This document shows positions 1 through 64,000 of a stretch of 64,000 bases of DNA, one piece after another. Position 1 is the stretch's first letter. The number at the start of each line of letters is the position of its first letter. The notes beneath the pieces were generated by a model that was not told where the DNA came from, ran no database searches, and saw nothing but the letters and a program-made list of their open reading frames with translations. The stretch covers positions 22,608 through 86,607 of the forward strand of contig CAZFEC010000004.1 in NCBI GenBank assembly GCA_964517435.1, written 5' to 3'. This DNA comes from an uncultured Bacteroidia bacterium (GTDB lineage Bacteria > CAIWAD01 > BS150m-G50). Both the position numbers and the translations under genes were made by a program.

Positions 1-1
1 T

Positions 2-3000
2 CTGGCTATCGCCGCTTCCGCCGGCGCCGGCAAAACCCACCAGCTGGTAACGCGCTATATCGGACTCCTCCTGAACGGAGCCTCTCCCGCCGGTATCGTG
101 GCTCTGACCTTCTCGCGCAAAGCGGGCGGCGAGATCCTCGACAGCCTGGTTTCCCGGCTGGCCGGAGCGGCAGCACCGGAAGGCGGCGACAAGGCACTGG
201 CCGCTCTGGACGGGGATCTGCGTGGGGGGGGATACCTGCGCACCGGTGAGCAGCTGACCGTCGAGACGGCGGGAGAGCTGTTACGCACCGTGATACAATC
301 GCTGCACCTGGCGCGGATCGGCACCCTCGACAGTTTCTTCATCAGCATTCTCCGCGCCTTCCCCTTTGAATTCGATATCGGCGGCGATTTCGACATCATG
401 TCCGATTACGACGCCGACTGCGCGCGCCTGGAAGCGCTGATGCGCGTCTTCCTGGACGGTACCCCGGCGAGCGCCCGCCTGCTGTACACGCAATTCCGGC
501 AGGCGTTGTTCGGCCGGGATGAATTCAAAGTCTTCTCGCCGTTGAATGACTTCATCACCAAACGGTACGCGATCTTCCAGCTGGCACCGCGGCAGCGCTG
601 CTGGGGCGACGCCGCGGCGATCTGGCCGGAACGAAGCCCCTGGCCCGCCGTGAGCGTGGAGGAAGCAGCCGCCGCCGCGGATCGCTTGCGGCGGTTGCCG
701 GCGGATAAGCAACTGAAGGACGACAACCGCCTCAAATGGGAAGAGTTCCTGGCGGCGGCGGTCGCGCATCAGACCGGCGGGACCGTCGGCAAAGCGTTGG
801 AGTACTTCCTGAAAAAGCTGCTGCCCCGGCAGGCGGAACTCCGCGCCGGCGGACTGGAGCTGAATACTTTCAGGCAGAAATACACGTTGGCGGAGGAGGA
901 GTGCGAAGCCCTGCAGGTGCTGCTCAACCGGGTCTGTCACAACGTGGTCAGCGGAGTGTTGCGGCAGACGCAGGGCACTCACGCCCTGCTGCAGGCGTAC
1001 GAAGCCAGCTACGACCAACTGGTGCGCCGGCAGGGACGTCTCACGTTCCAGGATGTGCTCTATCTCCTCAATCCCGGCGACTCCGGCGCGGAACCGTACT
1101 CCACCGACCGGCTCAACCTCGACTACCGGCTCGACGCCATGCTCAATCACTGGCTGCTGGACGAGTTTCAGGATACCAGCACCTCCCAGTGGCTTCCCCT
1201 CGCCAACCTGATCGACGAAGTGCTGCAGGACAGCGAAGGGGGGCGTTCGCTCTTCTACGTCGGCGATGTCAAGCAGGCCATCTACAACTGGCGCGGCGGA
1301 AATTCCGAGCTGTTCAGCCAGGTTCTGGAGCGCTATAACGCCGCAACCACCCGCATTGAGCAACTGCCGCTGAGCAAATCCTGGCGTTCCTCACAGCCGG
1401 TCATTGATGCGGTCAACCAGGTTTTCCGGAATCTGCCCGGCGCGCAGGGACTGCCGCGGGCCGCCGTGCAGCGCTGGGAGCAGGCCTGGGCGGAACATTC
1501 CACCGAGCGTGAGGATTACCCCGGCTGCGTCGAACTGCACGTGGTACCCGCCCCCGCGCGGGGCGGTAAAGCCCAGGCCGGTTGCTTTGCGACCACCTTG
1601 CACCTGCTGCGCGAAATCGATCCCGGAAGGCGCGGCCTCGACTGCGCGGTGCTGGTGCGCCGCAATGAGACCGGCCGGCAGTTGGTGGACTTCCTGCGCG
1701 AGGCGGGACTGCCCGCGGTGTGGGAGGGGGAACAGCCGGTCGTCGAGAGTCTGCTGGTCTTGGCGTTTCGATCGCTGATCAAGGCCGCCTTTTTCGCGGA
1801 AGACACGCTCGCCTGGGAGTACCTCCGGATGACGCCGTTTGGTACGATCCTGCAACAGCGCTACGGGGGAAAGCGGAGCGAGGCGGCTGCGGCTGTACGG
1901 CGGCTGGTGGCCCGAACCGGCTATGCCGGGTTGATCCTGACCTGGCGGGATTGGCTAGAAGAGGGGACCGCCTGGGGCCGGGCGGAGGCGACCCAGGCCG
2001 GGGCGTTGCTGGAAGCGGCACTCGAGTTCGACCGCTCCGAAGCGAGCGGTCCTCTCGACTTCATAAAGTATACTGACCAGTACCGCAGCCGCACCCCCGG
2101 GGCGGGCGAGGCGATTCGGGTAACCACCCTGCATCAGGCCAAAGGACTGCAATACGACCTGGTGGTGCTGCCGGAGCTGCATCAGGATATCCGTGACAAG
2201 GATACGATTCTGGTCGGGACCGATCCCGCCACTCCCCTGCAACCGGATTGGGTGCTGATCAAACCGCAGTCTGATATCGCCGCCGCCGATCCGGTACTCG
2301 CCCTTCAACTGGACCGGCTGCAGGTCGAGCGGTGGTATGAGCAGCTCTGCCTGCTCTACGTAGGCATGACCAGGGCAGTATACGGTCTCTACCTGGTGGT
2401 CCCCGCGCGCGGCCCCTCGTCCAAAGCCGCCCGTCTCTCAACGGTGCTGCTGGACACGCTGGCCGCTGCACCCTCCGGCGAGGAGGCTGCTACTCTAGCC
2501 TGGCGCACCGGCGATCCAGACTGGTACAAGCAGGAACTCCCCCAACCGACACCGCGCCCGCCGGCAGCGGAGCAGTGGGAACTCAACTTCGAGACCACCG
2601 GGACGCCGCATCGTCTGGAACGTATCACACCGGCCGGAACCGTGATCTTTGAACAGGAAGCCGCTTCTCTCTTCCGGGCGGAGACGGGCAGAGCGGTGCA
2701 AACCGGTGCCGCGCTGCATGATCTGCTGGAGCAGGTCGATTGGCTGGATGCCTGTGATACAAAAGCGATCTGCGCGGAGTGGCGCCGTCACTCCGGTCTG
2801 CCGGACGAACTGGCGGCGGAGGTGGAGGCACATTTCGAAAACCTGATCTCAACGCCGGCCGCCAGGCAGCTGCTGTCGCATCCTGCGCCGGGAACGGAGT
2901 TGTGGCGGGAATGGAGTTTCGAGCTCGCGCACGATCACGAGTGGATTTCGGGGCGTTTTGACCGGGTGACGCTCGAGTGTGATACAAACGGCGACCCGGT

Positions 3001-3193
3001 CTCCGCCACGATCATCGACTACAAATCCAACCGGGTTGAGACCGCCGCTGAACGCGAACAGCTGCTGGAAACCTACCGGTCACAGATGCAGCTGTACAGG
3101 AGAGCTTTGCAGCAGCTGACCGGACTGCCGCCGGAGCGGATAGAGTTGATTATCCTGCTGACTGCGAGCGGGGAAATCGTAAAGGTAAACTAA
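2..3193 (+). CDS. UvrD/AddA-like ATP-dependent helicase with C-terminal PD-(D/E)XK (RecB-type) nuclease domain; 5' end lies outside window
   Basis: Reading frame open from nt 2. Walker A 'AGAGKTHQL' sits at the start of the visible part. UvrD-type helicase motifs are present. A C-terminal 'IIDYKS' nuclease-like motif is present. 1031+ aa. Confidence 0.8.
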   Translation: MAIAASAGAGKTHQLVTRYIGLLLNGASPAGIVALTFSRKAGGEILDSLVSRLAGAAAPEGGDKALAALDGDLRGGGYLRTGEQLTVETAGELLRTVIQSLHLARIGTLDSFFISILRAFPFEFDIGGDFDIMSDYDADCARLEALMRVFLDGTPASARLLYTQFRQALFGRDEFKVFSPLNDFITKRYAIFQLAPRQRCWGDAAAIWPERSPWPAVSVEEAAAAADRLRRLPADKQLKDDNRLKWEEFLAAAVAHQTGGTVGKALEYFLKKLLPRQAELRAGGLELNTFRQKYTLAEEECEALQVLLNRVCHNVVSGVLRQTQGTHALLQAYEASYDQLVRRQGRLTFQDVLYLLNPGDSGAEPYSTDRLNLDYRLDAMLNHWLLDEFQDTSTSQWLPLANLIDEVLQDSEGGRSLFYVGDVKQAIYNWRGGNSELFSQVLERYNAATTRIEQLPLSKSWRSSQPVIDAVNQVFRNLPGAQGLPRAAVQRWEQAWAEHSTEREDYPGCVELHVVPAPARGGKAQAGCFATTLHLLREIDPGRRGLDCAVLVRRNETGRQLVDFLREAGLPAVWEGEQPVVESLLVLAFRSLIKAAFFAEDTLAWEYLRMTPFGTILQQRYGGKRSEAAAAVRRLVARTGYAGLILTWRDWLEEGTAWGRAEATQAGALLEAALEFDRSEASGPLDFIKYTDQYRSRTPGAGEAIRVTTLHQAKGLQYDLVVLPELHQDIRDKDTILVGTDPATPLQPDWVLIKPQSDIAAADPVLALQLDRLQVERWYEQLCLLYVGMTRAVYGLYLVVPARGPSSKAARLSTVLLDTLAAAPSGEEAATLAWRTGDPDWYKQELPQPTPRPPAAEQWELNFETTGTPHRLERITPAGTVIFEQEAASLFRAETGRAVQTGAALHDLLEQVDWLDACDTKAICAEWRRHSGLPDELAAEVEAHFENLISTPAARQLLSHPAPGTELWREWSFELAHDHEWISGRFDRVTLECDTNGDPVSATIIDYKSNRVETAAEREQLLETYRSQMQLYRRALQQLTGLPPERIELIILLTASGEIVKVN

Positions 3194-3210
3194 GACGTTT
3201 GCGGACGTGC

Positions 3211-4584
3211 TCAGTCGAAGTGGAAGTACTGAGCCAGGTTGTAGTCGAATCCTTTTGGCAGATACTCGCCGGTATCATGGTGCAGATCGTATTTCAGGTT
3301 GATCTCGCGCCGGCTCAAAGCCTGGACGGCCGCCACCGCCCGTTCTATCTCCCCGACGGTGTTGTACAATCCCAGACTGAAGCGCACCAGGCCGGGCCGG
3401 TGGGTCAGATCTCCGTCGAGTATCCGCTGGGTGAAGGCCGCCACCGTTCGCTCGTTTACATCCATCACCTTGATGATGTAGGGGTGGGCGCAGAAGCAGC
3501 CGCCGCGGGTGCCGATGCCGTGCTCGAATTCCAGAACGGCGTTGACCAGCTCGTGCGGCAGATCCTCAATCATGAGTGAGATGACTCCCAGGCGGTTGGG
3601 GGGATCCCAACCGGCGGGTTGCCCGAAGATCCGCACTTCCGGTATCTGCTCCAGTTCACTCAGGAACAGCTGCGTCAACGCTTCTTCGCTCGTTTCCAGC
3701 GTGTCGAAACCGATTTCGAGTAGTGTCTTGGCCGCTTGCGCGAGGGCGATCGCACCGATGACGTTGGGGGTACCGGCCTCCAGCCGTTCCGGAGGCGGCG
3801 CCCACATTACCCGGTCTGTCGTGACCACCTCGACGCAACCGCCTCCTTCGATCAGCGGCGCCCGGGTGGTGAAGAAGTCGTGCGGGCCCACCAGCACGCC
3901 GCTGCCGTAGGGCGCGTACATCTTGTGGCCTGAGATCGAAATGAAATCGATCCCGCTGGCGGACATATCGATCGCCTTGTGGGGCGCCAGCTGTGCCGCG
4001 TCGAGGTGGAGCAGCGTATCGTAACCATGCACGATTTCAGCGATATGATCGTAGTCCGGTACCGTACCGGTGATGTTGGAAGCGCCGGTGACGGAAACCA
4101 GTTTGACGGCGGCGCCTTCCTGCGCCAACAGCCGTTCCAGGAAATCGAGATCGAAGGTGCCGTAGCTGTCCACCGGAATCCGGACCACCTCGGCGATATC
4201 ACGCCAGGGCAGGTCGTTGGCGTGATGCTCAGCCTCCGTGATGACCACTTTGTCCCCGGGCAGCTCCTGGGCGTAGTGCGCCAGCATGTTGATCGATTCG
4301 GTCGCGTTGCGGGTGAAGGCTACTATGGCATTGTCGGGAGCGCCGAGAAAGCCGCGAATGATCTCCCGCGCTTCCTCGAAAATGTGGGTGGCGAGGCGTG
4401 ATTTAAAACCGGAACCGCGATGAATACTGGCATAGTGGGGAATGAACTCCTCCAGCTTCGCCTGCACCGACTTCAACGCCGGTGTCGAAGCGCCGTTGTC
4501 GAGGTAGACATACGGCACCCGGCGGCCATCGGGCAGCGTAACGGTGCTGCCGTTGCCGACCACAATACTGCTCAGATCCTGCAA
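3211..4584 (-). CDS. Aminotransferase class V / cysteine desulfurase-like PLP enzyme
   Basis: 457 aa. A 'SGHKMYAPYGSGVL' PLP-lysine region is typical of the SufS/CsdA fold. Confidence 0.75.
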   Translation of the reverse strand: MQDLSSIVVGNGSTVTLPDGRRVPYVYLDNGASTPALKSVQAKLEEFIPHYASIHRGSGFKSRLATHIFEEAREIIRGFLGAPDNAIVAFTRNATESINMLAHYAQELPGDKVVITEAEHHANDLPWRDIAEVVRIPVDSYGTFDLDFLERLLAQEGAAVKLVSVTGASNITGTVPDYDHIAEIVHGYDTLLHLDAAQLAPHKAIDMSASGIDFISISGHKMYAPYGSGVLVGPHDFFTTRAPLIEGGGCVEVVTTDRVMWAPPPERLEAGTPNVIGAIALAQAAKTLLEIGFDTLETSEEALTQLFLSELEQIPEVRIFGQPAGWDPPNRLGVISLMIEDLPHELVNAVLEFEHGIGTRGGCFCAHPYIIKVMDVNERTVAAFTQRILDGDLTHRPGLVRFSLGLYNTVGEIERAVAAVQALSRREINLKYDLHHDTGEYLPKGFDYNLAQYFHFD

Positions 4585-5771
4585 GATTCTTCCTGACTGT
4601 TATCCCTTTTGACTCTCTGTGCACGGGTGTGGAACCGCCGCATCTCCGCCAGCAGGCGGTCGTTCTCCTCCGGGAGACCGATGGTGATACGCAGGCACTG
4701 CGGCAGGCCGAATGCCTGCAGGGGGCGCAGAATGATTCCCTGATGCAACATGTAATCATTCAGCCGTTCCATGGCGGTTTCGTCGCGGCAGACCAGGGTC
4801 ACAAAGTTGGCGGCGCTGTCCAGAATCTCCAGATCCAGCAGGCGCAACTCCCGTGATACCCGTACTATTTCGGTGCTGTTATTGTCGAGTACGCGCCGCA
4901 GGAAGTCGGTGTCGTCCAGTGCGGCTATGGCAGCGGCTTGAGCCGGAATGCTCGGTTCGAAAGGCAACTTGACTTTCATCAGACTGGCGATCAGCGACTC
5001 CTCCGCGAAGCCGTAACCAACGCGCAGCCCGGCCAGACCGTACGCCTTGGAGAAGGTACGCAGGGTGATGACATTGTCGTAGCGGTAAAGCAACGAATCG
5101 GAATAGTCCGGTTTGACGTCGGCGTATTCGAAGTAGGCTTCGTCCAGGATCACCAGCACATTCTCCGGTATCCGTGCGTAGAAAGTGTCGAACTCCTCGC
5201 CACTGAACCAGGAGCCGGTCGGATTGTTGGGATTGGCCAGGTAGATGATCTTGGTGCGGGGATTGATGGCGGCGGCAATCGCCTCCAGGTCATAGCGATA
5301 GTCGCGCAGCGGTATCTGGCGCAGCTTGACGCCACGCGAGTTGACCAGCACGTAGATGCCGATGAAGGAGCCGGCCGAGGTCAGCACCTCTTCGTCGTCG
5401 AAGAGAAAAGTCCGTATAATATTGGCCATGATCCCTTCGGATCCGCTGCCGATGATGACATTATCCGGCTCGACCTGAAAGCGTTCAGCCAGTTTGCGCC
5501 GCAGCTTGTAGCCGCCGATCTCGGGATAGCGGTGCGCCTCCGTCAACGACTCGCAGGCTGCTTTGACAGCCGCTTGCGAAGGCCCCAGCGGATTTTCGTT
5601 GGAAGCGAGTTTGATGATATTATCGAGCCCCAGTTCCCGGCGTACTTCGTCGATCGGTTTCCCCGGTCGGTAGGGAATCAGGTCGGATATGTTCTGCGGT
5701 GTCAGCGGTCTCAGGCTTTCCCCCAGGTTACGTTTTGGCGAAAAGTTAGGGTCTGGACCGGAAAGTTCCAA
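4572..5771 (-). CDS. hisC: Histidinol-phosphate aminotransferase
   Basis: Contains the 'LASNENPLGPS' and 'LIPYRPG' signature regions. 399 aa. Confidence 0.85.
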   Translation of the reverse strand: MELSGPDPNFSPKRNLGESLRPLTPQNISDLIPYRPGKPIDEVRRELGLDNIIKLASNENPLGPSQAAVKAACESLTEAHRYPEIGGYKLRRKLAERFQVEPDNVIIGSGSEGIMANIIRTFLFDDEEVLTSAGSFIGIYVLVNSRGVKLRQIPLRDYRYDLEAIAAAINPRTKIIYLANPNNPTGSWFSGEEFDTFYARIPENVLVILDEAYFEYADVKPDYSDSLLYRYDNVITLRTFSKAYGLAGLRVGYGFAEESLIASLMKVKLPFEPSIPAQAAAIAALDDTDFLRRVLDNNSTEIVRVSRELRLLDLEILDSAANFVTLVCRDETAMERLNDYMLHQGIILRPLQAFGLPQCLRITIGLPEENDRLLAEMRRFHTRAQRVKRDNSQEESCRI

Positions 5772-5796
5772 CTCACTCCTGTGCGGCGGTGATGAT

Positions 5797-5828
5797 AAAA
5801 AAACCCGGAAGGAGGGATCTCTTCCGGG
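5797..5828 (-). terminator. Intrinsic-terminator-like hairpin (CCCGGAAG-loop-CTTCCGGG followed by a T7 run on the − strand)
   Basis: An 8-bp GC stem plus a U-tract read on the − strand. It lies only about 25 nt upstream of the hisC start, so it may be leaky or act as an attenuator. Confidence 0.5.
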
Positions 5829-6043
5829 TGCGGCTAATTGAAAGACGAACTCCTACACAGCCAGAGTCCATCGAAGAGGGATAGTCCTTTATGGTTCACA
5901 CTGCCGCGGATGACTGGACTACTCCACCCGGGCAGCCATTACCTCCCGTGATATCCCGGTTGCACCGGACCGCTACCGCCGCGGCCGGTACCGGGGAGCG
6001 TGCCGGGGACGAACCCCGGCCGCTCCTCGTCCCGGAGTCAGGC

Positions 6044-6169
6044 TTAAATCAGAACCAGCAGGAGTAGAAACAACAGGAACAACGGTGACGACATGATGAG
6101 CATTGGAATGCTGACCCACTTCGTCTCGGTCCAGGCGCGCCTACGGTTTACTAACGTTGTCGCGCTCAT
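6044..6169 (-). CDS. Unannotated 41-aa small membrane peptide (MSATTLVNRRRAWTETKWVSIPMLIMSSPLFLLFLLLLVLI)
   Basis: An ATG is preceded by GAGAGGAGG with a 4–5 nt spacer. The N-terminus is basic and the C-terminus is a transmembrane helix. A TAA stop follows. It was too short for the ORF track. Confidence 0.4.
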   Translation of the reverse strand: MSATTLVNRRRAWTETKWVSIPMLIMSSPLFLLFLLLLVLI

Positions 6170-6793
6170 GTTGCCTCCTCTCTACCGTTGCTGATAGTGG
6201 TGAGAGTGATACCACCCTCCCCTGGCAGCTGGTCGCGTCGGCCCGTTCGTCCAGGTAGCATAGACCAAGTCCTTCTGTCGCTGCCAAACAGTTGGATTTG
6301 GCGGAAAGTGATGGCATACTGGCCTTGCATGCGGACGGTGTCGTGAGGGGAGGGTCGGTCTCTGGTTTCCTTCCTGTCCAGAAGGCCTTCCAATTCGGAA
6401 GGATGTGTCAGGTACCCACAGTACCGGAAGCACCGTTGATCATACCATTTTGATTTTAACCGTGTGCTGAATCATACCGTACAGAAAAAATCATTTTCGT
6501 CAGTAAAATCACTTCCAAAATATATCAAGCAAAGAGCGTGCCATATCGAATATGTAATATTATATTATTAACATAGGGAATATAAGACAACATCTGCAAA
6601 TATGCTGAAGCAGGAATCGAGGGCTATAATCGCGGAAACTGTTCAACGGTGCCAAATTCTGACCAAAGAGTGCCAGATGCTGATTGACAACTGGAAACCT
6701 CAAAAACAGTTGCAGGATCACCGGCGGGAATCTACATTTTGAGTTATGCTCATTCAGAATGTCTATCTTCAAAGGTACGGCGAGCATAACTTC

Positions 6794-6852
6794 ATAGTAT
6801 TTCCCGAAATACTATTATACTGGTAGGGCAGTTTAACTGGGAAATACTATAT
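6794..6852. promoter_or_regulatory. Inverted-repeat element ATAGTATTTCCC|GAAATACTAT plus a distal GGGAAATACTATA half-site (locus A of a 3-locus family)
   Basis: A perfect 10-bp inverted repeat with a 2-nt spacer. A second right half sits about 33 nt downstream. The element lies in the AT-rich region about 200 nt upstream of trxA. Confidence 0.5.
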
Positions 6853-7044
6853 CGCTTCAGAGGGGTTGAGATAAGGCACATCCAGTGTAATCCGCTATCT
6901 ACCCGGTTTTGCTTCGCTCTGATTGATACCGGGCGGCCCTCGTCCATCCTTGAAACCGCGCGAGGTGCGGAGTGATTTCACTCCGTATCGCTTCAGGTCT
7001 GCGCGTCGGCGGGCAATATCGATCGATAATAACTGGAGGGGGAA

Positions 7045-7365
7045 ATGAACGATATAACGGAAAGCACTTTCGCCGCGGAGGTACTGGAAGCCGGGCAACC
7101 GGTCCTGGTCGATTTCTGGGCGCCCTGGTGCGCTCCCTGCAAGGCAATGGCGCCCGTCCTGAAAGAAATCGCTGCCCACTTTGGCAAGCGGCTTAAAATC
7201 TGCAAACTCAACACGGATGAAAGCATGCAGATACCGGCGCAATACGGTATCCGCGGCATACCCACCCTGATCCTGTTCAAAGAGGGTGAAGTTATGGAGA
7301 GGATTGTCGGCGTTCGCCCCCGCCAATTCCTGGAAGAAACTATAGAGCAATACCTGGAGGAATGA
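7045..7365 (+). CDS. trxA: Thioredoxin
   Basis: 106 aa with a 'WAPWCAPCK' active site. Confidence 0.9.
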   Translation: MNDITESTFAAEVLEAGQPVLVDFWAPWCAPCKAMAPVLKEIAAHFGKRLKICKLNTDESMQIPAQYGIRGIPTLILFKEGEVMERIVGVRPRQFLEETIEQYLEE

Positions 7366-7721
7366 TGGGGCTGTTCAGTAAACTCTTCAACAAGGGTCAG
7401 CGGCCGGAGGAACTGGACGATTCCACGATCGACGCGGCAATCGCGGCCACGCATGAAAAACCGCTGCTGCTGCAATTCTTCTCCGATACCTGTCCCCCCT
7501 GCCGGGTGATGTCCGGTGTCGTGCGCGAACTCCAGCAACAGATGCCGGATAAGATCACCGTCGCCAGGGCGAATGTCTCCTATTCGGTGGAACACGCCGG
7601 CCGCTTCGCCATCCAGTCGGTCCCCACGGTCCTGATCTTCCGGCAGGGCAGGATGGTGAACCGCATCACCGGCCTGTTGCCGCTGGATCAATTGAAAGCG
7701 CGCGTCCAGGCGTACGTTTAA
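7362..7721 (+). CDS. Thioredoxin-family protein (CPPC active site)
   Basis: 119 aa with an 'FFSDTCPPCRVM' motif. Its start overlaps the trxA stop (ATGA). Confidence 0.7.
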   Translation: MMGLFSKLFNKGQRPEELDDSTIDAAIAATHEKPLLLQFFSDTCPPCRVMSGVVRELQQQMPDKITVARANVSYSVEHAGRFAIQSVPTVLIFRQGRMVNRITGLLPLDQLKARVQAYV

Positions 7722-7735
7722 CCTTAAGATAGCTG

Positions 7736-9073
7736 ATGTCAGGTTCTGTTTCGAAAGCTCCCGTGATCGTAATCGGCGCTTCGGCGGCGGGAATGGCTGC
7801 GGCGGTGGCGGCCAGACGTGCCGCGCCGGAACAGGAGATCATCCTCCTGGAACGCCTGCCGTACTATGCTTTCGCCAGCTGCGGACTGCCGGAAGTCATC
7901 AGCGGGCGTTTGAACGACATCAGCCCTCTCCTCCAACGCGATCCCTCACAACTGGGTGCCCGCTATGGACTCACCGTGCTGCTGCGGCACGAAGCGGTGC
8001 GGATCCAGCCGGGTCGACGCCGGGTCACCGTTCGCAATCTGGCGCGCGGCACGGAGGAGGAATTTGAATACGCGACGCTGATCCTCGCCACCGGCGCCCG
8101 TCCCGCAGTCCCGGAGCGCGCCGGTTTCCATATCCTCCGCTATCCGCATGAGCTGGAACCATTGCTGCCGCAGCTGCGCGATGACAGTTGCTCCCGGGTG
8201 CATGTCTCGGGCGGCGGCGCGCTGGGATTGACCCTGGTGGATGCCCTGCTGCGCCTGGGCAGGGAGGTGCACCTCTACGCGCGGGATGGGCTCCTGACCG
8301 ATTTCCCGCCGGAGATAACCCTGCCGTTGACGGCGCAGCTGGTGGAACGGGGAGTGATTCTGGAGCAGCGTCAACCCGCTCCCCCCGGCACGGGCGGCGA
8401 ACTGACCCTGCTGGCGCACGGCATTCAACCCTATCTGCCGGCCGGCCTGCAGGTCAATCCCGGCTGGCGGCAGGGAGTGCCAGTCGATCAGCAGTGTCGC
8501 ACCGAGGTGGCTTCCATTCTGGCCTGCGGCGAATGCACCCTCAGGCGGGAAGGGGGGCGGCTGACGCGCTGGACGAGCGGCGCGGCGGCGGCCAACCGCC
8601 AGGGCAAAGTTGCCGGTCGTAACGCGGTGGGAGGCAACGAACACTATCACGGTGTTCACGCCGTTCTGATCACCGTAGCCGGCTGGCAGATCGGACGGGC
8701 CGGTCTTTCCCTGCCCCGGCTCAAGCAGCTGTCGCGGCGACCGGCCACGGTCAGCGGCAGTTTCCGCCTTCGACCGGCCTGGCTAGATGAACGCGAGCTG
8801 TTTATGCGTTTGGATTTTGAACCGATTTCCGGTAAACTGCTGTCGTGCCACGCTTTTGGCCAAAGCGGAGTGCCGGAACGTATCAACCAGATGGCGGGCT
8901 GGCTGCAGGCGGGCGTGTCGCTTCACCAGTTGCACAACCTGGTCCACGCCTATCATCCGGAGTTTTCCGCCCTGACCGATCCCCTGGCCGCCCTGCTGGC
9001 GAAAGCGGACCAGGTAGCACGCCGAGGACGCGAACAGTTGACAACAGTGCCGAGGAATGGTCATGAAAGATAA
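7736..9073 (+). CDS. FAD-dependent pyridine nucleotide-disulfide oxidoreductase (CoA-disulfide reductase / NADH oxidase family)
   Basis: An N-terminal 'VIVIGASAAGMAAA' FAD-binding region. A single redox Cys sits in 'FASCGLP'. 445 aa. Confidence 0.75.
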   Translation: MSGSVSKAPVIVIGASAAGMAAAVAARRAAPEQEIILLERLPYYAFASCGLPEVISGRLNDISPLLQRDPSQLGARYGLTVLLRHEAVRIQPGRRRVTVRNLARGTEEEFEYATLILATGARPAVPERAGFHILRYPHELEPLLPQLRDDSCSRVHVSGGGALGLTLVDALLRLGREVHLYARDGLLTDFPPEITLPLTAQLVERGVILEQRQPAPPGTGGELTLLAHGIQPYLPAGLQVNPGWRQGVPVDQQCRTEVASILACGECTLRREGGRLTRWTSGAAAANRQGKVAGRNAVGGNEHYHGVHAVLITVAGWQIGRAGLSLPRLKQLSRRPATVSGSFRLRPAWLDERELFMRLDFEPISGKLLSCHAFGQSGVPERINQMAGWLQAGVSLHQLHNLVHAYHPEFSALTDPLAALLAKADQVARRGREQLTTVPRNGHER

Positions 9074-9485
9074 ACTGCACGCCATCCAATCCGCTTCCCG
9101 CCTGACCGGAGTGCCGATCGAAGAGATCCGCGACTACGAGAAGGAGGGACTGCTGATACCCCATGTCGCGGCTTCCGGCCGGCGCTGGTTTACCGACAAC
9201 GATCTGCAGAAGATCCGCAGCATTCGGGAACTGCTCCGCCGCGGTAAAACCTTCAATGACATCCTGCGCCTGGCCGCGCTGATTCCCTGCTGGAGTTTTC
9301 CCAAATGTCACCAGCGCGACAAGATCCAGGCTGCCTGCGAGGCGAAGCAGGACTTTCTGCAGCCCTGCTGGATCCTGACCAAGGAACAGCACAACCCGGA
9401 CCAGGAATGCCGTCTCTGTGAAGTCTACCAGCGCATTGAAGACTTCGCGGACCTCAATACCCTGCTGCCGCCGAGCAGCATCTAG
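9057..9485 (+). CDS. MerR-family transcriptional regulator with Cys-rich C-terminal domain
   Basis: An N-terminal HTH 'LTGVPIEEIRDYEKEGLLIP'. The C-terminal half carries about 8 Cys (CW, KCH, AAC, QPC, ECRLC). Confidence 0.6.
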   Translation: MVMKDKLHAIQSASRLTGVPIEEIRDYEKEGLLIPHVAASGRRWFTDNDLQKIRSIRELLRRGKTFNDILRLAALIPCWSFPKCHQRDKIQAACEAKQDFLQPCWILTKEQHNPDQECRLCEVYQRIEDFADLNTLLPPSSI

Positions 9486-9584
9486 CCCGACCACCCCCCC
9501 GCAACCAGCGTTGTCCCGGTGCGGGGGAGCGTTGACTTTCGCCCGCCGCCAAAGTAGGTTATGGTCAAACTCAAGTAGGATGAG

Positions 9585-10265
9585 ATGCTGCAGCTGACTG
9601 TACTGATAGTTATCGCTTACCTGCTCGGTTCGATTCCCACCAGCATTCTGGTGGTAAAGGGGATCAAGCGGGTGGATATCCGCGATTACGGCTCCGGTAA
9701 TGCGGGCGGAACCAACGTCGGCCGGGTGCTGGGGTGGAAATGGGCCGTGCTGGTGATTCTGGTGGATGCCCTCAAAGGCTGGCTGGCGGCGGCGGTGCTG
9801 CCGCTGTTCTTTCCCGGTACGCCTCTGGCCGCCGATCCCGGCTTCAGCAGTGTGATCGCCGGTGTGGCCGCCATGCTGGGGCATGTCTTTCCCCTTTTCG
9901 CCGGTTTCCGGGGCGGGAAGGGCGTGGCCACCGCGGCCGGCATCGCCATCGGTGTCTCGCAACCGTACTGGGTGATTCTGGCCGCACTCGGTCTCTTCGG
10001 GATCGTGCTGCTGAGCACCCGCTACATGTTCCTGGCTTCGATCAGCGGTGGCATCGCCTATGCCGTTCTGATCCATTTCTTTGCGGCGGCGGAAGCCGTC
10101 AGCCTGCGTATTTTCGCCATCGCCTGCGCGCTCCTGCTGATCATCCTGCATTACCGCAACATCGGCCGCTGGCGCCGGGGGGTGGAAAACCGCATCAGCC
10201 GCAAGTTGACCCCTGTTAGGCCTGCAATTGAGGACGAACCGCAAACAGGAGCTGAAGATGAGTGA
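9585..10265 (+). CDS. plsY: Glycerol-3-phosphate acyltransferase PlsY
   Basis: Contains 'GSGNAGGTN'. It is a polytopic membrane protein of 226 aa. Confidence 0.9.
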   Translation: MLQLTVLIVIAYLLGSIPTSILVVKGIKRVDIRDYGSGNAGGTNVGRVLGWKWAVLVILVDALKGWLAAAVLPLFFPGTPLAADPGFSSVIAGVAAMLGHVFPLFAGFRGGKGVATAAGIAIGVSQPYWVILAALGLFGIVLLSTRYMFLASISGGIAYAVLIHFFAAAEAVSLRIFAIACALLLIILHYRNIGRWRRGVENRISRKLTPVRPAIEDEPQTGAEDE

Positions 10266-11265
10266 TCCGACCAGAATCGCAGTGATAGGCGGTGGCAGTT
10301 TCGGAGCCACCCTGGCCATTCTGCTGCAGGAAAATGGACACACCGTCCGACTCTGGGAGTACCTGGAGGAGGAAATCGCCAAGTACGAGTCGGGCAACCG
10401 GGAAGTGGCGGTTCTGCCCGGCGTTTTTCTGCCGGAGACGATGTTCGTCAGCAACGACCTGCCGGAAGTGGTGCGGGGAGCCGAATTGATCCTGCTGGCG
10501 GTGCCGTCGCACGCCGTGCGCCCGATGGCGGCCCGGCTGAACGAGTTCGTCGACTGGGATCCCCTGCTGGTCTGCGTGGCGAAAGGAATCGAGGAGAACA
10601 CCCTGCTGCGGATGTCGGAACTGATCTCCACAGTATTCCCGGCGCTGCCCGCGGGCAAGCATGTCTGCCTGTCCGGACCCTCCCACGCCGAGGAAGTTTC
10701 GCGCCACATCCCCACCGCCGTCGTCGCCGCCTCCCGGGAGATGGCGTCAGCGGCCCGGGTCCAGGAAATCTTCTCGACCGAGTACTTCCGCGTCTACACC
10801 AACGACGACCTCGCCGGCGTCGAGGTGGGTGGTTCGGTCAAGAATGTAATCGCGCTGGCGGCGGGTATCTGCGACGGTCTCGGCTTCGGCGACAATACCA
10901 AGGGGGCGCTGCTCAACCGCGGCCTGGTCGAGATCGGCCGGCTGGGAATGCAGATGGGCGCCCGGCGGGATACTTTCTTCGGTCTGTCCGGTATGGGCGA
11001 TCTGATCACGACCTGTATGAGCCGCCATTCCCGGAACCGTTTCGTCGGCGAGGAGATCGGTAAGGGACGCAAGCTGCCGGAAATCCTGGACAGCATGCAG
11101 ATGGTGGCGGAGGGTGTCAAGACCACCCGGTCGGTCAATGATCTGATGCAACGCCATGAGATCGATATGCCCATTTCTCATTCGGTATACAGGATCCTGT
11201 TCGAGGAGATCGATCCCGGACAGGAGGTAACCGACCTGATGAAGCGAAAACTTAAACAGGAGTAG
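10258..11265 (+). CDS. gpsA: NAD(P)H-dependent glycerol-3-phosphate dehydrogenase
   Basis: Contains 'IAVIGGGSFGATLA'. An AGGAG SD precedes the ATG at 10258. The track's earlier start at 10228 is less likely. Confidence 0.9.
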   Translation: MSDPTRIAVIGGGSFGATLAILLQENGHTVRLWEYLEEEIAKYESGNREVAVLPGVFLPETMFVSNDLPEVVRGAELILLAVPSHAVRPMAARLNEFVDWDPLLVCVAKGIEENTLLRMSELISTVFPALPAGKHVCLSGPSHAEEVSRHIPTAVVAASREMASAARVQEIFSTEYFRVYTNDDLAGVEVGGSVKNVIALAAGICDGLGFGDNTKGALLNRGLVEIGRLGMQMGARRDTFFGLSGMGDLITTCMSRHSRNRFVGEEIGKGRKLPEILDSMQMVAEGVKTTRSVNDLMQRHEIDMPISHSVYRILFEEIDPGQEVTDLMKRKLKQE

Positions 11266-11268
11266 TTG

Positions 11269-12555
11269 ATGGCCACCATTGGCAGAATCCAGGAGCATCT
11301 GGACCAGGAAGTCGAGCTGCGCGGCTGGGTCTACAACAGCAGTTCCAAGGGGAAGCTGCACTTCATCCAGCTGCGGGACGGCACCGGCGTCATTCAGTGC
11401 GTCATCTTCAAGGGGGATGTCAGCGCGGAGGCTTTTGAACAAGCAGGGCATCTGACCCAGGAATCGGCCATCGTCGTCCGCGGCCGCGTGGTGGAGGACA
11501 AGCGCTCCCGGCTCGGTTTCGAAATCCAAGTCGCCGATCTGGAAATCGTCCAGCAGTGCGAGGATTACCCGATCACTCCCAAGGAGCACGGCACTTCCTT
11601 CCTGATGGATCACCGGCACCTCTGGATGCGTTCGAGCCGCCAGCACGCCGTGCTGCGGGTCCGGCACGAGCTGGTCCGCGCCATTCGCGAGTTCTTCGAC
11701 GAACGGGATTTTATCAACGCCGATGCGCCGATCTTCACGCCTACCTCCGTCGAAGGTACCACGACGCTCTTCGCGACCGACTACTTCGACGACACAGCCT
11801 ACCTGACCCAGTCGGGGCAGCTCTACAACGAGGCCACCGCCATGGCGTTCGGCAAGGTCTACTGCTTCGGCCCCACCTTCCGGGCCGAGAAGTCGAAGAC
11901 CCGGCGCCACCTGACCGAGTTCTGGATGGTGGAACCGGAAGTGGCCTGGATGGATCTCAACGAAGATATCGAGCTGGCGGAGGATTTCCTGGAACACATC
12001 GTTCACCGGGTCCTGCGGGAACGACGGGCGGAACTGGAGCTGCTCGAACGGGACCTCAGCAAGCTGGAGGTGGTTCGCAAGCCGTTCCCGCGCATCACTT
12101 ACGACGAGGCGGTGCAGATTCTGAAGGAAGAGGGCGTCGACTTCAACTGGGGCGATGATTTCGGCGGCGGGGATGAAACCGTCATCTCCAGCCGCTTCGA
12201 TAAACCGGTCATCATCCACCGCTATCCGGCGTCGCTGAAACCGTTTTACATGAAACACGACCCGGAAGATCCCCGCCTGGCGCTCAATATGGATGTGCTG
12301 GCGCCGGAAGGGTACGGGGAGATTATCGGCGGCGGCCAGCGGGAGGATGACTACGACCTGCTGCTGCAGCGGCTGCGGGCGGAGAAACTGCCCGAATCGG
12401 CCTATGAATGGTATCTCGATCTACGTACCTACGGCAGTGTGCCCCATGCGGGTTTCGGGCTGGGTGTCGAGCGGACCGTTACTTGGCTGACCGGCGTCAG
12501 TCACCTGCGGGAGGCGATCCCCTTCCCGCGGCTGATCTCGCGTCTCAAGCCCTAG
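11269..12555 (+). CDS. asnS: Asparagine--tRNA ligase
   Basis: Class II aaRS motifs. The ~430 aa length fits AsnRS rather than AspRS. Confidence 0.8.
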
Positions 12556-12576
12556 ACAGCATACTGAAACCGGCCG

Positions 12577-12841
12577 TTGCGGCCGGCACGGCGGGAGGCT
12601 ACCGTGCGGTTGGTGGCGAAAGGACTGGTCCAGGGCGTCGGTTTCCGCTGGTTCGTCAAGAGCCGGGCGGAAGCGCTCCAAGTGCGCGGTTGGGTGCGCA
12701 ATCTACCCGACGGTTCCGTCGAAATCTGCGCGGCTGGTTCACCGGAAGCTCTGCAGGAGCTGCACCGCGACATTATGACCGGCAACAGCTGGTGCCGCGT
12801 GGACACCCTTACCGAGACAACAGCAACAGAGGAGATCGGCG

Positions 12842-12870
<29 letters not shown>
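12577..12870 (+). CDS. Acylphosphatase
   Basis: Contains 'VKGLVQGVGFRWFV'. 97 aa. Confidence 0.8.
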
Positions 12871-15383
<2,513 letters not shown>

Positions 15384-15392
15384 GAGGTGCTA

Positions 15393-15956
15393 ATGGCTAC
15401 TACAGCGGACTTTCGCAACGGGCTTACGATCGAACACAAGGGTAACCTGGTCAGTATCGTCGAGTTTCAGCATGTCAAACCGGGCAAGGGAGGCGCCTTC
15501 GTTCGCTCCAAGCTGAAGAATGTGCGGACCGGCCGGGTGGTGGAGCATACTTTCCGCGCCGGGGAAAAGGTGGAGGTGGTGCGTCTGACCAATCGCAAGA
15601 TGCAATACCTCTACCGCGACGGCACCGGCTTCAACTTCATGGATATGGAAACCTACAACCAGGTAGCCATTCCGGAGGAGCTGGTCGGCGATCAGGCGCG
15701 TTTCATGAAAGAGTCGGAAATGGTCGCTGTTTTGTATCACGGCGAAGAACCGCTGGGCGTGGAGATCCCCTTCCACGTGGAGCTGGAGGTCGTGAAGACC
15801 GATCCCGGCGTCAAAGGTGACACCGCCCAGGGCGGCACCAAGCCGGCCGAGCTGGAATCGGGCGCCGTGGTCCAGGTTCCGCTTTTCATCAATGAAGGGG
15901 ATGTCCTGCGTATCGATACCCGTACCGGCGAATACATGGAACGGGCCAAGAAATAG
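15393..15956 (+). CDS. efp: Elongation factor P
   Basis: Contains 'KPGKGGAFVRSKLKNVRTG'. Confidence 0.95.
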   Translation: MATTADFRNGLTIEHKGNLVSIVEFQHVKPGKGGAFVRSKLKNVRTGRVVEHTFRAGEKVEVVRLTNRKMQYLYRDGTGFNFMDMETYNQVAIPEELVGDQARFMKESEMVAVLYHGEEPLGVEIPFHVELEVVKTDPGVKGDTAQGGTKPAELESGAVVQVPLFINEGDVLRIDTRTGEYMERAKK

Positions 15957-15965
15957 GAGGTCCCT

Positions 15966-16434
15966 TTTGAATTTTCATGATATCAAGAAACTGGTCAAGC
16001 TGGTGGAAAACAGCGAGATCGGCCGGATTGAGATCGAGGAACCGGATTTCCGCATTGCCATTGAGAAACAGTTGTTGACCGAGGCTGCGACCCAGCCGCC
16101 GGTCGTCCTGCCGGCGACGGCCGCACCGGTGACGCCAGCCACGGCGCCGGCACCCGCTCCGCCCGTGGAGGAGACCCCTGCACCCGCCGATAACCAGCAT
16201 GTGATCACCTCGCCGATGGTCGGAACCTTCTACACAGCCCCCTCGCCGGATGATCCCGATTTTGCCAGCGTGGGCGACGAGGTCACTCCCGGCCAGGTAA
16301 TCTGCATCATCGAAGCGATGAAAGTGATGAATGAAATCGAAGCGGACATCCGCGGCATCGTCCGCCGGGTGATGGTTGACAATTCACAGCCGGTCCAGTT
16401 CGAGGACCCGCTGTTCATTATCGAACCCCTCTAG
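15966..16434 (+). CDS. accB: Acetyl-CoA carboxylase biotin carboxyl carrier protein
   Basis: Contains the 'EAMKVMNEIEAD' biotinyl-Lys motif and a Pro/Ala linker. The start was taken as a TTG after an AGGAGG. The track ORF extends upstream into efp. Confidence 0.85.
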
Positions 16435-16442
16435 AGGACAGC

Positions 16443-17795
16443 TTGTATAAACGAGTACTGATAGCCAACCGCGGTGAAATCGCCCTGCGCATCATCCGCG
16501 CCTGCCGTGAGTTGAACGTGGAGACGGTCGCGGTCTACAGCACCGCCGATGAAGACGCACTCCACGTGCGTTTCGCCGATCACGCGGTTCGCATCGGTCC
16601 CGGTCCCAGCAGTGAGTCCTATCTCAACCGCAGCGCGCTCATCAGCGCGGCGGAGGTCTCCGGCGCCGACGCTCTCCATCCCGGCTACGGTTTCCTGGCG
16701 GAGAATGCCGACTTCAGCGATATGTGCGAAATGCATGGTATCGCCTTCATCGGGCCCTCCGCGGAGATGATCCGCCGCATGGGCGACAAGGCGGTCGCCA
16801 AGCAACTGATGACCGCGGCGGGTGTGCCGGTAGTGCCGGGCAGCGACGGCGAGGTGGACAATCCGCGGGTGGCGAAAGAGCTGGCGGTGGGGATCGGTTT
16901 TCCGGTCATTCTCAAGGCCAGCGCCGGCGGCGGCGGACGCGGCATGCGCATCGCCAATACCCCGGACGATGTCGAGAGCGCGTTCAACATGGCCAGCCAG
17001 GAAGCGGAGAGCGGCTTCGGCAACGGCGCCCTCTACCTGGAGAAGTACATTATCAACCCGCGCCATGTCGAGATGCAGATCCTGGGCGATGCGCAGGGCA
17101 ACATCATTCATCTGAATGAACGCGACTGTTCAATACAGCGGCGGCATCAGAAGCTGATCGAGGAGTCCCCTTCTCCCGCGGTGTCGGTCGAACTGCGGGA
17201 GCGGATGGGCGAGGCGGCCGTCAACGCCGCCCGGTCGGTAAACTACCAGACCGCCGGCACCATCGAGTTCCTGCTGGACCACGAGGAGCATTTCTACTTC
17301 ATGGAGATGAACACGCGGATCCAGGTGGAACATCCCATCACGGAGCAGATCACCGGCATCGACCTGATCATGGAACAGATCCGCACCGCGTCCGGCGGTG
17401 AGCTGAAAACCCGGCAGAACCAGGTCGTCCCCCGCGGCCACGCCATCGAGTGCCGCATCAACGCGGAGGATCCCCGTCACAACTTCCGCCCTTCGCCGGG
17501 ACGTATCACGTCGCTGAACCTGCCGGGCGGGCTGGGCGTGCGGGTTGATACACATGTCTATGCCGGTTACGAGATCCCGACCTTCTACGATTCCCTCATC
17601 GCCAAGTTGATAGTTCACGCCGAGACGCGCAAACAGGCCGTGAAAAGATTGCAGCGGGCTCTGGACGAGTTTATCATTGAAGGTGTGGCCAACACCATCG
17701 ACTATCACCGTCAGGTGGTGCAGGTCGACGCCTTTGTTGAAGGCAACTACGATACTTCATTTGTTGAGCGCTTTGAATACAGGGAGGAAGAATGA
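16443..17795 (+). CDS. accC: Acetyl-CoA carboxylase biotin carboxylase subunit
   Basis: 450 aa with full-length ATP-grasp biotin carboxylase similarity. Confidence 0.95.
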   Translation: MYKRVLIANRGEIALRIIRACRELNVETVAVYSTADEDALHVRFADHAVRIGPGPSSESYLNRSALISAAEVSGADALHPGYGFLAENADFSDMCEMHGIAFIGPSAEMIRRMGDKAVAKQLMTAAGVPVVPGSDGEVDNPRVAKELAVGIGFPVILKASAGGGGRGMRIANTPDDVESAFNMASQEAESGFGNGALYLEKYIINPRHVEMQILGDAQGNIIHLNERDCSIQRRHQKLIEESPSPAVSVELRERMGEAAVNAARSVNYQTAGTIEFLLDHEEHFYFMEMNTRIQVEHPITEQITGIDLIMEQIRTASGGELKTRQNQVVPRGHAIECRINAEDPRHNFRPSPGRITSLNLPGGLGVRVDTHVYAGYEIPTFYDSLIAKLIVHAETRKQAVKRLQRALDEFIIEGVANTIDYHRQVVQVDAFVEGNYDTSFVERFEYREEE

Positions 17796-18169
17796 ACGTT
17801 CCGTCAGATCTGCTCTACACCATCGAGCATGAATGGGTGAAAATCGAAGGAGATACAGCCACGATCGGCATCACCGATTATGCGCAATCGGAGCTGGGCG
17901 ACATTGTGATGATCGAGTTGGAAGGGCCCGGCCTGAAAGTGGCTATCGGTGATTCACTCGGCACCCTGGAAGCGGTCAAAACGGTTTCCGATATCTACGC
18001 TCCGCTCAGCGGCGAAGTGATAGAGGTGAACGCCGACCTGGAAATGGAACCGGAGAAGATCAACGAGGATCCCTACGGTTCCGGCTGGATCGTGAAGATC
18101 CGCATGAGCGCTGCCGCCGAAAAGGAACAGCTGATCAGCGCGCAGGACTACGCCGGACAAATCGAATAG
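17792..18169 (+). CDS. gcvH: Glycine cleavage system H protein
   Basis: Contains the 'LEAVKTVSDIYAPLSGEV' lipoyl-Lys motif. Confidence 0.95.
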   Translation: MNVPSDLLYTIEHEWVKIEGDTATIGITDYAQSELGDIVMIELEGPGLKVAIGDSLGTLEAVKTVSDIYAPLSGEVIEVNADLEMEPEKINEDPYGSGWIVKIRMSAAAEKEQLISAQDYAGQIE

Positions 18170-18196
18170 ATGAACCGGCAGGGTTGAGTAAACAAA

Positions 18197-18232
18197 AGCG
18201 CCGGAGCGGACCTTCCGCATCTGGCGTTTTTT
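18197..18232 (+). terminator. Rho-independent terminator-like hairpin after gcvH
   Basis: GCGCCGGAGCGGA-cct-TCCGCATCTGGCG followed by a T7 run. Confidence 0.5.
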
Positions 18233-18250
18233 TCGAGTCGATAAGCTTAC

Positions 18251-19621
18251 GTGATACAAATACTACCGGGAGTTTTAGACGTGTATATACCCATCACTGA
18301 CGCCGAGCGGCGCGAGATGCTGGCCGCGATCGGCGTCGATTCGTTCACCGACCTGCTGCGCAGCATTCCGGAGGAGCTGCGTCAGCGTGAACCGTTGCAA
18401 CTGGGGGAGGGGCTGGCCGACGCCGAACTGGAGCGCTGGTTCGCCGCCCTTGCCGCCAGGAACGATATTCCCGATCCCGTCAATTCGTTTCTGGGCGGCG
18501 GCGCGTATCACAATTACATCCCGGCCGTGGTCCAGAGCATCGTAGCGCGTCCGGAGTTCCGCACCGCTTACACACCCTATCAGGCCGAGGTCTCGCAGGG
18601 CACGCTGCAGGTCATCTACGAATTCCAGTCGCACATCAGTAACCTGACCGATATGGATATCGCCAACGCCTCGCTCTACGAAGCGGGCAGCGCGCTGGTG
18701 GAAGCCTGCACCCTCTGCCTGGGCGCAACGCGGCGTCGCAAGCTATTGGTGCCGCAATCGCTCAATCCCCGCTACCTGGCGGTGCTGCACACCTATTTCG
18801 ATTCGCTTGATTACGAACTGGTGCCGCTGACGCTGCGGGACGACACTATCGACCTGGAGCAGCTGCGGTCGCTCGCCGATACAGAGACCGCCGCGGTGAT
18901 CGTGCAGTCGCCCAACTACTTCGGCAGCATCGAAGCCGAAACGGAGGTGCGGGATATCGTCGCGGCGCAGGGCGTTAAGTACGTCAGCTGTTTCGATCCG
19001 GTGGCGCTCGGTGTTCTGCGTACGCCGGGTGAAATCGGAGCCGATGTTGCGGTCGGCGAAGGGCAGAGCATTGCGGTGCCGGTCAGCTGGGGCGGTCCCT
19101 ACCTGGGGCTGTTCGCGGCGCGTCAGGAATATGTGCGCAAAATGCCGGGCCGCCTGATCGGAGCCACCGAAGATGTCGACGGTAAACCCGGTTTCGTGAT
19201 GACGCATCAGACCCGCGAGCAGCACATCCGCCGCGACAAGGCCACCTCGAACATCTGCACCAACCAGGCGCTGGTGGCCCTGGCGGCGACTATCTATCTC
19301 TCACTGATCGGGGAGAAAGGGCTGACCACGCTGGCGGAGGATCTCTACAGCAAGGGAGTCTACCTGGAGGAGCGGCTTGCCGCGATTCCGGGCGTCAAGC
19401 TGTGGAACCGCGCGCCGTTCTTCCGTGAATTCGTCATCGAATTGCCAGAACCGGCGGCGGCGGTGCTGGAGCGGTTGCGCGATGCCGGTCTGCACGGCGG
19501 CATCGACCTGAGCGGTTGCGGCCTGTCCCGGCACCTGCTGGTGGCCACACACGAACTGCACCGGCTCGAAGATCTCGACCGGCTGGCCGCTGCGCTGCCG
19601 GCCGCGCTCACCTCAAATTGA
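18251..19621 (+). CDS. gcvPA: Glycine dehydrogenase (decarboxylating) subunit 1
   Basis: Full-length GcvPA similarity. The track start, GTG at 18251, is itself a copy of the GTGATACA octamer. A GTG at 18281 ('YIPITDAE') is a likelier start. Confidence 0.85.
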   Translation: MIQILPGVLDVYIPITDAERREMLAAIGVDSFTDLLRSIPEELRQREPLQLGEGLADAELERWFAALAARNDIPDPVNSFLGGGAYHNYIPAVVQSIVARPEFRTAYTPYQAEVSQGTLQVIYEFQSHISNLTDMDIANASLYEAGSALVEACTLCLGATRRRKLLVPQSLNPRYLAVLHTYFDSLDYELVPLTLRDDTIDLEQLRSLADTETAAVIVQSPNYFGSIEAETEVRDIVAAQGVKYVSCFDPVALGVLRTPGEIGADVAVGEGQSIAVPVSWGGPYLGLFAARQEYVRKMPGRLIGATEDVDGKPGFVMTHQTREQHIRRDKATSNICTNQALVALAATIYLSLIGEKGLTTLAEDLYSKGVYLEERLAAIPGVKLWNRAPFFREFVIELPEPAAAVLERLRDAGLHGGIDLSGCGLSRHLLVATHELHRLEDLDRLAAALPAALTSN

Positions 19622-19632
19622 AAGCGACACCC

Positions 19633-21087
19633 ATGAAGCGACAATTGATATTCGATCTCTCCAGTCCCGGCAAGAGCGGTTACCGTTTTACCGAGAGCCG
19701 GGTGCCCGCTGCAGAGTTGCCGGTGGAACTGCGACGCCGCACGCCTGCCGGTTTGCCTGAAGTCAGCGAGCCGGAAGTCGTACGGCATTTCACCAATCTG
19801 TCGGTGAAGAACCACCATGTCGACCGTGACTTCTACCCGCTGGGCTCCTGCACCATGAAGTACAATCCCCGCGTAAACGAACACATCGCGGCGGCATACA
19901 ATTTCGGCGACGCCCACCCGGAGTTGCCGGAGGAATGCGTACAGGGGAATCTGCAATTGCTCTGGGAGTTGCAGGAATCGCTGCAGACGCTGACCGGCTT
20001 CAACGCCTGCACTCTACAGCCGGTCGCCGGCGCCCACGGCGAGCTGACCGCGCTGCTGATGATTCGCCGTTATCACGAGGAACAGGGAAAACCGCGCCGG
20101 GTGATCATCATCCCCGATTCCTCCCACGGTACCAATCCCGCTTCCATTCACAGCGCCGGCTATGAGGTCCTGCAGTTGAAGTCGAACCAGCGCGGCGAAA
20201 TCAACCTCGACGAGCTGGCGGAACACCTGAACGAGGAAGTGGCGGCTTTCATGATCACCAATCCCAATACGCTGGGATTGTTCGAATCAAACATCGCGGA
20301 GATCTGTCGCCTGACTCACGAAGCCGGCGGGCTGGTTTACCTGGACGGCGCGAACCTTAACGCCCTGATGGGGCTGGCCAGACCGGTAGACATGGGATTC
20401 GACGTCATGCACATCAATGTGCATAAAACCCTCTCCACTCCTCACGGTGGCGGCGGCCCGGGCGGCGGCCCGGTGCTCTGCGGCGACAAGCTGGTGCCCT
20501 TCCTGCCGGTGCCGCTGGTGGTGCGGGAGGGCGACCGTTTTCGACTCGACAATGAGCGGCCGCAATCCATCGGCCGGGTACAATCCTGGAACGGCAACTT
20601 CATGATCCTGATCCGCGCCCTGGCCTACATCCGGAAGCTGGGTGGCGAGGGGCTGCGTCGGGTCAGCGAGACGGCCGTCATCAATGCCAACTACCTGCGC
20701 CGGAAACTGGAACCGCATCTCGATCTGCCGTTCCAGGGTGATACACTCCACGAAGTGGTCTTCTCGGGACGCAACCTCAAGCAGTACGGCGTTAAAACGC
20801 TGGATGTCGCCAAGCGGCTGCTCGACTACGGCGTTCACGCCCCGACCGTTTACTTCCCGTTGATCGTGCCGGAAGCCCTGATGATCGAACCGACCGAGAC
20901 GGAAAGCAAGGCGACGCTGGACCGCTTCGCGGATGCCATGATCAGCATCGTGCAGGAAGCGGCATCCGATCCGGAGCTGCTGCTGGCCGCGCCGGTAAGC
21001 ACACCGGTACGCCGGCTCAACGACGTGGCGGCGATCAAGCGCTCCGACCTCGGCTGGAAGAAGCCGGACGCCCTGACCGTGGATTGA
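19633..21087 (+). CDS. gcvPB: Glycine dehydrogenase (decarboxylating) subunit 2
   Basis: Begins 'MKRQLIFDLSSPGKSGY'. PLP-dependent GcvPB similarity. Start set at the in-frame ATG at 19633. Confidence 0.9.
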   Translation: MKRQLIFDLSSPGKSGYRFTESRVPAAELPVELRRRTPAGLPEVSEPEVVRHFTNLSVKNHHVDRDFYPLGSCTMKYNPRVNEHIAAAYNFGDAHPELPEECVQGNLQLLWELQESLQTLTGFNACTLQPVAGAHGELTALLMIRRYHEEQGKPRRVIIIPDSSHGTNPASIHSAGYEVLQLKSNQRGEINLDELAEHLNEEVAAFMITNPNTLGLFESNIAEICRLTHEAGGLVYLDGANLNALMGLARPVDMGFDVMHINVHKTLSTPHGGGGPGGGPVLCGDKLVPFLPVPLVVREGDRFRLDNERPQSIGRVQSWNGNFMILIRALAYIRKLGGEGLRRVSETAVINANYLRRKLEPHLDLPFQGDTLHEVVFSGRNLKQYGVKTLDVAKRLLDYGVHAPTVYFPLIVPEALMIEPTETESKATLDRFADAMISIVQEAASDPELLLAAPVSTPVRRLNDVAAIKRSDLGWKKPDALTVD

Positions 21088-23966
21088 CCATGATTCCCTC
21101 ACTGCGGCTACTGGAGCTGCTCGGACTGGAAAAGTTCATCGCCTTTGACTTTGAAACCACCGGCCTGGAGCCGGAGCGGGATCAGATCATCGAAATCGGC
21201 GCCGTGCTCTGGGAGGGGGGGGAGGAACGCGAGCAGTTCACAACGCTGGTCAAGCCCCAGGAAGTGGTTACGCCGCAGATCTTTAAACTCACCGGCATCG
21301 AACCTTCGAAACTGAAGCGCGCGCCGGGAATCGCCGCGGTTTTCCCCGACTTCACCGCCTTCATGGCGGACATCCCCGTCGTCGCGCACAATCTCGATTT
21401 CGATCTCAACTTCTACCAGAAGACGGCTGCCGCGTTGCAGCAGCCGGCTCCCGTGATTCCCCCCTCACATCGCTTCGACACTCTCCAGCTGGCCAGGTTT
21501 ATCCTGCCGACGCTGCCCAACCACCGTCTGGGTACCGTCTGCAGCCAGCTCGAGATCCGGCTCGACAGCGCTCATCGCGCCGTGCATGATGCGCGCGCCA
21601 CCGGGCAGCTGCTGCTCTGCCTGCTGCAGGTGGCTTCCACTTTCGAAGACCGATTGCTGGAGGAACTCCGTCTGATTACCACCGGCACGCAAAGCTATGC
21701 CGAACGTCTGGTGCAGGGGCTGCTGCAGTTCAGGGCGGAGGAACAGACCTTTGGAGCTGAGCCCTGCTGGCAGCCGCTGTTCAGAAAGAACGTGATACAT
21801 CACCGGGCGGATGCCGCCGGCGAGGAAATCGCGCCGGACAGCATCGAAGAGTATTTCAGCCGCGACGGTAAGCTCTCAGCACAACTGGGCGGCTTTCACG
21901 AGCGCAGCGAACAGATACAGCTGGCGGAGGATGTCGCCGCCACGGGAGTCGACGACACTTTTCTGGTGGCGCAGGCGGGAACCGGCATCGGCAAATCCTA
22001 CGCGTATCTCTACCCCGCGGTCAGGCAGGCTATTCAACGGCGGCAGCGGATCGTCGTCTCCACGCACACCCGCAATCTCCAGGAGCAGATCTTCTACCGC
22101 GATCTCCCCGACATGCTGCACGGTGTCGAGGCAGCCTGTAAGGCAGTGCTGCTCAAAGGGCGTCAAAACTACATCTGCCGGAATCGCTGGCGTAATCTGC
22201 TGCAGAACTGGCGGGAAAAGCTGTCGCAGCAGGACTGGGAGAAGCTGTTGCCGCTGTCGGTCTGGTTGCAGGGAACCCTGACCGGCGACATCGAGGAATG
22301 CACCGCGTTTCGCCACTACCTGCACCCGGGAGTCTGGAGCCGACTGCGTTCGGAAGCCGCCACCTGCAACGGCGGCCTGTGCCGGACGCATGACGGCGGT
22401 TGCTACCTGACCCGGGTTCGCCGCCAGGCGCAGAATTGCGATCTCGTCGTCATCAACCACTCCCTGCTGCTCTCGGATCTGGCCGCCGATCGGGGTGTGC
22501 TGGGTGATTACGACCGGCTGATTATCGATGAGGGCCACAACCTGGTGGAGGCCGCCGAACGGCAGCTCAAAACCGAGCTCAACTTCCGTCAGCTCAAACA
22601 AGTGCTCAACTCGCTTTACCAGGAGAACACGGGCGAGCGCGGGGCGCTGGTACAGGTCCGCGCGGCTGTCACTTTTGCCGGGTTGCCGGATGCCCGGCAG
22701 GCTGAGTTCCGTGACGCAGTTCAGGAGTCGATCGAAAGTGTGATACAATGCGCCGTGCTTACGGACCAACTCCGTCAGGCCAGCGTTGAAGCCAACCAGG
22801 CGCATGCGGAAAACATCAAGGCGCTCAAGTTCACCTTGAAGAAGCGCTTCAAGGGCGAGACCAATCCGCTCGCGGTGCATCACGCCGTCACCACTCAGCT
22901 GACGGAAGCGGGCGGCTGCCTGCAGAACGGCCTGCAACAGCTGACGGAGCAACTGGAGGCAACGGCCGAGCAGCTGTTTCCGGATGACGCCGCGCCGTTA
23001 CAGGACCTGCTTTCGCTGCGGGACCAGTGGCGGCTGGTGCTGGAACGGCTGGAGTTGTTCTGCGCCGCCGCTGATCCGGAGACGGTTCACTGGGAGGAAA
23101 TTCATCCCCGTACGCTGGAATCGACCTTCTACGCCTGTCCGCTCGCTATCGCCGCCAAGCTGCGCGAACGGTTGTTCGCCTGTCTCAAACAGCTGGTGGT
23201 GGTTTCCGCCACGCTGACCGTCAACCGTAACTTCGACTACTTCCTGGAGCAAACCGGACTTGACGATTCGCCCCGTCCGCTGCAGACGCGGCTTTACGGT
23301 TCACCGTTCGATTACGAGCGGCAGGTGCGCTTCCTGATTCCGCAGTACTTCAGCGACGCCGTCCGCGACAATTCACGCTTTGTCTCACAACTCGCCGACC
23401 TGGTCGAAGCTACCTCCGTCCGTCACGGCATCGGCACCATGATCCTCTTCACCTCCTACCGCCTGTTGAACAACACCTACAGCGAGTTGATCGAGCGGAT
23501 CGATTATCACCAGACCCCCATCCTGGGGCAGGGGCTGGACGGCACGCGCGACGCCATCCTGGAGCAGTTCCGCGCCACGCGCGGCGGAATTCTGCTGGGA
23601 ACGGAGAGCTTCTGGCAGGGGGTGGACATCCCCGGTTCGGCCCTGGAGATGCTCATCATCACCAAACTGCCGTTCGCGGTGCCGACCGAGCCGATGGTTC
23701 AGGCCCGCTACGAGCAGATCGAGGCGGAGGGTCGCAGCAGCTTCATGTCTCACGCCGTGCCCGCGGCCGTGCTCAAGTTCCGCCAGGGCTTCGGACGGTT
23801 GATTCGCAGCGAAACCGACCGTGGACTGGTGATACTGTTGGATCGTCGGGTCGCGGTCAAGCAATACGGCAAAGCTTTTACCGAGTCCGTCGAAACCCCG
23901 GCCGCGGTCGTCTACCAGCAGGAGATGCTGACCCGCGCCGTCGACGATTTTCTGGGAGAACGCTGA
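21084..23966 (+). CDS. dinG: DnaQ-type 3'-5' exonuclease domain fused to DinG/Rad3-family ATP-dependent helicase
   Basis: An N-terminal 'FDFETTGLEPERDQIIEIGAV' Exo I motif. A helicase core containing 'DEGHNL' follows. 960 aa. Confidence 0.8.
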   Translation: MTMIPSLRLLELLGLEKFIAFDFETTGLEPERDQIIEIGAVLWEGGEEREQFTTLVKPQEVVTPQIFKLTGIEPSKLKRAPGIAAVFPDFTAFMADIPVVAHNLDFDLNFYQKTAAALQQPAPVIPPSHRFDTLQLARFILPTLPNHRLGTVCSQLEIRLDSAHRAVHDARATGQLLLCLLQVASTFEDRLLEELRLITTGTQSYAERLVQGLLQFRAEEQTFGAEPCWQPLFRKNVIHHRADAAGEEIAPDSIEEYFSRDGKLSAQLGGFHERSEQIQLAEDVAATGVDDTFLVAQAGTGIGKSYAYLYPAVRQAIQRRQRIVVSTHTRNLQEQIFYRDLPDMLHGVEAACKAVLLKGRQNYICRNRWRNLLQNWREKLSQQDWEKLLPLSVWLQGTLTGDIEECTAFRHYLHPGVWSRLRSEAATCNGGLCRTHDGGCYLTRVRRQAQNCDLVVINHSLLLSDLAADRGVLGDYDRLIIDEGHNLVEAAERQLKTELNFRQLKQVLNSLYQENTGERGALVQVRAAVTFAGLPDARQAEFRDAVQESIESVIQCAVLTDQLRQASVEANQAHAENIKALKFTLKKRFKGETNPLAVHHAVTTQLTEAGGCLQNGLQQLTEQLEATAEQLFPDDAAPLQDLLSLRDQWRLVLERLELFCAAADPETVHWEEIHPRTLESTFYACPLAIAAKLRERLFACLKQLVVVSATLTVNRNFDYFLEQTGLDDSPRPLQTRLYGSPFDYERQVRFLIPQYFSDAVRDNSRFVSQLADLVEATSVRHGIGTMILFTSYRLLNNTYSELIERIDYHQTPILGQGLDGTRDAILEQFRATRGGILLGTESFWQGVDIPGSALEMLIITKLPFAVPTEPMVQARYEQIEAEGRSSFMSHAVPAAVLKFRQGFGRLIRSETDRGLVILLDRRVAVKQYGKAFTESVETPAAVVYQQEMLTRAVDDFLGER

Positions 23967-24367
23967 TGAAAACCAAGCGCATCGATCATATCGGTATCGC
24001 GGTCGAGAATATCGCCGCTGCCCGTACCGTTTACGAAGAGCTGTTGGGGATGGAGTTCCAGCCGCTGGAGGAGGTGGCTTCCCAGCAGGTTACGGTTGCG
24101 AAGGGTACCGTAGGCGAGAGTCACGTCGAACTGCTGGAAGCGACCGCTCCGGAATCGCCGCTCGCGCGTTTCATCGCTGAGAAAGGGCCCGGTCTTCATC
24201 ACATCTGCCTTGCGGTCGACGATATCGACACTGCGCTGGCGCGCTTTCGCGACGCCGGTTATGCGCTTATCGACCAGCAACCACGCCCGGGAGCTGACGG
24301 TAAGCTGGTCGCTTTTCTCCATCCGCGTACGCTGTCGGGAGTGCTGCTTGAGCTCAGTCAGGACTGA
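23966..24367 (+). CDS. Methylmalonyl-CoA epimerase-like VOC/glyoxalase-family protein
   Basis: 133 aa with 'IDHIGIAVENI' and 'LHHICLAVDDI' βαβββ modules. Confidence 0.75.
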   Translation: MKTKRIDHIGIAVENIAAARTVYEELLGMEFQPLEEVASQQVTVAKGTVGESHVELLEATAPESPLARFIAEKGPGLHHICLAVDDIDTALARFRDAGYALIDQQPRPGADGKLVAFLHPRTLSGVLLELSQD

Positions 24368-24412
24368 TCCGCCGCCGGCGGCAGTGCCTTTGATCTTATC
24401 GGGCGAACGGAG

Positions 24413-26239
24413 ATGCTGAAACCGAACTTCAAGACGATACCTACCGCCAGCGGGGTCTACCTGTTTCGCGACGACGCCGGCAAGACACTCTACATCGGGA
24501 AGGCCGTCAACCTGCGCGCCCGCGTTCGCAGTTATTTCACGCCGGAAGCGGACGGCAGGCCGCATATCGTCCGGATGATGCAACGGGCCGAAAACCTGGA
24601 GACGATTGTCACCGACTCCGAGGTGGAGGCGCTGATCCTCGAAGCCAACCTGATCAAGACCCACCGTCCACAGTACAACATCGACCTGAAGGATGACAAA
24701 TCCTTCCCCTGGGTTTGTATCACACGCGAAGAGTTTCCCCGCGTGCTGGTGACGCGACGACGCAGCGGCAAGCTGAGTCACTCCTTCGGACCCTTCACCA
24801 ATGTGCGGATACTGCGCGACTTCCTGCGCGAGTTCAAGGGCGCTCTCGGCATCCGCAGCTGCTCCCTGGCGCTGACGGAGGCTGATATCACCCGCGGAAA
24901 ATTCCGCGATTGCCTGGACCATCAGATTCACAAGTGCCAGGCGCCCTGCCTCGGTGACCAGTCGCGCGAGGACTACAACCGGCAGGTGGACGCTCTGGTG
25001 CAGCTCCTGCAGGGGAAGGGCACCGCGCTGGTGGAAGAACTGCGGTGCGGCATGGAGCAGGCTTCCAGAAGGTGTGAATATGAGGAGGCTGCCCGGCTGC
25101 GCGACCGGCTGCAGGTAGTGGAGAGCTTCATGGCGAAGCAGAAGGTGGAGCAGGCCGGCAACGCCACCAGCGACATGGTAGCGATACGGCGGGAGGATAA
25201 CACCGCCTGCGGCGTGGTGCTGCGCGTCCGCGAAGGCAAGCTGCTCGGGCGTTTTCACTCCTTTCTGACCGGCGTGTTGTATCACACAGACAGCGAGATG
25301 ATGCAGGCGTTCCTGCAGCAGTACTATCTGGAAGCGGACTATGTTCCCCGCGAGATCCTGCTGAACCACTGGCCGGTCGACCGGGAACTGGTGACAGAAT
25401 GGCTCAGCGCCCGCGCGCAGGGACGGGTGCGCCTGCACCTGCCGCAAAGGGGCAAGATGAGACGGTTATTGAACCTGGCCGAGACCAACGCCCTCCATCT
25501 GATCAACGAATACAATCTGAAAAAAGAACGCCGAAACCAGCTGGCGGGAGTCGTCGAGGGCCTGCAGCGGGACCTGCAGCTTCCTCAGCCCCCCCTGCGG
25601 ATTGAGACCTTCGACATCTCCCACTTCGGCGGCCACGATACGGTCGGCTCGCTGGTTGTTTTCGTGGGAGGAAAACCTGTGCGTTCCGAGTACAGAAGCT
25701 ACATTATTAAGTCCGTCGCCGGTGTGGACGATTTCGCGGCCATGGAAGAGGTCGTACGCCGGCGCTGCACGCGGTTGCTGCGCGAAGCCAAACCGCTGCC
25801 CGATCTGATTGTGATCGACGGGGGCAAAGGGCAATTATCGCGGGCGGCTACCGTTCTGAAACAGCTGCAGCTGTCGATTCCGGTTATCGGGCTGGCCAAA
25901 CGCTTTGAGGAAGTATTCGTGCCGGGTGTATCACATCCGCAACAGATTCCACGCAGCTCCTACTCGATCAAATTGCTGCAGCAGGTGCGCGATGAAGCGC
26001 ACCGCTTCGCCATCCGTCATAACCGCGAACGCCAGCGGCAGCGGCTCGGGCGTTCAACGTTGGACGCGATACCGGGCGTCGGTCCGGCGATGCGCAACCG
26101 GCTGCTGAAGCACTTCGGTTCCGTGAAGAAGGTGAAGCAGGCGAGCGTCGCGGAGCTGACCGCGGTGGCGGGCATCGGCGGCAAGACAGCGGAAACCATT
26201 CGAACCTACCTGGAAAGAGAGAAAGATGCGCGAACCTGA
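24413..26239 (+). CDS. uvrC: Excinuclease ABC subunit C
   Basis: A GIY-YIG N-terminus '[25 protein letters not shown]'. A UvrBC motif and a C-terminal HhH are present. Confidence 0.95.
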
Positions 26240-28454
26240 AGTCAATTGGGAACTGGTGCAGGAACACGGCCTGCTGGCCGATGAATACGAACAGATCAAG
26301 ACCATCCTGGGTCGCAATCCCAACTACACGGAACTGGGCATGTACTCCGTGCTCTGGTCGGAGCACTGCAGCTACAAGAATTCGATCGCGCAACTGAAGA
26401 CACTGCCCCGCAGCGGCGCCAACCTCCTGGTGGAAGCCGGTGAGGAAAACGCCGGTCTGGTCGACATCGGTGACGGCCTGGCGGTGGCCTTCAAAATCGA
26501 GAGCCACAATCATCCCAGCGCGGTAGAGCCGTACCAGGGCGCCGCCACCGGCGTCGGCGGCATCATGCGGGATATTTTCACCATGGGCGCACGACCCATC
26601 TGTTCGTTAAATTCGCTGCGCTTCGGTAATCTGGACAACCCGCATAATCGCTTTCTGCTCGACGGCGTCGTCGCCGGCATCGCCGACTACGGCAACTGTC
26701 TGGGTATCCCGACCGTCGGCGGCGAGGTCTGCTTCGACGAATGCTACGGCGGCAATCCGCTGATCAACGCCATGTCGGTCGGCATCGTCGACACCCGTCA
26801 TATCGCCTCCGCTACCGCCGCCGGGGTGGGCAACCCGGTTTTCATCATCGGCTCCGCCACCGGTCGCGACGGCATTCACGGTGCCACCTTCGCTTCGGTG
26901 GAGTTGAGCGAACAATCGCAGGAGCGGAAATCCTCGGTCCAGGTGGGCGATCCCTTCATGGAGAAGCTGTTGCTGGAGGCGTCGCTGGAACTGGCGCAAA
27001 ACCACTTGATCACCGGCATACAGGACATGGGCGCCGCCGGCATCACCTGCTCCGCCAGCGAGATGTCGGCCAAAGGGGAAACCGGTATGGAGATCGATCT
27101 CGACAAGGTGCCGCAGCGGGAGGAGCTGATGTCCGCCTACGAGATCATGCTCTCCGAGTCGCAGGAACGGATGCTGGTGGTCGGCCACCAGGACAAGCGG
27201 GAAGAGATAATCGCGGTGCTGCAGAAATGGGATATCCCCTGGGCCGAAGTCGGCACCGTCACCGACACCGGTCGCGTAGTGGTTTATCAGGGCGGCGAGT
27301 TGAAGGCGGATGTGCCGGCGGCTTCGCTGGTCCTGGGAGGCGGTGCTCCGGTGTACCAGCGGGAAAGCCGCGAGCCGGAGTCTTTCCACCACTGCCGGTC
27401 GGAGGACGCCAACGCGGTACCGGAGCCGGTCGACCTCCAGGCTACCTTCCTGGAGCTGTTTACCAGTCCGAACCTTGTCTCACGCCGTTACGTCTATGAA
27501 CAGTATGACCACATGATCGGTGCCGCGAGTGTGATACGTCCGGGCGGCGACGCCGCCGTGGTACGGGTGCTGCCGACCGGCAAATACCTGGCCGTCACGA
27601 CCGACTGCGCCAGCCGCTACCTTAAACTGGATCCGCGGGAGGGCGCTCGGCAGGCGGTCTGCGAAGCCGCGCGCAACGTCGCCGTCACCGGTGCGCGTCC
27701 CCTGGCCATCACCAACTGTCTTAACTTCGGCGATCCCTACGACCCGGAGATCTACTGGCAGTTCAAAGAGACGATCGCCGGCATGGGCGAGGCCTGCCGT
27801 TGCTTCGACACCCCGGTGACGGGCGGCAATGTCTCCTTCTACAACGAAACCCCCCAGTCGGCGGTGCATCCGACCCCGGTGATCGGTATGATCGGTATTA
27901 TTGAAGACGGGGAAGCCATCACGCCGGCCTGTTTCCAGACGGCCGGAGATCGGGTGCTGCTCGCCGGCACCATCAGCGCCGAGCTGGGCGGCAGTGAATA
28001 CCAGCGTCTGATTCTGAACCGGCTGACCGGCCGGCCACCTCAGGTAGAGCTCGAGTTCGAACTGCGGCTGCAACAGTTCCTGCGGGGCGCCAGCGGCGAA
28101 CACCTGCTGCGCTCAGCGCACGATCTGGCGGGCGGCGGTCTCGGTGTCACCCTGGCCGAAGCCTGCATCGGAGATCCCGCCCGGTCGCTGGGTTGCCGGG
28201 TGAAGCTGCCTTTCCCGCTGCGCCCGGACCTGCTGCTGTTCAGCGAGTCGCAGGGCGTGGTGGTGATGACCGCCCGCGCCGAGGTTGTTGAACGTATCAC
28301 GGAGCTGGCCGCCGCGCATTCGGTTCCCCTGGCGGAGATCGGCGAAGTCACTTCCGACGGTTTCGTGATTGAAGGGCTGCTGAATCTGCCGCTAGAGCAA
28401 CTGAGTGAAATCCACCACGGTACGCTGGAGCGGTTGATGCATCCCGAAGCCTGA
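26226..28454 (+). CDS. purL: Phosphoribosylformylglycinamidine synthase subunit PurL
   Basis: 742 aa with small-PurL architecture. Confidence 0.95.
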
Positions 28455-28466
28455 TCGTTAACGGGC

Positions 28467-29636
28467 TTGTCTTGCCTGACTGAGGCTGTTTTGAGTTGCG
28501 CCGTCTATCTCCATGTCCCCTTCTGCGCCCGCCGCTGCGATTACTGCGATTTCTATTCCACGGTCGACCGTGCTGATGAAAGCCACTGCCGCTATCTGGA
28601 GGCGGTGCTGCGGGAGCTGAGCTACCGGCTGTCCATTGCGGAATGGCCCCGGCCCATCACCTCCTTCTATATCGGCGGCGGTACGCCCAGCCTGGTACGG
28701 GCGGAGCTGTACGCGCCTCTCTTTGCAGCATTAGCGCGATTCGGTATGTCGCCGGAGGTGGAGATCACCGTCGAAGCGAACCCGGAGAGCCTTACCCCAG
28801 CCTGGTTGGCGGCGATGCGCGATTACGGAGTGAACCGGCTCTCACTCGGCGTGCAGACCTGGCAGGAGCGGCTGTTGCCACGGCTGGGCCGGCTGCACGA
28901 TGCGGAAGAATCCCGGCGTGCCGTCGCCCTGGCGCGCGAACAGGGGATCACCAACCTCTCCCTCGATTTCATCTTCGGTATTCCGGAGCAGACCGGGGAG
29001 GACCTGGCAGCGGACCTGCGGGAGCTGACCGCCTGGCAACCCGAGCACGTCTCCTGGTACTGCCTGACCTGGGAGCAGGGCACAGCGCTGTACGAACGCT
29101 GGCAGCGCCGCCCGCAGCTAAAGGCGGGCAGCGACCTGGAAGCGGACCGTTTCCTGCTGATTCACCGGCGGCTGGAGGAGGCCGGATACGAGCATTACGA
29201 AGTATCCAACTACGCCCGTCCCGGCTTCCGGTCGCGACATAACCAGAGTTACTGGCGGCGTCAACCCTACCTGGGACTGGGGGCGGCGGCCGCCTCCTTC
29301 GACGGTGTATCACGCTGGGCCAACCCGCGCGATCTGGAGGCCTGGCGGGAAGCCCTGGCGGCGGGCAGGGATCCGGCGGTGGAACAGGAGACCGTGACCG
29401 GCGTCTCCCTGCGGCTGGAGACGCTCTACCTGGGTTTACGCCGCCTGGATGGCGTGACCGAGCGGGAGTTGCGACAGGTTCTCGGCGAACGGGAATACCT
29501 GGCGATCCTCAAAAAGATGGAGACCTCCCGCTACGGCGAGTATATTCAAAGATCAGACGGCAGGATCAGGCTCACCACGGCGGGAATTCTGCTGCTGGAT
29601 GCCATAATTCTGGAGCTGGCCGGCGACCATGAGTAA
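28467..29636 (+). CDS. hemW: Radical SAM heme chaperone HemW (HemN-like)
   Basis: Contains the '[10 protein letters not shown]' CxxxCxxC motif. TTG start. Confidence 0.8.
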
Positions 29637-32457
29637 GAACAACATCATCATCAAGGGCGCCCGGGAACACAACCTGCGCAACATCGACGTGGAAATCCCG
29701 CGCGACAAACTGGTGGTCATCACCGGACTTTCCGGCTCCGGCAAGTCGTCACTGGCCTTCGATACGATCTATGCCGAGGGACAGCGGCGCTACGTGGAGT
29801 CCCTTTCCGCCTACGCCCGGCAGTTTCTGGGCTTGATGGAAAAACCGGATGTCGAACTGATCACCGGCCTGTCCCCAGCCATCTCCATCGAACAGCGCAA
29901 CAGCGCTCGCAACCCCCGCAGCACCGTCTCCACCGTGACGGAAATCCACGACTACCTGAGGCTGCTCTACGCCAACATCGGCAAACCGCACTGCAGCGAG
30001 TGCGGCGATCCCGTCACCCGGCAGTCCCCGGAGGAAATCGTCAACCAGGTACTGGAGAGCAAGGAAGGGAGCCGGGTAATCGTGCTGTCACCGCTGGTGC
30101 GCAGCCGTAAGGGTGAGTTCGTCGACCTGCTCAAGCAGGTGCAGCAGGACGGGTATGTCCGGGTGCGGGTGGACGGTACCGTACAACCGGTGGACAGCGT
30201 GCCGCCGCTCAAGAAGCAGGTCAAGCACGACATCGATGTCGTCGTCGACCGTGTCAGGCTGAAGGCGGGGATTCGTTCCCGGCTGACCGATTCGATTGAA
30301 ACGGCGCTTAAGCTCGGTTCGGGCCTGGTCCGGGTCGAAGTGGACGGCAGGGAGCAGCTCTTCAGTGAGCAGCTGACCTGCCGCCGCTGTGGTATCAGCT
30401 ATGAGGAGCTGACGCCGCGCCTCTTCAGTTTCAACTCCCCCTTCGGTGCCTGTCCAGAGTGTTCGGGTCTGGGAACCAAGATGGAAATCGATCCCGGGCT
30501 GGTGATTCCGCTGCCGGAGTTGTCGCTGCTCGACGGCGCCATCGAACCGTGGGGCCTGGCGGTGGACAGCATGACGCGCAAATTGTTGATCGACGCCGGC
30601 AGTCACTTCGGCATCGAACTCGAAAGCCCCTTCGGCGAATTGCCGGAGAAGCATCGCCGCCTGATTCTTTACGGCTCCGGCGGGCGGACCTTCAACTACG
30701 ATATCCACCGCACCACCGGCGTCGGGCGGTTCCAGGGCACGACCGTCTGGGAAGGGGTGATCCCCAATCTGGAGCGGCGCTACAAGCAGACCCAGAGCGA
30801 AGGGATCCGCCGCTGGATTGAAAAGTACATGAGCAAAGGCGCCTGCCACGCCTGCGGCGGTACGCGGCTCAATCCGCAGGCGCGCGCCGTGACGGTCAAC
30901 GACATGGCCATCCACGAAGTGACTGAACTCAACGTAATCGCCGCCCTCGCTTTCTTCTCCGATCTCAATTTGACGGCAACCGAACGCAAGATCGCGCAGC
31001 AGGTCCTGAAGGAAGTCAGTGCCAGGCTTAACTTCCTGGCGGATGTCGGTGTCGGCTACCTCAACCTCTCCCGTTCCGCCGCCACTCTCTCCGGCGGCGA
31101 AGCGCAACGCATCCGCCTGGCGACGCAGATCGGTTCACAGCTGGTAGGGGTGCTCTACATTCTGGATGAACCAAGCATCGGCCTGCACCAGCGTGATAAC
31201 AACCGGCTGCTCGATACGCTCAAGAAGCTGCGCGACCTGGGCAACACCGTGCTGGTCGTGGAACACGATCGTGATACAATCGAAGCGGCCGATCATGTAA
31301 TCGACCTGGGACCGGGCGCTGGTGAACATGGCGGCGAGGTGGTGGCGGCCGGTACTCCCAAGCAGATCGCCCGCTCCCGAGATTCGATCACCGGTGCTTT
31401 CCTGATGGGGCGGGAAAAGATCGCCCTGCCGGAGCGCCGCCGTCGCGGAAACGGCAAAAAGCTGCTGCTGAAAGGCGCTTCGGGCAACAACCTGCGCAAC
31501 CTAAACACCGTTTTCCCGCTGGGCAAGCTGATCTGCGTCACCGGCGTCTCCGGGTCGGGCAAATCCACGCTGGTCAACGAAACGCTCTATCCGCTGCTCG
31601 CCAACCGGCTGCAGAAGGCGCACCGCACCGTGCTGCCCTACACCGGCATCGAAGGTCTGGAGCACCTGGACAAGGTTATCGACATCGATCAATCGCCGAT
31701 CGGCCGTACGCCCCGCTCCAATCCCGCGACCTATACCGGCATGTTCACCTTCATCCGGGAGCTGTTCGCCATGTTACCGGAAGCGAAGATGCGGGGATAC
31801 AAACCGGGCCGATTCAGCTTCAATGTCAAAGGCGGGCGCTGCGAAGCGTGCGAGGGTGACGGTATCCGCAAGATCGAGATGCACTTCCTCCCCGACGTCT
31901 ATGTCACCTGCGAGATCTGTCACGGCCGCCGCTACAACCGCGAAACCCTCGAGGTGCGCTACAAGGGCAAGTCGATCGCCGATGTGCTGGAGATGACGGT
32001 GGAAGAGGCGCTCACCTTCTTCGCTCCCATTCCGCGGGTCGCGACCCGCCTGCAGACACTCTTCGATGTCGGGTTGGGCTACATTCACCTGGGGCAGCAG
32101 GCGACGACTCTTTCCGGCGGTGAGGCGCAACGGGTGAAGCTGTCGACGGAACTCTCCAAAACCGCCACCGGGCGCACTTTCTACATCCTCGACGAACCGA
32201 CCACCGGCTTGCATTTCGCCGATATCCGCCAGTTGCTGGAGGTGCTCAACCGCCTGGTGGAACGCGGTAATACCGTCGTCGTCATCGAACATAACCTGGA
32301 TGTCATCAAGACCGCCGACCATATCATCGACCTGGGTCCCGAAGGCGGCGACGCCGGCGGCCGGATCATCGTTACCGGTTCACCGGAACGGATTGCCAAA
32401 TCCACCAACTCCCATACCGGTTACTACCTGCGTCAGCTACTCGCCGGCAACGACTGA
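29629..32457 (+). CDS. uvrA: Excinuclease ABC subunit A
   Basis: Two ABC modules and zinc-finger Cys pairs. 942 aa. Confidence 0.95.
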
Positions 32458-32666
32458 AACCGGCCACCTGAAGGCTTTCAAGCCTGAGAACCCGCTGTTC
32501 AACGCCGTTCAGGTCAATTTGACTTTTGACTTCTCATGCACTATCTTGATTAGTTAATAATGCGGAACTTAAGGCAGGTTAAGCTGTTTGGAGACCCGGA
32601 CGGTCCGCCTTCCGGACCAATACCGCTCCGACCTGCCCACGACATCGCCGGAGCGAGAGAGCTGAG

Positions 32667-33416
32667 GTGGTTCAAGTGAAGTTGTTACAGGGTTTCGATC
32701 AACGTTCCCTGGCTTGGACCGGCCTCATGTTGTTGACCCTGCTGCTGGCGATGCACAGCTGGTTACCGCTGTTGCTCTTTTCCATCTGTCTGCTCACCGT
32801 GATCCAAATCGCGATTCCGAATCCCCGCGCGGTCTGGCAACGTTTGGCCGGCTTCTACTGGTTCTATTTGTTGAACTTCCTTTTCATTCTGTTCTTCCTG
32901 GACGCTGCTTTCAGCGCCGGGGACTGGCAGGGCTGGCGCGCCACCCGCTGGGGTTGGGCGGCTTTTTACACGCTGCGTCTGATCGACATTATCGCGCTGA
33001 TGCTTCTGCTGGCGCATTGGCTGCAGGCCGAACAGCTGCTGCTCAGCGTGATCAGCGGTACACAGCGCTGGCGACCGGGACGGGCTCTACTCCAGCGCCT
33101 GCTCTGGACGCTGCTCTTCGCCTACCATTTCCTGCCGCTGATGCGTCGCGACGTGCAACGGATGCGGCTGGGAGTGCTGGCGCGGGGATTGTCCTTCCAG
33201 GGCGCGCTGCGGCAGCGCTGGCGGGTTTACCTGTCCTTCCTGGTTCCGCTGCTGAATTCGCTGTTCAGGCGAGCGGAGGCGCTGGTGAGCGTGCTGGCCA
33301 CCCGGCATTTCAATCCCGGGAGCGAACGTACCATGTATCACATCTTCAGACTCCGGGGGCGTGACTGGACGCTGGCCGGCGCGGCAACGCTGGGTTGTGG
33401 ATGGGCGATCCTATGA
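32667..33416 (+). CDS. Polytopic membrane protein, EcfT/CbiQ-like (energy-coupling factor transporter T component) – tentative
   Basis: About 5–6 TM helices. A C-terminal 'LARG…EALVSVLATRHF' region resembles the EcfT Ala-Arg-Gly motif. No partner A/S components are nearby. Confidence 0.4.
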   Translation: MVQVKLLQGFDQRSLAWTGLMLLTLLLAMHSWLPLLLFSICLLTVIQIAIPNPRAVWQRLAGFYWFYLLNFLFILFFLDAAFSAGDWQGWRATRWGWAAFYTLRLIDIIALMLLLAHWLQAEQLLLSVISGTQRWRPGRALLQRLLWTLLFAYHFLPLMRRDVQRMRLGVLARGLSFQGALRQRWRVYLSFLVPLLNSLFRRAEALVSVLATRHFNPGSERTMYHIFRLRGRDWTLAGAATLGCGWAIL

Positions 33417-34234
33417 GTGTCCGCAGCAATATCCTGCTCGACCTCGAGTACGACGGCACCGCTTTTTACGGCTGGCAGCAACAGGCCGACCGGCGTACGG
33501 TGCAGGGTGTACTGCTGGATCATCTGAACTATCTGTTCGGCGACAGCGTAGTGTTGACCGGGGCGGGCCGCACCGACCGGGGCGTACACGCGCTGCACAT
33601 GCCCGCTTCCTTTGTCTGCGACGGGATTGTACCGCCGGAGCGGTTGACCCGGGCGCTGCGGGCGCATCTGCCGGATGACCTGCACCTGCTGGGCCAGCGC
33701 GAGGTACCGGAGGATTTCAACGCCCGTTTCAGCGCGCAGCGGCGTTCCTATCGTTACCTGGTCGCTCTGCGGCGTTCGGTGTTCGCGCGCAACCACGCCT
33801 GGTGGCAGGAGCAGGCACCTGATTTCGACCGGCTGGAGTCAGCGGCCCGGCTGTTCAAAGGCCGTCACGACTTCAGCGCGTTCTGCAAGACCAGTTCGCT
33901 GCCACCAGCGCCGGAATGCGAGATCGCGGAGAGCTGTTGGCATCGCCGGGGAGACTGGCTGGTGTATCACATTACGGCCAACCGCTTTCTGCATCACATG
34001 GTGCGCTCACAGGTCGGTCTCATGATGGCAATCGGACGGGGGGAGTCGCCGGAGTCGCTGCTGGAGCAGGCCTTATTTACGGGCGAACGGCAGCTGCTGC
34101 CGCAGATGGCGCCTCCGCACGGCCTCTATCTGGCCGGGGTGGAGTACCCCGAGTTCACTATCGGTGAGCTCTATGGCAATGACTTTAATGTGACTGTTGA
34201 TACAAACGCAGAAGCTGGTAATTCCGGTTCCTGA
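33413..34234 (+). CDS. truA: tRNA pseudouridine(38-40) synthase
   Basis: Contains 'LEYDGTAFYGWQQQ' and 'RTDRGVHAL' with the catalytic Asp. Confidence 0.9.
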   Translation: MSVRSNILLDLEYDGTAFYGWQQQADRRTVQGVLLDHLNYLFGDSVVLTGAGRTDRGVHALHMPASFVCDGIVPPERLTRALRAHLPDDLHLLGQREVPEDFNARFSAQRRSYRYLVALRRSVFARNHAWWQEQAPDFDRLESAARLFKGRHDFSAFCKTSSLPPAPECEIAESCWHRRGDWLVYHITANRFLHHMVRSQVGLMMAIGRGESPESLLEQALFTGERQLLPQMAPPHGLYLAGVEYPEFTIGELYGNDFNVTVDTNAEAGNSGS

Positions 34235-34312
34235 GGAAAACGACGGAACGCAGCCGGCTCCAGGCCGGTCGCGCACCAGCGCTTCCGGGAATCGAACACA
34301 GGAGGTTACGAC

Positions 34313-34957
34313 GTGAAATTCTTCATCGATACCGCCAATATCGAGGAGATCAAAGAGGCCGCGGCCATCGGTATTCTCGATGGCGTTACTACCAATCCCT
34401 CGCTGATCGCTCGTGAAAACCGGGAACCCATTGGTCTGTTGCGCGAGATCTGCGAGATCGTGGACGGCCCCATCAGTGCTGAAGTGGTCGCGCTCGATTG
34501 CGACGGGATGGTGAAAGAAGGTCGGGAGCTGGCCAAGCTCCATACCAACATCACCATCAAGGTGCCGATGACGACTGAAGGTCTGAAAGCAGTCAAGATT
34601 TTCACTGCCGAGGGAATTAAAACCAACATGACCCTGATCTTCAGCTCGCCCCAGGCACTGCTGGCCGCCAAAGCGGGAGCCACCTTCATCAGTCCCTTCG
34701 TGGGCAGGTTGGATGATATCAGCACGCCCGGCATCGAGCTGGTGGATGAAATCATGACGGTGTATGCCAACTACACTTACACCACCGAAGTGATCGTGGC
34801 TTCGATACGCAACCCGCTGCATGTGGTGGAGGCCGCGCAGATCGGTGCCGACATCGCCACGATTCCATTCAAGGTAATCCAGCAGTTGACGCAACACCCC
34901 CTGACCACTATTGGCATCGAGAAGTTTCTGCAGGACTGGGAGAAAGTTCCGCACTGA
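34313..34957 (+). CDS. fsa: Fructose-6-phosphate aldolase / transaldolase (MipB/TalC family)
   Basis: Begins '[16 protein letters not shown]…GVTTNPSLI'. 214 aa. Confidence 0.9.
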
Positions 34958-34958
34958 G

Positions 34959-36140
34959 ATGTTGAAACGAAATCTGTTACCGCTGTTACTCGGAACCCTG
35001 TTGGGTCTGTTGCTGCTGGGTATGTTCAACCGGCTGCTGCAGCCGGAGGACTCCACGGCTGTATCACGCGGCGACAGCATTATCACCGTCGCGGCTGTAG
35101 CGCAGGAAACGACGCAGGAAATCAGCCTGCACCGCGCCAACAGCATTACTAACGCGGTAATCCTGGTGGAAGACGCTGTGGTCGGCATCAATGTGATACA
35201 AGTAAAGCGCTATGTATCACGTTCGCCGTTCAGCCACGATCCTTTCTTCCGCAACTTTTTCCCCGACCGCGTTTATGAACAGCCGGTGGAAAATCTGGGT
35301 TCCGGATTCCTGATCAGCGAGGACGGCTACCTGCTCACCAACGAGCATGTGATACATAACGCCACTCAGATCGTGGTGACGCTGCCGGATTCACGGGAAT
35401 ATGAAGCGGAGTTGATCGGCGCGGACTTCGCGGCCGACGTCGCCCTGTTGAAGATCGAGGTGGAAGAGCTGCCGTTCCTCTGCTTTGGTGATTCAGACCA
35501 GCTGCTGATCGGTGAATGGGTGATCGCACTCGGCAATCCCTACGGTCTGTTCGCGGTTAATGACAAACCGGCGGTCACGGTGGGTGTGGTCAGCGCGGTC
35601 GAACGCGATTTCGGTCTGCAAAGCAACCGCCGCATCTACAAGGACATGATCCAGACCGATGCTTCCATCAATCCGGGCAACAGCGGGGGGCCGCTGGTCA
35701 ATGCGCTGGGCGAGTTGGTTGGCATGAACACGATGATCTACAGCGAGAGCGGCGGCTCGATCGGGCTCGGTTTCGCGATCCCCGCCAATCGGCTCCAGGA
35801 GGTGGTTGCCGACCTGAAGCGGTTCGGCAAAGTGCAGCGCGATTACTGGACGGGCATTTACGTGCAGGACATTAATTCGCTGATCGCGCTTTCGCTCAAC
35901 TACCCGCGCGAGAGCGGCACCATCATTACTGAGATCGAGCCTGACTCGCCCGGTGAAGAAGCCGCTCTGCAGGTATCGGACATAATTATGCGTTTCAACG
36001 ACAACGTGATACACGACAGCCGGGATCTGGAACGGCTGCTCCTGAGCGAAGACCTGCGTGTCGGTGATGCGATAGAATTCACAATCTTCAGAAACGGCGA
36101 CACACTCCAACGCCGTGTGATTCTGAAACAGAGGAACTGA
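34959..36140 (+). CDS. HtrA/DegP-family serine protease with PDZ domain
   Basis: Contains 'GNSGGPLVNALGELVGMNT'. An N-terminal signal/TM segment and a C-terminal PDZ domain are present. Confidence 0.85.
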   Translation: MLKRNLLPLLLGTLLGLLLLGMFNRLLQPEDSTAVSRGDSIITVAAVAQETTQEISLHRANSITNAVILVEDAVVGINVIQVKRYVSRSPFSHDPFFRNFFPDRVYEQPVENLGSGFLISEDGYLLTNEHVIHNATQIVVTLPDSREYEAELIGADFAADVALLKIEVEELPFLCFGDSDQLLIGEWVIALGNPYGLFAVNDKPAVTVGVVSAVERDFGLQSNRRIYKDMIQTDASINPGNSGGPLVNALGELVGMNTMIYSESGGSIGLGFAIPANRLQEVVADLKRFGKVQRDYWTGIYVQDINSLIALSLNYPRESGTIITEIEPDSPGEEAALQVSDIIMRFNDNVIHDSRDLERLLLSEDLRVGDAIEFTIFRNGDTLQRRVILKQRN

Positions 36141-36151
36141 CGGAGGATAGT

Positions 36152-36856
36152 TTGGAGAAAAAAGAGCTTCTCTACGAAGGCAAGGCCAAGCGGCTCTACG
36201 CGACGCGGGATGAAAGCCTGTTGATCCAGGAGTTTAAAGACGATCTGGTAATCGAGCATGGCAAGCGCAAAACCAAGTTCAAGGACAAAGGCAGCATCAA
36301 TAACCGGTTCTCCGCCTTTATGTTCGAGTATCTGGAGAACTACCACATTCCGACCCACTTCCAGAAGGTGCTCCGGAAGAATTCGATGATCGTCAAACGC
36401 ATGGAAATGATTCCGATTGAGGTAGCGGTACGCAACCTCGCGGCCGGGGCTATGACCCGACGTTACAATCTCGAGGATGGCCAACAGCTGGACTACCCCG
36501 TCATCGAGCATTTTCTCAAGGATGATTCCCTGTCGGATCCGCTTGTCAACGACTACCACTGTTTTGCCTTCGGGCTGGCCACGACTGATGAGATGCGGGC
36601 GATCAACCGTCTGGCTTCCAAGGTGAACGCCATTCTGCGCTCCTTCTTTCAGCGCCGGAGCCTGGTGCTGGTGGATCTGAAGATGGAGTTCGGCAAGGTC
36701 GACGGTCAGATCACACTGGCGGATGAAGTGTCACCCGACGTGATGCGCATCCGCGACAGCAAATCCGGCAAGAAGTACGGCGGCGACCGTTTCCGTTACG
36801 AGATGGGAAATGTCGCGGAGTCTTACGTCGAACTGGCCGAGAGGGTGATCAGGTAG
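36152..36856 (+). CDS. purC: Phosphoribosylaminoimidazole-succinocarboxamide synthase
   Basis: Begins 'LLYEGKAKRLYAT'. 234 aa. Confidence 0.9.
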   Translation: MEKKELLYEGKAKRLYATRDESLLIQEFKDDLVIEHGKRKTKFKDKGSINNRFSAFMFEYLENYHIPTHFQKVLRKNSMIVKRMEMIPIEVAVRNLAAGAMTRRYNLEDGQQLDYPVIEHFLKDDSLSDPLVNDYHCFAFGLATTDEMRAINRLASKVNAILRSFFQRRSLVLVDLKMEFGKVDGQITLADEVSPDVMRIRDSKSGKKYGGDRFRYEMGNVAESYVELAERVIR

Positions 36857-36858
36857 GC

Positions 36859-37497
36859 ATGGCCAGGGACGCTTATCCGCTTCTGGGCTGGATGAGCGCG
36901 CTGTGCGGCGTGCTGGCGCTGGTGTGGCTGTTCGGAGATTGCGGCGCCTGTGCCGTGGCTGCGGCGACTGTACTGGGCGGCATGGGTGCGGTAGCGTTTT
37001 TCTTCCGCGACCCGCACCGTGATACACCGGCCGCTCCGAACGCGGTGATTTCCGCCGCCGACGGACGCGTGCTGCATGTACGCGAGGTCTACGAACCGGA
37101 GTTCTTTCAAGACACCGTCACCCAGGTCGCGGTTTTCATGTCGCCGCTGGATGTTCATGTCAACCGGATACCGCTGGATGGCACCGTGGCTCTGGTGGCG
37201 CATCATCCGGGCAGGCACGGAGCGGCTTTTCGCAGCAAGGCCGACGCCGCTAACGAACACGCCCTGGTCGCCATCAAGAGTGATCGGTTTGACGTGCTGG
37301 TAAAGCAGATCGCCGGTTCCGTCGCCCGTCGCATCGTAGTCGATGTGCAGCCGGGCGATGAGGTCAAATGCGGCCGTCGGCTGGGTATGATCCGGTTCGG
37401 TTCGCGGGTGGATCTGCTCTTTCCCCGCCGGGTGCGGGTAAAAGTGGCACCGGGCTACCGGGTGAAGGCGGGTGTCACCGTGATTGGAGAAACATGA
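36859..37497 (+). CDS. psd: Phosphatidylserine decarboxylase proenzyme-like
   Basis: A C-terminal 'LGMIRFGSRVDLLFP' region resembles the Psd self-cleavage (G-S-x) site. It is followed directly by pssA. Confidence 0.7.
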   Translation: MARDAYPLLGWMSALCGVLALVWLFGDCGACAVAAATVLGGMGAVAFFFRDPHRDTPAAPNAVISAADGRVLHVREVYEPEFFQDTVTQVAVFMSPLDVHVNRIPLDGTVALVAHHPGRHGAAFRSKADAANEHALVAIKSDRFDVLVKQIAGSVARRIVVDVQPGDEVKCGRRLGMIRFGSRVDLLFPRRVRVKVAPGYRVKAGVTVIGET

Positions 37498-38267
37498 TGA
37501 AGAGAAATGTACGCGCCTTTGCTCCCAGCTTCCTGACTGTTACCAACATCCTGCTGGGTTTCGGAGCCATCGTCGCCGCCGCCAACCATAGCAATTACCA
37601 GCTGGCGGCGGTGTTGATCATCACCGCGGCGGTAATCGACGCGCTGGACGGCAAGGTGGCGCGCTTCATGAACAGCAGTTGTGATTTCGGCCGCGAACTG
37701 GATTCGCTGGCGGATGTCGTATCCTTCGGGGTTGCTCCCGCCTACCTGATCTATGCCAGCTGTTTTGCCTGGCTGGAACGTGGCAATCCGGCCGGCAACC
37801 TGCTGGCGATCGCTGTCGCCGCCACACCACTGGTGTTCGGCGCGCTGCGCCTGGCCCGGTTCAATCTGGTGGAACAGGAAGGAGAGCACCGCGATTCTTT
37901 CGCCGGTCTGCCGATTCCCGCCGCGGCGGTGACTCTGACCTCGTTCATCCTCTTCAACTACCGGATCTGGGGCCGGATGGAACTCGCGGTGCTGATGGTG
38001 CCGCTGGTACTGGGTGTGTCGTTGCTGATGGCTTCGCGGGTCAGTTACCAGGCGATGCCGCGTCTGACCTTTCGTGATACACGCCATAACCTGATCAAAC
38101 TGATCATAGTGCTGGCGGGTGTGCTGGCCCTGATCGTGTTCAAATCCCTGGCGCTCTTTCCGCTCACGCTGCTGTACCTGCTGGTCGGTATCATCCGCAG
38201 CCTGCACCGGGCACCCGTCACGAACCAGGTTGAGGAAGAGGACGCGTTCAACGACACTGTCTTCTAG
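37494..38267 (+). CDS. pssA: CDP-diacylglycerol--serine O-phosphatidyltransferase (CDP-alcohol phosphatidyltransferase family)
   Basis: Contains 'DALDGKVAR…GRELDSLADVVSFG'. ATGA overlap with the psd stop. Confidence 0.85.
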   Translation: MMKRNVRAFAPSFLTVTNILLGFGAIVAAANHSNYQLAAVLIITAAVIDALDGKVARFMNSSCDFGRELDSLADVVSFGVAPAYLIYASCFAWLERGNPAGNLLAIAVAATPLVFGALRLARFNLVEQEGEHRDSFAGLPIPAAAVTLTSFILFNYRIWGRMELAVLMVPLVLGVSLLMASRVSYQAMPRLTFRDTRHNLIKLIIVLAGVLALIVFKSLALFPLTLLYLLVGIIRSLHRAPVTNQVEEEDAFNDTVF

Positions 38268-38353
38268 GGCGCATGCGAACCAGACTCTCGGATAACTGAG
38301 CCGGAGATTGTGATACAAACCACCCCCTCAACAAGCAGGAGCTACACCGATCG

Positions 38354-38602
38354 ATGAAATCCGCAAGAATCTATGTTTCCCTCAAGCCCGACATCCTCGA
38401 TCCGCAGGGCAAAACAATCCACCACGCCCTGGAGACGCTTGGGTTCAAGGATGTCGCCGGCTGTCGCGTCGGTAAGTACATTGAACTGGAGTTCCCGGAT
38501 CTGCCCGATCAGGAAATCAATTCCCGGGTCGAGAAGATGTGCAAACGCCTGCTGGTGAATCCGGTGATGGAGAGCTGGCGCGTGGAGGTGGTGGAGGTTT
38601 GA
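38354..38602 (+). CDS. purS: Phosphoribosylformylglycinamidine synthase subunit PurS
   Basis: 82 aa. Begins 'ARIYVSLKPDILDPQGKTI'. Confidence 0.9.
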   Translation: MKSARIYVSLKPDILDPQGKTIHHALETLGFKDVAGCRVGKYIELEFPDLPDQEINSRVEKMCKRLLVNPVMESWRVEVVEV

Positions 38603-39291
38603 TGCGCTTTGCGATAGTTGTCTTCCCGGGCTCCAACTGCGATCGTGATACACATCATGCGTTGATCGACCTCGGCTGTGAGGTAGAGTACATCTGGTAC
38701 CGTGACTCACACACTCACGAGTACGATGCGATTGTCATCCCCGGCGGTTTTTCCTACGGCGATTATCTGCGCACCGGCGCCATCGCCGCGACGGCGCCCG
38801 TCATGCGCGCCCTGCGTGAGGATTGCGAGCGGGGAAAACCGGTCATCGGCATCTGCAACGGTTTCCAGATTCTGCTGGAGAGCGGCCTGTTACCGGGGGC
38901 TTTGCTCACCAATCGCGATCTCAAGTTCATCTGTCACGACGTGCATCTGATCAGCGGGAACCGCGATTCCTTCTTCACCAGCGCGGTCACGCCCGGTCAG
39001 GTGCTCAAAATGCCGATCGCTCACCACACCGGTAACTACTACGCCGATCCGGAAGTGGTTGCCGAACTGGAGGACTCCGATCGCATCCTTTTCCGCTATT
39101 GTGATACAAATGGCGCCGTCACTCCCACAAGCAATCCCAATGGATCCGTCGGCAACATCGCCGGGATCCTCAACCCGGCGGGCAATGTGCTCGGCATGAT
39201 GCCGCACCCGGAGCGCGCCGCCGCCACGGAGGTGGGCAGCGATGACGGCACACTGATATTCAAATCAATGCTGGAGTGCGTGATTGTCTGA
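38602..39291 (+). CDS. purQ: Phosphoribosylformylglycinamidine synthase subunit PurQ (glutaminase)
   Basis: Begins 'MRFAIVVFPGSNCDRD' and carries a class-I GATase triad. Confidence 0.9.
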   Translation: MRFAIVVFPGSNCDRDTHHALIDLGCEVEYIWYRDSHTHEYDAIVIPGGFSYGDYLRTGAIAATAPVMRALREDCERGKPVIGICNGFQILLESGLLPGALLTNRDLKFICHDVHLISGNRDSFFTSAVTPGQVLKMPIAHHTGNYYADPEVVAELEDSDRILFRYCDTNGAVTPTSNPNGSVGNIAGILNPAGNVLGMMPHPERAAATEVGSDDGTLIFKSMLECVIV

Positions 39292-40024
39292 GAGCGGCGA
39301 GAAACAGGGCCTGACCTTCTGGGAGCATGTGGACGAGCTGCGCGGCATGTTATGGCGCGATGTCATCGCACTGGTCGCCACCACTCTTGGCGCCTTCTTC
39401 TTCGCGAAACTTTTCATTGGCTTTCTGACCGGTCCATTCGAATCGGTGGGAACCGGCGAGCTGGTATACCTTACGCCCATGGAAGGTTTCGTGACACAAT
39501 TGAAGGTCGCGTTCCTCACGGGACTGGTCATCAGCATGCCCTACCTGTTGTTCGAAGCCTGGAAATTCATCGCGCCCGGCCTCTTTAAGAAGGAAAAGAA
39601 GACGGTTCTGATCGCGCTGGCGCTGACCACGGTGTCGTTCTACCTGGGCGCCTACTTCGGCTATCGGGTGCTGCCCTTCGCCACCGGGTTTTTCCTTTCG
39701 TTCGGCAGCGGCGTCATCGCCAGCACCTGGTCCTTCGCCCATTACCTGGATTATGTCATCCGCGTGATACTTGCATTCGGGCTGGTCTTCGAACTGCCGC
39801 TGGTAATAGCCCTGTTGACGATGATGGGGCTGGTGGGACCAGCCGGCTTGCGCAAGGTACGACGACACGCCTATGTCGCCGTTTTTATCGTCGCCTCGAT
39901 TATAACACCGCCGGATGTCATCACCCAGGTGGTGCTGGCGGTACCGTTGATATTGCTCTACGAGCTGTCGATCGGCGTTTCAGTAGTGCTGCGGCGTCGC
40001 AGTGAAGCCAAGGAATCAAGCTGA
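39284..40024 (+). CDS. tatC: Sec-independent protein translocase TatC
   Basis: Six TM segments with TatC family similarity. Confidence 0.9.
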   Translation: MSESGEKQGLTFWEHVDELRGMLWRDVIALVATTLGAFFFAKLFIGFLTGPFESVGTGELVYLTPMEGFVTQLKVAFLTGLVISMPYLLFEAWKFIAPGLFKKEKKTVLIALALTTVSFYLGAYFGYRVLPFATGFFLSFGSGVIASTWSFAHYLDYVIRVILAFGLVFELPLVIALLTMMGLVGPAGLRKVRRHAYVAVFIVASIITPPDVITQVVLAVPLILLYELSIGVSVVLRRRSEAKESS

Positions 40025-40072
40025 CCTTCACTCCTGCTGCGTTGCCGGCTTTCAATTACCGGTAAGGGACTG

Positions 40073-43000
40073 ATGTTTATCTCGCAAATCGAAATGTTCG
40101 GCTTCAAGTCGTTCGCCCCCCGCACCCGGCTGGAGTTACAGCCGGGCGTCACCTGTGTGGTGGGACCCAACGGCAGCGGCAAAACCAATATCCTTGATGC
40201 ACTGCGCTGGGTGCTGGGCGAGCAGAAATCCTCCACGCTGCGTTCCGACAAAATGGAGAACGTCATCTTCACCGGCTCGGTCAACCGCAAGCCGATGGGA
40301 ATGTCCGAGGTAACCCTCACCATTCAGAACAGCAAGGGTGTGCTGCCTTCCGAGTACAACGAAGTCCAGGTCGCCCGCCGTCTCTACCGCAACGGTGAAA
40401 GCGAATACCTGCTCAATCGCCAGGTCTGCCGTTTGAAGGATATCCAGGATCTATTCGTGGACACCGGGCTGGGACCCGACTCTTACTCCGTGATCGAATT
40501 GAAAATGGTCGAGGACATCCTGAGTGAGCGGGCGGAAGCCAGGCGCCAGCTGTTCGAGGAAGCCGCCGGTGTCACCCGCTTTAAAGGCCGCCGCCGTTCC
40601 GCCATCAACAAGCTGGAAAGCACGCGCCTGGACATGCAGCGGATCGAGGATATCCTCAGCGAAGTCAGACGCAATGTCAATTCCCTGAAACGGCAGGTGG
40701 GCCGTGCCCGGCGTTATCAGTCGAGCCGGGAGACTCTGCTCGAGCAGGAAACCGTGCTGCTTGCCAGTGAAGAAGTCTATCACCAGGAGCGCCTGCAACC
40801 GCTGCAGGCTGAACGGCAGACCGCACACGAACGTATCACATCGCTCGAGACCGATGCCATCCAGCTGCGGACAACCCTGACCCGGCGTCAGGCGGAAGTG
40901 GCGGAATTCGAAACCGAATTCACCCGCAAGCAGAGTGAAATGGACGAGCGGCGCCGCGATTATCACGCACGCAGCAGCGAACTCGCCGTCCAGCGCGAGC
41001 AGCGCAAGCACGCATTGGCCACGGCTGCCAACGCCCGGACGGAGCAGGAGAAGCTGGCGGCGCAGAAAGAGCAGGCCGAGCAACGTCGCCGCGACCTTGC
41101 CGCCGGTCGGGAGGAACTCGCTCAGGAGACCGCCCGTCTGGAGGCGGCCTACCGGGAAGAGGAAGAGCACCTGAATCGGGGTGAGCAGGAACTCGCGGCG
41201 CAGCGGGAGCAGACGGAGGCGCAGCAACAGGATCTACTGGATGTGCTGCATGCGCTGGCGCCGGTCGAGAGCGACATCTCCAAGAACGAGAGCGTGTTAG
41301 CCGGTTGTGATGAACGCCTGGAGGTTATCGCCGCGGCTGAACAGCGACTGGAGACGGAACTCGCCGCCAACATGGACAGGATAGAGCAGACCGACCTGGA
41401 ACGCCGGTCCGCGGAGGAGCAGTCCCAGGCCGCCGTCGCCGAAATGGAGCGCCTGCAGTCCGAATGGCAAAGTGCTTCCCAGCTGCTGCGGGAAAAGGAA
41501 AGGGCGGTGCTGGAAGCTTCTCTGGCCGAGAAGGAGCTGTTATCCCGCACCGCTTTCCTGGAGGATCTGCTCACGCGGCACGAGGGTTTGCCCGGTGGAG
41601 TCAGTCTCGTGCTGGAAGCCGCCTTGCCCGGGATCAGCGGACCGCTTGGCGACCTGGTCAGCGCGCCCCCGCAATACATACCGGCCCTGGAAACCGCCCT
41701 GGGCGCTGCCGTCAACTACCTGCTGGCAGCCGACCGTTCCGCCATCGAACAGGCGCGCGAGCTGTTGCGGGCGGAGGGCAAAGGGCAGGTTACCTTTATC
41801 GACCTCAGCCTGGTGCCGGAGCCGGAAGCGACCGATGACAGCGGCCGATTGATCGAGGTTATCGAGTGCGAACCCGCTTTACGGCCGCTGCTGGCGCACC
41901 TGTTGTCCGACGTCAGCTTCAGTGACGAGGATCGGTTGGACGAGAGCCGGACGACCGGACGGCAGTTGAACGGAGCGGGTGAGATGTTCGCGCCGCCGGC
42001 CCTCCATGTTGTCGGCAGCAGGAGCGAAGCCGGAGCGAGCGCCATCGGCAGGACACTCCAGCTCGATCAACTGCGTACCGAGCTCGATGAGATTGCCCGC
42101 AAGCTGGCTGAGTCCCGCCATGACTGTGAAGAAGCCGCTGTGGCTGAGAGCGCCGCGGCAACCGCGGTCACCCAGGCGACCGCCGCGTTGGAACAGCAGC
42201 GGGAGACCGTCAACCAGCTGACCTCAGCGCACCTGCGTCTGGATGAGATAAAGACCCACCTCACCAATCAGCTGGAAGCCTACCGCCAGGAAGCAGAGGA
42301 ATGGCAGCAGCGCCAGACAGCCGTCAAGGCGGAGCTCCAGACCGGTTCGCAGCAGCAGTCCGAACTGCTGGCGCAGCGCGGTGAAATGGAAGCAAGCAGC
42401 GCCGGTTTCCGGGAGCGGCTCTTGAGCGCTGAACTGGATGTATCACATGTCCGCGCCCAGGTTCAACAGAGCCAGGTGCACCTGATGGAGAAGAATGGCG
42501 ATCTGCGTAATCTCGAGGACAAACTGGCCGAGCTGGCCGGCTTTATAGAGACCGCTGCGCAAACGCAGACGGAGCACATTCATACCATCCAGACCCAGGA
42601 GGAACTCGCCGCCGGTTTGGCGGATAGTGAACGCGAGGCGGAACAGACCCTGGTCGCCGATCTGCAGAAGCTGGAGGAGGATGAGCAATCCCTGAGCGGC
42701 AGTGTGCAAAAGCTGGAGGAACATCGCTCGGCTCTGCGTGAGCTGCAACAACAGCTGGATCGTAACAACACGGAGAAGGATGAGCACCGGGAGCGGATGC
42801 ACAGTATCGAACTCATCACACGTGAGACGGAGGTGCGACTGCAGAACCGGCGCGAAGCCCTGAAGGCGGAGTACGACCTGGAGGTCACCCCGGCGGATCT
42901 GAAGCAGGTTGACAGGGAGATAACCGCCGCCCGGCTCGAGGAGTTGCAGACGGAGGCGCAGCGCCTGCGCGAGTTGCTGAAGCGGTTGGGGCCGGTGAAT

Positions 43001-43591
43001 CTGCTGGCGCTGGAGGAGTTCGAGCAGGAACAGGAGCGCCTCGAGTTCCTGGAAGAGCAGCGCGAGGACCTGCAGCAATCGGAAACGATGCTGCTGGAAT
43101 CGATCAACAAGATCAACCGCGTCGCGCGGGAACGGTTTGAGGAAACATTCAAGAAGATCCAAGCGAACTTCGAATACCTGTTCGGCAAGCTGTTTTACGA
43201 CGGCAAGGCGCGGCTGACCCTCGATGCGGGGGATCCGCTCGAAGCCAATGTCGGGATCTACGCCGCACCATCGGGCAAGAAGATACAGCATCTCTCGCTG
43301 CTTTCCGGAGGCGAGAAAACCCTGACCGCGATCGCGCTGCTGTTCTCCATCTACATGGTCAAGCCTTCCCCGTTCTGCATTTTGGATGAAGTAGATGCGC
43401 CGCTGGATGACAGCAATATCACCAAGTTCAATATCCTGATCCGCGAATTCACCGAGGAAACGCAGTTCATCATCATCACGCACAACAAGCGGACGATGGA
43501 ATACGCGGACACGATGTACGGTGTAACCATGGCGGAGGAGGGCGTCTCCAGCATCGTCTCGGTGAAGTTCAGCGAGGAGACCGTGAAATGA
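40073..43591 (+). CDS. smc: Chromosome segregation protein SMC
   Basis: A Walker A 'GPNGSGKTNILDALRWVLGEQ'. Long coiled coils and a hinge are present. A C-terminal 'LSGGEK…DEVDAPLD' motif is present. 1172 aa. Confidence 0.95.
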   Translation: MFISQIEMFGFKSFAPRTRLELQPGVTCVVGPNGSGKTNILDALRWVLGEQKSSTLRSDKMENVIFTGSVNRKPMGMSEVTLTIQNSKGVLPSEYNEVQVARRLYRNGESEYLLNRQVCRLKDIQDLFVDTGLGPDSYSVIELKMVEDILSERAEARRQLFEEAAGVTRFKGRRRSAINKLESTRLDMQRIEDILSEVRRNVNSLKRQVGRARRYQSSRETLLEQETVLLASEEVYHQERLQPLQAERQTAHERITSLETDAIQLRTTLTRRQAEVAEFETEFTRKQSEMDERRRDYHARSSELAVQREQRKHALATAANARTEQEKLAAQKEQAEQRRRDLAAGREELAQETARLEAAYREEEEHLNRGEQELAAQREQTEAQQQDLLDVLHALAPVESDISKNESVLAGCDERLEVIAAAEQRLETELAANMDRIEQTDLERRSAEEQSQAAVAEMERLQSEWQSASQLLREKERAVLEASLAEKELLSRTAFLEDLLTRHEGLPGGVSLVLEAALPGISGPLGDLVSAPPQYIPALETALGAAVNYLLAADRSAIEQARELLRAEGKGQVTFIDLSLVPEPEATDDSGRLIEVIECEPALRPLLAHLLSDVSFSDEDRLDESRTTGRQLNGAGEMFAPPALHVVGSRSEAGASAIGRTLQLDQLRTELDEIARKLAESRHDCEEAAVAESAAATAVTQATAALEQQRETVNQLTSAHLRLDEIKTHLTNQLEAYRQEAEEWQQRQTAVKAELQTGSQQQSELLAQRGEMEASSAGFRERLLSAELDVSHVRAQVQQSQVHLMEKNGDLRNLEDKLAELAGFIETAAQTQTEHIHTIQTQEELAAGLADSEREAEQTLVADLQKLEEDEQSLSGSVQKLEEHRSALRELQQQLDRNNTEKDEHRERMHSIELITRETEVRLQNRREALKAEYDLEVTPADLKQVDREITAARLEELQTEAQRLRELLKRLGPVNLLALEEFEQEQERLEFLEEQREDLQQSETMLLESINKINRVARERFEETFKKIQANFEYLFGKLFYDGKARLTLDAGDPLEANVGIYAAPSGKKIQHLSLLSGGEKTLTAIALLFSIYMVKPSPFCILDEVDAPLDDSNITKFNILIREFTEETQFIIITHNKRTMEYADTMYGVTMAEEGVSSIVSVKFSEETVK

Positions 43592-45015
43592 AGCCGCGCG
43601 GCGCGCTGCTGCTGTCAACTCTGCTGCCGGCGGTAGCCGCGGCGGGCCTGCAGGCTTCCTTCGACCTTCTATTGTTCCAGTCCGGTTGCAGCGAACCGGC
43701 TCCGGTCAGAGCTGAAGTCTGCTATCTGATTGATCGCAGTGACATCACCTTCGTCGAAACCGACAGCGGGGCTTTCGGCGCCTACCAGGCCTGGCTGGAA
43801 GTCCTGGCGGCGGACAGCGTGGTCTTCGCTTCCGGCTGGGAACGCTACGATAAGCTCCTGCCGGGTCAAAGCGTCTCTGTATCACAAAAGATCCCCGACC
43901 TGGAAGCGGCGTGCCTGTCGCCCGGCGCATATGAATTGCGCGCAACCGTACAGGACAAGCACTCCGGCGCCCTGGCCCGGGAGGAGTGGCGACTCACCGT
44001 TGACGCGCCCGCCACCGACAGGCCCTGCCTTTCCAGTGTACTGCTGATGGCGCGTCCCCCGCAATCCGCCGCGGCGACCGAGTTCTTCCACCGCTACGGC
44101 CGGCTGATCGTACCCTACGCCGACGCGATCTTCGGGGAGGAACTACCCGAACTGCATTACTACCTGGAAGCGAGTACCGCCGGATGTGATACACTGTGGC
44201 TGGAGGTCAGAGTGCTGGGGCAGGATCGACAGCTGCTCTTCACCGCCGATACGCTGCAGCTGTCCGCCACGGCTTTCCCCCAGCCTCTGACGGGTAAACT
44301 GGCCGTCGACCGGCTTCCATCCGGCAGCTATTATCTTCAGTTGGCCGCATTACCGGCGCAACCGCTGCACTGGCTGATGCCGGACAACGGTGAGCGCAAG
44401 TTTTTTGTCTTTAATCCCGGTGTAACCGGACTGCCGCCGGAATACCTGGCGGCGAGTTCCCTGGACAGCTGGAGCGACTCGGATTCGCTGGACCTGCTGG
44501 AAGTCTTTCAACAGTTGCGTCCTCTCGTCCCTTCGCAGGAGGAACGGCGGTTTCGCCAGCTGAATTGCGATGGGATGCGTTCTTTCCTCAGCAGTTTCTG
44601 GCTGGAACGGGATCCGACGCCCGGCACTCCGATCAATGAAGCCCGGGCGAGTTACAACGTGCGTCTCGAATATGTGACACATTCTTTCCGTACCTCGCTC
44701 CTGGAGGGATGGGAGACCGACATGGGGCGTGTCTACCTTAAATACGGCGCGCCGGATAACCGCGAACGTCACAGTTTTTCCAATACCGGCGAGTTTTCCC
44801 GTAACCCAGACCGGACCGATGGCTTGAGTGGCTTCGGAGAAACCGGAGGTTTCAACCGGCAACTGAGCGGTGAGTATGAACTCTGGTTCTACGATACCCT
44901 CGAGGGCGGTGTCTACTTTGTGTTCGTGGACCGTCACGACCTGGGTGATTTCATCCTGGTGCATTCCACCAAGTCCGGGGAGATACAGAACTATAACTGG
45001 GAGCAGCAGCTTTAG
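43588..45015 (+). CDS. GWxTD domain-containing secreted protein
   Basis: A signal peptide and a 'GWETDMGRVYLKYGAPD' GWxTD motif. ATGA overlap with the smc stop. Confidence 0.65.
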   Translation: MKPRGALLLSTLLPAVAAAGLQASFDLLLFQSGCSEPAPVRAEVCYLIDRSDITFVETDSGAFGAYQAWLEVLAADSVVFASGWERYDKLLPGQSVSVSQKIPDLEAACLSPGAYELRATVQDKHSGALAREEWRLTVDAPATDRPCLSSVLLMARPPQSAAATEFFHRYGRLIVPYADAIFGEELPELHYYLEASTAGCDTLWLEVRVLGQDRQLLFTADTLQLSATAFPQPLTGKLAVDRLPSGSYYLQLAALPAQPLHWLMPDNGERKFFVFNPGVTGLPPEYLAASSLDSWSDSDSLDLLEVFQQLRPLVPSQEERRFRQLNCDGMRSFLSSFWLERDPTPGTPINEARASYNVRLEYVTHSFRTSLLEGWETDMGRVYLKYGAPDNRERHSFSNTGEFSRNPDRTDGLSGFGETGGFNRQLSGEYELWFYDTLEGGVYFVFVDRHDLGDFILVHSTKSGEIQNYNWEQQL

Positions 45016-45037
45016 GGCGCCTGCTACGGAGGTGGCG

Positions 45038-45784
45038 ATGATCGAGCTGGAACTGGTCAACAAGCGTTTCAAGTCGAAAAAAGGGGATGTGCAGGCGCTG
45101 GCGGATTGCAGTCTCCAAGTGCGTCCCGGGCGCGTTTACGGTCTGCTGGGGCCGAACGGCGCTGGCAAGACCACCGCTCTGCGGATCATCGCGACGCTGC
45201 TGCAGCCCAACAGCGGTCGCGTGCTGGTGAACGATGTCGACGCGCGGCGGCACCCCGGACAAGCGCGCCGGCAGGTTGGATTCCTGACGGGTGATACCAA
45301 GCTTTACGACCGGCTGACGCCGCGTGAGACGTTGCGTTATTTCGGACAACTGTACGAAATGGCGCCCGGCACTCTGAACGAACGCATCGCCAGGCTCAGC
45401 GAGCTGTTGCAGATGGACGATTACCTGGACCGGCGTCTGGGGCGTCTCTCCACGGGGCAGAAGCAGAAGCTTTCCATCGCGCGCGCCGTGATACATGATC
45501 CCGCCGTCATCGTACTGGATGAACCCACCTCCGGACTCGATGTGATAGCCTCCCGCAGCGTGGTCGAGTTCATTCTGAACAGCGGCCGGGAGGGCAAAAC
45601 CGTGCTGTTCTCGACGCACATCCTCTCCGAAGCGGAGCGGATCTGCGACGACATCGGGATGATCCATCTCGGGCGCATACTGCGCGAGGATTCGCTGGAA
45701 TCGATCAAGGCGGCGCATCCTGGCGAGACGCTGGAGGAGATCTTCCTCTCGCTCGTCGGCGCCCCCGGGGAGGTATCGGCATGA
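45038..45784 (+). CDS. ABC transporter ATP-binding protein
   Basis: Contains 'GLLGPNGAGKTT', 'LSTGQKQKL' and 'ILDEPTSGLD'. Confidence 0.9.
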   Translation: MIELELVNKRFKSKKGDVQALADCSLQVRPGRVYGLLGPNGAGKTTALRIIATLLQPNSGRVLVNDVDARRHPGQARRQVGFLTGDTKLYDRLTPRETLRYFGQLYEMAPGTLNERIARLSELLQMDDYLDRRLGRLSTGQKQKLSIARAVIHDPAVIVLDEPTSGLDVIASRSVVEFILNSGREGKTVLFSTHILSEAERICDDIGMIHLGRILREDSLESIKAAHPGETLEEIFLSLVGAPGEVSA

Positions 45785-47031
45785 ATCTGCAACACCCGCG
45801 CTGGCAGCCTTACATCAATGCAGGGAGGCTGCTGCAAATCTCCCTTTTCAACCTGTTCCGCAGCGGCGGTCTGCGTCGCGCCGCGGCGCTGACCTACACC
45901 ACGATCCTAACGCTGGTACCGCTGCTGGTGCTGGTGTTCACTCTTTTCAAAATGATGGGCGGCCTGGAAGATGTGCAGAAACAGGTTGAGCCGTATATCT
46001 TCCGTCTGTTGACGCCCGGCACCGGCGAGCAGGTGCGCGGTTTCATCACCGGTATGGTGGAAAGCGCCGCCTCCCGCTCCTACGGGCTGCTGGGAACGCT
46101 GTTCCTCTTCATGATGGGCTACGGCCTGCTTTCGTCGATCGAGAATGAGTTCAACCTGATCTGGGGTGAGCGCAAGAGCCGCCCGCTGACGCAGCGGGTG
46201 GTGGTCTACTGGACCTTGCTGACTCTGACCCCGATTCTGCTGGGAGTGTCGATTTACCTTTCCACAAGGGCGCTGGCGTTGTCCGTGATACAATTGTCTC
46301 CTGAAATGGAAACCAGGTTGAGCATCTTTCTCCCCGGATTCCTGCAGATGCTGGCCTTTTGGCTGCTGTTCTGGATTATGCCCAAAACCAAGGTGCGGCT
46401 GCTGCCGGCGCTCTGGGCGGCACTCGTCACATCGCTGCTCTGGGAGGTGGCCAAATGGGGTTTTGCGGCCTATTCCGCGAGTGTGATACACTACAACCTG
46501 GTGTACGGATCCCTGGCAGTGTTTCCCCTCTTCCTCATCTGGCTGTTTCTGACCTGGATCATCATCATCTTCGGCGCTGAGTTATGTTATGTGATACAGA
46601 ACCGCAAGGTGATCCTGTTCAACTGGGAACGGAAGGGAGAACCGGATCTGCCGCAGCAGTTTGTGGCGGTGGCCGTGATGCAGGCGGTGCTGCAGGCCTT
46701 CACAGAAGGCAACCGCAAGGTTAACCCGGAGTTTCTAGCCCATCATCTGCAAGTGGATACCGGCACCGTGAGTAGAGTACTCCACACCCTCCAGCAGGGG
46801 GGACTGATCCAGTTCATGGACAACGAGCGCAATCCCAGCGTCGTACCGGCCCGGGCGCCTGAACAGATTTCACTACACGACGTGCTGAAGTTGTTTACAC
46901 CGCTGGAGGTTCCTTTTTCCGCCTTCGAAAAATATCCTGCGGCTGCCGGCCTCTTCGAAGCCATCGTCAATTCCTCAACAGGGGTGAGGGAAACCTGGAA
47001 CAACATCAAACTGCATGAGGCTACAGAATGA
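45781..47031 (+). CDS. YihY/BrkB-family inner membrane protein with C-terminal soluble extension
   Basis: Contains 'LTYTTILTLVPLL' and 'SIENEFNLIWG'. 416 aa. Confidence 0.8.
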   Translation: MNLQHPRWQPYINAGRLLQISLFNLFRSGGLRRAAALTYTTILTLVPLLVLVFTLFKMMGGLEDVQKQVEPYIFRLLTPGTGEQVRGFITGMVESAASRSYGLLGTLFLFMMGYGLLSSIENEFNLIWGERKSRPLTQRVVVYWTLLTLTPILLGVSIYLSTRALALSVIQLSPEMETRLSIFLPGFLQMLAFWLLFWIMPKTKVRLLPALWAALVTSLLWEVAKWGFAAYSASVIHYNLVYGSLAVFPLFLIWLFLTWIIIIFGAELCYVIQNRKVILFNWERKGEPDLPQQFVAVAVMQAVLQAFTEGNRKVNPEFLAHHLQVDTGTVSRVLHTLQQGGLIQFMDNERNPSVVPARAPEQISLHDVLKLFTPLEVPFSAFEKYPAAAGLFEAIVNSSTGVRETWNNIKLHEATE

Positions 47032-48251
47032 GCGGCAGTAAAGTCACCGCGATATTTCGGAAGGAACTCAAGGACATGCTGCGGGACCGCCGCACCATGA
47101 TTTCGATGGTGGTTATCCCCGCGCTGGCCATACCACTGCTGATTTTCGTCATCACCAGCTTCAGCATGTCCAAGGTCAAGGAAGCCCGAAGCGCTGAGAA
47201 GACTATTGTTCTCACCGGGCTGGAAGCAGGTTCCGAGCTGTACCAGGCAATCGAGGCCACCGGCGTCAACATCGCCGACAAAGATACGCTGCTGCTCTCA
47301 CCCCGAGCCCTGGTACTGGACAAGCAGTTGGATCTCGCCATCGAGGTCCCCGACGGCTTCGAGGCGGGCGTCGCCGCGTTTTTCAGCGGCGAGCGGGAGG
47401 AGCCTCCAGAGATAAAGCTGCTCTACAATGAGTCACGTCTGGTTTCGGAGATGGCTTTGCGCGAAATACGAAGCGTCCTGGAAACGGACCGCACACAGCG
47501 AACCGGGGCTTTCCTGCTCGAGCGCGATCTGCGGGCGGACATACTCGAACCGTTCCATCTGAACCAGGAAAATGTTATGCCGCCCGAACAGCAGGCAGGC
47601 AACGAACTCGGGCGGATCGTCGCTTACATCGTCATGATCCTGATGCTGACCGGCAGCGCCTACCCGGCCCTCGACCTGACTGTGGGCGAGAAGGAACGTC
47701 AGACGCTGGAAACCCTGCTGGTCACGCCGGCGGGACGCACCGACATCGTGATCGGGAAGTTCCTCACCGTCCTCGTCATTTCCCTGCTGGCGACCCTGAT
47801 CACTATCGTCAGTCTGACCGTAACCATGACGCAGGCGGGGGGCCTCTTCGAGGAGGTCGGTTCATTGTTCAGCTTTCAGATCAGTCCGGTGGTGATCGCG
47901 GCGGTTTTAGCCTTTCTATTGCCGATGGGCATGTTCTTCAGTGCACTGCTGATGACAGTTGGAATTTACGCGCGGACGATGAAAGAGGGGCAGAGCTACG
48001 CGCAACCGCTGTTCATGGTGATGATACTCCCAGCGGCGTTGTCGATGATGCCCGGTATGGAACTGTCGTTGAAGACCGCCTGCATCCCCATCGTCAACGC
48101 TTCACTGGTTATCCGGGAGTTGTTCATGCAGAACTGGACTGTGCTGCCCACTGCCGGCCTGGTGTTTGGAATCAACCTGGTGCTGGCGGCGGTTCTGTTG
48201 ACGGCGGCTTACCGCATGTTTCATCAGGAGGCGGTACTGTTCCGCAGCTGA
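47028..48251 (+). CDS. ABC-2 family transporter permease
   Basis: An N-terminal TM segment is followed by a large periplasmic loop and a 5-TM C-terminal bundle. 407 aa. Confidence 0.65.
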   Translation: MSGSKVTAIFRKELKDMLRDRRTMISMVVIPALAIPLLIFVITSFSMSKVKEARSAEKTIVLTGLEAGSELYQAIEATGVNIADKDTLLLSPRALVLDKQLDLAIEVPDGFEAGVAAFFSGEREEPPEIKLLYNESRLVSEMALREIRSVLETDRTQRTGAFLLERDLRADILEPFHLNQENVMPPEQQAGNELGRIVAYIVMILMLTGSAYPALDLTVGEKERQTLETLLVTPAGRTDIVIGKFLTVLVISLLATLITIVSLTVTMTQAGGLFEEVGSLFSFQISPVVIAAVLAFLLPMGMFFSALLMTVGIYARTMKEGQSYAQPLFMVMILPAALSMMPGMELSLKTACIPIVNASLVIRELFMQNWTVLPTAGLVFGINLVLAAVLLTAAYRMFHQEAVLFRS

Positions 48252-48422
48252 AACGCGGCGCCGCTCCGGCTCGGATTTGAATCGGTTTGCTTCCAGCGGG
48301 TCGATTCGGTAATATAGATTTGTCTTACACCGCTTGTGTCCTCGCGATCGATCCCTGTCGAACCACCGCAGGTTGAAGTCTCCCGGGCGCCGGATGCAGG
48401 AGCGGGTAGCAGCGAGGAGGTC

Positions 48423-48821
48423 ATGTCCCGGAGTTTTCGCAGTGTTATCGAGAATCTGGATCGGATCGAACTGGACCGGATCACCTGTTACGCCTACCAC
48501 GGCTACTTGAGCGAGGAGGCAAAACTGGGCCAACGCTTCGAGATAACGCTGGAGGCCTTCCTGGACCTGAGTTCCGCCGCCGCCTGTGATGAACTGGGCT
48601 CGACGGTCAGCTACCACGAACTGTTCAACGCGGTGTATCACGTCGTGACGGAGACCCGCTTCAAGCTGATTGAAGCGCTGGGCCAGCATATCGCTGAATT
48701 GTTGCTGGAGAAGTTCGATCTGCCCGCGGTGCGTATCAAGATCCGGAAACCCAATCCGCCGATTCCGGAATACTCCGGCAGCGCCACGGTGGAAATCTGC
48801 CGGGTCAACCCCAGGTATTAA
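48423..48821 (+). CDS. folB: 7,8-Dihydroneopterin aldolase
   Basis: Begins 'DRIELDRITCYAYHGYLSEEAKLGQRFEI'. A GAGGAGG SD precedes the ATG at 48423. Confidence 0.85.
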   Translation: MSRSFRSVIENLDRIELDRITCYAYHGYLSEEAKLGQRFEITLEAFLDLSSAAACDELGSTVSYHELFNAVYHVVTETRFKLIEALGQHIAELLLEKFDLPAVRIKIRKPNPPIPEYSGSATVEICRVNPRY

Positions 48822-48857
48822 GGTGGTGTTCATGTATCACAACGAGACAGACTCGCT

Positions 48858-49346
48858 ATGAAGGCATATCTGGGGCTGGGCAGCAATCTGGGGCAGCGAC
48901 TGGAGCAGCTGCAGCGAGCAGTGGAATCGCTGCAGGCGGAAGGTCTGCGCATCTGTCGCAGCTCCTCCGTGTACGAGTCGCCCCCGTGGGGTTACACCGA
49001 ACAACCGTCTTTTCTAAACGCGGTGATTGAGATCGAAAGCGAGCTGGAACCGGCGGCATTGCTGGCGGTCTGCCGCCAGACCGAGCGGGAGCTGGGGCGC
49101 ATTCCACGGCCCCGCTGGCAGGCGCGGGAAATCGATATCGACATTCTCCTGATCGAAGAGCTGGTCGTGCGGGAGCCGGAGCTGACCGTTCCGCATCCGC
49201 ATCTGCACGAACGGGATTTCGCTCTGATTCCGCTGCTGGAAATTGCTCCGGATCTGACCGATCCGACCAACGGCGAGCGGTTGGCTGATTGTCTGCCCGC
49301 CAAGGGGGCCTTAAAGATGTATCACACTGGAAAGCTGGCATGTTGA
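48858..49346 (+). CDS. folK: 2-Amino-4-hydroxy-6-hydroxymethyldihydropteridine pyrophosphokinase
   Basis: Contains 'AYLGLGSNLG…SPPWGY'. Confidence 0.9.
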   Translation: MKAYLGLGSNLGQRLEQLQRAVESLQAEGLRICRSSSVYESPPWGYTEQPSFLNAVIEIESELEPAALLAVCRQTERELGRIPRPRWQAREIDIDILLIEELVVREPELTVPHPHLHERDFALIPLLEIAPDLTDPTNGERLADCLPAKGALKMYHTGKLAC

Positions 49347-49981
49347 AACTACCTGAGGATGTGCGTTACATGGTTGTCGAAGGCGTCATCGGTGCCGGCA
49401 AGACCTCGCTGGCGCGGATTCTGACCGAGCGGTTGGATGCCCGGATCGTGCTGGAGGCGCACGAAGCCAATCCTTTCCTGGAGGACTTCTACAAGGACCC
49501 GGCACGCTACGCGTTTCAGACCCAGCTCAATTTCCTCATCTCCCGCTACCAGCAGCAGATGCAGCTGCCGCAGCAGGATATCTTTCAGCAGTTCATGGTC
49601 TCCGACTACCTCTTCGCCAAGGACAGAATCTTCGCGCGGTTGAACCTGAGCGAGAAGGAGGTTGCGCTTTACGAACAGCTGATGACGATCATGGAGGGGG
49701 AGATCGTCAGGCCGGACCTGGTGATCTATCTGCAATCATCCGTAGACCGGCTTATGCGCAACATCCGGCTGCGGAACCGCTATTACGAACAGGAGATGTC
49801 CGAAGAGTACATCAAGAACCTGTCCAATGCCTACCAGCAGTTCTTCATGAACTACAAGCAGACTCCGCTGCTGATCGTCAATGCCACCCAGCTGGATTTC
49901 GTGCATAAGCAGGAGGATCTGGACGCTCTGCTCGACTTCCTGACTACTCCGGTGCGGGGCACCATGTATTTCAGCAAGTGA
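49340..49981 (+). CDS. Deoxynucleoside kinase
   Basis: A P-loop 'VVEGVIGAGKTSLA' with dNK/dGK family similarity. Confidence 0.85.
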   Translation: MLKLPEDVRYMVVEGVIGAGKTSLARILTERLDARIVLEAHEANPFLEDFYKDPARYAFQTQLNFLISRYQQQMQLPQQDIFQQFMVSDYLFAKDRIFARLNLSEKEVALYEQLMTIMEGEIVRPDLVIYLQSSVDRLMRNIRLRNRYYEQEMSEEYIKNLSNAYQQFFMNYKQTPLLIVNATQLDFVHKQEDLDALLDFLTTPVRGTMYFSK

Positions 49982-50050
49982 GACATTGGATGGAACAATC
50001 AATGCCAGTGTTCTCAGGATTCAAACGGTGTAAACGGACGTGACCGCGAA

Positions 50051-50248
50051 ATGCGCATTCTTCTCCTCCTGGCCGCCGTCGTCATCCTGCTGCTGGTGGG
50101 GTTCCAGCTGCTGGGGCGCCTCTTCACCGGCTGGCTGAACCGGCAGATGCAGCAGCCCGGCGACAGGCGTCCGGAAAAGCCGGAACCTCCCGCTTCCGAT
50201 CTGCCGCCCGGTGATGTCGAGGACGCCGACTTCCAGGATCTGGAATAA
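50051..50248 (+). CDS. Small hypothetical membrane protein (65 aa)
   Basis: An N-terminal TM helix and an acidic Pro-rich tail. Confidence 0.4.
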   Translation: MRILLLLAAVVILLLVGFQLLGRLFTGWLNRQMQQPGDRRPEKPEPPASDLPPGDVEDADFQDLE

Positions 50249-50464
50249 CCCTCTCCCGGGTATGATCCCCGCTGTCTCGTGTTCTGTATCACGGCAATAC
50301 TATAATACCGGTTTCAGACGTACATTATTAGCGATCATCGGCATAGTTGTAACAAGTCCGGATTTCTATTCTATCTTGTTTACAGGACCTTGCTTGCAGG
50401 CAAGACCTTGTGCGAGGACTTGTGAACAAGGCCTGCAGCAGCCCGTTCGGACCAATCGTCCCGG

Positions 50465-51157
50465 ATGGACCGGCGGACGGGTTGCCTGGTGAATAAATGT
50501 GAACTGCTGGAGCCGATCTTGTCCTTCGATTACCAGATTATAGCCGCGCAAATCATCGTACTGCTCTTCGCGATCGTGTTTCACGAGGTCGCGCACGGCT
50601 GGGTGGCTTCACGCCTGGGCGATCAGACCGCCCGGATGCTGGGCCGGCTGACTCTGAATCCGTTGCCGCATATCGATCCCCTGTTTTCGATCGTCATGCC
50701 GATCGTGACCACCCTGACGCTGGGCTTTCCCTTCGGCGGCGCCAAACCGGTTCCGGTGAACCCCTACAATCTGCGACAGCCGCGGCGCGACATGGCGCTG
50801 GTGGCCGCCGCGGGCCCCCTGTCCAATCTGCTGCTGGCCTTTGCCGCCGGGATGCTGTTCCGCGCGCTGTTGCCGTTCCATGTATCACATTTCATCCTGA
50901 TCCTGCTGCAGATGGCGGTGATCATCAACCTGCTGCTGGCCGGATTCAACCTGTTGCCGCTGCCGCCCCTGGACGGTTCCCGGGTTGTGGCTTACTTTCT
51001 GCCACCCCACCTGGAAGCGAAGTGGCGGGCGCTGGACCGGTTCGGTATCATCATCATCCTGCTGATCTTCATGTTCGCCGACTCGCTGGTATTGGGAGTG
51101 GTTTTCGGTTTCATTCGTTTCTTCGCGCGGATTTTCACCGGGATGCCGATCATCTGA
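50465..51157 (+). CDS. Peptidase M50 (site-2 protease)-family membrane metalloprotease
   Basis: Contains 'HEVAHGW' (HExxH) and a 'LNPLPHIDPL' region. The start is uncertain. Confidence 0.8.
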   Translation: MDRRTGCLVNKCELLEPILSFDYQIIAAQIIVLLFAIVFHEVAHGWVASRLGDQTARMLGRLTLNPLPHIDPLFSIVMPIVTTLTLGFPFGGAKPVPVNPYNLRQPRRDMALVAAAGPLSNLLLAFAAGMLFRALLPFHVSHFILILLQMAVIINLLLAGFNLLPLPPLDGSRVVAYFLPPHLEAKWRALDRFGIIIILLIFMFADSLVLGVVFGFIRFFARIFTGMPII

Positions 51158-51417
51158 TGCTGTTCAAACGAAGACCGCGACGGCGGTTTCCCTATCAGCC
51201 CTTTTACTACAAGCCTCCGGAGGAGCAGGAGGAGGACCGGCGCGAACGGATGAAATTCCAGCGCCTGATCGTCCATGAAAAGAGCAACAACCTGGTCATC
51301 CTGCTGGTCCTGCTGGTGTTCATCCTGCTGCTGATCATCTACTTCTATCCGGAGGTGTTCAGCAGCTGGCGTGAGGTGGAGAAATTCCAGCTGGATTCAC
51401 TCAGTATCGTACCATGA
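51157..51417 (+). CDS. Hypothetical small membrane protein (86 aa)
   Basis: ATGA overlap with the upstream stop. A basic Pro-rich N-terminus and a single TM helix. Confidence 0.45.
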   Translation: MLFKRRPRRRFPYQPFYYKPPEEQEEDRRERMKFQRLIVHEKSNNLVILLVLLVFILLLIIYFYPEVFSSWREVEKFQLDSLSIVP

Positions 51418-53276
51418 ACTCAATCGCCGACAGCAACGTGATACAAATTCTCGCCGACAACCTGATCAACAAGATCGCCGCGGGCGAGGTTATTGAACGG
51501 CCGGCCTCCGTGGTCAAGGAGCTGGTCGAGAATGCCCTTGACGCGGGTGCCGACACGATCACCATCGCCGTGGAAGCGGGCGGCAACAACCTGGTGCAGG
51601 TCACCGACAACGGCGGCGGCATGTCCAAACCGGACCTGCTGCTGTCGGTGGAGCGGCACGCCACCTCCAAGATCGGCAGCTACGACGATCTGACCCGCGT
51701 GCGTTCGCTGGGTTTCCGGGGTGAGGCGCTGGCTTCGATCGCTGCCGTGGCGCGACTGGAGATCCGTACGGCGCAGCCGGAAGCTGAACACGGCTATCTC
51801 CTCGAGGTCGAGGACGGCGAAATCAAGCGCGTCGATTCCGCTCCTCCCCTGCGGGGAACACAGGTCGTGATACGCAACCTGTTTTACTCGACGCCGGTGC
51901 GGCGCAAGTTTCTCACCAGCACGAAAAACGAGCTGCGCCGCGTGATACAAATCGCCAGGCACTTCTTCCTCGCCTATCCTGAAGTCGCTTTCCGGTTGAT
52001 CAGCGAGGGTGAGGAACTTTTTAATCTGCCGGCGCAGGACCTGAAAGCCCGCCTGTCTGCAATCTACAACGACGACATCAACCGCAAACTGATGCTGATC
52101 GAGGGAGAGGAGAACGGCATCCGGGTCAGCGGTTTCCTCGGAAAGATGACCACCTTCCGCCGTTCCTACGGCGAGCAGTTCCTGTTTGTCAACCGGCGTT
52201 TTATCAGCAATCGGGTCATCAATCACGCGGTGTTCTCGGCGTACGGCAATATGCTCGAACGCGGGCAGGTGCCTTTCTTCCTGCTCAACCTCGAACTCGA
52301 CCCGGAGCGCATTGATGTCAACGTGCACCCCACCAAGCGGGAGATCAAATTCGAGAACGAATCGCTGATCCACCAGCTGGTGAACCGCCTGGCGCAGGAC
52401 GCGCTGAGGCAGGGTGCCGCCAACGAGCTGGAGCTTTCCTCGGGCGACAGGGTCCGGTTAGGGCGGGGCGCCAATGAGTTCGAATTGCCGGCCGGCGACC
52501 GGCCTCAACACGATCGGCGGAGCGGCGCGTATCCCGCCGGTGCGGGGAGCGGAGCGGGCGCACGTGCCGCCGGCACCCAGCGGGTAACGCCGCAACAATT
52601 CGAGCTGCAGGGGGAGATGTTCGGCGCGCAAACCGATTCAGCTGCAGAGGGTGACGATGTTGCCGGCGCCCCCGTGTCTACACCCTTGCCGACCGGGGCG
52701 GGGGAGACCGGGCAGCCACAGATGTGGCAGATCCATCGCAAGTATATCCTGGCCGAGGTGCAGAGCGGCCTGATCATCGTCGACCAGCATGTGGCACACG
52801 AGCGCATTCTGTACGAACAGGCTTTGGCGACCTTTCAGGGGCAGCGCTGCAGCGGTCAGCGGGTGCTCTTCCCGGTCAAATTCAGCCTGTTGCCGGATGA
52901 GGAAATCGCCTTCGAGGAGCTGGCCGGCATGTTGACCGGACTCGGATATTCCTTTGTTAAAATGGGTGAAGCGACCTGGGTGATAGAGGAGGTGCCGGCC
53001 GATCTGAAGCAGGAGTCGGAGGAGCGGTTGATCCGCGATATCATCGCGCAATACGGCGATTACCGCGATGCCGCGGAGGAGCTGCGGGAGGCGATGGCGG
53101 CGACCTTCGCCTGTAAAGCCGCTATCAAAGCGGGCGAACCGCTTACCCAGGCCGAGATGCGCTACCTGATCGACAGCCTGTTCGCCTGCCGCTATCCCTA
53201 TGCCTGCCCGCATGGACGCCCGGTAGTGATGAACCTGACCCTGGCTGAACTGGACAAGCGATTTGGACGCACCTAA
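51414..53276 (+). CDS. mutL: DNA mismatch repair protein MutL
   Basis: A GHKL ATPase N-terminus 'KELVENALDAGA'. A C-terminal dimerisation domain is present. Confidence 0.95.
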   Translation: MNSIADSNVIQILADNLINKIAAGEVIERPASVVKELVENALDAGADTITIAVEAGGNNLVQVTDNGGGMSKPDLLLSVERHATSKIGSYDDLTRVRSLGFRGEALASIAAVARLEIRTAQPEAEHGYLLEVEDGEIKRVDSAPPLRGTQVVIRNLFYSTPVRRKFLTSTKNELRRVIQIARHFFLAYPEVAFRLISEGEELFNLPAQDLKARLSAIYNDDINRKLMLIEGEENGIRVSGFLGKMTTFRRSYGEQFLFVNRRFISNRVINHAVFSAYGNMLERGQVPFFLLNLELDPERIDVNVHPTKREIKFENESLIHQLVNRLAQDALRQGAANELELSSGDRVRLGRGANEFELPAGDRPQHDRRSGAYPAGAGSGAGARAAGTQRVTPQQFELQGEMFGAQTDSAAEGDDVAGAPVSTPLPTGAGETGQPQMWQIHRKYILAEVQSGLIIVDQHVAHERILYEQALATFQGQRCSGQRVLFPVKFSLLPDEEIAFEELAGMLTGLGYSFVKMGEATWVIEEVPADLKQESEERLIRDIIAQYGDYRDAAEELREAMAATFACKAAIKAGEPLTQAEMRYLIDSLFACRYPYACPHGRPVVMNLTLAELDKRFGRT

Positions 53277-54189
53277 GCCGCACTGCCTGATCCTTACCGG
53301 TCCCACCGGTGTGGGCAAGAGCGCTCTCGCGCTGCTGCTGGCCGAGGAGCTGAACGGCGAAATCGTTTCCGCCGATTCCCGCCAGGTATACCGCGGTTTT
53401 GATATCGGTACCGCTAAACCCACCCCGGCCGAGCTGGCCCGGATTCCCCACCACCAGATCGACACCCGCGATCCCGCCGAGGATTACAGCGCCGGTGAGT
53501 GGGCGCGTGATACAATTCCGATCGTACAGGCGATCCAGGACCGCGGCCGGCTGCCTTTGATCGTCGGCGGCTCAGGCTTCTACCTGGAAGCGTTGATCCA
53601 TCCGTTTTATACGATGAGCCCACAGCCGGGGGAACAGCGGGAAGCCCTCCTCCGGCAGTACACCGATCTGACCAACGAGCAGCTGCACGAGGAGCTGGAA
53701 CGCGTCGACCCCGATTCCGCCGCCGCCATCGCGGTGAACGATCGCCGCAAGCTGCTGCGCTACCTGGAGATCAGCAGCCTGGAAGGCGCTCCTCCCTCCG
53801 AGGTGTTTCAGCGTCCGGCGCTGCCGGCTGCCGTCACCTACACGCTGTTCGTGATACACACAGAGCGCGAGCTGCTCTACCGGCGCATCAACAGCCGCGT
53901 GGAAGAGATGATCGCCCGGGGGCTGGTGGATGAAGTCCGCAACCTGCTGGCAAGCGGCAGCCGTCCGGAGGACAACGCGATGCTGAGCGTCGGCTATCGC
54001 GAGATTGTATCACATCTTCAGGGGGAATCCACCCTGGCGGAGGCGGTCGCGGCGATTCAGAAAAACACCCGGAACTACGCCAAGCGCCAGCTGACCTGGT
54101 TCAAACGCTGGTCCGACGCCAGGTGGCTGGACTGCCCGGCCGAGACCACCATGGCGGAACTGGCCGCTCACCTGCGGAGGCAGTTTTGA
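53263..54189 (+). CDS. miaA: tRNA dimethylallyltransferase
   Basis: Contains 'ILTGPTGVGKSALAL'. Confidence 0.95.
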   Translation: MDAPKPHCLILTGPTGVGKSALALLLAEELNGEIVSADSRQVYRGFDIGTAKPTPAELARIPHHQIDTRDPAEDYSAGEWARDTIPIVQAIQDRGRLPLIVGGSGFYLEALIHPFYTMSPQPGEQREALLRQYTDLTNEQLHEELERVDPDSAAAIAVNDRRKLLRYLEISSLEGAPPSEVFQRPALPAAVTYTLFVIHTERELLYRRINSRVEEMIARGLVDEVRNLLASGSRPEDNAMLSVGYREIVSHLQGESTLAEAVAAIQKNTRNYAKRQLTWFKRWSDARWLDCPAETTMAELAAHLRRQF

Positions 54190-56489
54190 ACCGGCTACCG
54201 ACGACCGCAGCGGGCTTGTTCCTGGTTCTGGTCCTGACGGCGGCCACCGCAGGCGCGGAAACGACCACCCCCTTCCTGCTCTACAGCGAAGCGGCAGGCA
54301 TGCCGTCAACGCTGTTTTCGCCGAAACCCCGCTTTATCGTAGAGGTGACGGCGGCTGAAGGATTTGCGGCGCCCCCGGGAGTAGCCACCCTGGTGCAAAC
54401 GGAACACTACCTGCTGGTGGAAGCATCCGCCGACCGGCTGGCTCAACTGCAGAGTCATCCGGAGGTCAAACGACTGCAACCCTCTTTCCGGTTGCACCTG
54501 GTGCTGGACCAGAGCCGGCCAGCGGTCAACCTCGGCGAGACATGGAGCGGCAGCGACGGCGGCTTCAGCGGTTACAGCGGCGAGGGTGTAGTACTGGGCG
54601 CGGTTGATACCGGCATCGATCCCACCCATTCCGATTTCCGGCAGGCGGACGGCAGCGGCACCCGTATCGCCTATCTCAATGACTACGATACCGGTCGGCT
54701 CTGGGAAGCCTCGGAGATCAGCGACGGTTCCTGTACCTCCACCGACACCCACGGTCACGGCACCCACATCGCCGGCATTATGGCGGGCAACGGCAACGCC
54801 GCCGCCCAGCGGCAGTACGCGGGACTGGCACCCACCGCCGACCTGATCGTCGTGAAGTCGTCCAGTCTCTACAGCGACGCCATCATCGAGGGAGTGGATT
54901 TCATCTACGCGCAGGCTGCACAACTGCAGCAGCCCGCCGTCGTCAACCTGAGCCTGGAGAGCAGGCTGGGACCGCACGACGGCACCAGTCCTTTCGAACG
55001 GATGCTGAGCGAGTTGACCGGTCCCGGTCGTCTGCTGGCGGTGGCCGCAGGCAACGGCGGTGAATTGTGTATTCACGACCACCAGACGGTGCCGGGAGGC
55101 GGCGGCGCGGAGATCCGCTTCAACACGGGCGGCGAGTATGCCGACTACCTGCTGGTGGACATCTGGCTGGATTGCGGAGCGGCACCCGACCTGACCGCCA
55201 TCACACCGGAAGGACAGACGATTCCGGTTCAGGTCGGCGGTGCAACATCGCACGACCTGGGTTGGCTCGGGGTGCTGCAGTTTTCCCGCACCGCCAGCCC
55301 CGATCCCTACAATCTGAAGCACAACGCCACCCTGCACCTGGCGGAATCGCCGGACGATCTGGTCTGGCGCGTCCAGCTGGGCAACAACGACTCGACGACT
55401 CTGATTCTCGATGCCTGGTCCTACAACGCCTCTTTCATCGATAACGGCTGCACTACGAACGGCAGCGTATCAAGTCCCGCTACCGCCGATTCGGCGATCG
55501 CGGTCGGTGCGACCGTGTCACGGATCTCCTGGCCGTCACTGGTGGGTGAACGCCAGTACGCCGATCCACCGCCCCTCGGCACGGTAGCGCCTTTCAGCAA
55601 TCACGGCCCCGGCATCAACGGCGCTCTCATCCCCACGCTGGCCGCTCCCGGTATGGGAATCATGGCTTCCCTCTCCGCGGCGGTCAACACCGCCGGCAAC
55701 GAGGACCTGATCGCCCCGGGCGGGCAGTATATCCTGATGCAGGGCACCAGTATGGCCGCGCCGCACGTGGCGGGAGCGCTGGGACTTGCGCTGCAGAAAA
55801 ACCCGCAGCTCGGTTGCGCCGAGGCCGTTGCGCTGCTGCAGACCACGGCCGCACCGCTGGTCGGGCAGGAGGGCTGGGACGAAGCCGCCGGAGCCGGGCA
55901 ACTGGATGTCACCGCGCTGATGGCGGCTGTGGCCGCGTCGGCACCTGAGTTGGTACTGGCGGAGGGGGTGATGCATCTGCTCCTCACCTGGGATACGGGA
56001 CAAAGCCTCCTGCCGTTTGAATTCCAACTGCAGCGCCGCCAGCTGTCGACGGCGGCGGAAACGCTGTTCGTCATCGACCCCGTAGCGGATCAAAGCCTCT
56101 ACAGCTGGCTGGACGCCACGGTTGCCCCCGGTGAGGTGTACGAGTATTTCCTGACCGGCCGCGACGAGGCGGACGAACAGATCTGGCGATCCAACACGGT
56201 TGCCGGCAGCGCGACGGCACTGACCGCTCCCTTAACCATCGCCCGGCTCTATCCCAATCCCAGCGCCGGCACAATGACCGTCCGGATCGCCTCCCGGCGA
56301 AGCGGGGCGGCCACCTTGCGGGTATGGGATCTGCTCGGCCGGGAGTTGGAACGGAGCACCGTCAATTTGACAGACGGTGTAAGCGATTTTCCTTTAGACC
56401 TGGCTCCTGTCGCCGCGGGCGTCTATTTTGTGGGGGTGGAGCAGGGCGGCTACCAGGCAGCGGCCAAAGCCCTCCTGCTGCGCAGGTAG
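54186..56489 (+). CDS. S8 (subtilisin-like) serine peptidase with C-terminal type IX secretion sorting domain
   Basis: Contains 'HGTHIAGIMAG' (His) and 'GTSMAAPHVAGA' (Ser). The C-terminal 'LYPNPSAGTMTV…GVYFV' resembles a Por/T9SS CTD. A TTG start with signal peptide was chosen. Confidence 0.85.
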   Translation: MNRLPTTAAGLFLVLVLTAATAGAETTTPFLLYSEAAGMPSTLFSPKPRFIVEVTAAEGFAAPPGVATLVQTEHYLLVEASADRLAQLQSHPEVKRLQPSFRLHLVLDQSRPAVNLGETWSGSDGGFSGYSGEGVVLGAVDTGIDPTHSDFRQADGSGTRIAYLNDYDTGRLWEASEISDGSCTSTDTHGHGTHIAGIMAGNGNAAAQRQYAGLAPTADLIVVKSSSLYSDAIIEGVDFIYAQAAQLQQPAVVNLSLESRLGPHDGTSPFERMLSELTGPGRLLAVAAGNGGELCIHDHQTVPGGGGAEIRFNTGGEYADYLLVDIWLDCGAAPDLTAITPEGQTIPVQVGGATSHDLGWLGVLQFSRTASPDPYNLKHNATLHLAESPDDLVWRVQLGNNDSTTLILDAWSYNASFIDNGCTTNGSVSSPATADSAIAVGATVSRISWPSLVGERQYADPPPLGTVAPFSNHGPGINGALIPTLAAPGMGIMASLSAAVNTAGNEDLIAPGGQYILMQGTSMAAPHVAGALGLALQKNPQLGCAEAVALLQTTAAPLVGQEGWDEAAGAGQLDVTALMAAVAASAPELVLAEGVMHLLLTWDTGQSLLPFEFQLQRRQLSTAAETLFVIDPVADQSLYSWLDATVAPGEVYEYFLTGRDEADEQIWRSNTVAGSATALTAPLTIARLYPNPSAGTMTVRIASRRSGAATLRVWDLLGRELERSTVNLTDGVSDFPLDLAPVAAGVYFVGVEQGGYQAAAKALLLRR

Positions 56490-56549
56490 AAGGCCGGCGT
56501 TCGCGCCGGACCGCTGCCTGAGCATCGCATCAACCGACCCGGAGCAGCA

Positions 56550-57725
56550 ATGCCGGAATACTTCGTCGATCCGCAGATATCACACCTGTCCCGTCGACCC
56601 ACCGAGGTGGAAATCGACCTGGCGGCGGCACGCCACAACCTCGCCGCAGTCAGGAAGCTGACCAGCGCCCGCATCATGCCGGTCGTGAAGGCTAATGCCT
56701 ACGGTCACGGCATTCTGGAGATGTCCCGTTTCTTTGAACGGGAAGGGGTGGACGCGCTGGCGGTCGGATTTCTCGAGGAGGGCGTCCTCCTGCGCACTCA
56801 CGGCATTCAGCTGCCGATCCTGGTGATGGGAGGCATGCTCAACGATCAGGCTGAGGAGTACCTCGCCCACAACCTGATCCCCACGGTATCATCACTGTTG
56901 AAAGCGGAGCAGGTCGCGGCCGCGGCCGCGCGTCGGGGAACTACCGCCGCGATCCACCTCAAGATCGACACCGGTATGGAGCGCATCGGCGTTCACTGCG
57001 CCAACGCGCTGACTTTCGTCGAAGCGGTGCTGGCCATGCCTGGCATCCGGGTGGAAGGCATCTATTCACATTTCGCCACCGCCGACCAGCGTGAGAATAC
57101 CTTCGTCGAAGAACAACTGCAGGCCTTTCTGGGACTCCTGGCGAAGTTGGAGCGTCGCGGTATCGCTATTCCGCTGCGCCATCTGGCCAATTCCGCCGGT
57201 CTGATCCGCTTTCCCGACTCGCACCTGAACCTGGTACGCCCCGGCCTGATGCTCTACGGTTGCAGTGCGGCCCCCTGGCTCGCGCAGGAGGTCGAGCTGC
57301 GGCCGGTGCTGAGCCTGAAATCACGGGTCGTCTACTTCAAAGTGGTCGACGCGGGCAAGGGAATCAGTTATGGACATCGCTACGTCACCCGGACGCAGAC
57401 CCGTGTAGTGACCGTCCCGGTCGGCTACGGCGACGGCTACGATCGTGGTCTGAGCGGCAAGGGCGCAGTATTGATCGGCGGCAGGCGGCTGCCGATCGTC
57501 GGTTCGATCTGTATGGATCAGTTCATGGTCGACATCGGCCCGGACGGCACGGCCTGGAACGGCGATGAGGTAGTGCTGATCGGCCGGCAGGGTGAGGAAT
57601 GTATCACGGTGGAAGAGATCGCGGACCGTCTGGGGACAGTACCCTGGGAAGTCCTGACCCGTCTCAATACCCGCATGCCGCGGGTGTATAAGGATGCGGA
57701 TGGGAAGACAACTCCAAACTGCTAG
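56550..57725 (+). CDS. alr: Alanine racemase
   Basis: Contains the 'VVKANAYGHGI' PLP-Lys motif. Confidence 0.95.
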   Translation: MPEYFVDPQISHLSRRPTEVEIDLAAARHNLAAVRKLTSARIMPVVKANAYGHGILEMSRFFEREGVDALAVGFLEEGVLLRTHGIQLPILVMGGMLNDQAEEYLAHNLIPTVSSLLKAEQVAAAAARRGTTAAIHLKIDTGMERIGVHCANALTFVEAVLAMPGIRVEGIYSHFATADQRENTFVEEQLQAFLGLLAKLERRGIAIPLRHLANSAGLIRFPDSHLNLVRPGLMLYGCSAAPWLAQEVELRPVLSLKSRVVYFKVVDAGKGISYGHRYVTRTQTRVVTVPVGYGDGYDRGLSGKGAVLIGGRRLPIVGSICMDQFMVDIGPDGTAWNGDEVVLIGRQGEECITVEEIADRLGTVPWEVLTRLNTRMPRVYKDADGKTTPNC

Positions 57726-57737
57726 TGAACGGCAGTT

Positions 57738-57806
57738 ACTTCGGAATCGGTATCGAAATCGGTATCGGAATTGGAACATCGATACCGATACCGAGGCCGA
57801 ATCCCG
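57738..57806. repeat. REP-like imperfect inverted repeat built from GGTATCGGAAT / ATTCCGATACC units
   Basis: It lies between the convergent alr and ssb genes. It belongs to the same family as the repeats at 61715-61922 and 62350-62433. It could form a long hairpin, so it is probably a bidirectional terminator. Confidence 0.6.
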
Positions 57807-57925
57807 ACTATTAGCGTCCATTCGCGGTTCTTTTGATGGACTTCAGATCGAGAATAAAAAAGGCTCCCGACGGGAGCCTTTCGTTATGCGCCCAACCCTT
57901 GCACAGGGCCAGGTGAAATTCGATT

Positions 57926-57982
57926 AATAGTATTTCCCACTTAGAAGGTCCTGGTTGTTCGCAACATTTCGAGAAATACTAT
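57926..57982. promoter_or_regulatory. Inverted-repeat element ATAGTATTTCCC-N32-GAGAAATACTAT (locus B)
   Basis: It has the same half-sites and about the same spacing as loci A and C. Confidence 0.5.
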
Positions 57983-58034
57983 GAAGTGATGCTCGCGATC
58001 GCTTCTGAAGAGGGACATTTTGTATGAGCATCAC

Positions 58035-58475
58035 TCAGAACGGAATATCATCATCGTCGGCGTCGGCCGCTGCCGTCTCCGGGCTGGCGGTCTCCTTTGC
58101 CGCCGGCGGCGCGTAGACATCGGCGTTCGAGCCGCCCTCCCGCCGCTCCAGCGAGATCAGATCGTTGGCCACGATCTCCGTCTTGTAGCGCTTGGTGCCC
58201 TCTTTGTCGGTGTAGGAGTCGTAGGTGATACGCCCTTCGACATATACCAGTGAACCCTTGTGCAGGTTTCGCTCCGCGCTGTCGGCCTGGTAGCGCCACG
58301 CCTTGATGTTATGCCATTCCGTCTTTGTATCCCATTCGCCCGTTTCCCGGTTCTTGATACTGAAATCGGTAGCCATGGAAAAGGATGCCACCTTCACGCC
58401 GCTGGGAGTGGAACGGATTTCCGGATCGCGTCCCAGTCTGCCAATCAGCATTACCTTGTTAAGTGCTTTCATCAT
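58035..58475 (-). CDS. ssb: Single-stranded DNA-binding protein
   Basis: An OB fold and an acidic C-terminal 'DDDIPF'. Confidence 0.95.
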   Translation of the reverse strand: MMKALNKVMLIGRLGRDPEIRSTPSGVKVASFSMATDFSIKNRETGEWDTKTEWHNIKAWRYQADSAERNLHKGSLVYVEGRITYDSYTDKEGTKRYKTEIVANDLISLERREGGSNADVYAPPAAKETASPETAAADADDDDIPF

Positions 58476-58551
58476 TCCTCCATTCTGTCATGTCTTGTGT
58501 GAGGAGTACCTGTGATCGAGGAAGGTGGCGAACTTCACTCCCCATATCGCT

Positions 58552-58980
58552 CTATGACGCTTGAAACCGGTTTTTGTTCCCCGCGGCTCCCCGTCGCGGC
58601 CAGAGCGTTCCGGTCGCAATCAACGCCGTTGCCACGCCGGCCACATCGGCCAGCCAATCGTAGATATCGCAACTGCGTCCCGCCACCATCAGTTGATGCA
58701 CTTCGTCGCTCGTGGCATACAGCGCTCCCAGCAGCAGGACAATCCAGACCGGGCGACGGCGCGGGAATTCGAGCCGGACCCAGCCGCACAGCAACCAGCC
58801 GAAGAGGGCGAATTCCACATAGTGCAGCAGCTTATCCATCGTAAACAGCTTCATGGCAGGCAAGCTGCCGCCTGGAATGGCGGAACCGATAAAAATCGCC
58901 AGCGCTCCGGTGATCACAGCCGTGCGCCACAGACGCAGCCGCCAGAGCCGGGAGCGGAAATCAATGCTCGTGTGAGTCAT
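58552..58980 (-). CDS. VanZ-family membrane protein
   Basis: Contains 'DKLLHYVEF…SDEVHQLMVAGRSCDIYDW'. Confidence 0.7.
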   Translation of the reverse strand: MTHTSIDFRSRLWRLRLWRTAVITGALAIFIGSAIPGGSLPAMKLFTMDKLLHYVEFALFGWLLCGWVRLEFPRRRPVWIVLLLGALYATSDEVHQLMVAGRSCDIYDWLADVAGVATALIATGTLWPRRGAAGNKNRFQAS

Positions 58981-60532
58981 CCGGCTCCTCTGGTGCCAGC
59001 AGGTCGCGCAGGGCCATGGGCAGAAACTCGATCAGGTCCGGCGCGGTTACAGCCAGCGCCGTCAACGCCCGCGCGGCCAGGTCGCCGGCATATCCGTGCA
59101 GCCAGATCGCCGCCGTGGCTGCGTCCGGCAGCTCCATCCCCTGTACGGCCAGGCCGCTGATAATACCGGTAAGCACATCGCCGCTGCCGGCGGTCGCCAT
59201 GCCGGCGTTACCGCTGGAGTTGAGGATGACCTCGCCCAGGGGGGAGATCACCGCCGTGGGTGCTCCCTTCAGCACCAGGGTGACGCCCATCTCCCGCGCG
59301 AACTCGACCGCCGGCTCGATCAATTGATGATAGGGAACCTCGTCCGGTTCCGCGCCGAGTAATCGCATGAACTCACCGTGGTGGGGCGTCAGGCAGACCG
59401 GCACCTTGCACTCCGTCAGCAGCTGCGGTTCCTGCGCCACCGCCCAGAGTCCGTCGGCGTCGATGACCAGGGGCAATTCCGCCCGGGTGAGCAGGGACTG
59501 CACCAGTTGTACGCTTTCCGGGTGGCGCCCCATACCGGGACCGACCATCAACAGGTCGCCCCACTCCTGGAATTGCAGGATGGAATCCAGTGCGTCGTGT
59601 GCCAGCGACTGCTGATCCGTCTCCGCGGCGGGTGAAGTCATCACCTCCGCCAGGCGACCCTCGAAAATCGGATTCAGCGAGGCGGGACAGAAGAGCATGG
59701 TCATGCCGCAACCGCTGACCAGCGTGCTGCGACAGGCCAGCATCGCCGCTCCGGTCAGGCCGCGCGAACCGGCGACGGCGATCACCTTGCCGACGGTGCC
59801 TTTGTGCGCCGACGGCGAACGGAGCGGGACCAGATAGCTGATATCCTCCGGTTCCAGCTCGAGCCAGAAATCTTCCGCCGCCAGGTCTTCCGGGTCGTAG
59901 CCGATGTGGGCGATCTCCAGCCGGCCGCAGCGCTCCCGGCCAGGCGGCAGCAGCAGACCGCGTTTGGGTGCACACATCGTGACCGTGAGATCGGCGATGA
60001 CGGCCGGTCCTTCGCAGAGACCGGTGTCGCCCGACACCCCGGAGGGGATGTCGATGGCGATCACGGTGGTGCCGCTGTCGTTGATCGCGTTGATCACCTC
60101 CGCTTCGAGTCCCCGGGCGGCGCCCTTGATGCCGGTGCCGAGCAGACCGTCGATGACGATGTCCCATTCCCGCAGGTCCGGAATCACGTCGGAGTCTTCG
60201 ATCAGCGTTATCTCGATACCGAGATTCAGCAGGATCTGCAGGTTGGTCGCGGCGCTGCCGTTGTAAGCCTCCGGCGGCGCGGTAGCGAAGACGGTCGCGG
60301 GGATCTCCTGGTGGTACAGATGCCGGGCGACTACGAATGCGTCCCCCCCGTTGTTGCCCTTACCGGCCAGGATGATGATGGAAGCGGACCCCTCCTCCTC
60401 CAGCAGGTTGATGACGGCCGCGGCGGTGCTGCGACCGGCGTTCTCCATCAACACGATATCGGGAATGCCCAGTTCGGTGACCGCTTGCCGGTCCAGCTTC
60501 TGCATCTGCTCAACGGATAGTACAGTCTTCAT
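58961..60532 (-). CDS. nnr: Bifunctional NAD(P)H-hydrate repair enzyme (epimerase + ADP-dependent dehydratase)
   Basis: YjeF-N and YjeF-C/carbohydrate-kinase domains. Start set at the ATG at 60532, preceded by GAGGAG. The track's longer N-terminal extension is unlikely. Confidence 0.85.
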   Translation of the reverse strand: MKTVLSVEQMQKLDRQAVTELGIPDIVLMENAGRSTAAAVINLLEEEGSASIIILAGKGNNGGDAFVVARHLYHQEIPATVFATAPPEAYNGSAATNLQILLNLGIEITLIEDSDVIPDLREWDIVIDGLLGTGIKGAARGLEAEVINAINDSGTTVIAIDIPSGVSGDTGLCEGPAVIADLTVTMCAPKRGLLLPPGRERCGRLEIAHIGYDPEDLAAEDFWLELEPEDISYLVPLRSPSAHKGTVGKVIAVAGSRGLTGAAMLACRSTLVSGCGMTMLFCPASLNPIFEGRLAEVMTSPAAETDQQSLAHDALDSILQFQEWGDLLMVGPGMGRHPESVQLVQSLLTRAELPLVIDADGLWAVAQEPQLLTECKVPVCLTPHHGEFMRLLGAEPDEVPYHQLIEPAVEFAREMGVTLVLKGAPTAVISPLGEVILNSSGNAGMATAGSGDVLTGIISGLAVQGMELPDAATAAIWLHGYAGDLAARALTALAVTAPDLIEFLPMALRDLLAPEEPDDSHEH

Positions 60533-60879
60533 GATTGCTCCTCGATCTGCACAACACAGGCGGCATGCGTAGCGCTGTGCGAAAGGCTGATTGCGATCGT
60601 CAGGTGCGGCGGCAAGGCCGTGCAGATAAGCCGGGGCGGTTCTCCGCCGGAGAGAATCGCCAGCTCCCTGGCCGCCGGCGCCGTCCCGATATGCTGCTGC
60701 AGCCACTCGCGCAAAAGCTGCTTCGCCAGCGCGCGCGCCGCTCGTGAACCGGCATCATTACGCAGCCGGGCGAAGTAGTCAAGCTCCACCGCGGCGAACT
60801 CGCTGTCGGGAGTCGCTACCGTGTCGATTCGGGATTGAGTGCTCAGTATGTGCCGATTCTCGAAAAGAATTCTCCTTTA
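60529..60879 (-). pseudogene. acpS: Holo-ACP synthase (AcpS)-like ORF with no canonical start and a degenerate N-terminal motif
   Basis: The C-terminal two-thirds aligns to AcpS ('ELDYF', 'HIGT', 'LTIAISLSHS…ACVVQIEE'). Only a GTG, which would remove the catalytic N-terminus, or non-canonical codons follow the in-frame TAA at about 60880. Confidence 0.45.
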
Positions 60880-60904
60880 AAACGATCACTCACGAATCGG
60901 CTTG

Positions 60905-60960
60905 TAGTATTTCTTAGCTGCTGCGAGACGTGGTGCCATTTCCTTTAGGGAAATACTATA
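60905..60960. promoter_or_regulatory. Inverted-repeat element TAGTATTTC-N34-GGGAAATACTATA (locus C)
   Basis: It lies in the intergenic region immediately upstream of the acpS-like ORF. Confidence 0.5.
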
Positions 60961-60998
60961 GGTATCTGTGGTCGATTTCTCAAGCAGCTGTTCCGGTT

Positions 60999-61697
60999 TC
61001 AACCGGCGGGCTGCGTATCGGCGTTGATCTTTTTGATCACGTCGCACAGATCAGCGATATCGTCCAGGATGTAGTCGGCGTGCGACTCCGGCGTGTCCAT
61101 GGTATCGCCGTACCTGGCGTAGGCGGTGATAATGTTGAGCAGCGCGGCGCCGGCGATGTCGCGTTCCATCCAGTCGCCGACCATGATCACTTCCTCCGGT
61201 GTCAACTCCAACCGCTCCAGCACTTTGAGGAACGGCGCGGCGTGCGGCTTGCGGTAGCCGGTATCTTCGAAGGTGATTACGGTGTCGAAGAAGTGCGGCA
61301 ACCCCAGCGCGGTCAGGCGCAGCCAGGCCTGCCGGGCGGGCGCGTCGGACAGGATCGCGAGCGAGAGCCCCCGTTTGATCAGCCAGCTGAGGGTGGAGCA
61401 GACATGCGGATACAATACCAGACTGGCTTCACGCGCCCGGCGGTAACCGATGATCGCCGCCGCCAGCATCCGATGATCGAGTTCTCCCAGCTCCTGCTGG
61501 AGAAAATGGTCGAAGACCTCCTGGTTTTCGATGTAGGTCTCGTTGTAGATCCCGTAGATCTTGTCGTATGCTTCCTGCAGACTCATCTGCAGCCCGGCGT
61601 CGATCATGGCCAGCGCGGCGCCTTTGATACTTGTATCCTTCATTGCCATGAAGTCAACGAGTGTATTGTCGAGGTCAAATATGACAGCTTTTATCAT
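60999..61697 (-). CDS. HAD-superfamily hydrolase
   Basis: Contains 'AVIFDLDNTLVDF' (DxDxT). Confidence 0.85.
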   Translation of the reverse strand: MIKAVIFDLDNTLVDFMAMKDTSIKGAALAMIDAGLQMSLQEAYDKIYGIYNETYIENQEVFDHFLQQELGELDHRMLAAAIIGYRRAREASLVLYPHVCSTLSWLIKRGLSLAILSDAPARQAWLRLTALGLPHFFDTVITFEDTGYRKPHAAPFLKVLERLELTPEEVIMVGDWMERDIAGAALLNIITAYARYGDTMDTPESHADYILDDIADLCDVIKKINADTQPAG

Positions 61698-61714
61698 ATG
61701 CTATGTTGCGTTAT

Positions 61715-61922
61715 CGATTCCGATCCCGATTCCGAATCCCGAGATTGTTCGGCCTCGGTATCGGAATTCGGTATCGTTCCCTATTCCGACTTGTTCGGCC
61801 TCGGTATCGGAATTCGGTATCGTTCCCTATTCCGACTTGTTCGGCCTCGGTATCGGAATTCGGTACCGTTCCCTATTCCGACTTGTTCGGCCTCGGTATC
61901 GGAAATCGGTATCGTTCCTTAC
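61715..61922. repeat. 46-bp tandem repeat (~4 units: TTGTTCGGCCTCGGTATCGGAATTCGGTATCGTTCCCTATTCCGAC) with 30-bp CGATTCCGATCCCGATTCCGAATCCCGAG leader
   Basis: The periodicity is directly visible. The + strand ORF-track entries 61561..61959 and 61703..61972 are translation artefacts of this array. Confidence 0.85.
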
Positions 61923-62333
61923 TCATCCTTCTTCTAGATCAGGATTGGTTTCGCCATAAAGGATTTCACTAGCTTCACGAACAGAATAACCTCTTCCGCC
62001 CAGTCTCGTCAACATGGCAACTATCCTGTCTAGAAGCTTTTTCCCTTCATGGTTCTTCTCCGAACTGATTGCGTTATAGATTTCCAGTACATCCTGAATC
62101 GCTGCGCATTCTAACGCAGAACTCCGAGCGATCTCGAAAAACCGACGTCTGTCTCCTTCTGTAACACGTCCGTTTCCTTCTGCGATGTTTAGCGAAATCG
62201 ATAGTGATGCACGTAATAGTTGATCCTTTGCATGACGATCTGTTCCACCCAGAGTGCCGCAATGGGAGTGAACCCATGAGTTATACTTGAGCGACACTTG
62301 ATAGACATCCAATGTCTCGTGACTGAAAGCCAT
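61923..62333 (-). CDS. Four-helix-bundle protein of the 23S rRNA-IVS/Avd-like family (PF05635-type)
   Basis: 136 aa. Family-typical 'SLSISLNIAEG' and 'RRRFFEIARSSALE' regions. The gene is about 45–48% GC against a ~65% surrounding. Confidence 0.65.
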   Translation of the reverse strand: MAFSHETLDVYQVSLKYNSWVHSHCGTLGGTDRHAKDQLLRASLSISLNIAEGNGRVTEGDRRRFFEIARSSALECAAIQDVLEIYNAISSEKNHEGKKLLDRIVAMLTRLGGRGYSVREASEILYGETNPDLEEG

Positions 62334-62349
62334 AAATAAGCTCTAAGAC

Positions 62350-62433
62350 CGATTCCGATCCCGATTCCGAATCCCGAGATTGTTCGGCCTCGGTATCGGA
62401 ATTCGGTATCGTTTCTTACTCATCCTTCTTCTT
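62350..62433. repeat. Single copy of the same leader + repeat unit + shared tail as 61715-61936
   Basis: Near-identical to the 5' leader and 3' tail of the tandem array. It overlaps the last 6 codons of the MCE gene. Confidence 0.8.
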
Positions 62434-63291
62434 ATGAAACCTGAACAGCCCATGCTCCGCGATTGCCCGCAGCAGTGAATCCAGCTCCGTGACGGCGGAG
62501 AGCGTCTGAATATACAGCGTGGAGTCGCCGGCAAGCTTCTGGAGCGTTCCCGGTTGCTGCAGGGCGGCGCGGACCTCCTCCAGGAGCAGGTCCAGATTCG
62601 CGGCGCTGCCGGTAGCGGTCGACAGCAATTCCCGCAGCGAAGGTCCGGTCTCGGCCAACAGGGTATCGGCGTCCGTCAACAGTCCGGTCAGTTGTCCGCT
62701 CAGGCGCGCGCGATCCCGCTCCAGATTGCCCAGCAGCTGTCGCGCCTCGCCCGTCAGCTGTTCGATGTCGGCCGCGATCCGGTGAAGCGGCAGCGGCTCC
62801 GTGGCAGCCGGCAGCAGCCCCTCCAGTTTGACCGCCAGGCGGTCGAGGCTGGTCAGCATACCCTGCGCCTGCTGCAGCAGCTCGTTTGTACCGGGTCTGT
62901 TTTCCCCCAGCCGGAGGCTGTCGGGGGAATGGAACGGCCCGCCGCTGCCGTTGAGGATAAAGACGGCGTGACCCCCCATCAGGTCGAGCGTTCCCAATTG
63001 AAAGCTGGCGTCCTGTGTCAGCGGCAGCTCGCGGGGCAGGCGCAGTTCCAGGAGCACGCGGTCCCGTTCCAGTTCGATATCGCTGACGCTGCCCACCACC
63101 ACTCCGTTCAGATAGACGGCGTCGCCGATACCGATACCGTCGCTGGTACTGAAAGCGACCCGGATGTCCTGGGTGTCGCGCCAGGGATTGAGACGCTGCC
63201 CCCACAGCAGGCCGCCGACCAGAATCAGGAGTCCGATCAGTCCCAGCAGCCCCGTGGTCAGCAGACTGGCTTGTCGTCGCGGTTCATTCAT
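62416..63291 (-). CDS. MCE/MlaD-family protein
   Basis: An N-terminal TM segment followed by an MCE domain ('IRVAFSTSDGIGIGDAVYLNGVVVGSV'). Start at 63291 (GGAGG + ATG). Confidence 0.8.
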   Translation of the reverse strand: MNEPRRQASLLTTGLLGLIGLLILVGGLLWGQRLNPWRDTQDIRVAFSTSDGIGIGDAVYLNGVVVGSVSDIELERDRVLLELRLPRELPLTQDASFQLGTLDLMGGHAVFILNGSGGPFHSPDSLRLGENRPGTNELLQQAQGMLTSLDRLAVKLEGLLPAATEPLPLHRIAADIEQLTGEARQLLGNLERDRARLSGQLTGLLTDADTLLAETGPSLRELLSTATGSAANLDLLLEEVRAALQQPGTLQKLAGDSTLYIQTLSAVTELDSLLRAIAEHGLFRFHKKKDE

Positions 63292-63778
63292 GCAGGAGTT
63301 CCTCCAGCAGGTAGCGATGGTTGCCCGGCAGGTCCTGGCAATAGATCTCGACATTCTGCGCGGCCAGATCCCGCAGAATGACCTCATCCCGGTCGCCCAG
63401 ATAGATATACGGCAGCAGCCGGCGGCTGCCTTCCACATGGTGGATACCGCCCAGGTTCAGCCGCTCGAAGCGGATTCCCGCCTCGAACAGCGATCGGGCC
63501 GCCGCGCAGTCGCGCAACACCAGCATCGTGCGGACCTCGAGGGTTGCTTCCCGCAGATAGGCCGCCGCAGCCGTCAGCGAAATCACCTGGCCCTGTTTGT
63601 CCTGCGGGATGCAGCTCAGGCAGAGTTCCCGTTCCAGCTCATCGCCGCTGATCTGGTCGTCCGCCAGCAGGAACTCCTCCACCGGCAATGTCTCACCCCA
63701 GCCGACGATAACGCAGCCATGCAGCAACCGGTCATCCACGCGGTAAATCGGATTCTCGAAACCGCCGCTCGCGATCAT
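63284..63778 (-). CDS. PTS EIIB component, mannose/sorbose family
   Basis: Contains a 'VDDRLLHGCVIVGW' region, which resembles the mannose-family EIIB phospho-His motif. 164 aa. Confidence 0.65.
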   Translation of the reverse strand: MIASGGFENPIYRVDDRLLHGCVIVGWGETLPVEEFLLADDQISGDELERELCLSCIPQDKQGQVISLTAAAAYLREATLEVRTMLVLRDCAAARSLFEAGIRFERLNLGGIHHVEGSRRLLPYIYLGDRDEVILRDLAAQNVEIYCQDLPGNHRYLLEELLHE

Positions 63779-64000
63779 ATCTGAATCCCCCTCTGTCCGG
63801 CATCGGCGACCGTCTGCTGCAGTTCGCCGCCCTTCAGCTTCTCCCGCTTGGTGAAAAAGGAGAGCAGCATCGCCAGGTTTACGCCGCTGACACTGTAGCG
63901 GCCGGGGGCGGCGGCGGCGACTTTACGGGCGGCGAGATCGCAGCTGCCGCCTTTGAAATCGGAGAAGAGAAAGGTATCGGTCCCGGGGGAGCAGTGTTCC
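63775..64000 (-). CDS. PTS EIIA component, mannose family (3' part; 5' end beyond window)
   Basis: The translated − strand gives '…TDTFLFSDFKGGSCDLAARK…'. Its stop overlaps the EIIB start (ATGA). Confidence 0.5.
   Translation of the reverse strand, partial: EHCSPGTDTFLFSDFKGGSCDLAARKVAAAAPGRYSVSGVNLAMLLSFFTKREKLKGGELQQTVADAGQRGIQI

Follow-up and report, generated by a model that had tools for sequence, protein, structure and literature searches.

A recurrent octamer in the window

Why should a single octamer, GTGATACA, recur about once per kb within a bacterial locus? The question is raised by the window, the whole stretch of 64,000 nucleotides analysed here, which belongs to a metagenome contig of an uncultured marine bacterium, a member of Candidatus Delongbacteria. 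The original prediction had put the two orientations at about 26 and 20 copies, and exact counting gives just these figures, 26 GTGATACA (+) and 20 TGTATCAC (−), so that 46 copies span positions 290 to 57607; the contig totals 51 in 80.6 kb. The claimed over-representation also stands against a Markov background, which predicts 0.7, 1.3 and 2.3 copies in the window at orders 1, 2 and 3, and 100 dinucleotide-preserving shuffles of the window give an expectation of 0.82 and a maximum of 4. The octamer is thus hyper-abundant, with a 35–55-fold enrichment, and it ranks third among the 8-mers of the window, where CCGCCGCC and CGCCGCCG are commoner. It is A+T-rich, although the window DNA is 61% G+C (G 0.308, C 0.302, A 0.196 and T 0.194, slightly off the 0.32 and 0.18 given before).

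A preference for T before the motif had been noticed. T does occupy position −1 in 21 copies, but C does so in 24 (G in one, A in none), and since this base is almost always C or T, the motif proper is YGTGATACA, a non-palindromic, sharply specific sequence found in both orientations. The flanks of the copies are all unique, which rules out a longer repeat and places the motif, as expected, outside any mobile or repeated element. As a class, one-mismatch variants are barely enriched in the window (44 found against about 32 expected), but GTGATACG (9 against about 2) and GTGAGACA (5 against 0.85) clearly depart from this.

Such sharp specificity, with near-matches barely enriched, would suit recognition by an enzyme. 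In this regard, one or more orphan DNA methyltransferases might act on the octamer, which would owe its abundance to methylation-dependent repair, to strand discrimination or to methylation-dependent recognition of incoming DNA. The cyanobacterial HIP1 (GCGATCGC) is similarly a hyper-abundant, over-represented octamer, intragenic and position-conserved at about one copy per kb, according to the HIP1 literature (PMC5861425), and is common to a deep clade, with exceptions. However, HIP1 is perfectly palindromic and its cognate methyltransferases are known, and most targets of orphan methyltransferases are palindromic too, whereas the present motif is asymmetric and has no known methyltransferase; no methyltransferase gene occurs in the 80.6 kb read. 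We therefore regard this explanation as unlikely.

Position of the copies in genes

With proper gene calls, 42 of the 46 window copies are intragenic (24 sense, 18 antisense), in line with the view that most lie in coding sequence. At least three reading-frame phases had been recognized; all five stop-free strand/phase combinations are in fact used, the sixth being one that would give a TGA stop. The four intergenic copies lie at 18251–18258 (+), between gcvH and gcvPA, where the longest gcvPA ORF takes the GTG of the motif as its first start codon; at 38310–38317 (+), 37–44 nt upstream of purS; at 48833–48840 (−), 18–25 nt upstream of folK; and at 50285–50292 (−), upstream of the M50 protease gene. 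They fit the non-coding fraction of about 8%, so that copies are no more frequent upstream of starts than chance allows, against the earlier suggestion, and the M50 copy, placed there at 25–45 nt, is about 170 nt from its start. Nor are the copies associated with terminators: of the 51 in the 80.6 kb of contig, just 4 are intergenic, and the sole inverted pair falls within a gene, htrA.

In what follows, strand, phase and encoded peptide are given in brackets, intragenic + copies being sense and − copies antisense. In addA, the copy at 290–297 (+, phase 0, VIQ) has two mismatches at the orthologous position of the relative L115, and those at 2754–2761 and 2979–2986 (both +, phase 1, CDT) recur there at the same position. 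In ligA, the copies at 13522–13529 (−, phase 1, LYH), 14212–14219 (+, phase 1, RDT) and 14702–14709 (−, phase 2, FVSR) correspond in L115 to three mismatches, an identical position and one mismatch, respectively. The efp copy at 15733–15740 (−, phase 1, LYH) and the first dinG copy at 21792–21799 (+, phase 0, VIH) are at the same position in L115, and the gcvPB copy at 20738–20745 (+, phase 1, GDT) shows four mismatches there. No relative is aligned at the second dinG copy, 22740–22747 (+, phase 0, VIQ); at those of uvrC, 24716–24723 (−, phase 0, CIT), 25278–25285 (−, phase 1, LYH) and 25927–25934 (−, phase 2, GVSH); at that of a radical-SAM gene, 29306–29313 (−, phase 2, GVSR); or at those of miaA, 53507–53514 (+, phase 1, RDT), 53851–53858 (+, phase 0, VIH) and 54006–54013 (−, phase 2, IVSH).

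Positions shared with both L084 and L089 are found in the pssA-like gene at 38074–38081 (+, phase 1, RDT), in purQ at 38645–38652 (+, phase 1, RDT), in smc at 42439–42446 (−, phase 2, DVSH), in the GWxTD-domain gene at 44186–44193 (+, phase 1, CDT), in the ABC ATPase gene at 45488–45495 (+, phase 0, VIH), in the brkB-like gene at 46483–46490 (+, phase 0, VIH) and 46591–46598 (+, phase 0, VIQ; the latter also in L092), and in mutL at 51438–51445 and 51942–51949 (both +, phase 0, VIQ). The same holds for the htrA copy at 35193–35200 (+, phase 0, VIQ), which is replaced by GTGACACA in L092 and forms the left arm of the only inverted pair; its right arm, at 35213–35220 (−, phase 2, YVSR) after a 12-nt spacer, is at the same position in L084, as are the htrA copy at 36006–36013 (+, phase 0, VIH) and the uvrA copy at 31271–31278 (+, phase 1, RDT). 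Shared with L089 are the copies in htrA at 35349–35356 (+, phase 0, VIH), in the brkB-like gene at 46285–46292 (+, phase 0, VIQ), in folK at 49318–49325 (−, phase 1, MYH) and in the M50 protease gene at 50881–50888 (−, phase 2, HVSH). Seen in the window lineage only are those in cbiQ at 33334–33341 (−, phase 1, MYH), truA at 33963–33970 (−, phase 1, VYH), the htrA-like protease gene at 35060–35067 (−, phase 2, AVSR), psd at 37019–37026 (+, phase 1, RDT), purQ at 39101–39108 (+, phase 1, CDT), the GWxTD-domain gene at 43878–43885 (−, phase 2, SVSQ) and folB at 48634–48641 (−, phase 1, VYH). The alr copy at 57600–57607 (−, phase 0, CIT) is the last of the window.

The two orientations had been described as roughly equal, and it is true that strong polarity is lacking; pooled over four lineages, however, the copies are sense-biased, 74 against 42 (64% sense), with ratios of 27:20 in the window lineage, 12:9 in L092, and 23:10 and 12:3 in two other relatives. 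These figures bear on the proposal that the octamer serves as Chi for the AddAB helicase-nuclease, whose genes lie at the window start; recognition of the site would attenuate degradation, load RecA at double-strand breaks and mark the chromosome as self. Both addB and addA are present, with 8 copies in 6 kb; known Chi sites, those of RecBCD and AddAB, are likewise non-palindromic, 5–8 nt long and over-represented in core DNA; and two relatives do show the coding-strand, probably leading-strand, excess (23:10 and 12:3). Nevertheless, polarity is weak in the window lineage and in L092, and the pooled 64% falls short of a Chi-like 75% (p = 0.007) and is accounted for by the ratio of 15:7 in which motif-free relatives offer compatible peptides. 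The over-representation of E. coli Chi is a few-fold, far below the enrichment found here, where most synonymous-compatible sites are occupied and codon usage is heavily distorted, and native motif-free blocks of 10–16 kb would leave core genes unprotected. A Chi function is decidedly unlikely.

Codon choice and conservation across lineages

In the motif-rich parts, 47 of the 66 peptide positions able to spell the motif synonymously do so. Across four motif-bearing lineages, 23/29, 15/28, 15/23 and 14/22 such peptides are occupied (54–79%), against 0/12 in L091 and 0/10 in L093 (0/22 together) for the same genes of these motif-free sisters. For example, at the ABC ATPase copy (45488) L091 writes the same AVIHDP as GTG ATC CAC, and at the brkB-like copy (46591) its YVIQNR is unchanged but again contains ATC; the motif-bearing lineages have the rare ATA at both sites. 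Compatible peptides are themselves twice as frequent in motif-bearing lineages (1.2–1.5 per kb) as in motif-free ones (0.6–0.67 per kb). The motif therefore reshapes both codons and peptides.

Three further syntenic lineages carry the octamer, at 0.6–0.9 copies per kb, figures which cover the single syntenic neighbourhood from which all the motif-bearing loci examined come; their G+C content is 50–57.5% and protein identity falls to 42%, so that the octamer is common to lineages across 50–61% G+C. It is absent from L091 and L093, two sister lineages with conserved synteny, and is not hyper-abundant in 1.53 Mb from other bacteria (22 copies) or in 227 kb from distant relatives (one copy). L092 also holds 12 copies of GTGACACA, a dialect-like variant. 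Single copies are conserved: 10 of 23 are at an identical position in both close relatives, the background being 1.9% over all 8-mers and 5.4% over those with identical amino acids (p ~1e-7 to 1e-11), and 18 of 32 are conserved in the comparison with the L084 lineage. Codon occupancy and cross-species conservation together bear out the earlier idea of selection on the DNA and not the protein, and YGTGATACA is best read as a lineage-specific signal carried by double-stranded DNA.

A functionless origin has also to be considered, in which a biased mutation or mismatch-correction process of the very-short-patch kind converts near-matches into the octamer. The copies do arise through point substitution at compatible sites, the process would be off in the sister lineages, and the variants GTGACACA and GTGATACG are found alongside the motif. 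Repair biases of this type, however, are not known to shift word frequencies two-fold or more, as against 35–55-fold here; as a class, sequences one mismatch away show no depletion; and the repair system would have to skip the motif-free blocks. We find this origin highly improbable.

Motif-free blocks

The original prediction did not mention two long blocks in which the motif is missing. Block 1 (2987–13521, 10.5 kb) encodes two aminotransferases, Trx (twice), a TrxR-like protein, MerR, PlsY, GpsA, AsnS, an acylphosphatase and a PRTase. Block 2 (57608–64000 in the window: SSB, VanZ, YjeF, HAD, MlaD and PTS IIB) runs 9.8 kb past the window through EIIA, HprK, HPF, Xer, TopA and two Por_Secre_tail genes, and is thus at least 16.2 kb long. 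Both blocks are native in composition, vertically inherited and of ordinary divergence; outside the clade, the block 2 TopA finds its best match in the L092 genome. None of the 12 compatible sites in the two blocks is occupied (Fisher p = 3e-6).

This block-wise spread, in which stretches with about one copy per kb are broken by native motif-free DNA, would suit another role for the octamer. It might be bound by an abundant, sequence-specific protein of a chromosome-structuring or regulatory kind, and selection would keep it in certain multi-gene domains only; the octamer would then be a chromosomal domain code instead of a tag for uptake. The block 1 orthologue is also motif-poor in a relative with only about 69% protein identity (in L115, 3 copies in 9.1 kb against 12 in 12.1 kb of its flanks), orientation along the DNA comes in runs (16 against about 24 expected, P = 0.014), and single sites are conserved between lineages. 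On the other hand, we know of no nucleoid protein with a sharp 8–9 bp specificity at about one site per kb, intergenic and promoter DNA is not preferred, and with thousands of sites, each would be under very weak selection, whereas the observed codon occupancy is as high as 54–79%. Two sister lineages have lost the motif while keeping synteny, which further argues that it is dispensable. Such a protein-binding code is, on balance, fairly unlikely.

A candidate self-recognition tag

The explanation that we tentatively prefer is that the octamer serves as a self-recognition tag for natural transformation, held in place by biased uptake and recombination in the manner of the uptake sequences known as USS in Pasteurellaceae (core AAGTGCGGT) and DUS in Neisseriaceae (ATGCCGTCTGAA, with its dialects), which are among the closest known systems. 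Point substitutions would create the motif wherever the protein sequence tolerates the change, and a sequence-biased process would then keep it there: a surface DNA receptor of the transformation machinery would prefer motif-bearing fragments, whose alleles would enter cells and recombine more frequently than motif-less ones. The motif would thereby spread and persist by molecular drive, limited by selection on proteins, and would end up marking DNA as self. That the biased step is uptake or transformation, and that such a receptor exists, we infer. No competence, pilus or receptor gene lies within the 80.6 kb of contig read, and we found no literature on transformation in Delongbacteria.

The likeness to USS and DUS suggested earlier holds for density, intragenic location and lack of strong polarity. 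USS occur once per about 1 kb (PMC7811141) and a Neisseria genome contains nearly 1,500 DUS (PMC2346458), so that the 0.6–0.9 copies per kb of the four lineages are at about the cited densities. Like the octamer, these sequences are short and non-palindromic, occur in both orientations, mostly or often within genes, where a sense/antisense bias is known (PMC2346458), are entered by substitutions in the cheapest frames, and are common to related species, with variants and many position-conserved copies; they also affect the proteome, and the excess of compatible peptides is the pattern described for them (PMC2817400).

There are also differences. The octamer is unrelated in sequence, has a shorter core of 8–9 bp, and occurs in a candidate phylum, uncultured and part of the FCB group, rather than in Proteobacteria; its enrichment in repair genes is not significant (p = 0.11). 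About half of DUS and USS sit in terminators (bioRxiv 10.1101/2025.10.24.684340), whereas the octamer has no link to terminators or inverted repeats, and the largest USS gap of Haemophilus is a foreign island (PMC7811141), whereas the multi-gene blocks described above are native. These are two departures from known uptake sequences, and the blocks in particular argue against a uniform genome-wide uptake drive, which would not predict them.

HIP1 represents the only other known class of hyper-abundant octamer, and according to a recent report it enhances transformation (bioRxiv 10.64898/2026.06.24.733823). Transformation is also modulated by the abundant NTS/dRS3 repeats of Neisseria, which are cut by Ssn nucleases; these are hairpins of about 30 bp, 2% of them intragenic (PMC11893778), whereas the present repeat is an 8-mer and 92% intragenic.

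Abundance and source of the motif

An exact search of the window returned 46 copies of the octamer, located between positions 290 and 57607, with 26 copies of GTGATACA on the forward strand and 20 on the reverse strand, where the forward sequence reads as its reverse complement TGTATCAC. This density, 0.72 per kb, is 35 to 55 times the expectation. Dinucleotide-preserving shuffles of the window gave 0.82 expected copies with a maximum of 4, and Markov models of order 1 to 3 gave 0.7 to 2.3, figures that confirm the massive over-representation claimed in the original prediction. Although it is A+T-rich in DNA of 61% G+C, the octamer ranks third in frequency among the 8-mers of the window. The base preceding it (position -1) is nearly always a pyrimidine, C (24 copies) or T (21), with a single G and no A; apart from this position there is only a weak preference for A nearby, and no information lies outside positions -1 to +8. 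The full motif thus reads YGTGATACA, and the copies do not belong to any longer repeat. The one-mismatch variants that had also been pointed out are hardly enriched as a class (44 observed, about 32 expected), with the exceptions of GTGATACG (9 copies) and GTGAGACA (5 copies), which do stand out.

The window belongs to a metagenome contig of 117.7 kb, found at ENA as scaffold_157 of SUTE22-1_SAMN10231893 (ERZ23498658) and at JGI as the assembly Ga0118727_1000334. This contig was read over 80.6 kb (window coordinates -6790 to 73778) and holds 51 copies there; any genome-wide copy number is an extrapolation from these 80.6 kb of the genome. The nearest SMC proteins are just 57–58% identical to that of the window, and one member of their cluster is assigned to Candidatus Delongbacteria in NCBI. 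The contig encodes a subtilase with a type IX secretion sorting domain, and its genes include addA, ligA, dinG, uvrC, purL, uvrA, smc and mutL. Genome-maintenance genes are unusually concentrated on it (window positions 98–58475 and flanks): all of these except purL, together with addB and ssb, and the concentration extends just past the window end with topA and a xer-type recombinase gene. Several trivial origins of the copies were discarded. Their unique flanks rule out a longer repeat or mobile element as the cause, and REP, MITE or other mobile repeats are dismissed by the lack of extended shared flanks and by the intragenic location of 92% of the copies; hairpin repeats of the Ssn/NTS type differ in anatomy. 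An assembly artefact or chimera is equally discarded, as the ENA, JGI and Logan assemblies are identical in sequence, one Logan contig bridges the junction between a motif-rich and a motif-free block, and the gene order is conserved in a relative.

A signal at the DNA level within coding sequence

The gene calls that accompany the contigs place 42 of the 46 copies within genes, 24 in sense and 18 in antisense orientation. Sense copies are read as V-I-Q/H or x-D-T and antisense copies as C-I-T, x-Y-H or x-V-S-x, so that five strand and phase combinations are used; the sixth, which would create a TGA stop, is not. We scored all peptide positions able to spell the motif through synonymous codons alone (compatible positions). 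Of 66 such positions in the motif-rich parts of the contig, 47 actually carry the motif. In a shared set of orthologous genes, the occupied fraction is 23 of 29 in the window lineage, 15 of 28 and 15 of 23 in its close syntenic relatives L084 and L089, and 14 of 22 in the deeper lineage L092, that is, 54–79%, versus 0% in the motif-free sisters L091 (0 of 12) and L093 (0 of 10). The peptides YVIQNR and AVIHDP, for instance, are encoded alike in L091, but with ATC where motif-bearing lineages use the rare ATA. A cause at the protein level can thus be rejected, since five frames are used and the motif-free sisters encode the same peptides by other codons; the original prediction that selection acts on the DNA and not on the protein is supported by these data. 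Moreover, compatible peptides are about twice as common in motif-bearing lineages (1.2–1.5 per kb versus 0.6–0.67), and therefore the proteins themselves have been bent towards the motif. The motif may also mislead annotation. In gcvPA, the longest open reading frame (456 residues) has the GTG of the copy at 18251–18258 as its earliest possible start, and relatives are called at 436–448 residues; like the ATG within the neisserial DUS, the motif can thus give rise to spurious start calls.

Distribution and conservation among lineages

Six lineages sharing the same gene order were compared over a locus of about 23.5 kb. In clade A, the window lineage (61% G+C) carries 28 copies, L084 (50%) 18 and L089 (53%) 15; in clade B, L092 (57.5%, on the 3.72 Mb contig ERZ21862645 ctg38548l) carries 21 copies and 12 of the variant GTGACACA, whereas L091 (64%) and L093 (67%) carry none. 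Protein identity is 69–74% within clade A, 51–55% within clade B and about 42% between the two. The octamer is thus present in four lineages, kept across a large swing in G+C and a deep divergence, and yet missing from two sisters of a motif-bearing lineage. Elsewhere it is at background: 1.53 Mb from unrelated bacteria contain 22 copies, and 227 kb from more distant relatives contain one. As 0.6 copies of GTGACACA would be expected in the L092 locus, the effective motif of this lineage is GTGAYACA, at 1.4 per kb; position -1 accepts G there as well, which amounts to a dialect-like shift.

Individual sites are also conserved. In the shared region, 10 of 23 genic copies lie at the identical codon position in both L084 and L089, against null values of 1.9% (all 8-mers) or 5.4% (identical amino acids), with p between about 1e-7 and 1e-11. 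Compared with the L084 lineage, 18 of 32 window copies are conserved, in a background of only 67% overall nucleotide identity, with the same codon used for just 43% of identical amino acids. Every site common to L084 and L089 is also present in the window lineage. Of the 14 sites in L092, just 2 coincide with sites of clade A, so that turnover of sites is evident over the longest evolutionary distances. Copies originate through point substitution, which is what a pure repair bias would produce; the size of effect that it would need is, however, unprecedented, and we regard this explanation as very improbable.

Other searches for the motif or its bearers were negative. The metagenome scan with the TrxR-like protein gave no match, the scan with the GWxTD alignment matched distant motif-free relatives only, and the UvrA search of genome contigs yielded, among the matches listed, only distant phyla, because this protein is too conserved. 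When viral contigs were screened for paired motifs, the only matches were tandem coding repeats. Logan run SRR8062321 (L003/L088 and L086), from an anoxic basin, contains both the window lineage and the L084 lineage, at about 69% protein identity; two species with the same motif therefore live side by side. In a check for strain-level polymorphism, each population was nearly clonal, with at least 99.95% identity between assemblies.

Orientation and position relative to genes

The two orientations, described as roughly equal in the original prediction, are indeed close in the window (26:20 by strand; 27:20 relative to genes in the window lineage), but over the four lineages the total is 74 sense to 42 antisense (64%), which departs from equality (p = 0.004). 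This bias bears on a possible role of the motif as the Chi site of the AddAB enzyme encoded on the contig. The addA and addB genes are present and motif-rich; however, about three quarters of Chi sites lie on one replication strand, and a proportion of 75% is rejected here (p = 0.007), in keeping with the earlier argument against a Chi-type motif. The 74:42 ratio is instead consistent (p = 0.32) with the supply of peptides in the motif-free relatives, where sense-compatible and antisense-compatible ones stand at 15:7, and the enrichment is far above that of known Chi sites. Hence, a Chi function seems improbable to us. All compared genes run in the same direction, so that the effects of transcription and replication are inseparable here. 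The G-C skew of the window is just +0.01. A sense/antisense bias within genes is also found for USS and DUS (PMC2346458).

Genome-maintenance genes carry 0.82 copies per kb and other genes 0.55; the enrichment in repair genes for which a check had been proposed is thus not significant (p = 0.11). Between positions 290 and 57607, the orientation of the copies is clustered, with 16 runs versus about 24 expected (permutation P = 0.014), for example in uvrC, where three copies are antisense, and in the brkB-like gene, where three are sense; these runs may reflect the peptide make-up of individual genes. The only closely spaced inverted pair, GTGATACA-N12-TGTATCAC, is found in the htrA-like protease gene (35193–35220). 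Both arms are conserved in L084, the left arm is kept in L089, and L092 has GTGACACA at the left arm.

A putative self-recognition tag

In our view the motif belongs with USS, DUS and HIP1 among the hyper-abundant motifs that act at the DNA level. It resembles USS and DUS in the size of its enrichment, in being short, non-palindromic and present at about 1 per kb in both orientations, in its sharp, asymmetric specificity over 8–9 bp, in the use of all tolerated frames with codons and peptides distorted by substitution, in the conservation of individual sites, and in its distribution, as relatives at about the family level share it, one of them with a variant, and other bacteria lack it. Biased uptake and recombination is reportedly the accepted mechanism for uptake signals, following the molecular-drive work of the Redfield group, and the present motif would likewise be enriched through biased uptake and recombination of motif-bearing DNA. 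As it shares the defining features of this class, and as HIP1 is now reported to enhance transformation (bioRxiv 10.64898/2026.06.24.733823), we tentatively rate a self-recognition tag linked to transformation as the likeliest mechanism; the functional step itself (uptake or transformation) we infer purely from the class features. All motif-bearing loci belong to one syntenic neighbourhood, and no competence or receptor gene was found in the 80.6 kb of contig. A search of the accessible literature returned no paper tying GTGATACA to uptake or over-representation, and nothing on competence in Delongbacteria.

A methylation-linked motif like the cyanobacterial octamer HIP1 would be similar in abundance, location and conservation. 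HIP1-type motifs are, however, palindromic octamers, whereas the reverse complement of GTGATACA is TGTATCAC, with only TGT..ACA self-complementary, and no methyltransferase gene occurs in the regions read; this explanation is in our opinion unlikely.

The motif is atypical of its class in two traits, namely the lack of a link to terminators and the existence of native motif-free blocks. Regarding the first, about half of DUS and USS sit in terminators (bioRxiv 10.1101/2025.10.24.684340), whereas their terminator-located inverted pairs are not seen here: of 51 copies, no more than 4 lie between genes, and the single inverted pair is inside htrA.

Only two proteobacterial families are established as bearers of self-recognition tags this dense, and HIP1 of cyanobacteria is probably another example. 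One more independent case, from an uncultured candidate phylum of the FCB group, would predict self-preferring natural transformation in organisms that have never been grown, and would serve at no cost as a lineage barcode when metagenome-assembled genomes are binned or checked for foreign DNA. It would also offer a comparison for finding the recognition protein through phyletic profiling, a natural one because motif-bearing and motif-free sisters keep the same gene order. Motif-free Delongbacteria genomes to set beside the window clade and L092 include GCA_020634015.1 and Ga0172373_10002146.

Native motif-free blocks

No copy occurs over 10.5 kb in block 1 (2987–13521), nor over at least 16.2 kb in block 2, which runs from 57608 to 73778 or beyond; the probability of so long a gap is about 1e-5. 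Both blocks are normal in G+C (0.59–0.60) and tetranucleotide content and hold compatible peptides as often as a motif-free genome, but 0 of 12 compatible sites are occupied (47 of 66 elsewhere; Fisher p = 3e-6). In the L084 lineage, block 1 shows the same gene order and ordinary divergence (57–84% protein identity), and the counterpart there is itself motif-poor, with 3 copies in 9.1 kb versus 12 in 12.1 kb of the flanks. In block 2, the best match of TopA outside the clade is in the L092 genome, a Delongbacteria genome, so topA has been vertically inherited. Divergence in the blocks equals that of the rich blocks, and the assemblies agree, with the junction spanned by a Logan contig. Foreign origin, unusual conservation of the genes and assembly error therefore all fail to explain the blocks. 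The widest gap between USS copies in Haemophilus, by contrast, corresponds to a foreign island (PMC7811141). A third copy-free stretch, 4 kb beside an integrase upstream of addB with 51% G+C, may be acquired DNA.

The standard molecular-drive model gives no reason to expect native blocks free of the motif. A domain-wise code for a binding protein would account for the blocks and for the orientation runs, but it leaves unexplained the strength of the codon distortion and the dispensability of the motif in sister lineages; we hold it to be doubtful. We would give slightly less credence to the octamer being, instead of an uptake tag, a cis-acting chromosomal signal applied block-wise by some machine, with multi-gene domains either saturated with it (about 70% of synonymous-compatible sites) or wholly free of it, in a pattern partly conserved between species. 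If true, this would be a new kind of sequence-encoded marking of chromosome domains in bacteria. The native motif-free blocks could also show what limits motifs of this kind.

Other features of the region

A second element, TAGTATTTC, occurs nine times, always between genes (at window positions 6795–6849, 18258–18265, 57928–57981 and 60905–60958, and also at 69033 beyond the window), often as facing pairs in divergent intergenic regions; TAGTATTT is 55 times above expectation. The element looks like the -7 promoter box (TAnnTTTG type) of FCB-group sigma factors. Three TAGTATTT boxes lie in the 1.2 kb between the divergent aminotransferase and thioredoxin genes (5852–7033), a stretch with no convincing gene and only a 41-residue call. 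As for asnS (11266–12555), the best AsnS matches outside the close clade are 64–70% identical and include sequences labelled Melainabacteria, Deltaproteobacteria and Elusimicrobiota, with none from L091 or L092 contigs. In L092, gatB and an amidase gene adjoin smc, and the close clade may have gained asnS by transfer, its relatives using the transamidation route.

Follow-up and report, generated by a model that had tools for sequence, protein, structure and literature searches.

A putative enlarged control region between trxA and hisC, with a candidate sigma54-dependent unit and a REPIN-like repeat

A gene-free gap of 1,273 bp, positions 5772-7044 of the 64-kb stretch of DNA analysed here (the window), separates hisC, which starts with TTG at 5771 on the − strand, from trxA, which starts with ATG at 7045 on the + strand. 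With moderate confidence, we interpret it as an enlarged two-way control region in which putative promoters serve trxA on one side and a leftward unit, X, on the other, hisC would be expressed by read-through of X, and a repeat has probably inserted. A conspicuous 'empty' AT-rich stretch in a compact uncultured genome would then be ordinary regulatory DNA with recognisable conserved promoters. The locus offers nothing categorically new, and it provides two leads. First, it contains a candidate sigma54-dependent non-coding unit that has apparently captured expression of the hisC operon. Second, it contains a member of a short AT-rich REPIN-like family outside Proteobacteria, where such elements have mostly been described.

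The gap and its AT-rich core

The sequence-only reading had singled out this stretch as unusually long for noncoding DNA, and it is indeed the largest gap of the window, at 1273 bp against 765 bp for the runner-up on a crude gene map. The AT-rich stretch that it placed at about 6430-6900 is equally real: its GC of 0.393 lies below the window mean of 0.61 (among 470-nt windows, z = −5.35), and the window's GC minimum falls inside it. No tRNA or tmRNA was found at the locus. Every relative examined has the same divergent trxA and hisC neighbours, with gaps that range from 333 bp (L007), about 280 bp (L181) and 486 bp (the P0005 contig) to about 1277 bp (L008 and L167). The control region of the divergent trxA and hisC operons would seem to have grown to 1.27 kb from the roughly 0.3 kb that L007 and L181 show. 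Among the matches listed in a metagenome scan with HisC, all share at most 60% identity. Positions 6718-6451 (−) align colinearly with L008 4860-5096 (+), with a score of 50 against 21.9 ± 3.3 (maximum 39) for block shuffles, and L008 shows a similar GC dip beside trxA. It took MAFFT and local alignment to bring out this homology; comparing the gap with the L007 and L008 spacers by blastn returns short seeds only. Judging by these alignments, the AT-rich core is a predicted promoter hub inherited by descent. A 10-nt perfect inverted repeat at 6214-6223 / 6346-6355 was not counted as evidence, because about 0.4 such pairs are expected by chance.

The first element of this hub is a putative sigma70-type trxA promoter, TTGCAG-N17-TACATT (6710-6738, +), which would fire rightward and is conserved in four lineages. 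The pattern TTGCAGGAT-N14-TACNTT occurs only at the matching site in the window's species, L007, L008 and L167, and L181 carries a variant, TTGCAGGAT...TATTTT. The remainder of the trxA 5' untranslated region (6855-7044, +), with its Shine–Dalgarno (SD) sequence GGAGG at 7035-7039, has no excess structure (fold z = 0.03), and no alignment was obtained between it and the relatives' trxA leaders.

Two elements on the opposite strand would read leftward: a sigma70-like block, which is conserved, and a sigma54 promoter of consensus sequence about 85 nt further downstream. The block, TTGGCA-N18-GATTAT (6655-6626, −), scores 9/12 in a promoter scan and aligns with TTGACA-N17-CAATAT in L008, the spacer sequence TTGAACA(G/A)TT being common to both; it may serve X as a sigma70-type promoter or else bind an activator. 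The putative sigma54 (−24/−12) promoter, TGGCACGCTCTTTGC (6543-6529, −), reads toward hisC and is the sole exact TGGCAC-N5-TTGC (GG at −24, GC at −12) in the 64 kb. Among 180 loci, the exact consensus was found only in this species' copies and at the matching site in L008 (4999-5013), a Delongbacteria relative, and L167 (3978-3992), with strand and order as in the window. A second exact consensus, TGGCACGAGTTTTGC, precedes the ATG of a T9SS-tail protein gene by about 96 nt, suggesting that the genome does use sigma54 promoters; that gene lies about 5 kb beyond the window. A search of the 64 kb for GAFTGA, ESELFGH and RpoN-box motifs found neither rpoN nor an enhancer-binding protein, so the argument for sigma54 use is one of motif conservation. 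The colinear L008 spacer, the trxA promoter in four lineages and the conserved sigma54 site together support the earlier suggestion of an extended regulatory region, and the comparison of orthologous intergenic regions that it had called for shows a core conserved with relatives.

A possible 46-codon ORF had also been noted here. The reading frame exists (6602-6742, +), but as a gene we reject it: it has no SD, its codon score is about 0, and it spans both the − strand block at 6655-6626 and the trxA promoter at 6710-6738. Its product has no Pfam or NCBIfam match, and the public assemblies shown call no gene between trxA and the 41-codon ORF discussed below.

Unit X, its terminator and hisC

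The leftward promoters would drive a unit of about 720 nt (about 6517 to 5797, −) that ends at a strong intrinsic terminator before hisC. Its 5' part (6517-6170) starts at the predicted sigma54 start site, about 6517. Conservation is limited to the first 70-100 nt, where a block at about 6492-6451 (GATTTT...CGGTATGATTCA...GGTTAAAATCA) is shared with L008 in the alignments. The rest would be a fast-evolving body with local hairpins and at most a weak coding signal here, none in L008; segment 6170-6440 folds with z = −2.38. The 3' part (6043-5830) is a run of local GC hairpins without similarity to L008 or any Rfam match. It had been described as GC-rich and hairpin-prone, of which the second half stands: it folds better than shuffles (z = −3.89 on the − strand, −3.34 on the + strand), but its GC content of 0.64 is average for this genome (window mean 0.61) and is equalled or exceeded by about 30% of 214-nt windows, so that it is no compositional outlier.

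The terminator-like hairpin reported at 5797-5828 on the − strand is borne out. It occupies 5829-5797, 25 nt upstream of the hisC TTG, and combines 9-nt perfect arms (5803-5811 / 5821-5829) in an 11-bp stem with a U7 tract (5797-5803), at a folding energy of −16.6 kcal/mol. An automated terminator scan with a loop limit of 3-8 nt passed over it, its arms being 9 nt apart; the corresponding L008 terminator, at 5632-5662, was read by eye and folded. The covariance-model check for a structured RNA returned no family: an Rfam 15 scan of 5000-8000 at E <= 1 gave nothing but a chance lncRNA match, a gathering-score scan of the whole window gave no match, and the L008 spacer gave sub-threshold chance matches only. 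Pfam and NCBIfam found nothing significant in nine small gap ORFs and identified the tenth, a control, as ssb. A tblastx comparison of X with its L008 counterpart gave a best E-value of 0.012, which we judged to be noise.

We read X as a putative sigma54-controlled, activator-dependent non-coding RNA or leader. The earlier idea of an sRNA is plausible to the extent that a promoter, a conserved 5' part and a terminator are present in the sequence. A length of 720 nt is long for a regulatory RNA and counts against that role. X is carried by two lineages only, with about 100 nt conserved, and it could also be decaying spacer downstream of a promoter that formerly served hisC.

The gap's best SD precedes a 41-codon orphan ORF (6169-6044, −), which could turn X into an mRNA. 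This ORF exists as first described, with a strong SD, a basic N-terminus and a transmembrane helix, here C-terminal; it is not unannotated, as public metagenome assemblies do call it as a gene. X might then be a sigma54-controlled message for a genuine tail-anchored membrane protein of 41 residues, with a 350-nt leader and a 215-nt structured 3' region, a tentative possibility that we consider unlikely. AGGAGG stands 4-5 nt before the ATG, an ideal spacing, the C-terminal 19-mer has a hydropathy of 2.8, a terminator lies downstream, gene callers predict the ORF, and on codon score its frame ranks first among the six. That score, however, is about 0.03-0.09, far under the 0.2-0.6 of real genes, and the peptide matches only itself among 5.8 billion clustered proteins and, with HMMER, among 1.84 billion representatives. 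Neither an SD-led ORF nor a coding signal is present in L008's homologous unit, so the comparison with relatives produced no counterpart, and all contigs found for the window's species are 100% identical to each other. SD-led non-genic ATG ORFs of at least 40 aa number about 6-8 in 128 kb of strand (counted from the list), from which about 0.15 would be expected in the gap by chance. On this evidence, the ORF is unproven as a gene.

A more elaborate proposal, which we regard as improbable, makes X an undescribed sigma54-activated long regulatory RNA with a conserved 5' functional domain, from an uncultured marine FCB-group (Delongbacteria-like) lineage, that in this species serves a dual purpose by encoding a new 41-aa membrane peptide and gating hisC through its terminator.

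The hisC side of the gap has been remodelled. L007, L008 and L181 share a hisC-proximal promoter, ATTTCATTGAAT-N17-TA(G/A)TTT, and a ribosome-binding site, GGAGC(A/T)G, followed by a GTG start. The window has lost this ancestral promoter, ribosome-binding site and GTG; it has CTG at the orthologous start codon, and TTG 5771 is the only possible hisC start. The promoter scan found no promoter-like site between 5772 and 5900. In L008, hisC has a promoter of its own after X, which there forms a separate unit. Because these proximal signals are lost and a terminator lies 25 nt before the TTG, hisC here probably depends on X, and the operon would be expressed by partial or regulated read-through of the X terminator. 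Unless much transcription passes it, so strong a terminator only 25 nt ahead of an operon that looks essential is hard to explain. A start of its own for hisC could also come from TATCAT, a weak −10-like sequence over the U-tract.

The same arrangement would suit a ligand-, tRNA- or protein-responsive attenuator, in which block 5830-6043 and the terminator control hisC in the manner of a riboswitch: the terminator leaves no space for a promoter before the sole hisC start, and the block folds with z = −3.89. We hold this to be distinctly improbable. Neither a T-box nor a His leader, nor any other Rfam family, is matched at E <= 1, and L007, L181 and L008 lack any counterpart of the block. The + strand is nearly as foldable (z = −3.34), as expected of GC-rich palindromic DNA, and inspection revealed no convincing antiterminator pairing. 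A T-box-like GGGUGG at about 5925-5936 was set aside, being too distant from the terminator and without covariance-model support. The layout looks like recent capture of hisC by the upstream unit rather than an evolved sensor.

A two-hairpin repeat in the gap and elsewhere

Two inverted repeats had been picked out in the AT-rich stretch, GTTATGCTC...GAGCATAAC (6742-6751 / 6782-6791) and ATAGTATTTCCC...GGGAAATACTAT (6794-6805 / 6839-6850). Both exist, but not as separate items; both sit in a 118-nt two-hairpin repeat, which accounts for them. This copy, A (6737-6854, +), begins right after the trxA −10 element, so that the repeat would have inserted right at the trxA transcription start, and consists of hairpin 1 (6742-6791) and a REPIN-like hairpin, ATAGTATTTCCC-N33-GGGAAATACTAT (6794-6850). 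Copy B (58040-57921, −) separates the stop codon of ssb from the terminator of that gene, and is identical to copy A at 91/121 positions (score 114 against 20 ± 3.4 for shuffles; nhmmer E = 3e-34). Copy C (60905-60958) is the 54-nt REPIN-like hairpin alone, TAGTATTTC-N36-GAAATACTA, between a HAD gene and the next gene. Copy D, a third and divergent two-hairpin copy, lies upstream of the topA promoter. All copies found are extragenic, amounting to four doublets and spare arms in about 80 kb sampled.

The second hairpin would be a REPIN-like doublet of inverted TAGTATTTC with a spacer that varies between 36 and 37 nt. The window has 7 occurrences of TAGTATTTC itself, where 0.07 would be expected, and the doublet TAGTATTTC-N36/37-GAAATACTA is found at 6795-6849, 57928-57981 and 60905-60958, and also in L008 (5685-5738). 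The doublet folds into a stem of 13 bp. In the three sequences compared (copies A, B and D), 6/21 pairs in both helices are compensatory (3/12 in the doublet helix) and 96.8% of cells are paired; 1/500 shuffles reaches such covariation. Copy B is missing at the orthologous ssb site of L184 (ssb 87% identical) and L186 (73%), where the terminator is kept, and the spacer that holds copy C is lineage-specific, because the two orthologous genes overlap in L184. Compared with L184 and L186, then, copies B and C are insertions. The repeat stands in differing contexts, before trxA (5'), after ssb (3') and ahead of the topA promoter, which argues for a DNA-level element, and the 54-nt hairpin looks REPIN-like. 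No transposase or RAYT gene for it was found in the roughly 80 kb sampled (the window's small proteins and flanking called genes).

Several other identities for the arms were considered and dropped. Readings of the arms as −10 elements (pointing outward or inward), an ECF promoter, an integron attC site, a dif/lox-type site or a TA-flanked MITE all fail for want of conserved partner elements, and they also disagree with the spacer and the length. A scan of viral contigs for the doublet gave 10 matches, about the chance estimate for 18 specified bases, and was discarded.

A rather remote alternative is that a DNA-binding regulator recognises TAGTATTTC...GAAATACTA as a double operator. In its favour, 8/8 arms (copies A, B, C and L008), from two genera, share an identical 9-nt core, TAGTATTTC, the spacing is fixed at 36-37 nt, and copy A sits between divergent promoters. 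Copy B, however, lies between convergent genes in the ssb 3' region and copy C inside an operon, both as lineage-specific insertions, and the divergent copy D changes both arms concordantly, preserving the stem rather than the sequence.

Two further proposals for the gap have very little to recommend them. A type I toxin–antitoxin system, with the 41-aa hydrophobic peptide as toxin and an overlapping antisense RNA as antitoxin, would match the peptide's small size, basic N-terminus and C-terminal transmembrane helix and a long structured mRNA. We consider it very improbable, as the promoter scan gives no + strand site near 5950-6250, no + strand terminator is seen there, the ORF has no second copy in the window, neither large protein search returned a homologue, and the conserved parts of X comprise the promoters and 5' end and exclude the ORF, for which L008 offers no counterpart. 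Hardly more credible is the idea that horizontal transfer left the AT-rich island behind: its GC of 0.39 within a genome at 0.61 (z = −5.35) invites this reading, but syntenic conservation largely refutes it, as judged from the island's colinearity with the L008 spacer and partly with those of L007 and L181, the AT-rich dip at trxA in L008, the lack of matches in plasmid and phage collections, and the absence of integrase, tRNA or direct-repeat borders.

Comparison with known systems

Type I toxins and small membrane proteins such as TisB, ShoB, Ibs and AcrZ-like peptides are of similar size to the 41-aa peptide, with a single transmembrane helix and a charged N-terminus; unlike them, it comes without homologues, an antisense partner or conservation. 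The hisC side can be set beside the his and trp attenuators, T-box leaders and riboswitch platforms, in which an intrinsic terminator likewise lies directly upstream of a promoterless biosynthetic gene. The X terminator differs from these in having no His-rich leader peptide, Rfam match or conservation in relatives.

For X itself, the nearest parallels are sigma54-dependent regulatory RNA genes, including CrcZ and CrcY of Pseudomonas and Qrr of Vibrio. As in these genes, X has a predicted consensus −24/−12 promoter, no conserved ORF and an intrinsic terminator. At about 720 nt it is longer than sigma54 regulatory RNAs of 50-400 nt, with no sequence or Rfam relationship to them, and its terminator abuts hisC, such that X may double as a leader. 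A passage in PMC3162934 cites GlmY and GlmZ of enterobacteria as regulatory RNA genes with sigma70 plus sigma54 promoters. X resembles genes of this type in having a sigma70-like element nearby and conservation at its 5' end.

The repeat invites comparison with REP sequences, which bear a GTAG head that the doublet does not have. At 54-55 nt in total, the doublet is much shorter than Pseudomonas REPINs, with their spacings of 71-110 nt; it is AT-rich where REPINs are GC-rich, and its arms are non-palindromic except in copy A. Copies A, B and D also carry an extra upstream hairpin, and the roughly 80 kb sampled yielded no RAYT gene. REPINs and REP sequences are mobilised by RAYT transposases (PMC3116915, PMC3337134), and REPINs are described as having inverted ends that are conserved, a spacer that is less so, and compensatory changes (PMC3116915). 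The doublet shares with them two short, highly conserved inverted sequences around a less conserved spacer of fixed length, a hairpin with compensatory changes, scattered extragenic copies, insertion differences between relatives and persistence across related lineages.

Conserved putative promoters in the AT-rich island of the trxA-hisC gap

The gap between hisC (- strand; TTG 5771 is the sole in-frame start upstream of its conserved N-terminus) and trxA (+ strand, ATG at 7045) spans 5772-7044 and, at 1273 bp, is the largest in the window on a crude gene map, the second largest being 765 bp. The sequence-only reading that drew attention to it was largely right: its positions for two small ORFs and two inverted repeats agree with ours, its terminator hairpin is present (arms 5803-5811 and 5821-5829, then U7; -16.6 kcal/mol), and its AT-rich island (GC 0.393, z = -5.35) is the most extreme compositional outlier of the window. 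A block described as GC-rich and structured does fold unusually well (z = -3.89 on the - strand, -3.34 on the +), but foldability is its sole outlier trait: its GC is 0.64 versus 0.61 for the genome, and about 30% of windows equal or exceed it.

Over 10 kb the window is matched at 100% identity by contigs of at least three marine metagenomes. The organism is assigned to the FCB group by a type IX secretion (T9SS) sorting domain encoded in flanking genes. Its closest relatives by HisC are 75% identical (loci L007, L181 and a contig, P0005) or 71% identical (L008 and L167, both labelled Candidatus Delongbacteria). All keep the divergent trxA-hisC order with a spacer of varying length: 333 bp in L007, about 280 bp in L181, 486 bp in P0005 and about 1277 bp in L008 and L167, against 1273 bp here.

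A first blastn of the gap against these spacers found no homology, but MAFFT revealed blocks colinear with L008, and a local alignment of 6718-6451 (-) with L008 4860-5096 (+) scored 50, whereas composition-preserving shuffles gave 21.9 +/- 3.3 (maximum 39). The island is thus a conserved hub of predicted promoters, which supports the earlier suggestion of an extended regulatory region. Block (a) is the putative trxA promoter, TTGCAG-N17-TACATT (6710-6738, +), a pattern conserved at matching sites; among 180 loci, TTGCAGGAT-N14-TACNTT is restricted to that site in this species, L007, L008 and L167, and L181 carries a TATTTT variant. Block (b), TTGGCA-N18-GATTAT on the hisC strand (6655-6626, -), aligns with TTGACA-N17-CAATAT of L008, shares with it the spacer TTGAACA(G/A)TT, and is predicted to act as a sigma70 promoter or to bind an activator. 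Block (c) is an exact sigma54 -24/-12 consensus, TGGCACGCTCTTTGC (6543-6529, -), the only one in the window and matched among all loci solely in L008 and L167, at the equivalent relative position. Block (d), GATTTT...CGGTATGATTCA...GGT(T)AAAATCA, is conserved 40-75 nt downstream of the predicted start site, in the presumptive transcribed region. The exact sigma54 consensus recurs as TGGCACGAGTTTTGC about 5 kb past the window's right end (2480-2494, -, of the flanking sequence L189, where position x corresponds to window coordinate 71698 - x), about 96 nt upstream of the ATG for a protein of 321 aa carrying a T9SS sorting tail, so the genome appears to use such promoters.

Other readings of the island fare poorly. 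A foreign origin is rejected, since the island is vertically conserved, L008 shows the same AT-rich dip, and plasmids and phages gave no match; the 46-aa ORF (6602-6742) is rejected as a gene, as it spans blocks (a) and (b) and lacks a ribosome-binding site. The last gene of the trx operon (9057-9485) encodes a MerR-family regulator whose C-terminal half is Cys-rich; the regulator is conserved in all relatives and may act as a redox sensor at the trxA promoter.

A putative leftward transcript and the start of hisC

From the predicted sigma54 start (~6517), a leftward unit, X, would run ~720 nt to the terminator upstream of hisC. The L008 equivalent is ~640 nt long and has its terminator at 5632-5662. 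Similarity between the two is confined to the first ~100 nt; beyond that none was found in DNA, and the best tblastx E-value was 0.012. The L008 unit has neither a coding signal nor an SD-led ORF, and no Rfam family matched the window gap or the L008 spacer. On these grounds X is best interpreted as a non-coding RNA or a leader, putatively under sigma54 control and possibly sigma70 control too, which makes the earlier proposal of an sRNA plausible.

In favour of the 41-aa ORF are an ideally spaced AGGAGG, a TM helix, a terminator downstream and the top codon score among the six frames. That score, however, is 0.03-0.09 versus 0.2-0.6 for real genes. The peptide matched only itself among 5.8 billion clustered proteins and again when 1.84 billion representatives were scanned exhaustively with HMMER, the L008 unit contains no counterpart, and the chance expectation of such ORFs in the gap, from the window's SD and ORF list, is ~0.15. 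That it yields a real product is doubtful. It had been described as unannotated, but it is among the genes called in public assemblies. The idea of a type I-like toxin-antitoxin pair is unsupported, as the antisense partner is lacking: a promoter scan found no promoter-like site on the + strand near the ORF, and inspection of the sequence revealed no terminator on that strand there.

L007, L008 and L181 share a proximal hisC promoter, ATTTCATTGAAT-N17-TA(G/A)TTT, a GGAGC(A/T)G ribosome-binding site and a GTG start. All three are missing in the window, where the orthologous codon is CTG and the upstream TTG is the only usable start; hisC (5715-5771 region) is called 33 residues longer than in relatives (399 versus 366 aa). 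This new TTG lies 25 nt past the U-tract of X, and a promoter scan found no promoter-like site between them. The L008 unit X stands on its own, with a separate promoter for hisC after it; in the window the hisC operon would be expressed by read-through of the X terminator, on which it most likely depends. A dedicated attenuator or riboswitch for hisC is unsupported, as the foldable block is neither conserved nor matched to any model.

A dispersed two-hairpin repeat

The two inverted repeats in the gap are parts of one repeated element. Copy A (6737-6854, +) is 75% identical (91/121) to copy B (58040-57921, -), with an alignment score of 114 against 20 +/- 3.4 for shuffles. It begins 1-2 bases past the trxA -10 element and is therefore predicted to form the start of the trxA leader. 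Copy B follows the ssb stop codon and precedes the terminator of that gene (57856-57884, -; GGCTCCC...GGGAGCC plus a T-run). Relatives with 87% and 73% identical SSB lack the element and retain the terminator, a comparison that identifies copy B as an insertion; the terminator sequence is kept across relatives with 73-87% identical SSB, and this conservation makes the insertion boundaries definable. A third, divergent copy, D, lies upstream of the topA promoter, ~5 kb outside the window, in the 680-bp divergent spacer that topA shares with the gene for the T9SS-tail protein and that also holds TGGCACGAGTTTTGC and a solitary TAGTATTTC arm. When A, B and D are compared, both partners differ in 6 of the 21 stem pairs, and pairing is kept in 96.8% of cells; such compensatory pairing was reached by one of 500 shuffles (slid controls, 0-1). 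The second hairpin, TAGTATTTC-N36/37-GAAATACTA, occurs alone at 60905-60958, in a spacer missing in relatives, and is present in L008 as well. The arm occurs seven times in the window (0.07 expected).

A 23S_rRNA_IVP-family (PF05635) gene (61923-62333, -, within 61698-62415) adjoins a 46-nt tandem repeat (x3.8, 61745-61918), and related CGATTCCGAATC repeats lie at 61715-61742, 62349-62377 and 57741-57776; the corresponding place in the relative L184, between MlaD and the HAD gene, is occupied by a BrnT/CopG toxin-antitoxin pair. L008 carries CCTGAAGCGTTGCCAC three times in tandem (5746-5795) between its REPIN-like doublet and the promoter of hisC; of three short-read contigs inspected, L169 and L170 break at 5852, ~60 nt downstream of the array, and L168 inside it, at 5764.

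Likeness to known systems

Every component of the gap belongs to known kinds. No cognate transposase for the hairpin repeat was seen in the DNA sampled; the left flank, L188, encodes an IS30-like transposase (HTH_38 + rve) at 20896-21374, ~6 kb before the window begins, with no evident link to the repeat. The element is shorter than REPINs (inverted REP pairs forming a hairpin) and AT-rich, but agrees with their published description (PMC3116915): its inverted ends are conserved, its spacer is variable yet fixed in length, its changes preserve the hairpin, and its insertions are scattered through extragenic DNA. Unit X, with its predicted sigma54 promoter, resembles GlmY and GlmZ, known sigma54-dependent regulatory RNAs (PMC3162934), but is far longer and unrelated to them.

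Follow-up and report, generated by a model that had tools for sequence, protein, structure and literature searches.

Each of the three inverted repeats that recur in the window (the whole stretch of 64,000 nucleotides analysed here) most probably forms the first of two hairpins in a copy of an interspersed, non-coding element approximately 110 bp long. We conclude that these elements, which are small, mobile and hairpin-forming, make up a new family of interspersed repeats of the MITE, REP or PATE kind. The family is common to the window organism and to related uncultured genomes, its members move whole, and their insertions differ between relatives.

Anatomy of the repeat unit

An inverted repeat at three intergenic loci had been noticed in the original prediction, and the sequence bears this out. 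The arms are ATAGTATTTCCC-N33-GGGAAATACTAT without a mismatch at the first locus (6794–6850), ATAGTATTTCCC-N32-GAGAAATACTAT with one mismatch in the right arm at the second (57927–57982), and GTAGTATTTCTT-N32-GGGAAATACTAT with three mismatches in the left arm at the third (60904–60959). This recurrence is far above chance in shuffled sequence. All seven exact matches to the 9-mer GAAATACTA in the 64 kb fall at the three loci; allowing up to one mismatch raises the count to 14, compared with 3.0 ± 1.6 in shuffles. A paired-arm scan that tolerated three mismatches returned the three loci only, where 0.26 would be expected per shuffled window.

Conservation had been thought to be confined to the palindromic ends, which proved incorrect, as it continues for approximately 55 nt on one side. 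A repeat finder showed positions 6780–6810 to be 94% complementary to 57966–57996, a similarity that leaves the palindrome on one side, and when every half-site is read outward, all three loci show a second hairpin 3–5 nt beyond one arm. Because the similarity runs past one arm and a second hairpin is present at each locus, we define the unit as a sequence of approximately 110 bp composed of the inverted repeat, a short linker and hairpin 2. The inverted repeat has a stem of 11–12 bp and a loop of approximately 30 nt, in total approximately 54 bp; the outer part of the stem, ATAGTATT/AATACTAT, is conserved in sequence, while the inner three to four pairs covary freely. The linker has 3–5 nt. 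Hairpin 2, of approximately 48 nt and on one side only of the inverted repeat at all three loci, consists of a covarying 7–9-bp stem (GTGATGC, CCGATGC and GCGATTC types) and a loop with a conserved 3' half, GGACATTC-N4-6-GAGCATC. The unit contains no open reading frame (ORF), and the window holds three full copies and one decayed copy, as listed below with the scores of the covariance model R1 described in the next section.

6741–6850, minus strand: unit W1, full copy, inverted repeat followed by hairpin 2; R1 91.5 bits, E = 3e-18; 195 nt upstream of trxA (7045, plus strand) and pointing away from trxA
6794–6850, no strand: W1 inverted repeat, perfect 12-bp stem ATAGTATTTCCC / GGGAAATACTAT
6804–6814, minus strand: additional W1 half-site TAGTATTTCGG on the proximal side, separated from the left arm by 2 nt
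6743–6790, minus strand: W1 hairpin 2, GTTATGCTC ... AGACATTCTGAAT GAGCATAAC, with compensatory stem changes relative to W2
50281–50349, plus strand: decayed copy of the second arm type, GCAATACTAT arm and hairpin 2 lacking 12 nt; the other arm is lost
57927–58036, plus strand: unit W2, full copy, in the ssb 3' region between the convergent alr and ssb; R1 92 bits
57927–57982, no strand: W2 inverted repeat, with one C·A mismatch on the plus strand that is a G·T wobble on the minus strand
57986–58034, plus strand: W2 hairpin 2, GTGATGCTC ... GGACATTTTGTAT GAGCATCAC
60851–60959, minus strand: unit W3, full but decayed; R1 77 bits; between the stop codon of a HAD hydrolase gene (60999) and a small ORF now called from 60789
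60904–60959, no strand: W3 inverted repeat, with three A·C mismatches on the unit's strand that are G·T wobbles on the plus strand
60852–60901, minus strand: W3 hairpin 2, GCCGATTC ... GGAGAATTCTTTTCGA GAATCGGC, related to the copies in loci L007, L033 and L047

The extra proximal half-site noted earlier at the first locus is present. When the unit is read on its own strand, this half-site adjoins the 3' arm and could form an alternative short hairpin, and an imperfect equivalent (TAGTGCATTTCGGGAAATACTA / TAGTGCATTTC) is found in the subfamily-A copies of relatives. The interior and the hairpin of W1 resemble those of the subfamily-A copies in loci L015, L048, L131 and L140. The spacers, regarded earlier as unrelated, are indeed so among the window loci, yet each of them resembles the spacers of copies in other genomes. 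At the second locus, the hairpin 2 end of W2 abuts the ssb stop codon (58035–58037). At the third, the label 'acpS-like' given to the ORF at 60529–60789 has no Pfam support. The degenerate right half seen near 50292 is real and corresponds to the GCAATACTAT arm variant (50294). The segment 50281–50349, which scores under the R1 reporting threshold, aligns across the arm and hairpin 2 with a type-2 unit of the window organism upstream of topA (L002, 234–342) except for a 12-nt deletion, and we therefore regard it as a decayed fourth copy.

Copies in related genomes

The window's own contig, of 110 kb, stems from a JGI marine metagenome and is found again in several samples. We scanned 185,579 species, each represented by a single genome, using both arms as the pattern and obtained 43 matches. 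The pattern was present more than once in two genomes only, JADHUQ01 (five matches) and CAZCRT01 (four matches), and the other 34 matches were single. JADHUQ01 is 'Candidatus Delongbacteria bacterium BS150m-G50' from the Black Sea; CAZCRT01 is labelled 'uncultured Bacteroidia', and the nearest named relatives of its AspRS are Delongbacteria (58–60% identity). Hairpin 2 follows the arms in all nine JADHUQ01 and CAZCRT01 loci. A covariance model, R1, built from 13 units scored true units at 42–103 bits and 58 control loci, which contain the same arms by construction, at no more than 36 bits. Applied to the window with filters off, R1 found exactly three full units with 92, 91.5 and 77 bits. Beyond the window, further copies are present in L002, L156 and the JADHUQ01 and CAZCRT01 loci, and the flanking genes in other genomes have no common theme. 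The census is small, with approximately 20 distinct units, and biased, most loci having been retrieved by the arm pattern itself. In the 22 kb around aspS of the window organism, we found no intact unit, only a diverged copy (L156, 12296–12402).

A metagenome scan with the arm pattern was dominated by an unrelated family of 75-nt perfect palindromes from gut-type samples and did not return the window's own contig; it provided five useful loci (L064, L087, L131, L140 and L144). Two matches in a scan of viral contigs had the wrong length and scored at most 22 bits with R1, and were hence set aside as chance. A recurrent motif beside some units, CTGAAGCGWT, showed no enrichment in the window. A search of the whole window against Rfam gave no match at the gathering score, and around the loci a relaxed limit of E = 10 yielded only noise. 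We found no literature on repeats in Delongbacteria. The family appears to be undescribed; as a kind, mobile interspersed repeats that are small and palindromic are well known.

Both hairpins are conserved as structures

The hairpin structure is under selection. In the alignment of 13 units, 95.9% of the cells are paired, compared with 30–50% in slid controls; changes on both sides occur in 7 of the 19 pairs, and the covariation score was reached by none of 500 shuffles. Compensatory base changes are present in both stems, that of the inverted repeat and that of hairpin 2. The geometry is equally constant: the span TAGTATT...AATACTA measures 52–55 bp in all 17 distinct copies, despite interiors belonging to unrelated subfamilies, and a second arm type (TTGCTG/CAGCAA, TTGCTT/AAGCAA, TTGCAG/CTGCAA, and the further variant TTGTTA/TAGCAA with one wobble) has the same geometry. 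In the diverged, G+C-rich copy near aspS, even the outer stem, which is otherwise invariant, has changed in a compensated way (ATAGTGT/ACACTAT), its R1 score of 31 bits lying in the range of the control loci. Folded as a single strand, intact copies adopt the two hairpins on either strand (z-scores −3.6 to −4.6; −4.5 for W1), and W3 is decayed. From the unrelated spacers, it had been argued that the repeat was not a conserved RNA. This argument does not hold, as the arms covary to maintain pairing, which indicates that a folded single strand, of DNA or RNA, matters.

Insertions reveal movement of whole units

Units are found inserted within one another. In L042, a 111-nt type-2 unit is nested in the hairpin 2 loop of a type-A unit, and alignment with the intact type-A units of L140, L044, L048 and L131 showed the insertion to be clean and bounded by the unit's own ends. 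The L042 composite recurs at a different locus in L160, indicating that the composite itself has been copied. Two loci, L042 and L044, carry a variant in which an insert of 48 nt separates the hairpins, and three to four units abut one another in L131.

Orthologous sites differ in the presence of units. Loci L151–L155, with approximately 70% nucleotide identity to the window, share with it a common gene order from topA to folB. The ssb/alr site is empty in L151 and L152, where the 90 nt between the ssb and alr stop codons hold a terminator only; in the window, the ssb stop codon is separated by W2 from the sequence homologous to the relative's ssb/alr spacer. The HAD/small-ORF site is likewise empty in L151–L155, where an ORF of 117 amino acids begins 3 nt after the HAD stop codon. 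Compared with this homologue, W3 splits the small ORF approximately 11 codons in, and protein homology (56% over 105 amino acids) sets in again two codons past the end of W3, at a point 21 codons upstream of the start now called. At the first locus, L011 from JADHUQ01 is orthologous to window positions 3964–10716 and has a unit in the same long trxA-hisC spacer, where it belongs to another subfamily and is situated 283 nt from hisC, behind a terminator, whereas W1 is 195 nt from trxA. Elsewhere, a unit lies between cvpA and aspS in L033, and the 61-nt spacer of L159 (90% AspRS identity) is without one. No orthologous empty site was found for the decayed copy at 50281–50349, where the relative's spacer is approximately 120 nt shorter and the alignment is poor.

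Taken together, the nested and ORF-disrupting insertions show that the units spread by transposition, whatever their later use. A tiny mobile element had been one of the two suggestions of the original prediction, and its mobility is upheld; the inverted repeat was misread as a pair of termini, being an internal hairpin module at one end of the element.

Ends, strand and mode of transposition

Read on the strand that runs from hairpin 2 to the inverted repeat, the element starts at the foot of hairpin 2, and 15 of 18 units end with ...AATACTATA (ACTATA), beyond which the sequences are unrelated. Of the 11 copies from the BS150m-G50 lineage and metagenomes, 8 have TATA as their 5' flank; the flank is TTGA, CTGA, ATGT or GTAT in the older window copies and, across the older window and CAZCRT01 copies, also TATT, AATT, CATA or TGTA. 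The two ends, TATAGTATTTCCC and TATAGTGATGCTC, have an imperfect inverted similarity of 9–11 of 16 positions at the best of 10 offsets, with only TATAGT/ACTATA being clear.

The search for target-site duplications gave a divided answer. The youngest copies have TATA on both sides, so TATA may have been duplicated at their insertion; one of the two lies within the stem, however, and the pairing of the terminal TATA inside the stem marks it as part of the element rather than as a duplicated target. No duplication is evident at the nested junction, where comparison with L140 leaves at most 1 nt of ambiguity, a single event for which the intact references are paralogous rather than ancestral. At approximately 70% nucleotide identity, the flanks of W2 and W3 could not be aligned base by base with those of the relative for this purpose. 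A direct repeat at W3, CA(G/C)ATAC, was considered as a target duplication and rejected, as it would break the frame of the ancestral ORF.

Mismatches in the stems are unequally distributed between the strands. On the strand from the inverted repeat to hairpin 2, the non-Watson-Crick pairs are A·C in nine cases and G·T in two, and this prevalence of A·C means that the mismatches are wobble-compatible on the complementary strand.

We tentatively propose that a Y1 HUH transposase, of the IS200/IS605 or RAYT (REP-associated) type, moves the units as a single strand. In this mechanism, units would be mobilized in trans by an enzyme that recognizes their folded single-stranded ends and acts on the strand reading hairpin 2 and then the inverted repeat. 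The youngest copies would have been inserted 3' of TATA with no evident target duplication, and each inserted unit would place two stable hairpins in untranslated regions and may offer outward promoter-like hexamers. We favor a HUH enzyme over a DDE transposase because there are no clear terminal repeats and no evident duplication, each end has a hairpin, and an A+T-rich tetranucleotide is preferred on one flank. Among the loci examined, we found neither a transposase linked to the units nor an autonomous insertion sequence with the same ends. The sole Y1 transposase gene seen (L154, 3557–4009) is not flanked by units; a phmmer search with this IS200-like protein against all ORFs of 21 family and relative loci returned only itself, and three of its closest homologues (L161–L163) have no unit nearby. 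A bolder version, which we consider doubtful, is that the units represent an undescribed hairpin-ended class in Delongbacteria-related members of the FCB group, with a HUH geometry unlike that of IS608 or the E. coli RAYT; once inserted, they might then supply bidirectional promoters and RNA hairpins in portable form and alter the expression of neighboring genes such as rplM, aspS and trxA.

The units could instead be classical MITEs with the imperfect terminal repeats TATAGT...ACTATA, moved by a TA-duplicating DDE transposase of the IS630/Tc1-mariner-like kind, which we consider unlikely. The boundaries of the youngest copies, TATAG... and ...CAC-TATA, conform to this explanation, the inverted similarity of the two ends could point to it, and the first 6–7 nt match the end of the Correia repeat TATAGTGGATTAA, which begins TATAGT (PMC5039591). 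Beyond 6 nt, however, the terminal similarity is weak (the 9–11 of 16 positions given above), and TATA at the hairpin 2 end is absent from the window and CAZCRT01 copies, which keep the stem-paired ...CTATA at the repeat end. None of the loci examined has an IS630-like gene.

Comparison with known repeat families

The units resemble REP sequences, REPINs and BIMEs in being short, extragenic and present in many copies, in having two inverted arms that pair into a hairpin around a less conserved loop and undergo compensated changes, and in their clustering, with abutting units in L131. The (A/G)TAG head of the unit arms recalls the GTAG head typical of REPs, and the adjacency of two different palindromic modules recalls the Y and Z REPs of BIMEs. 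In contrast, a REP is an imperfect palindrome of 20–40 nt behind GTAG and is usually G+C-rich, whereas the arms of the unit have 12 nt, are not self-complementary, are headed by ATAG (GTAG once), and are A+T-rich in a genome of 61% G+C. Hairpin 2 is of a different sequence class, and in the loci examined no RAYT gene flanked by units was found.

With PATEs, which derive from IS200/IS605 elements, the units appear to share the lack of clear terminal repeats and of an evident duplication (in one event), a hairpin at each end, insertion beside a short A+T-rich tetranucleotide (TATA in the youngest units), and strand-asymmetric mismatches, as expected of a single-stranded intermediate. In IS608, a guide tetranucleotide lies between the cleavage site and the hairpin, and the hairpins of PATEs are subterminal with such guides; the hairpins of the unit reach its very tips and leave no room for a guide. 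The two end hairpins of the unit are also unlike each other, and no autonomous insertion sequence with its ends is known.

The Correia elements of Neisseria (CREE or NEMIS) are of a similar size class (approximately 100–155 bp), occur in numerous copies in or near promoters and gene ends, and can disrupt genes, as the units can; an end starting with TATAGT and potential outward −35/−10 hexamers at the ends are further similarities. Correia elements duplicate TA. They have 26-bp terminal inverted repeats, TATAGTGGATTAA..., of which the unit shares the first 6–7 nt only, whereas the strong inverted repeat of the unit is internal to one half and its termini match weakly. The lineages, Neisseria and a candidate phylum of the FCB group, are unrelated.

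Integron attC sites, of approximately 57 bp or more, likewise have conserved inverted ends and a variable center and act as a folded single strand, but their R'' and R' cores (RYYYAAC / GTTRRRY) are absent from the units, which form no cassette arrays and have no integron integrase nearby. Finally, the units are like generic MITEs in being small, non-coding and dispersed, in differing in presence at orthologous sites, and in having nested insertions.

Promoter, operator and chance as alternatives

The unit might also be read as a multicopy cassette of a promoter and a small RNA or 5' leader. The GGGAAATACTAT arms would then supply a −10 region (TACTAT) on each strand, forming back-to-back promoters, and hairpin 2 would be either a stem-loop at the 5' end of the transcript or a small RNA whose loop carries the conserved GGACAUU; such a cassette would have spread by duplication or as a mobile promoter comparable to the Correia elements of Neisseria. 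Read outward, the arms end with TACTAT(A), which fits the hexamer TAnnnT, and in L007 the rplM start follows 21 nt after the end of the outward arm, with a ribosome-binding site in the interval. By eye, subfamily A has TTGAGT 17 nt upstream of TACTAT. At the other end, GGACAT/TTGACA lies 17–18 nt from the junction TATA, and a consensus scan of W1 flags TAGACA-18-CAAAAT. The stem of hairpin 2 covaries, and Correia elements are reported to make promoters at their ends (PMC2649163, PMC5039591). Against the cassette as the primary explanation, no terminator follows hairpin 2, a transcript from the W2 arm would run antisense into ssb, the −35-like hexamers vary across subfamilies, the strand bias of the wobble pairs favors the opposite strand, and there is no Rfam match; the nested and ORF-disrupting insertions show spread by transposition. 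We consider the cassette improbable as an explanation of the family. As a secondary effect, a promoter or RNA role is a possibility compatible with a mobile element, and we rate it as secondary because the −35-like hexamers are not conserved between subfamilies. Two related ideas were rejected. One was hairpin 2 as a ribosome-binding site with a start codon: NTG precedes AGCATC in approximately 9 of 16 copies, but the downstream frames are not conserved. The other was an invertible promoter, for which a spacer of 30 nt is not long enough; none of the alleles seen was inverted.

The other suggestion of the original prediction was a site for a dimeric regulator. In this reading, the arms are operator half-sites through which a dimeric or dimer-of-dimers factor jointly controls trxA, ssb and the small ORF along with other genes. 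The fixed distance of 43–44 bp between the centers of the palindromic arms, the tight 9-2-9 palindrome at the first locus, which is typical of operators, and a MerR-family gene in the trx operon (9063–9485) would suit such a factor. The sites themselves do not: in the syntenic relatives, those orthologous to two of the three loci, ssb/alr and HAD/small-ORF, are empty, and the third copy, in the trxA-hisC spacer, is displaced and of another subfamily. W2 is downstream of two convergent genes and W3 is inside an ancestral ORF, the flanking genes (trxA, hisC, ssb, alr, topA, rplM, aspS, comEB and rpsU) have no common theme, the inner bases of the arms covary within units rather than being fixed, and the adjacent hairpin of approximately 50 nt travels along. 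This makes the operator reading very improbable, and the insertion pattern indicates that the three window copies record a history of transposition rather than co-regulation of trxA, ssb and the small ORF.

Random recurrence of an AT-rich palindrome as the source of the repeats is refuted by the shuffle statistics and the covariance-model scores: the bare pattern does arise randomly in very large collections, as the 34 single matches in unrelated, mostly AT-rich genomes illustrate, but three copies within one window of 61% G+C exceed the 0.26 expected even at three mismatches, and the full units score 77–92 bits against at most 36 bits for chance loci.

Implications for genome annotation and dynamics

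For the annotation of this genome, the three sites are interspersed repeats to be masked and not a trxA/ssb regulon. Their effects on genes are local: one copy (W3) truncates a small conserved ORF, and another (W2) adds two hairpins to the 3' untranslated region of ssb. The repeat family provides a handle on the genome dynamics of an uncultured marine low-oxygen lineage, and insertion differences between co-occurring populations are possible strain markers. The structure of the ends, with no clear terminal repeats, hairpins at the tips and loops locked in length, amounts to a concrete prediction of the substrate for the transposase of the family. If the outward promoter-like hexamers are active, the units would be a second, independent case of a Correia-type 'mobile promoter', outside Neisseria.

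Derivatives and a Possible Additional Module of the Repeat

Departures from the ~110-bp unit, which consists of an inverted repeat, a short linker, and hairpin 2, were resolved at three of the compared loci:

L159 6105-6165: mini-derivative of the unit
L042 4729-4772: 48-nt palindromic insert
L044 643-692: 48-nt palindromic insert

In the mini-derivative, the hairpin-2 terminus AGCGATTC, preceded by TATATA, lies ~20 nt from the left arm, which reads GGGAAATACTAT on the opposite strand, and the element looks like an internally deleted copy in which only the two ends are retained. The insert, GCGCGGCTTTGG...CAAGRCGCGG, separates the inverted repeat from hairpin 2 in two unit copies at different loci, and could be a third, very small palindromic module.

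Other Repeat Families

A short repeat, CGATWCCGATNCCGATTCCGAA, is a family distinct from the two-hairpin unit. Its copies in the window adjoin alr and both flanks of a four-helix-bundle gene:

57740-57807: CGATWCCGATNCCGATTCCGAA repeat
61706-61742: CGATWCCGATNCCGATTCCGAA repeat
62345-62377: CGATWCCGATNCCGATTCCGAA repeat

A perfect palindrome of ~75 nt, GCGAGCAGATAGTATTTCGRCGAG...CTCGYCGAAATACTATCTGCTCGC, is likewise unrelated to the ~110-bp unit despite having the same 10-nt arm ends. This family was found at L089 1664-3721 and ~40 other metagenome loci (within L050-L143), which come from other metagenome assemblies, and a 744-kb contig carries several copies spaced 850-1150 bp apart.

Insertions in the MlaD-HAD Spacer

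Among relatives, the MlaD-HAD spacer stands out as a hot spot, and the following genes were located in it in the window and in two contigs of a syntenic relative (L154 and L155):

Window 61923-62333, minus strand: 23S_rRNA_IVP (four-helix-bundle) gene, within 61715-62413
L154 3557-4009: IS200/IS605-family Y1 transposase gene (Pfam Y1_Tnp, NCBIfam transpos_IS200)
L155 6653-8170: multihaem cytochrome gene

Perfect direct repeats of 64 nt (61715-61778 and 62350-62413) enclose the 23S_rRNA_IVP gene, which is also bordered by 46-bp tandem repeats (61745-61928). Because the MlaD-HAD distance at this site is just 84 nt in L002, a strain variant, the region is an insertion polymorphism. No ~110-bp units flank the transposase gene or the cytochrome gene.

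Surroundings of the trxA Copy and Neighboring Genes

The ~1 kb between hisC and W1, the unit copy upstream of trxA, is without a long ORF (window 5772-6740) and gave no match in Rfam. One stretch of it is rich in A+T, a G+C-rich segment closes with a terminator-like hairpin (~5800-5830), and a short patch (6451-6479) is kept in the orthologous JADHUQ01 locus. One called ORF lies within this region, and a regulator gene lies in the trxA operon:

6044-6169, minus strand: 41-aa ORF whose ribosome-binding site is strong
9063-9485: MerR-family regulator gene, last in the operon trxA / thioredoxin-like / pyridine-nucleotide-disulfide oxidoreductase

The acpS-like identity originally predicted for another ORF (window 60529-60789; 8539-8892 in the relative's contig L151) was not borne out, as neither its 86-aa nor its 117-aa form matches Pfam; a genuine ACPS gene of the window organism is situated elsewhere (L156 8588-8938). 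The MerR-family gene is the natural candidate for a regulator of the trxA operon, independent of the ~110-bp repeat.

Follow-up and report, generated by a model that had tools for sequence, protein, structure and literature searches.

Results

Organization of the locus

The DNA analyzed in the present study is one continuous stretch of 64 kb, hereafter called the window. It carries a 411-bp gene of the PF05635 family (four-helix bundle, 4HB) between the genes for an MlaD/MCE-family protein and a HAD-family hydrolase, in a row of host genes that is conserved and operon-like. An earlier note on this DNA had described a low-GC gene flanked by direct repeats that supply stop codons in two frames, and this observation was confirmed in the sequence. 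The direct repeat, designated R, lies on both sides of the 4HB gene, with an expanded copy on the left and a single copy on the right, and the two copies share the end CGTTYCTTACTCATCCTTCTTCT, as had been reported. The features are listed below, with T, P, and Q denoting the sub-blocks of R in sense order.

60999..61697, minus strand: HAD-family hydrolase gene, downstream of the cassette (PF00702, 104.5 bits; synteny kept in relatives)
61715..61935, minus strand: left, expanded copy of R, 221 bp, consisting of T2, P2, three 46-bp units, and Q2
61715-61744, minus strand: Q2, identical to Q1
61745-61882, minus strand: three 46-bp units, extra to the 83 bp of R
61883-61917, minus strand: P2, part of the left copy of R
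61918..61935, minus strand: T2, second occurrence of the MlaD tail, placed after the 4HB core and before the 3' arm, giving LEEG-TGA
61923..62333, minus strand: four-helix-bundle (PF05635/TIGR02436) ORF, 136 aa, the last 13 nt of which, including the stop, come from T2
61936..62349, minus strand: unique core, 414 bp, with a 16-nt leader, the ATG at 62333, and 4HB codons 1-132; GC 45.7%
61883..62379, minus strand: the cassette in the terms of its family (approximately 85 loci compared), 497 bp, comprising Q1 (5' arm), leader, 4HB ORF, T2, and P2 (3' arm)
62350..62432, minus strand: right copy of R, 83 bp, in the sense order T1, P1, Q1; self-folds as a hairpin
62350-62379, minus strand: Q1, an RTCGNN-type arm, within the right copy of R
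62380-62414, minus strand: P1, an NNCGAY-type arm plus CCGAACAA, within the right copy of R
62415..62432, minus strand: T1, the 18-nt tail AGAAGAAGGATGAGTAAG, the native MlaD 3' end
62416..63291, minus strand: MlaD/MCE-family gene, 291 aa (PF02470, 44.7 bits), with its last six codons and stop inside the right copy of R
57741..57807, plus strand: solo hexamer hairpin lacking an ORF (arm, loop of 7-12 nt, complementary arm), which starts 16 nt after the alr stop and has CCGATACCGAGGCCGAA in common with R

Tandem Repeats Finder reported an array at 61745-61918 with a period of 46, 3.8 copies, and 97% matches, and the sub-blocks of R are identical or one base apart. With three test patterns, the observed number of matches was reached in 0 of 100 shuffles of the window. 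The right copy of R folds at -34.1 kcal/mol (z -4.3). A duplex of Q1 with P2, which would enclose the ORF, has an energy of -32.7 kcal/mol, and the local hairpin of P1 and Q1 is equally stable; across the ORF in the window, the inverted ungapped stem score is 13.5, with the family norm being higher, and the direct repeat score is 47. The arms beside the core could be a resident hairpin rather than cargo.

Further metagenome assemblies of this organism (L001, L087, L088, and L089) showed the same arrangement, another assembly (L002) had one 46-bp unit fewer than the window, and the insertion was found in every sampled contig of the organism. No promoter- or terminator-like sites were detected on the coding strand between the genes at this locus in the window, and the cassette probably has no separate promoter and relies on transcription of the host genes.

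Composition and predicted fold of the 4HB protein

The GC content of the 4HB gene is 46%, while that of the window is 61% and that of the adjacent genes 59-65%. The difference of approximately 20 points given previously was, thus, roughly right, and the gap is larger at the codon level, with a GC3 of 39% for the 4HB gene and 79-80% for the HAD, MlaD, and PTS-IIB genes. The 4HB gene is compositionally foreign, in keeping with the foreign origin suggested in the earlier note. Two other low-GC3 ORFs from the crude gene call, at 15446-15817 and 53511-53930, had no Pfam match, and the DNA suggests that they are wrong-frame calls in putative efp and miaA genes.

The 4HB protein scored 68.8 bits against PF05635 (cut-off 33.8) and 65.6 bits against TIGR02436 (cut-off 24), and the membership proposed from the letters of the sequence was, thus, well above threshold. 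The AF2 monomer model (pLDDT 82) has helices at residues 5-25, 30-54, 59-85, and 91-111, and is predicted to adopt the up-down four-helix-bundle fold of 2gsc and 2rld, the leading Foldseek matches (TM 0.75/0.90 each). The Avd structures 8ub7 and 4dwl came next, with TM values of 0.67-0.70 (query) and approximately 0.8 (target) and an identity of 9-10%. The description of the gene as a foreign, Avd-like four-helix bundle is supported by its GC3, the PF05635 match, and these Foldseek matches. Proteins of the S23p family characteristically form a homopentameric toroid. The 136-aa four-helix bundle is the only ORF in the cassette unit, and no transposase or integrase was found in the unit in the ORF list or with Pfam.

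The shared 18-nt tail and the stop codons in two frames

Read on the minus strand, the 18 nt give AAG AAG AAG GAT GAG TAA in MlaD (KKKDE and stop) and CTA GAA GAA GGA TGA in the 4HB gene (LEEG and stop), and it is correct that a single tail supplies the C-termini and stop codons of two genes in different frames (KKKDE-TAA and LEEG-TGA). MlaD orthologues without the cassette in two related lineages end in ...FRFHKKKDK and ...FRFHKKRD, each followed by the stop, and the 18-nt tail is, therefore, the native 3' end of MlaD; the two-frame stops are accordingly probably a by-product of a local duplication rather than the cargo of a REP-like element. The 18-nt tail was not found elsewhere in the 64-kb window. 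If T2 were not present, the 4HB ORF would run on in frame as ..NPDLNDTDF..; T2 cuts off the Asp-X tail that is usual in the family.

Relatives of the host region

The synteny XerC-HPF-HprK-EIIA-EIIB-MlaD-[gap]-HAD-YjeF is kept in the two nearest lineages, in which the MlaD orthologues are 57-62% identical and the gap between MlaD and HAD contains a BrnT/BrnA pair or a multiheme cytochrome and no cassette. The 4HB gene is, thus, absent from the same spacer in these lineages. The nearest named relative of the host bacterium is a Candidatus Delongbacteria MAG (62% MlaD identity). The MlaD protein search returned matches that were 100% or at most 62% identical, with no close relative among them, so that the comparison does not extend to an empty site at the nucleotide level, and the order of events is one that we infer. 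The MlaD search in a metagenome contig collection that does not contain this organism yielded no match, while an exact search for CCGATACCGAGGCCGAACAA in this collection yielded nine matches, all in unrelated coding sequences. The Rfam analysis of the window and 14 homologous loci gave nothing at the gathering score, with low-threshold matches (E 0.25-2.9) being far below it, and no rRNA was detected in the window.

Solo hairpins

Hexamer hairpins occur at two sites in the 64 kb, the 4HB locus and 57741-57807. The latter folds at -30.1 kcal/mol (z -5.5) and lacks the 18-nt stop-bearing tail. Genomes with homologous cassettes also contain dispersed solo hairpins without an ORF, at approximately one per 12 kb in the flanks of the homologous loci, and hexamer arrays in the family are 8-fold denser beside 4HB genes (1.32 vs 0.159 per kb).

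A cassette family in many lineages

Approximately 85 loci from many lineages have a common architecture, in which an (RTCGNN)n array located approximately 16 nt before the ATG is followed by the 4HB ORF and a complementary (NNCGAY)n array that is read as an Asp-X tail. The arms were identified by eye and by pattern mapping at approximately 75 of the 85 loci. The earlier note had missed these two hexamer arrays, inverted relative to each other on either side of the ORF, which are a signature of the whole family. The contrast in RNAduplex energies was noisy because GC-rich host flanks score well too, and an ungapped stem score was used in their place; it reached at least 15 at 62 of 82 loci and at none of 72 displaced-flank controls, with a median stem of 28 bp. 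The 3' arm starts inside the ORF in 57 of 73 loci, and is read in the Asp frame in 55 of these 57. Mismatches in the stem, counted on the sense strand, comprised 80 G-U and 97 A-C (p = 0.23); there is no excess of G-U, and, thus, nothing that favors an RNA-level over a DNA-level role for the stem.

The 4HB proteins are 51-68% identical across genomes named under approximately two dozen lineages, and the GC content of the cassettes (0.43-0.65) partially tracks that of the hosts (0.39-0.72), with a slope of 0.43. The neighboring genes are mostly co-oriented with the 4HB gene (upstream 59/73, downstream 57/77), and, at several homologous loci with inspected gene tables, they are unrelated housekeeping genes. 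One MAG contained four 100%-identical units with an 11-bp imperfect terminal inverted repeat and 8-bp target duplications, and another contained three units with 98-99% identity; tandem copies and internal-deletion derivatives (L039 being the deletion case) also occur. Direct repeats of 65-130 nt flank the cassette at approximately 12 of 86 loci, one of which (L025) is an 83-84-nt duplication of the 5' end of a host gene, and long duplications are also present in L084, L041, and L116. Relatives of the 4HB protein were not found in plasmids and phages by tblastn or in IMG/VR by a pattern scan. In a full-text search of the literature, 4HB cassettes with hexamer arms outside rRNA were not described, the nearest reports being a paper on the Coxiella intervening sequence and a review on diversity-generating retroelements (DGRs).

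Discussion

Taken together, these results suggest that the locus is, with good probability, a small selfish cassette that was horizontally acquired into the MlaD-HAD spacer and consists of a PF05635 gene inside hairpin-forming arrays of 6-nt repeats. As far as sequence comparisons reach, the family to which it belongs is widespread and resembles the intervening sequences (IVSs) of 23S rRNA, yet is located outside rRNA. Of the interpretation offered in the earlier note, the foreign, Avd-like nature of the four-helix bundle and the absence of a complete DGR are supported, while the reading of the repeat as a Correia- or REP-like element with stop codons in two frames finds no support in the form given. 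A duplication associated with the cassette, which had been proposed as the second of two alternatives, is the best-fitting account, with the tail being the end of MlaD itself, copied locally.

Regarding the mechanism, the 83-bp direct repeat may have arisen at this site by one of two routes: insertion of the core beside a resident hairpin may have produced a long target duplication, or repair or recombination among tandem hairpin units may have copied 18 nt of MlaD together with an arm. The 46-bp sub-unit would afterwards have been expanded by slippage. The stops in two frames would be a by-product of these events, and the copy of the tail would truncate the acidic tail of the 4HB protein. The arms may pair with a nearby partner or span the ORF, in the manner of the 23S rRNA intervening sequences that carry S23p.

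The possibility needs to be considered that the repeat is a dispersed REP- or Correia-like element with stops in several frames, which habitually overlaps gene 3' ends and between two copies of which the 4HB gene merely happens to lie. The 65 nt of R other than the tail do form a stable hairpin made of hexamer arrays, with relatives lacking an ORF, one of which begins 16 nt past the alr stop, and the frequency of solo hairpins in the flanks of homologous loci points in the same direction. However, the stop-bearing part is host sequence that encodes the conserved C-terminus of MlaD and occurs neither in the solo hairpin nor elsewhere in the window, and the arrays are concentrated beside 4HB genes, in a fixed register with the ORF, at 8-fold the density found elsewhere; we consequently regard a dispersed element of this type as unlikely. 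A similarly low probability is assigned to a circular or tandem unit of approximately 0.5 kb (core plus repeat), which entered the locus through recombination in the repeat or was made as a copy, longer than one unit, of a circular template, leaving a terminal redundancy. The locus amounts to 1.17 copies of a 497-bp unit, cassettes are arranged head to tail in L024 and L006, and the start of one element abuts the end of another in L063; moreover, the first and last 127 nt of the contig of the closest relative (L116) are identical, a length equal to the k of the assembler, which implies a circle of 665 bp or a tandem. Nevertheless, the redundancy at the present locus includes 18 nt of the host MlaD gene, so that such a unit must have formed here first, and chromosomal direct repeats also give terminal overlaps in short contigs, as in L002 from the same organism.

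A degenerate or split DGR, represented by a leftover Avd or by an Avd with its reverse transcriptase (RT) encoded elsewhere, appears highly improbable. Avd is similar to the Pfam family PF05635 (PMC10053308), and the model superposes on Avd in the DGR ribonucleoprotein at a TM of approximately 0.67-0.70, whereas 2gsc and 2rld, which are free-standing S23p-type proteins, lie closest to it. Among the ORFs of 200 aa or more in the window, none had both the YxDD and G..SQ motifs, which is a weak test for an RT, no RT Pfam domain was present among the genes called in the orthologous stretch approximately 3 kb on each side of MlaD, and no pair of template and variable repeats was found, with significant long repeats in the 64 kb being confined to those that flank the 4HB gene. 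The locus is not a DGR because it has no RT and no such repeat pair, and the statement in the earlier note that it is not a complete one holds; the housekeeping surroundings of homologous loci and the lack of relatives in the phage, plasmid, and IMG/VR collections also argue against this origin. Least probable of all is that no mobile element is involved and that the 4HB gene is a normal resident of an intergenic tandem repeat that is prone to slippage. The variation in the number of 46-bp units between assemblies and the presence of the insertion in all sampled contigs of the organism would suit such a gene; however, this reading is already contradicted by composition (a GC3 approximately 40 points under that of the neighbors), by synteny (the gene is missing from the corresponding gap in relatives), and by the family comparison, in which the same ORF-plus-arms unit recurs in unrelated genomes and contexts.

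The cassette has as its closest known relative the S23p-encoding intervening sequence of the 23S rRNA gene. Such sequences are carried by Coxiella burnetii, Leptospira, Haemophilus, and Brucella, are located inside the 23S rRNA gene at helix 25 or 45, and have been shown to be excised by RNase III. They contain an S23p ORF, stem-forming ends, and strain-variable numbers of repeats, differ in GC content from their hosts, have a sporadic, horizontal pattern of occurrence, and lack a transposase; the sequence in Coxiella burnetii is 428 nt long and has three copies of the heptamer GACAGAT directly upstream of the ATG (PMC4990558). The present cassette encodes a protein of the same PF05635 four-helix-bundle family, is of similar size (497 bp vs 428 nt), has ends that could pair across the ORF into a stem, a feature that is clear in the family (62 of 82 loci), has short tandem repeats just upstream of the ATG and a repeat number that varies, and shares the deviating GC content, sporadic horizontal distribution, and lack of a transposase. 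In contrast, it is located between protein-coding genes (MlaD and HAD) rather than in rRNA, its arms are long hexamer arrays with a CGA/TCG core, the 3' array of which is usually translated as an Asp-X tail, and its family includes derivatives without an ORF, tandem copies, and long flanking direct repeats.

The likeness to Avd lies in the four-helix-bundle fold (TM 0.67-0.70, query) and in being a small protein from a mobile or selfish context, whereas the identity is 9-10%, the 4HB gene has no adjacent RT, template, or variable repeat, and the collections searched contained no phage or plasmid relative of the protein. Similar to MITEs, REPINs, and Correia elements, the family includes short intergenic hairpins near gene ends in several copies per genome, apparently remnants of a longer coding element that underwent internal deletion (L039), and, in one genome, has a terminal inverted repeat with an 8-bp target duplication; unlike in these elements, the parent encodes no recognizable transposase or RAYT, the arms have an internal period of 6 nt instead of being unique inverted repeats, and the stop-codon tail in the window is host sequence.

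A more speculative extension, to which we attach a low probability, is that hexamer-armed 4HB cassettes constitute an unrecognized class of small mobile elements in which the Avd-like protein itself is the mobility factor. This protein might, for example, bring to the hairpin DNA, or to the transcript bracketed by the stem, an RT or nuclease supplied in trans, and insertion might proceed via unit-length circular or multimeric intermediates or via widely staggered nicks, leaving target or terminal duplications of 65-130 bp (83 bp at the present locus, 84 bp of a host gene in L025, and those in L084, L041, and L116); solo hairpins would then be non-autonomous derivatives.

For this window, the message is more modest, in that the repeat and its two-frame stop codons probably resulted incidentally from local duplication. 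The cassette also explains assembly breaks at these loci and the over-extension of ORFs by gene callers through the arms into GIGIGI or DTDTDT artefacts. To our knowledge, the function of the S23p/IVP protein and the spread of S23p-bearing intervening sequences have been open questions since the 1990s, and the family offers experimental handles, such as defined ends, units in several near-identical copies, tandem and internally deleted forms, an acidic tail for which a stem arm codes, and cultivable carriers (Pelovirga terrestris and Thiorhodococcus mannitoliphagus DSM 18266). If the architecture described herein is general, the intervening sequences of rRNA would represent only the conspicuous part of a very large group of cassettes of approximately 0.5 kb that reside in the intergenic spacers of many bacterial lineages.

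Results

The 136-aa four-helix-bundle ORF is located between MlaD/MCE and HAD hydrolase genes in a row of four minus-strand genes, in the order PTS-IIB, MlaD/MCE, ORF, and HAD hydrolase.

63284-63778, minus: PTS-IIB
62416-63291, minus: MlaD/MCE
61923-62333, minus: 136-aa four-helix-bundle ORF, with PF05635 and TIGR02436 profile matches
60999-61697, minus: HAD hydrolase

The protein belongs to PF05635; the four-helix-bundle identity proposed in the earlier note was confirmed by profile matches of 68.8 bits to PF05635 (cut-off 33.8) and 65.6 bits to TIGR02436 (cut-off 24). The GC content of the gene was 46% versus 61% across the window, and its GC3 was 39% versus 79-80% in the three neighbouring genes. 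An AlphaFold model made from 22 homologues (pLDDT 82) placed helices at residues 5-25, 30-54, 59-85, and 91-111, with a disordered tail from residue 117. Its top structural matches were the free-standing S23p-type proteins 2gsc and 2rld, after which the accessory protein Avd of diversity-generating retroelements (DGRs) ranked (8ub7 and 4dwl, 9-10% identity).

Direct repeats composed of an 18-nt tail (T) and two hexamer arrays (P and Q) flank a core of unique sequence; the parts of the locus are given in the order of the gene sense.

62350-62432: right repeat copy, 83 bp
61715-61935: left repeat copy, the 83 bp of the right copy and three additional 46-bp units
62415-62432: T1
62380-62414: P1
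62350-62379: Q1
61936-62349: core C
61918-61935: T2
61883-61917: P2
61745-61882: three q-P units
61715-61744: Q2

T is AGAAGAAGGATGAGTAAG, P is an NNCGAY-type array followed by GGCCGAACAA, and Q is of the complementary RTCGNN type, TCTCGGGATTCGGAATCGGGATCGGAATCG. Q1 and Q2 were identical, and the P copies differed by no more than 1-2 bases. As had been claimed, T ends two genes in two frames, reading KKKDE-TAA for MlaD and LEEG-TGA for the four-helix-bundle gene, and 100 shuffles of the window never reached the observed number of matches to the repeat test patterns. T did not occur anywhere else in the 64-kb window. Independently assembled contigs of this organism from other samples (L001, L087, L088, and L089) showed the same arrangement. 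Later growth of the 46-bp unit may have proceeded by ordinary slippage, the sole support for which is the presence of one unit fewer in L002, a single 644-nt contig in which the difference could be an assembly collapse.

Close relatives of the MlaD protein were of one kind only (100% identity), followed by those at 62% (a Candidatus Delongbacteria MAG), 58%, and 57%. Surrounding genes were recovered for the 62% and 57% relatives, and both showed the conserved row XerC-HPF-HprK-EIIA-EIIB-MlaD-[gap]-HAD-x-YjeF, with the gap occupied in one lineage by a BrnT/BrnA toxin-antitoxin pair and in the other by a gene for a multihaem cytochrome, which runs on the opposite strand. The spacer between MlaD and HAD is a hot spot, these genes of the related lineages being at L090 3880-5051 and L093 3877-6266. 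The MlaD C-termini of these two relatives were ...GLFRFHKKKDK-stop and ...GLFRFHKKRD-stop versus ...GLFRFHKKKDE-stop in the window. Because related MlaD proteins end in this manner, the tail is, on the basis of sequence comparison, native to MlaD, and the copy that follows the core was duplicated from the host gene. The repeat, therefore, includes host sequence, which rules out the REP-like element that the earlier note had suggested as bringing stop codons to both genes; the two-frame stop codons are explained as a by-product.

P and the Q behind it folded into a hairpin (-34.1 kcal/mol, z -4.3), and Q1 could pair with P2 across the ORF as well as locally with P (-32.7 kcal/mol either way); the whole 741-nt sense transcript folded with a z of -7.4. 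An ORF-less hexamer hairpin related to these arms, consisting of an arm, a short loop, and the complementary arm, was found on the plus strand at 57741-57807, starting 16 nt past the alr stop codon and sharing CCGATACCGAGGCCGAA with P. A terminator-like hairpin lies beyond it at approximately 57858-57885. Such solo hairpins, which occurred at approximately 1 per 12 kb in the flanks of homologous loci, behave like MITE- or REP-type derivatives. A separate intergenic motif, GAAATACTAT, recurred at 6780-6850, 57966-57996, and about 60945-60960 (6780-6810 versus 57966-57996, a 31-nt inverted match at 94%) and may serve this organism as a promoter or operator.

A scan with one genome per species yielded more than 570 relatives of the protein, the best 80 of which were from genomes named under approximately two dozen lineages, including Verrucomicrobiota, Lentisphaerae, Acidobacteriota, Desulfobacterales, Chromatiaceae, Nitrospirota, Fibrobacter, Chitinophagales, Myxococcota, and Chloroflexi-type Ardenticatenaceae; at 50% identity, the wider PF05635-type family forms approximately 4,000 clusters. 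Homologues at 55-73% identity varied in length from 118 to 209 aa, their extra residues reading DTDTDTD at C-termini and, where the N-terminus had been miscalled, GIGIGI. Many relatives, including P0126, P0131, and P0133, were proteins of approximately 250 aa with two tandem four-helix-bundle domains.

Nearly all loci shared the same anatomy, with an (RTCGNN)n array ending a median of 16.5 nt ahead of the ATG and a complementary (NNCGAY)n array starting near codon 120. Ungapped stem scores reached 15 or more at 62 of 82 loci (median stem, 28 bp) versus 0 of 72 displaced-flank controls. The 3' array started inside the ORF at 57 of 73 loci and was in the Asp frame in 55 of these 57; therefore, one stem arm also encodes an acidic tail. 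This tail is lost in the window's protein because T2 intervenes, without which the ORF would run on in frame as ..NPDLNDTDF... Unrelated housekeeping genes surrounded the cassettes at the several loci with gene tables examined, and neighbours were on the same strand at 59 of 73 loci upstream and 57 of 77 downstream by a crude ORF call. A subfamily (L023, L038, L055, L066, and L079) carried a conserved module of approximately 55 nt past the 3' arm, ..AAATCCCAACAAACGG..CGCTCATTCTTCGCGCCGGTGA..CGTT, with outer GTTGGGA/TCCCAAC pairing; the ORF frequently runs on through this module.

As evidence of mobility, the GC of the cassettes (0.43-0.65) tracked that of their hosts (0.39-0.72) with a slope of only 0.43. 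One MAG (CAWGLD01) contained four 100% identical units of approximately 700 bp with the cassette (L045, L046, L047, and L050), which had sharp ends (GGCTTTTCTCC...GGAGAAGAACC), terminal inverted repeats of 11 bp (imperfect), and AT-rich target duplications of 8 bp; in three of these units, a further insertion of 112 bp was nested between the ORF and 3' arm. In another MAG, three copies were 98-99% identical over approximately 545 bp, from GTTGGGGC just ahead of the 5' arm to approximately 70 nt beyond the 3' arm, and, thus, the arms travel with the ORF. Cassettes were arranged head to tail in L006 and L024 (two complete at L024 225-1263). L039 1200-1444 had an in-frame deletion of residues 30-100 between intact arms, and L022 3480-3563 was a deletion derivative consisting of an arm followed by a 5'-deleted ORF. 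In L116, a contig that comes from the closest relative (73% identity), positions 1-127 at the start were identical to 666-792 at the end, a length equal to the assembler's k, implying that the 665-bp unit was circular or tandem in that sample. At approximately 12 of 86 loci, direct repeats 65-130 nt long flanked the cassette at a period of 470-670 bp. The 83-bp repeat with its host-gene end has a close counterpart in L025, in which the initial 83-84 nt of a host radical-SAM gene located downstream were duplicated to both sides of the cassette (70-153 and 646-729; 86% identity, differences mostly synonymous). A search of plasmids, phages, and IMG/VR contigs revealed no relative.

Discussion

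In the present study, the four-helix-bundle gene was found to be foreign, located within hexamer-array hairpins, and inserted in a variable spacer, and the locus belongs to a mobile family in which the ORF and arms keep a fixed register. The locus is not an autonomous transposon. Regarding a DGR, both of the features that could be tested were lacking, in agreement with the earlier view that this is not a complete DGR. Avd binds RT and RNA in DGRs, and the homology of the four-helix-bundle protein to Avd may be regarded as a lead on its role rather than a result.

The intervening sequence (IVS) of the 23S rRNA of Coxiella is 428 nt, carries an S23p ORF with tandem heptamers ahead of the ATG, has a GC content below that of its host, and forms a stem that is cut by RNase III (PMC4990558). 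The present locus does not have the defining feature of an IVS, namely, location in rRNA, but resembles it in the S23p-type ORF, in short tandem repeats ahead of the ATG, and in a GC content that deviates from the host, and may also share the stem. A search of full-text literature, in which subscription journals are poorly covered, revealed no account of four-helix-bundle genes carried with hexamer arms outside rRNA, and the novelty of these cassettes is provisional.

We infer that the 83-bp repeat was made at the MlaD-HAD site, and two histories both fit, neither of which is preferred. A resident T-P-Q hairpin may have stood behind MlaD, as the solo hairpin does behind alr, and the core would have entered there with a long target duplication; this does not explain why an arm-less core lands exactly where the arms of the family belong. 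Alternatively, the spacer may once have contained cassette units in tandem, the majority of which collapsed to hairpins, and repair between P copies would have put 18 nt of MlaD ahead of P2, which requires a templated patch of that length.

No promoter- or terminator-like site separating the genes was found on the coding strand in the window. By analogy with the Coxiella IVS, the cassette is expected to be co-transcribed with the host genes and cut in the paired arms. Arm mismatches showed no excess of G-U over A-C (80 vs 97, p = 0.23), and, therefore, the complementarity of the arms may serve at the DNA level. The locus exposes a family of cassettes that is both broad and sharply defined.
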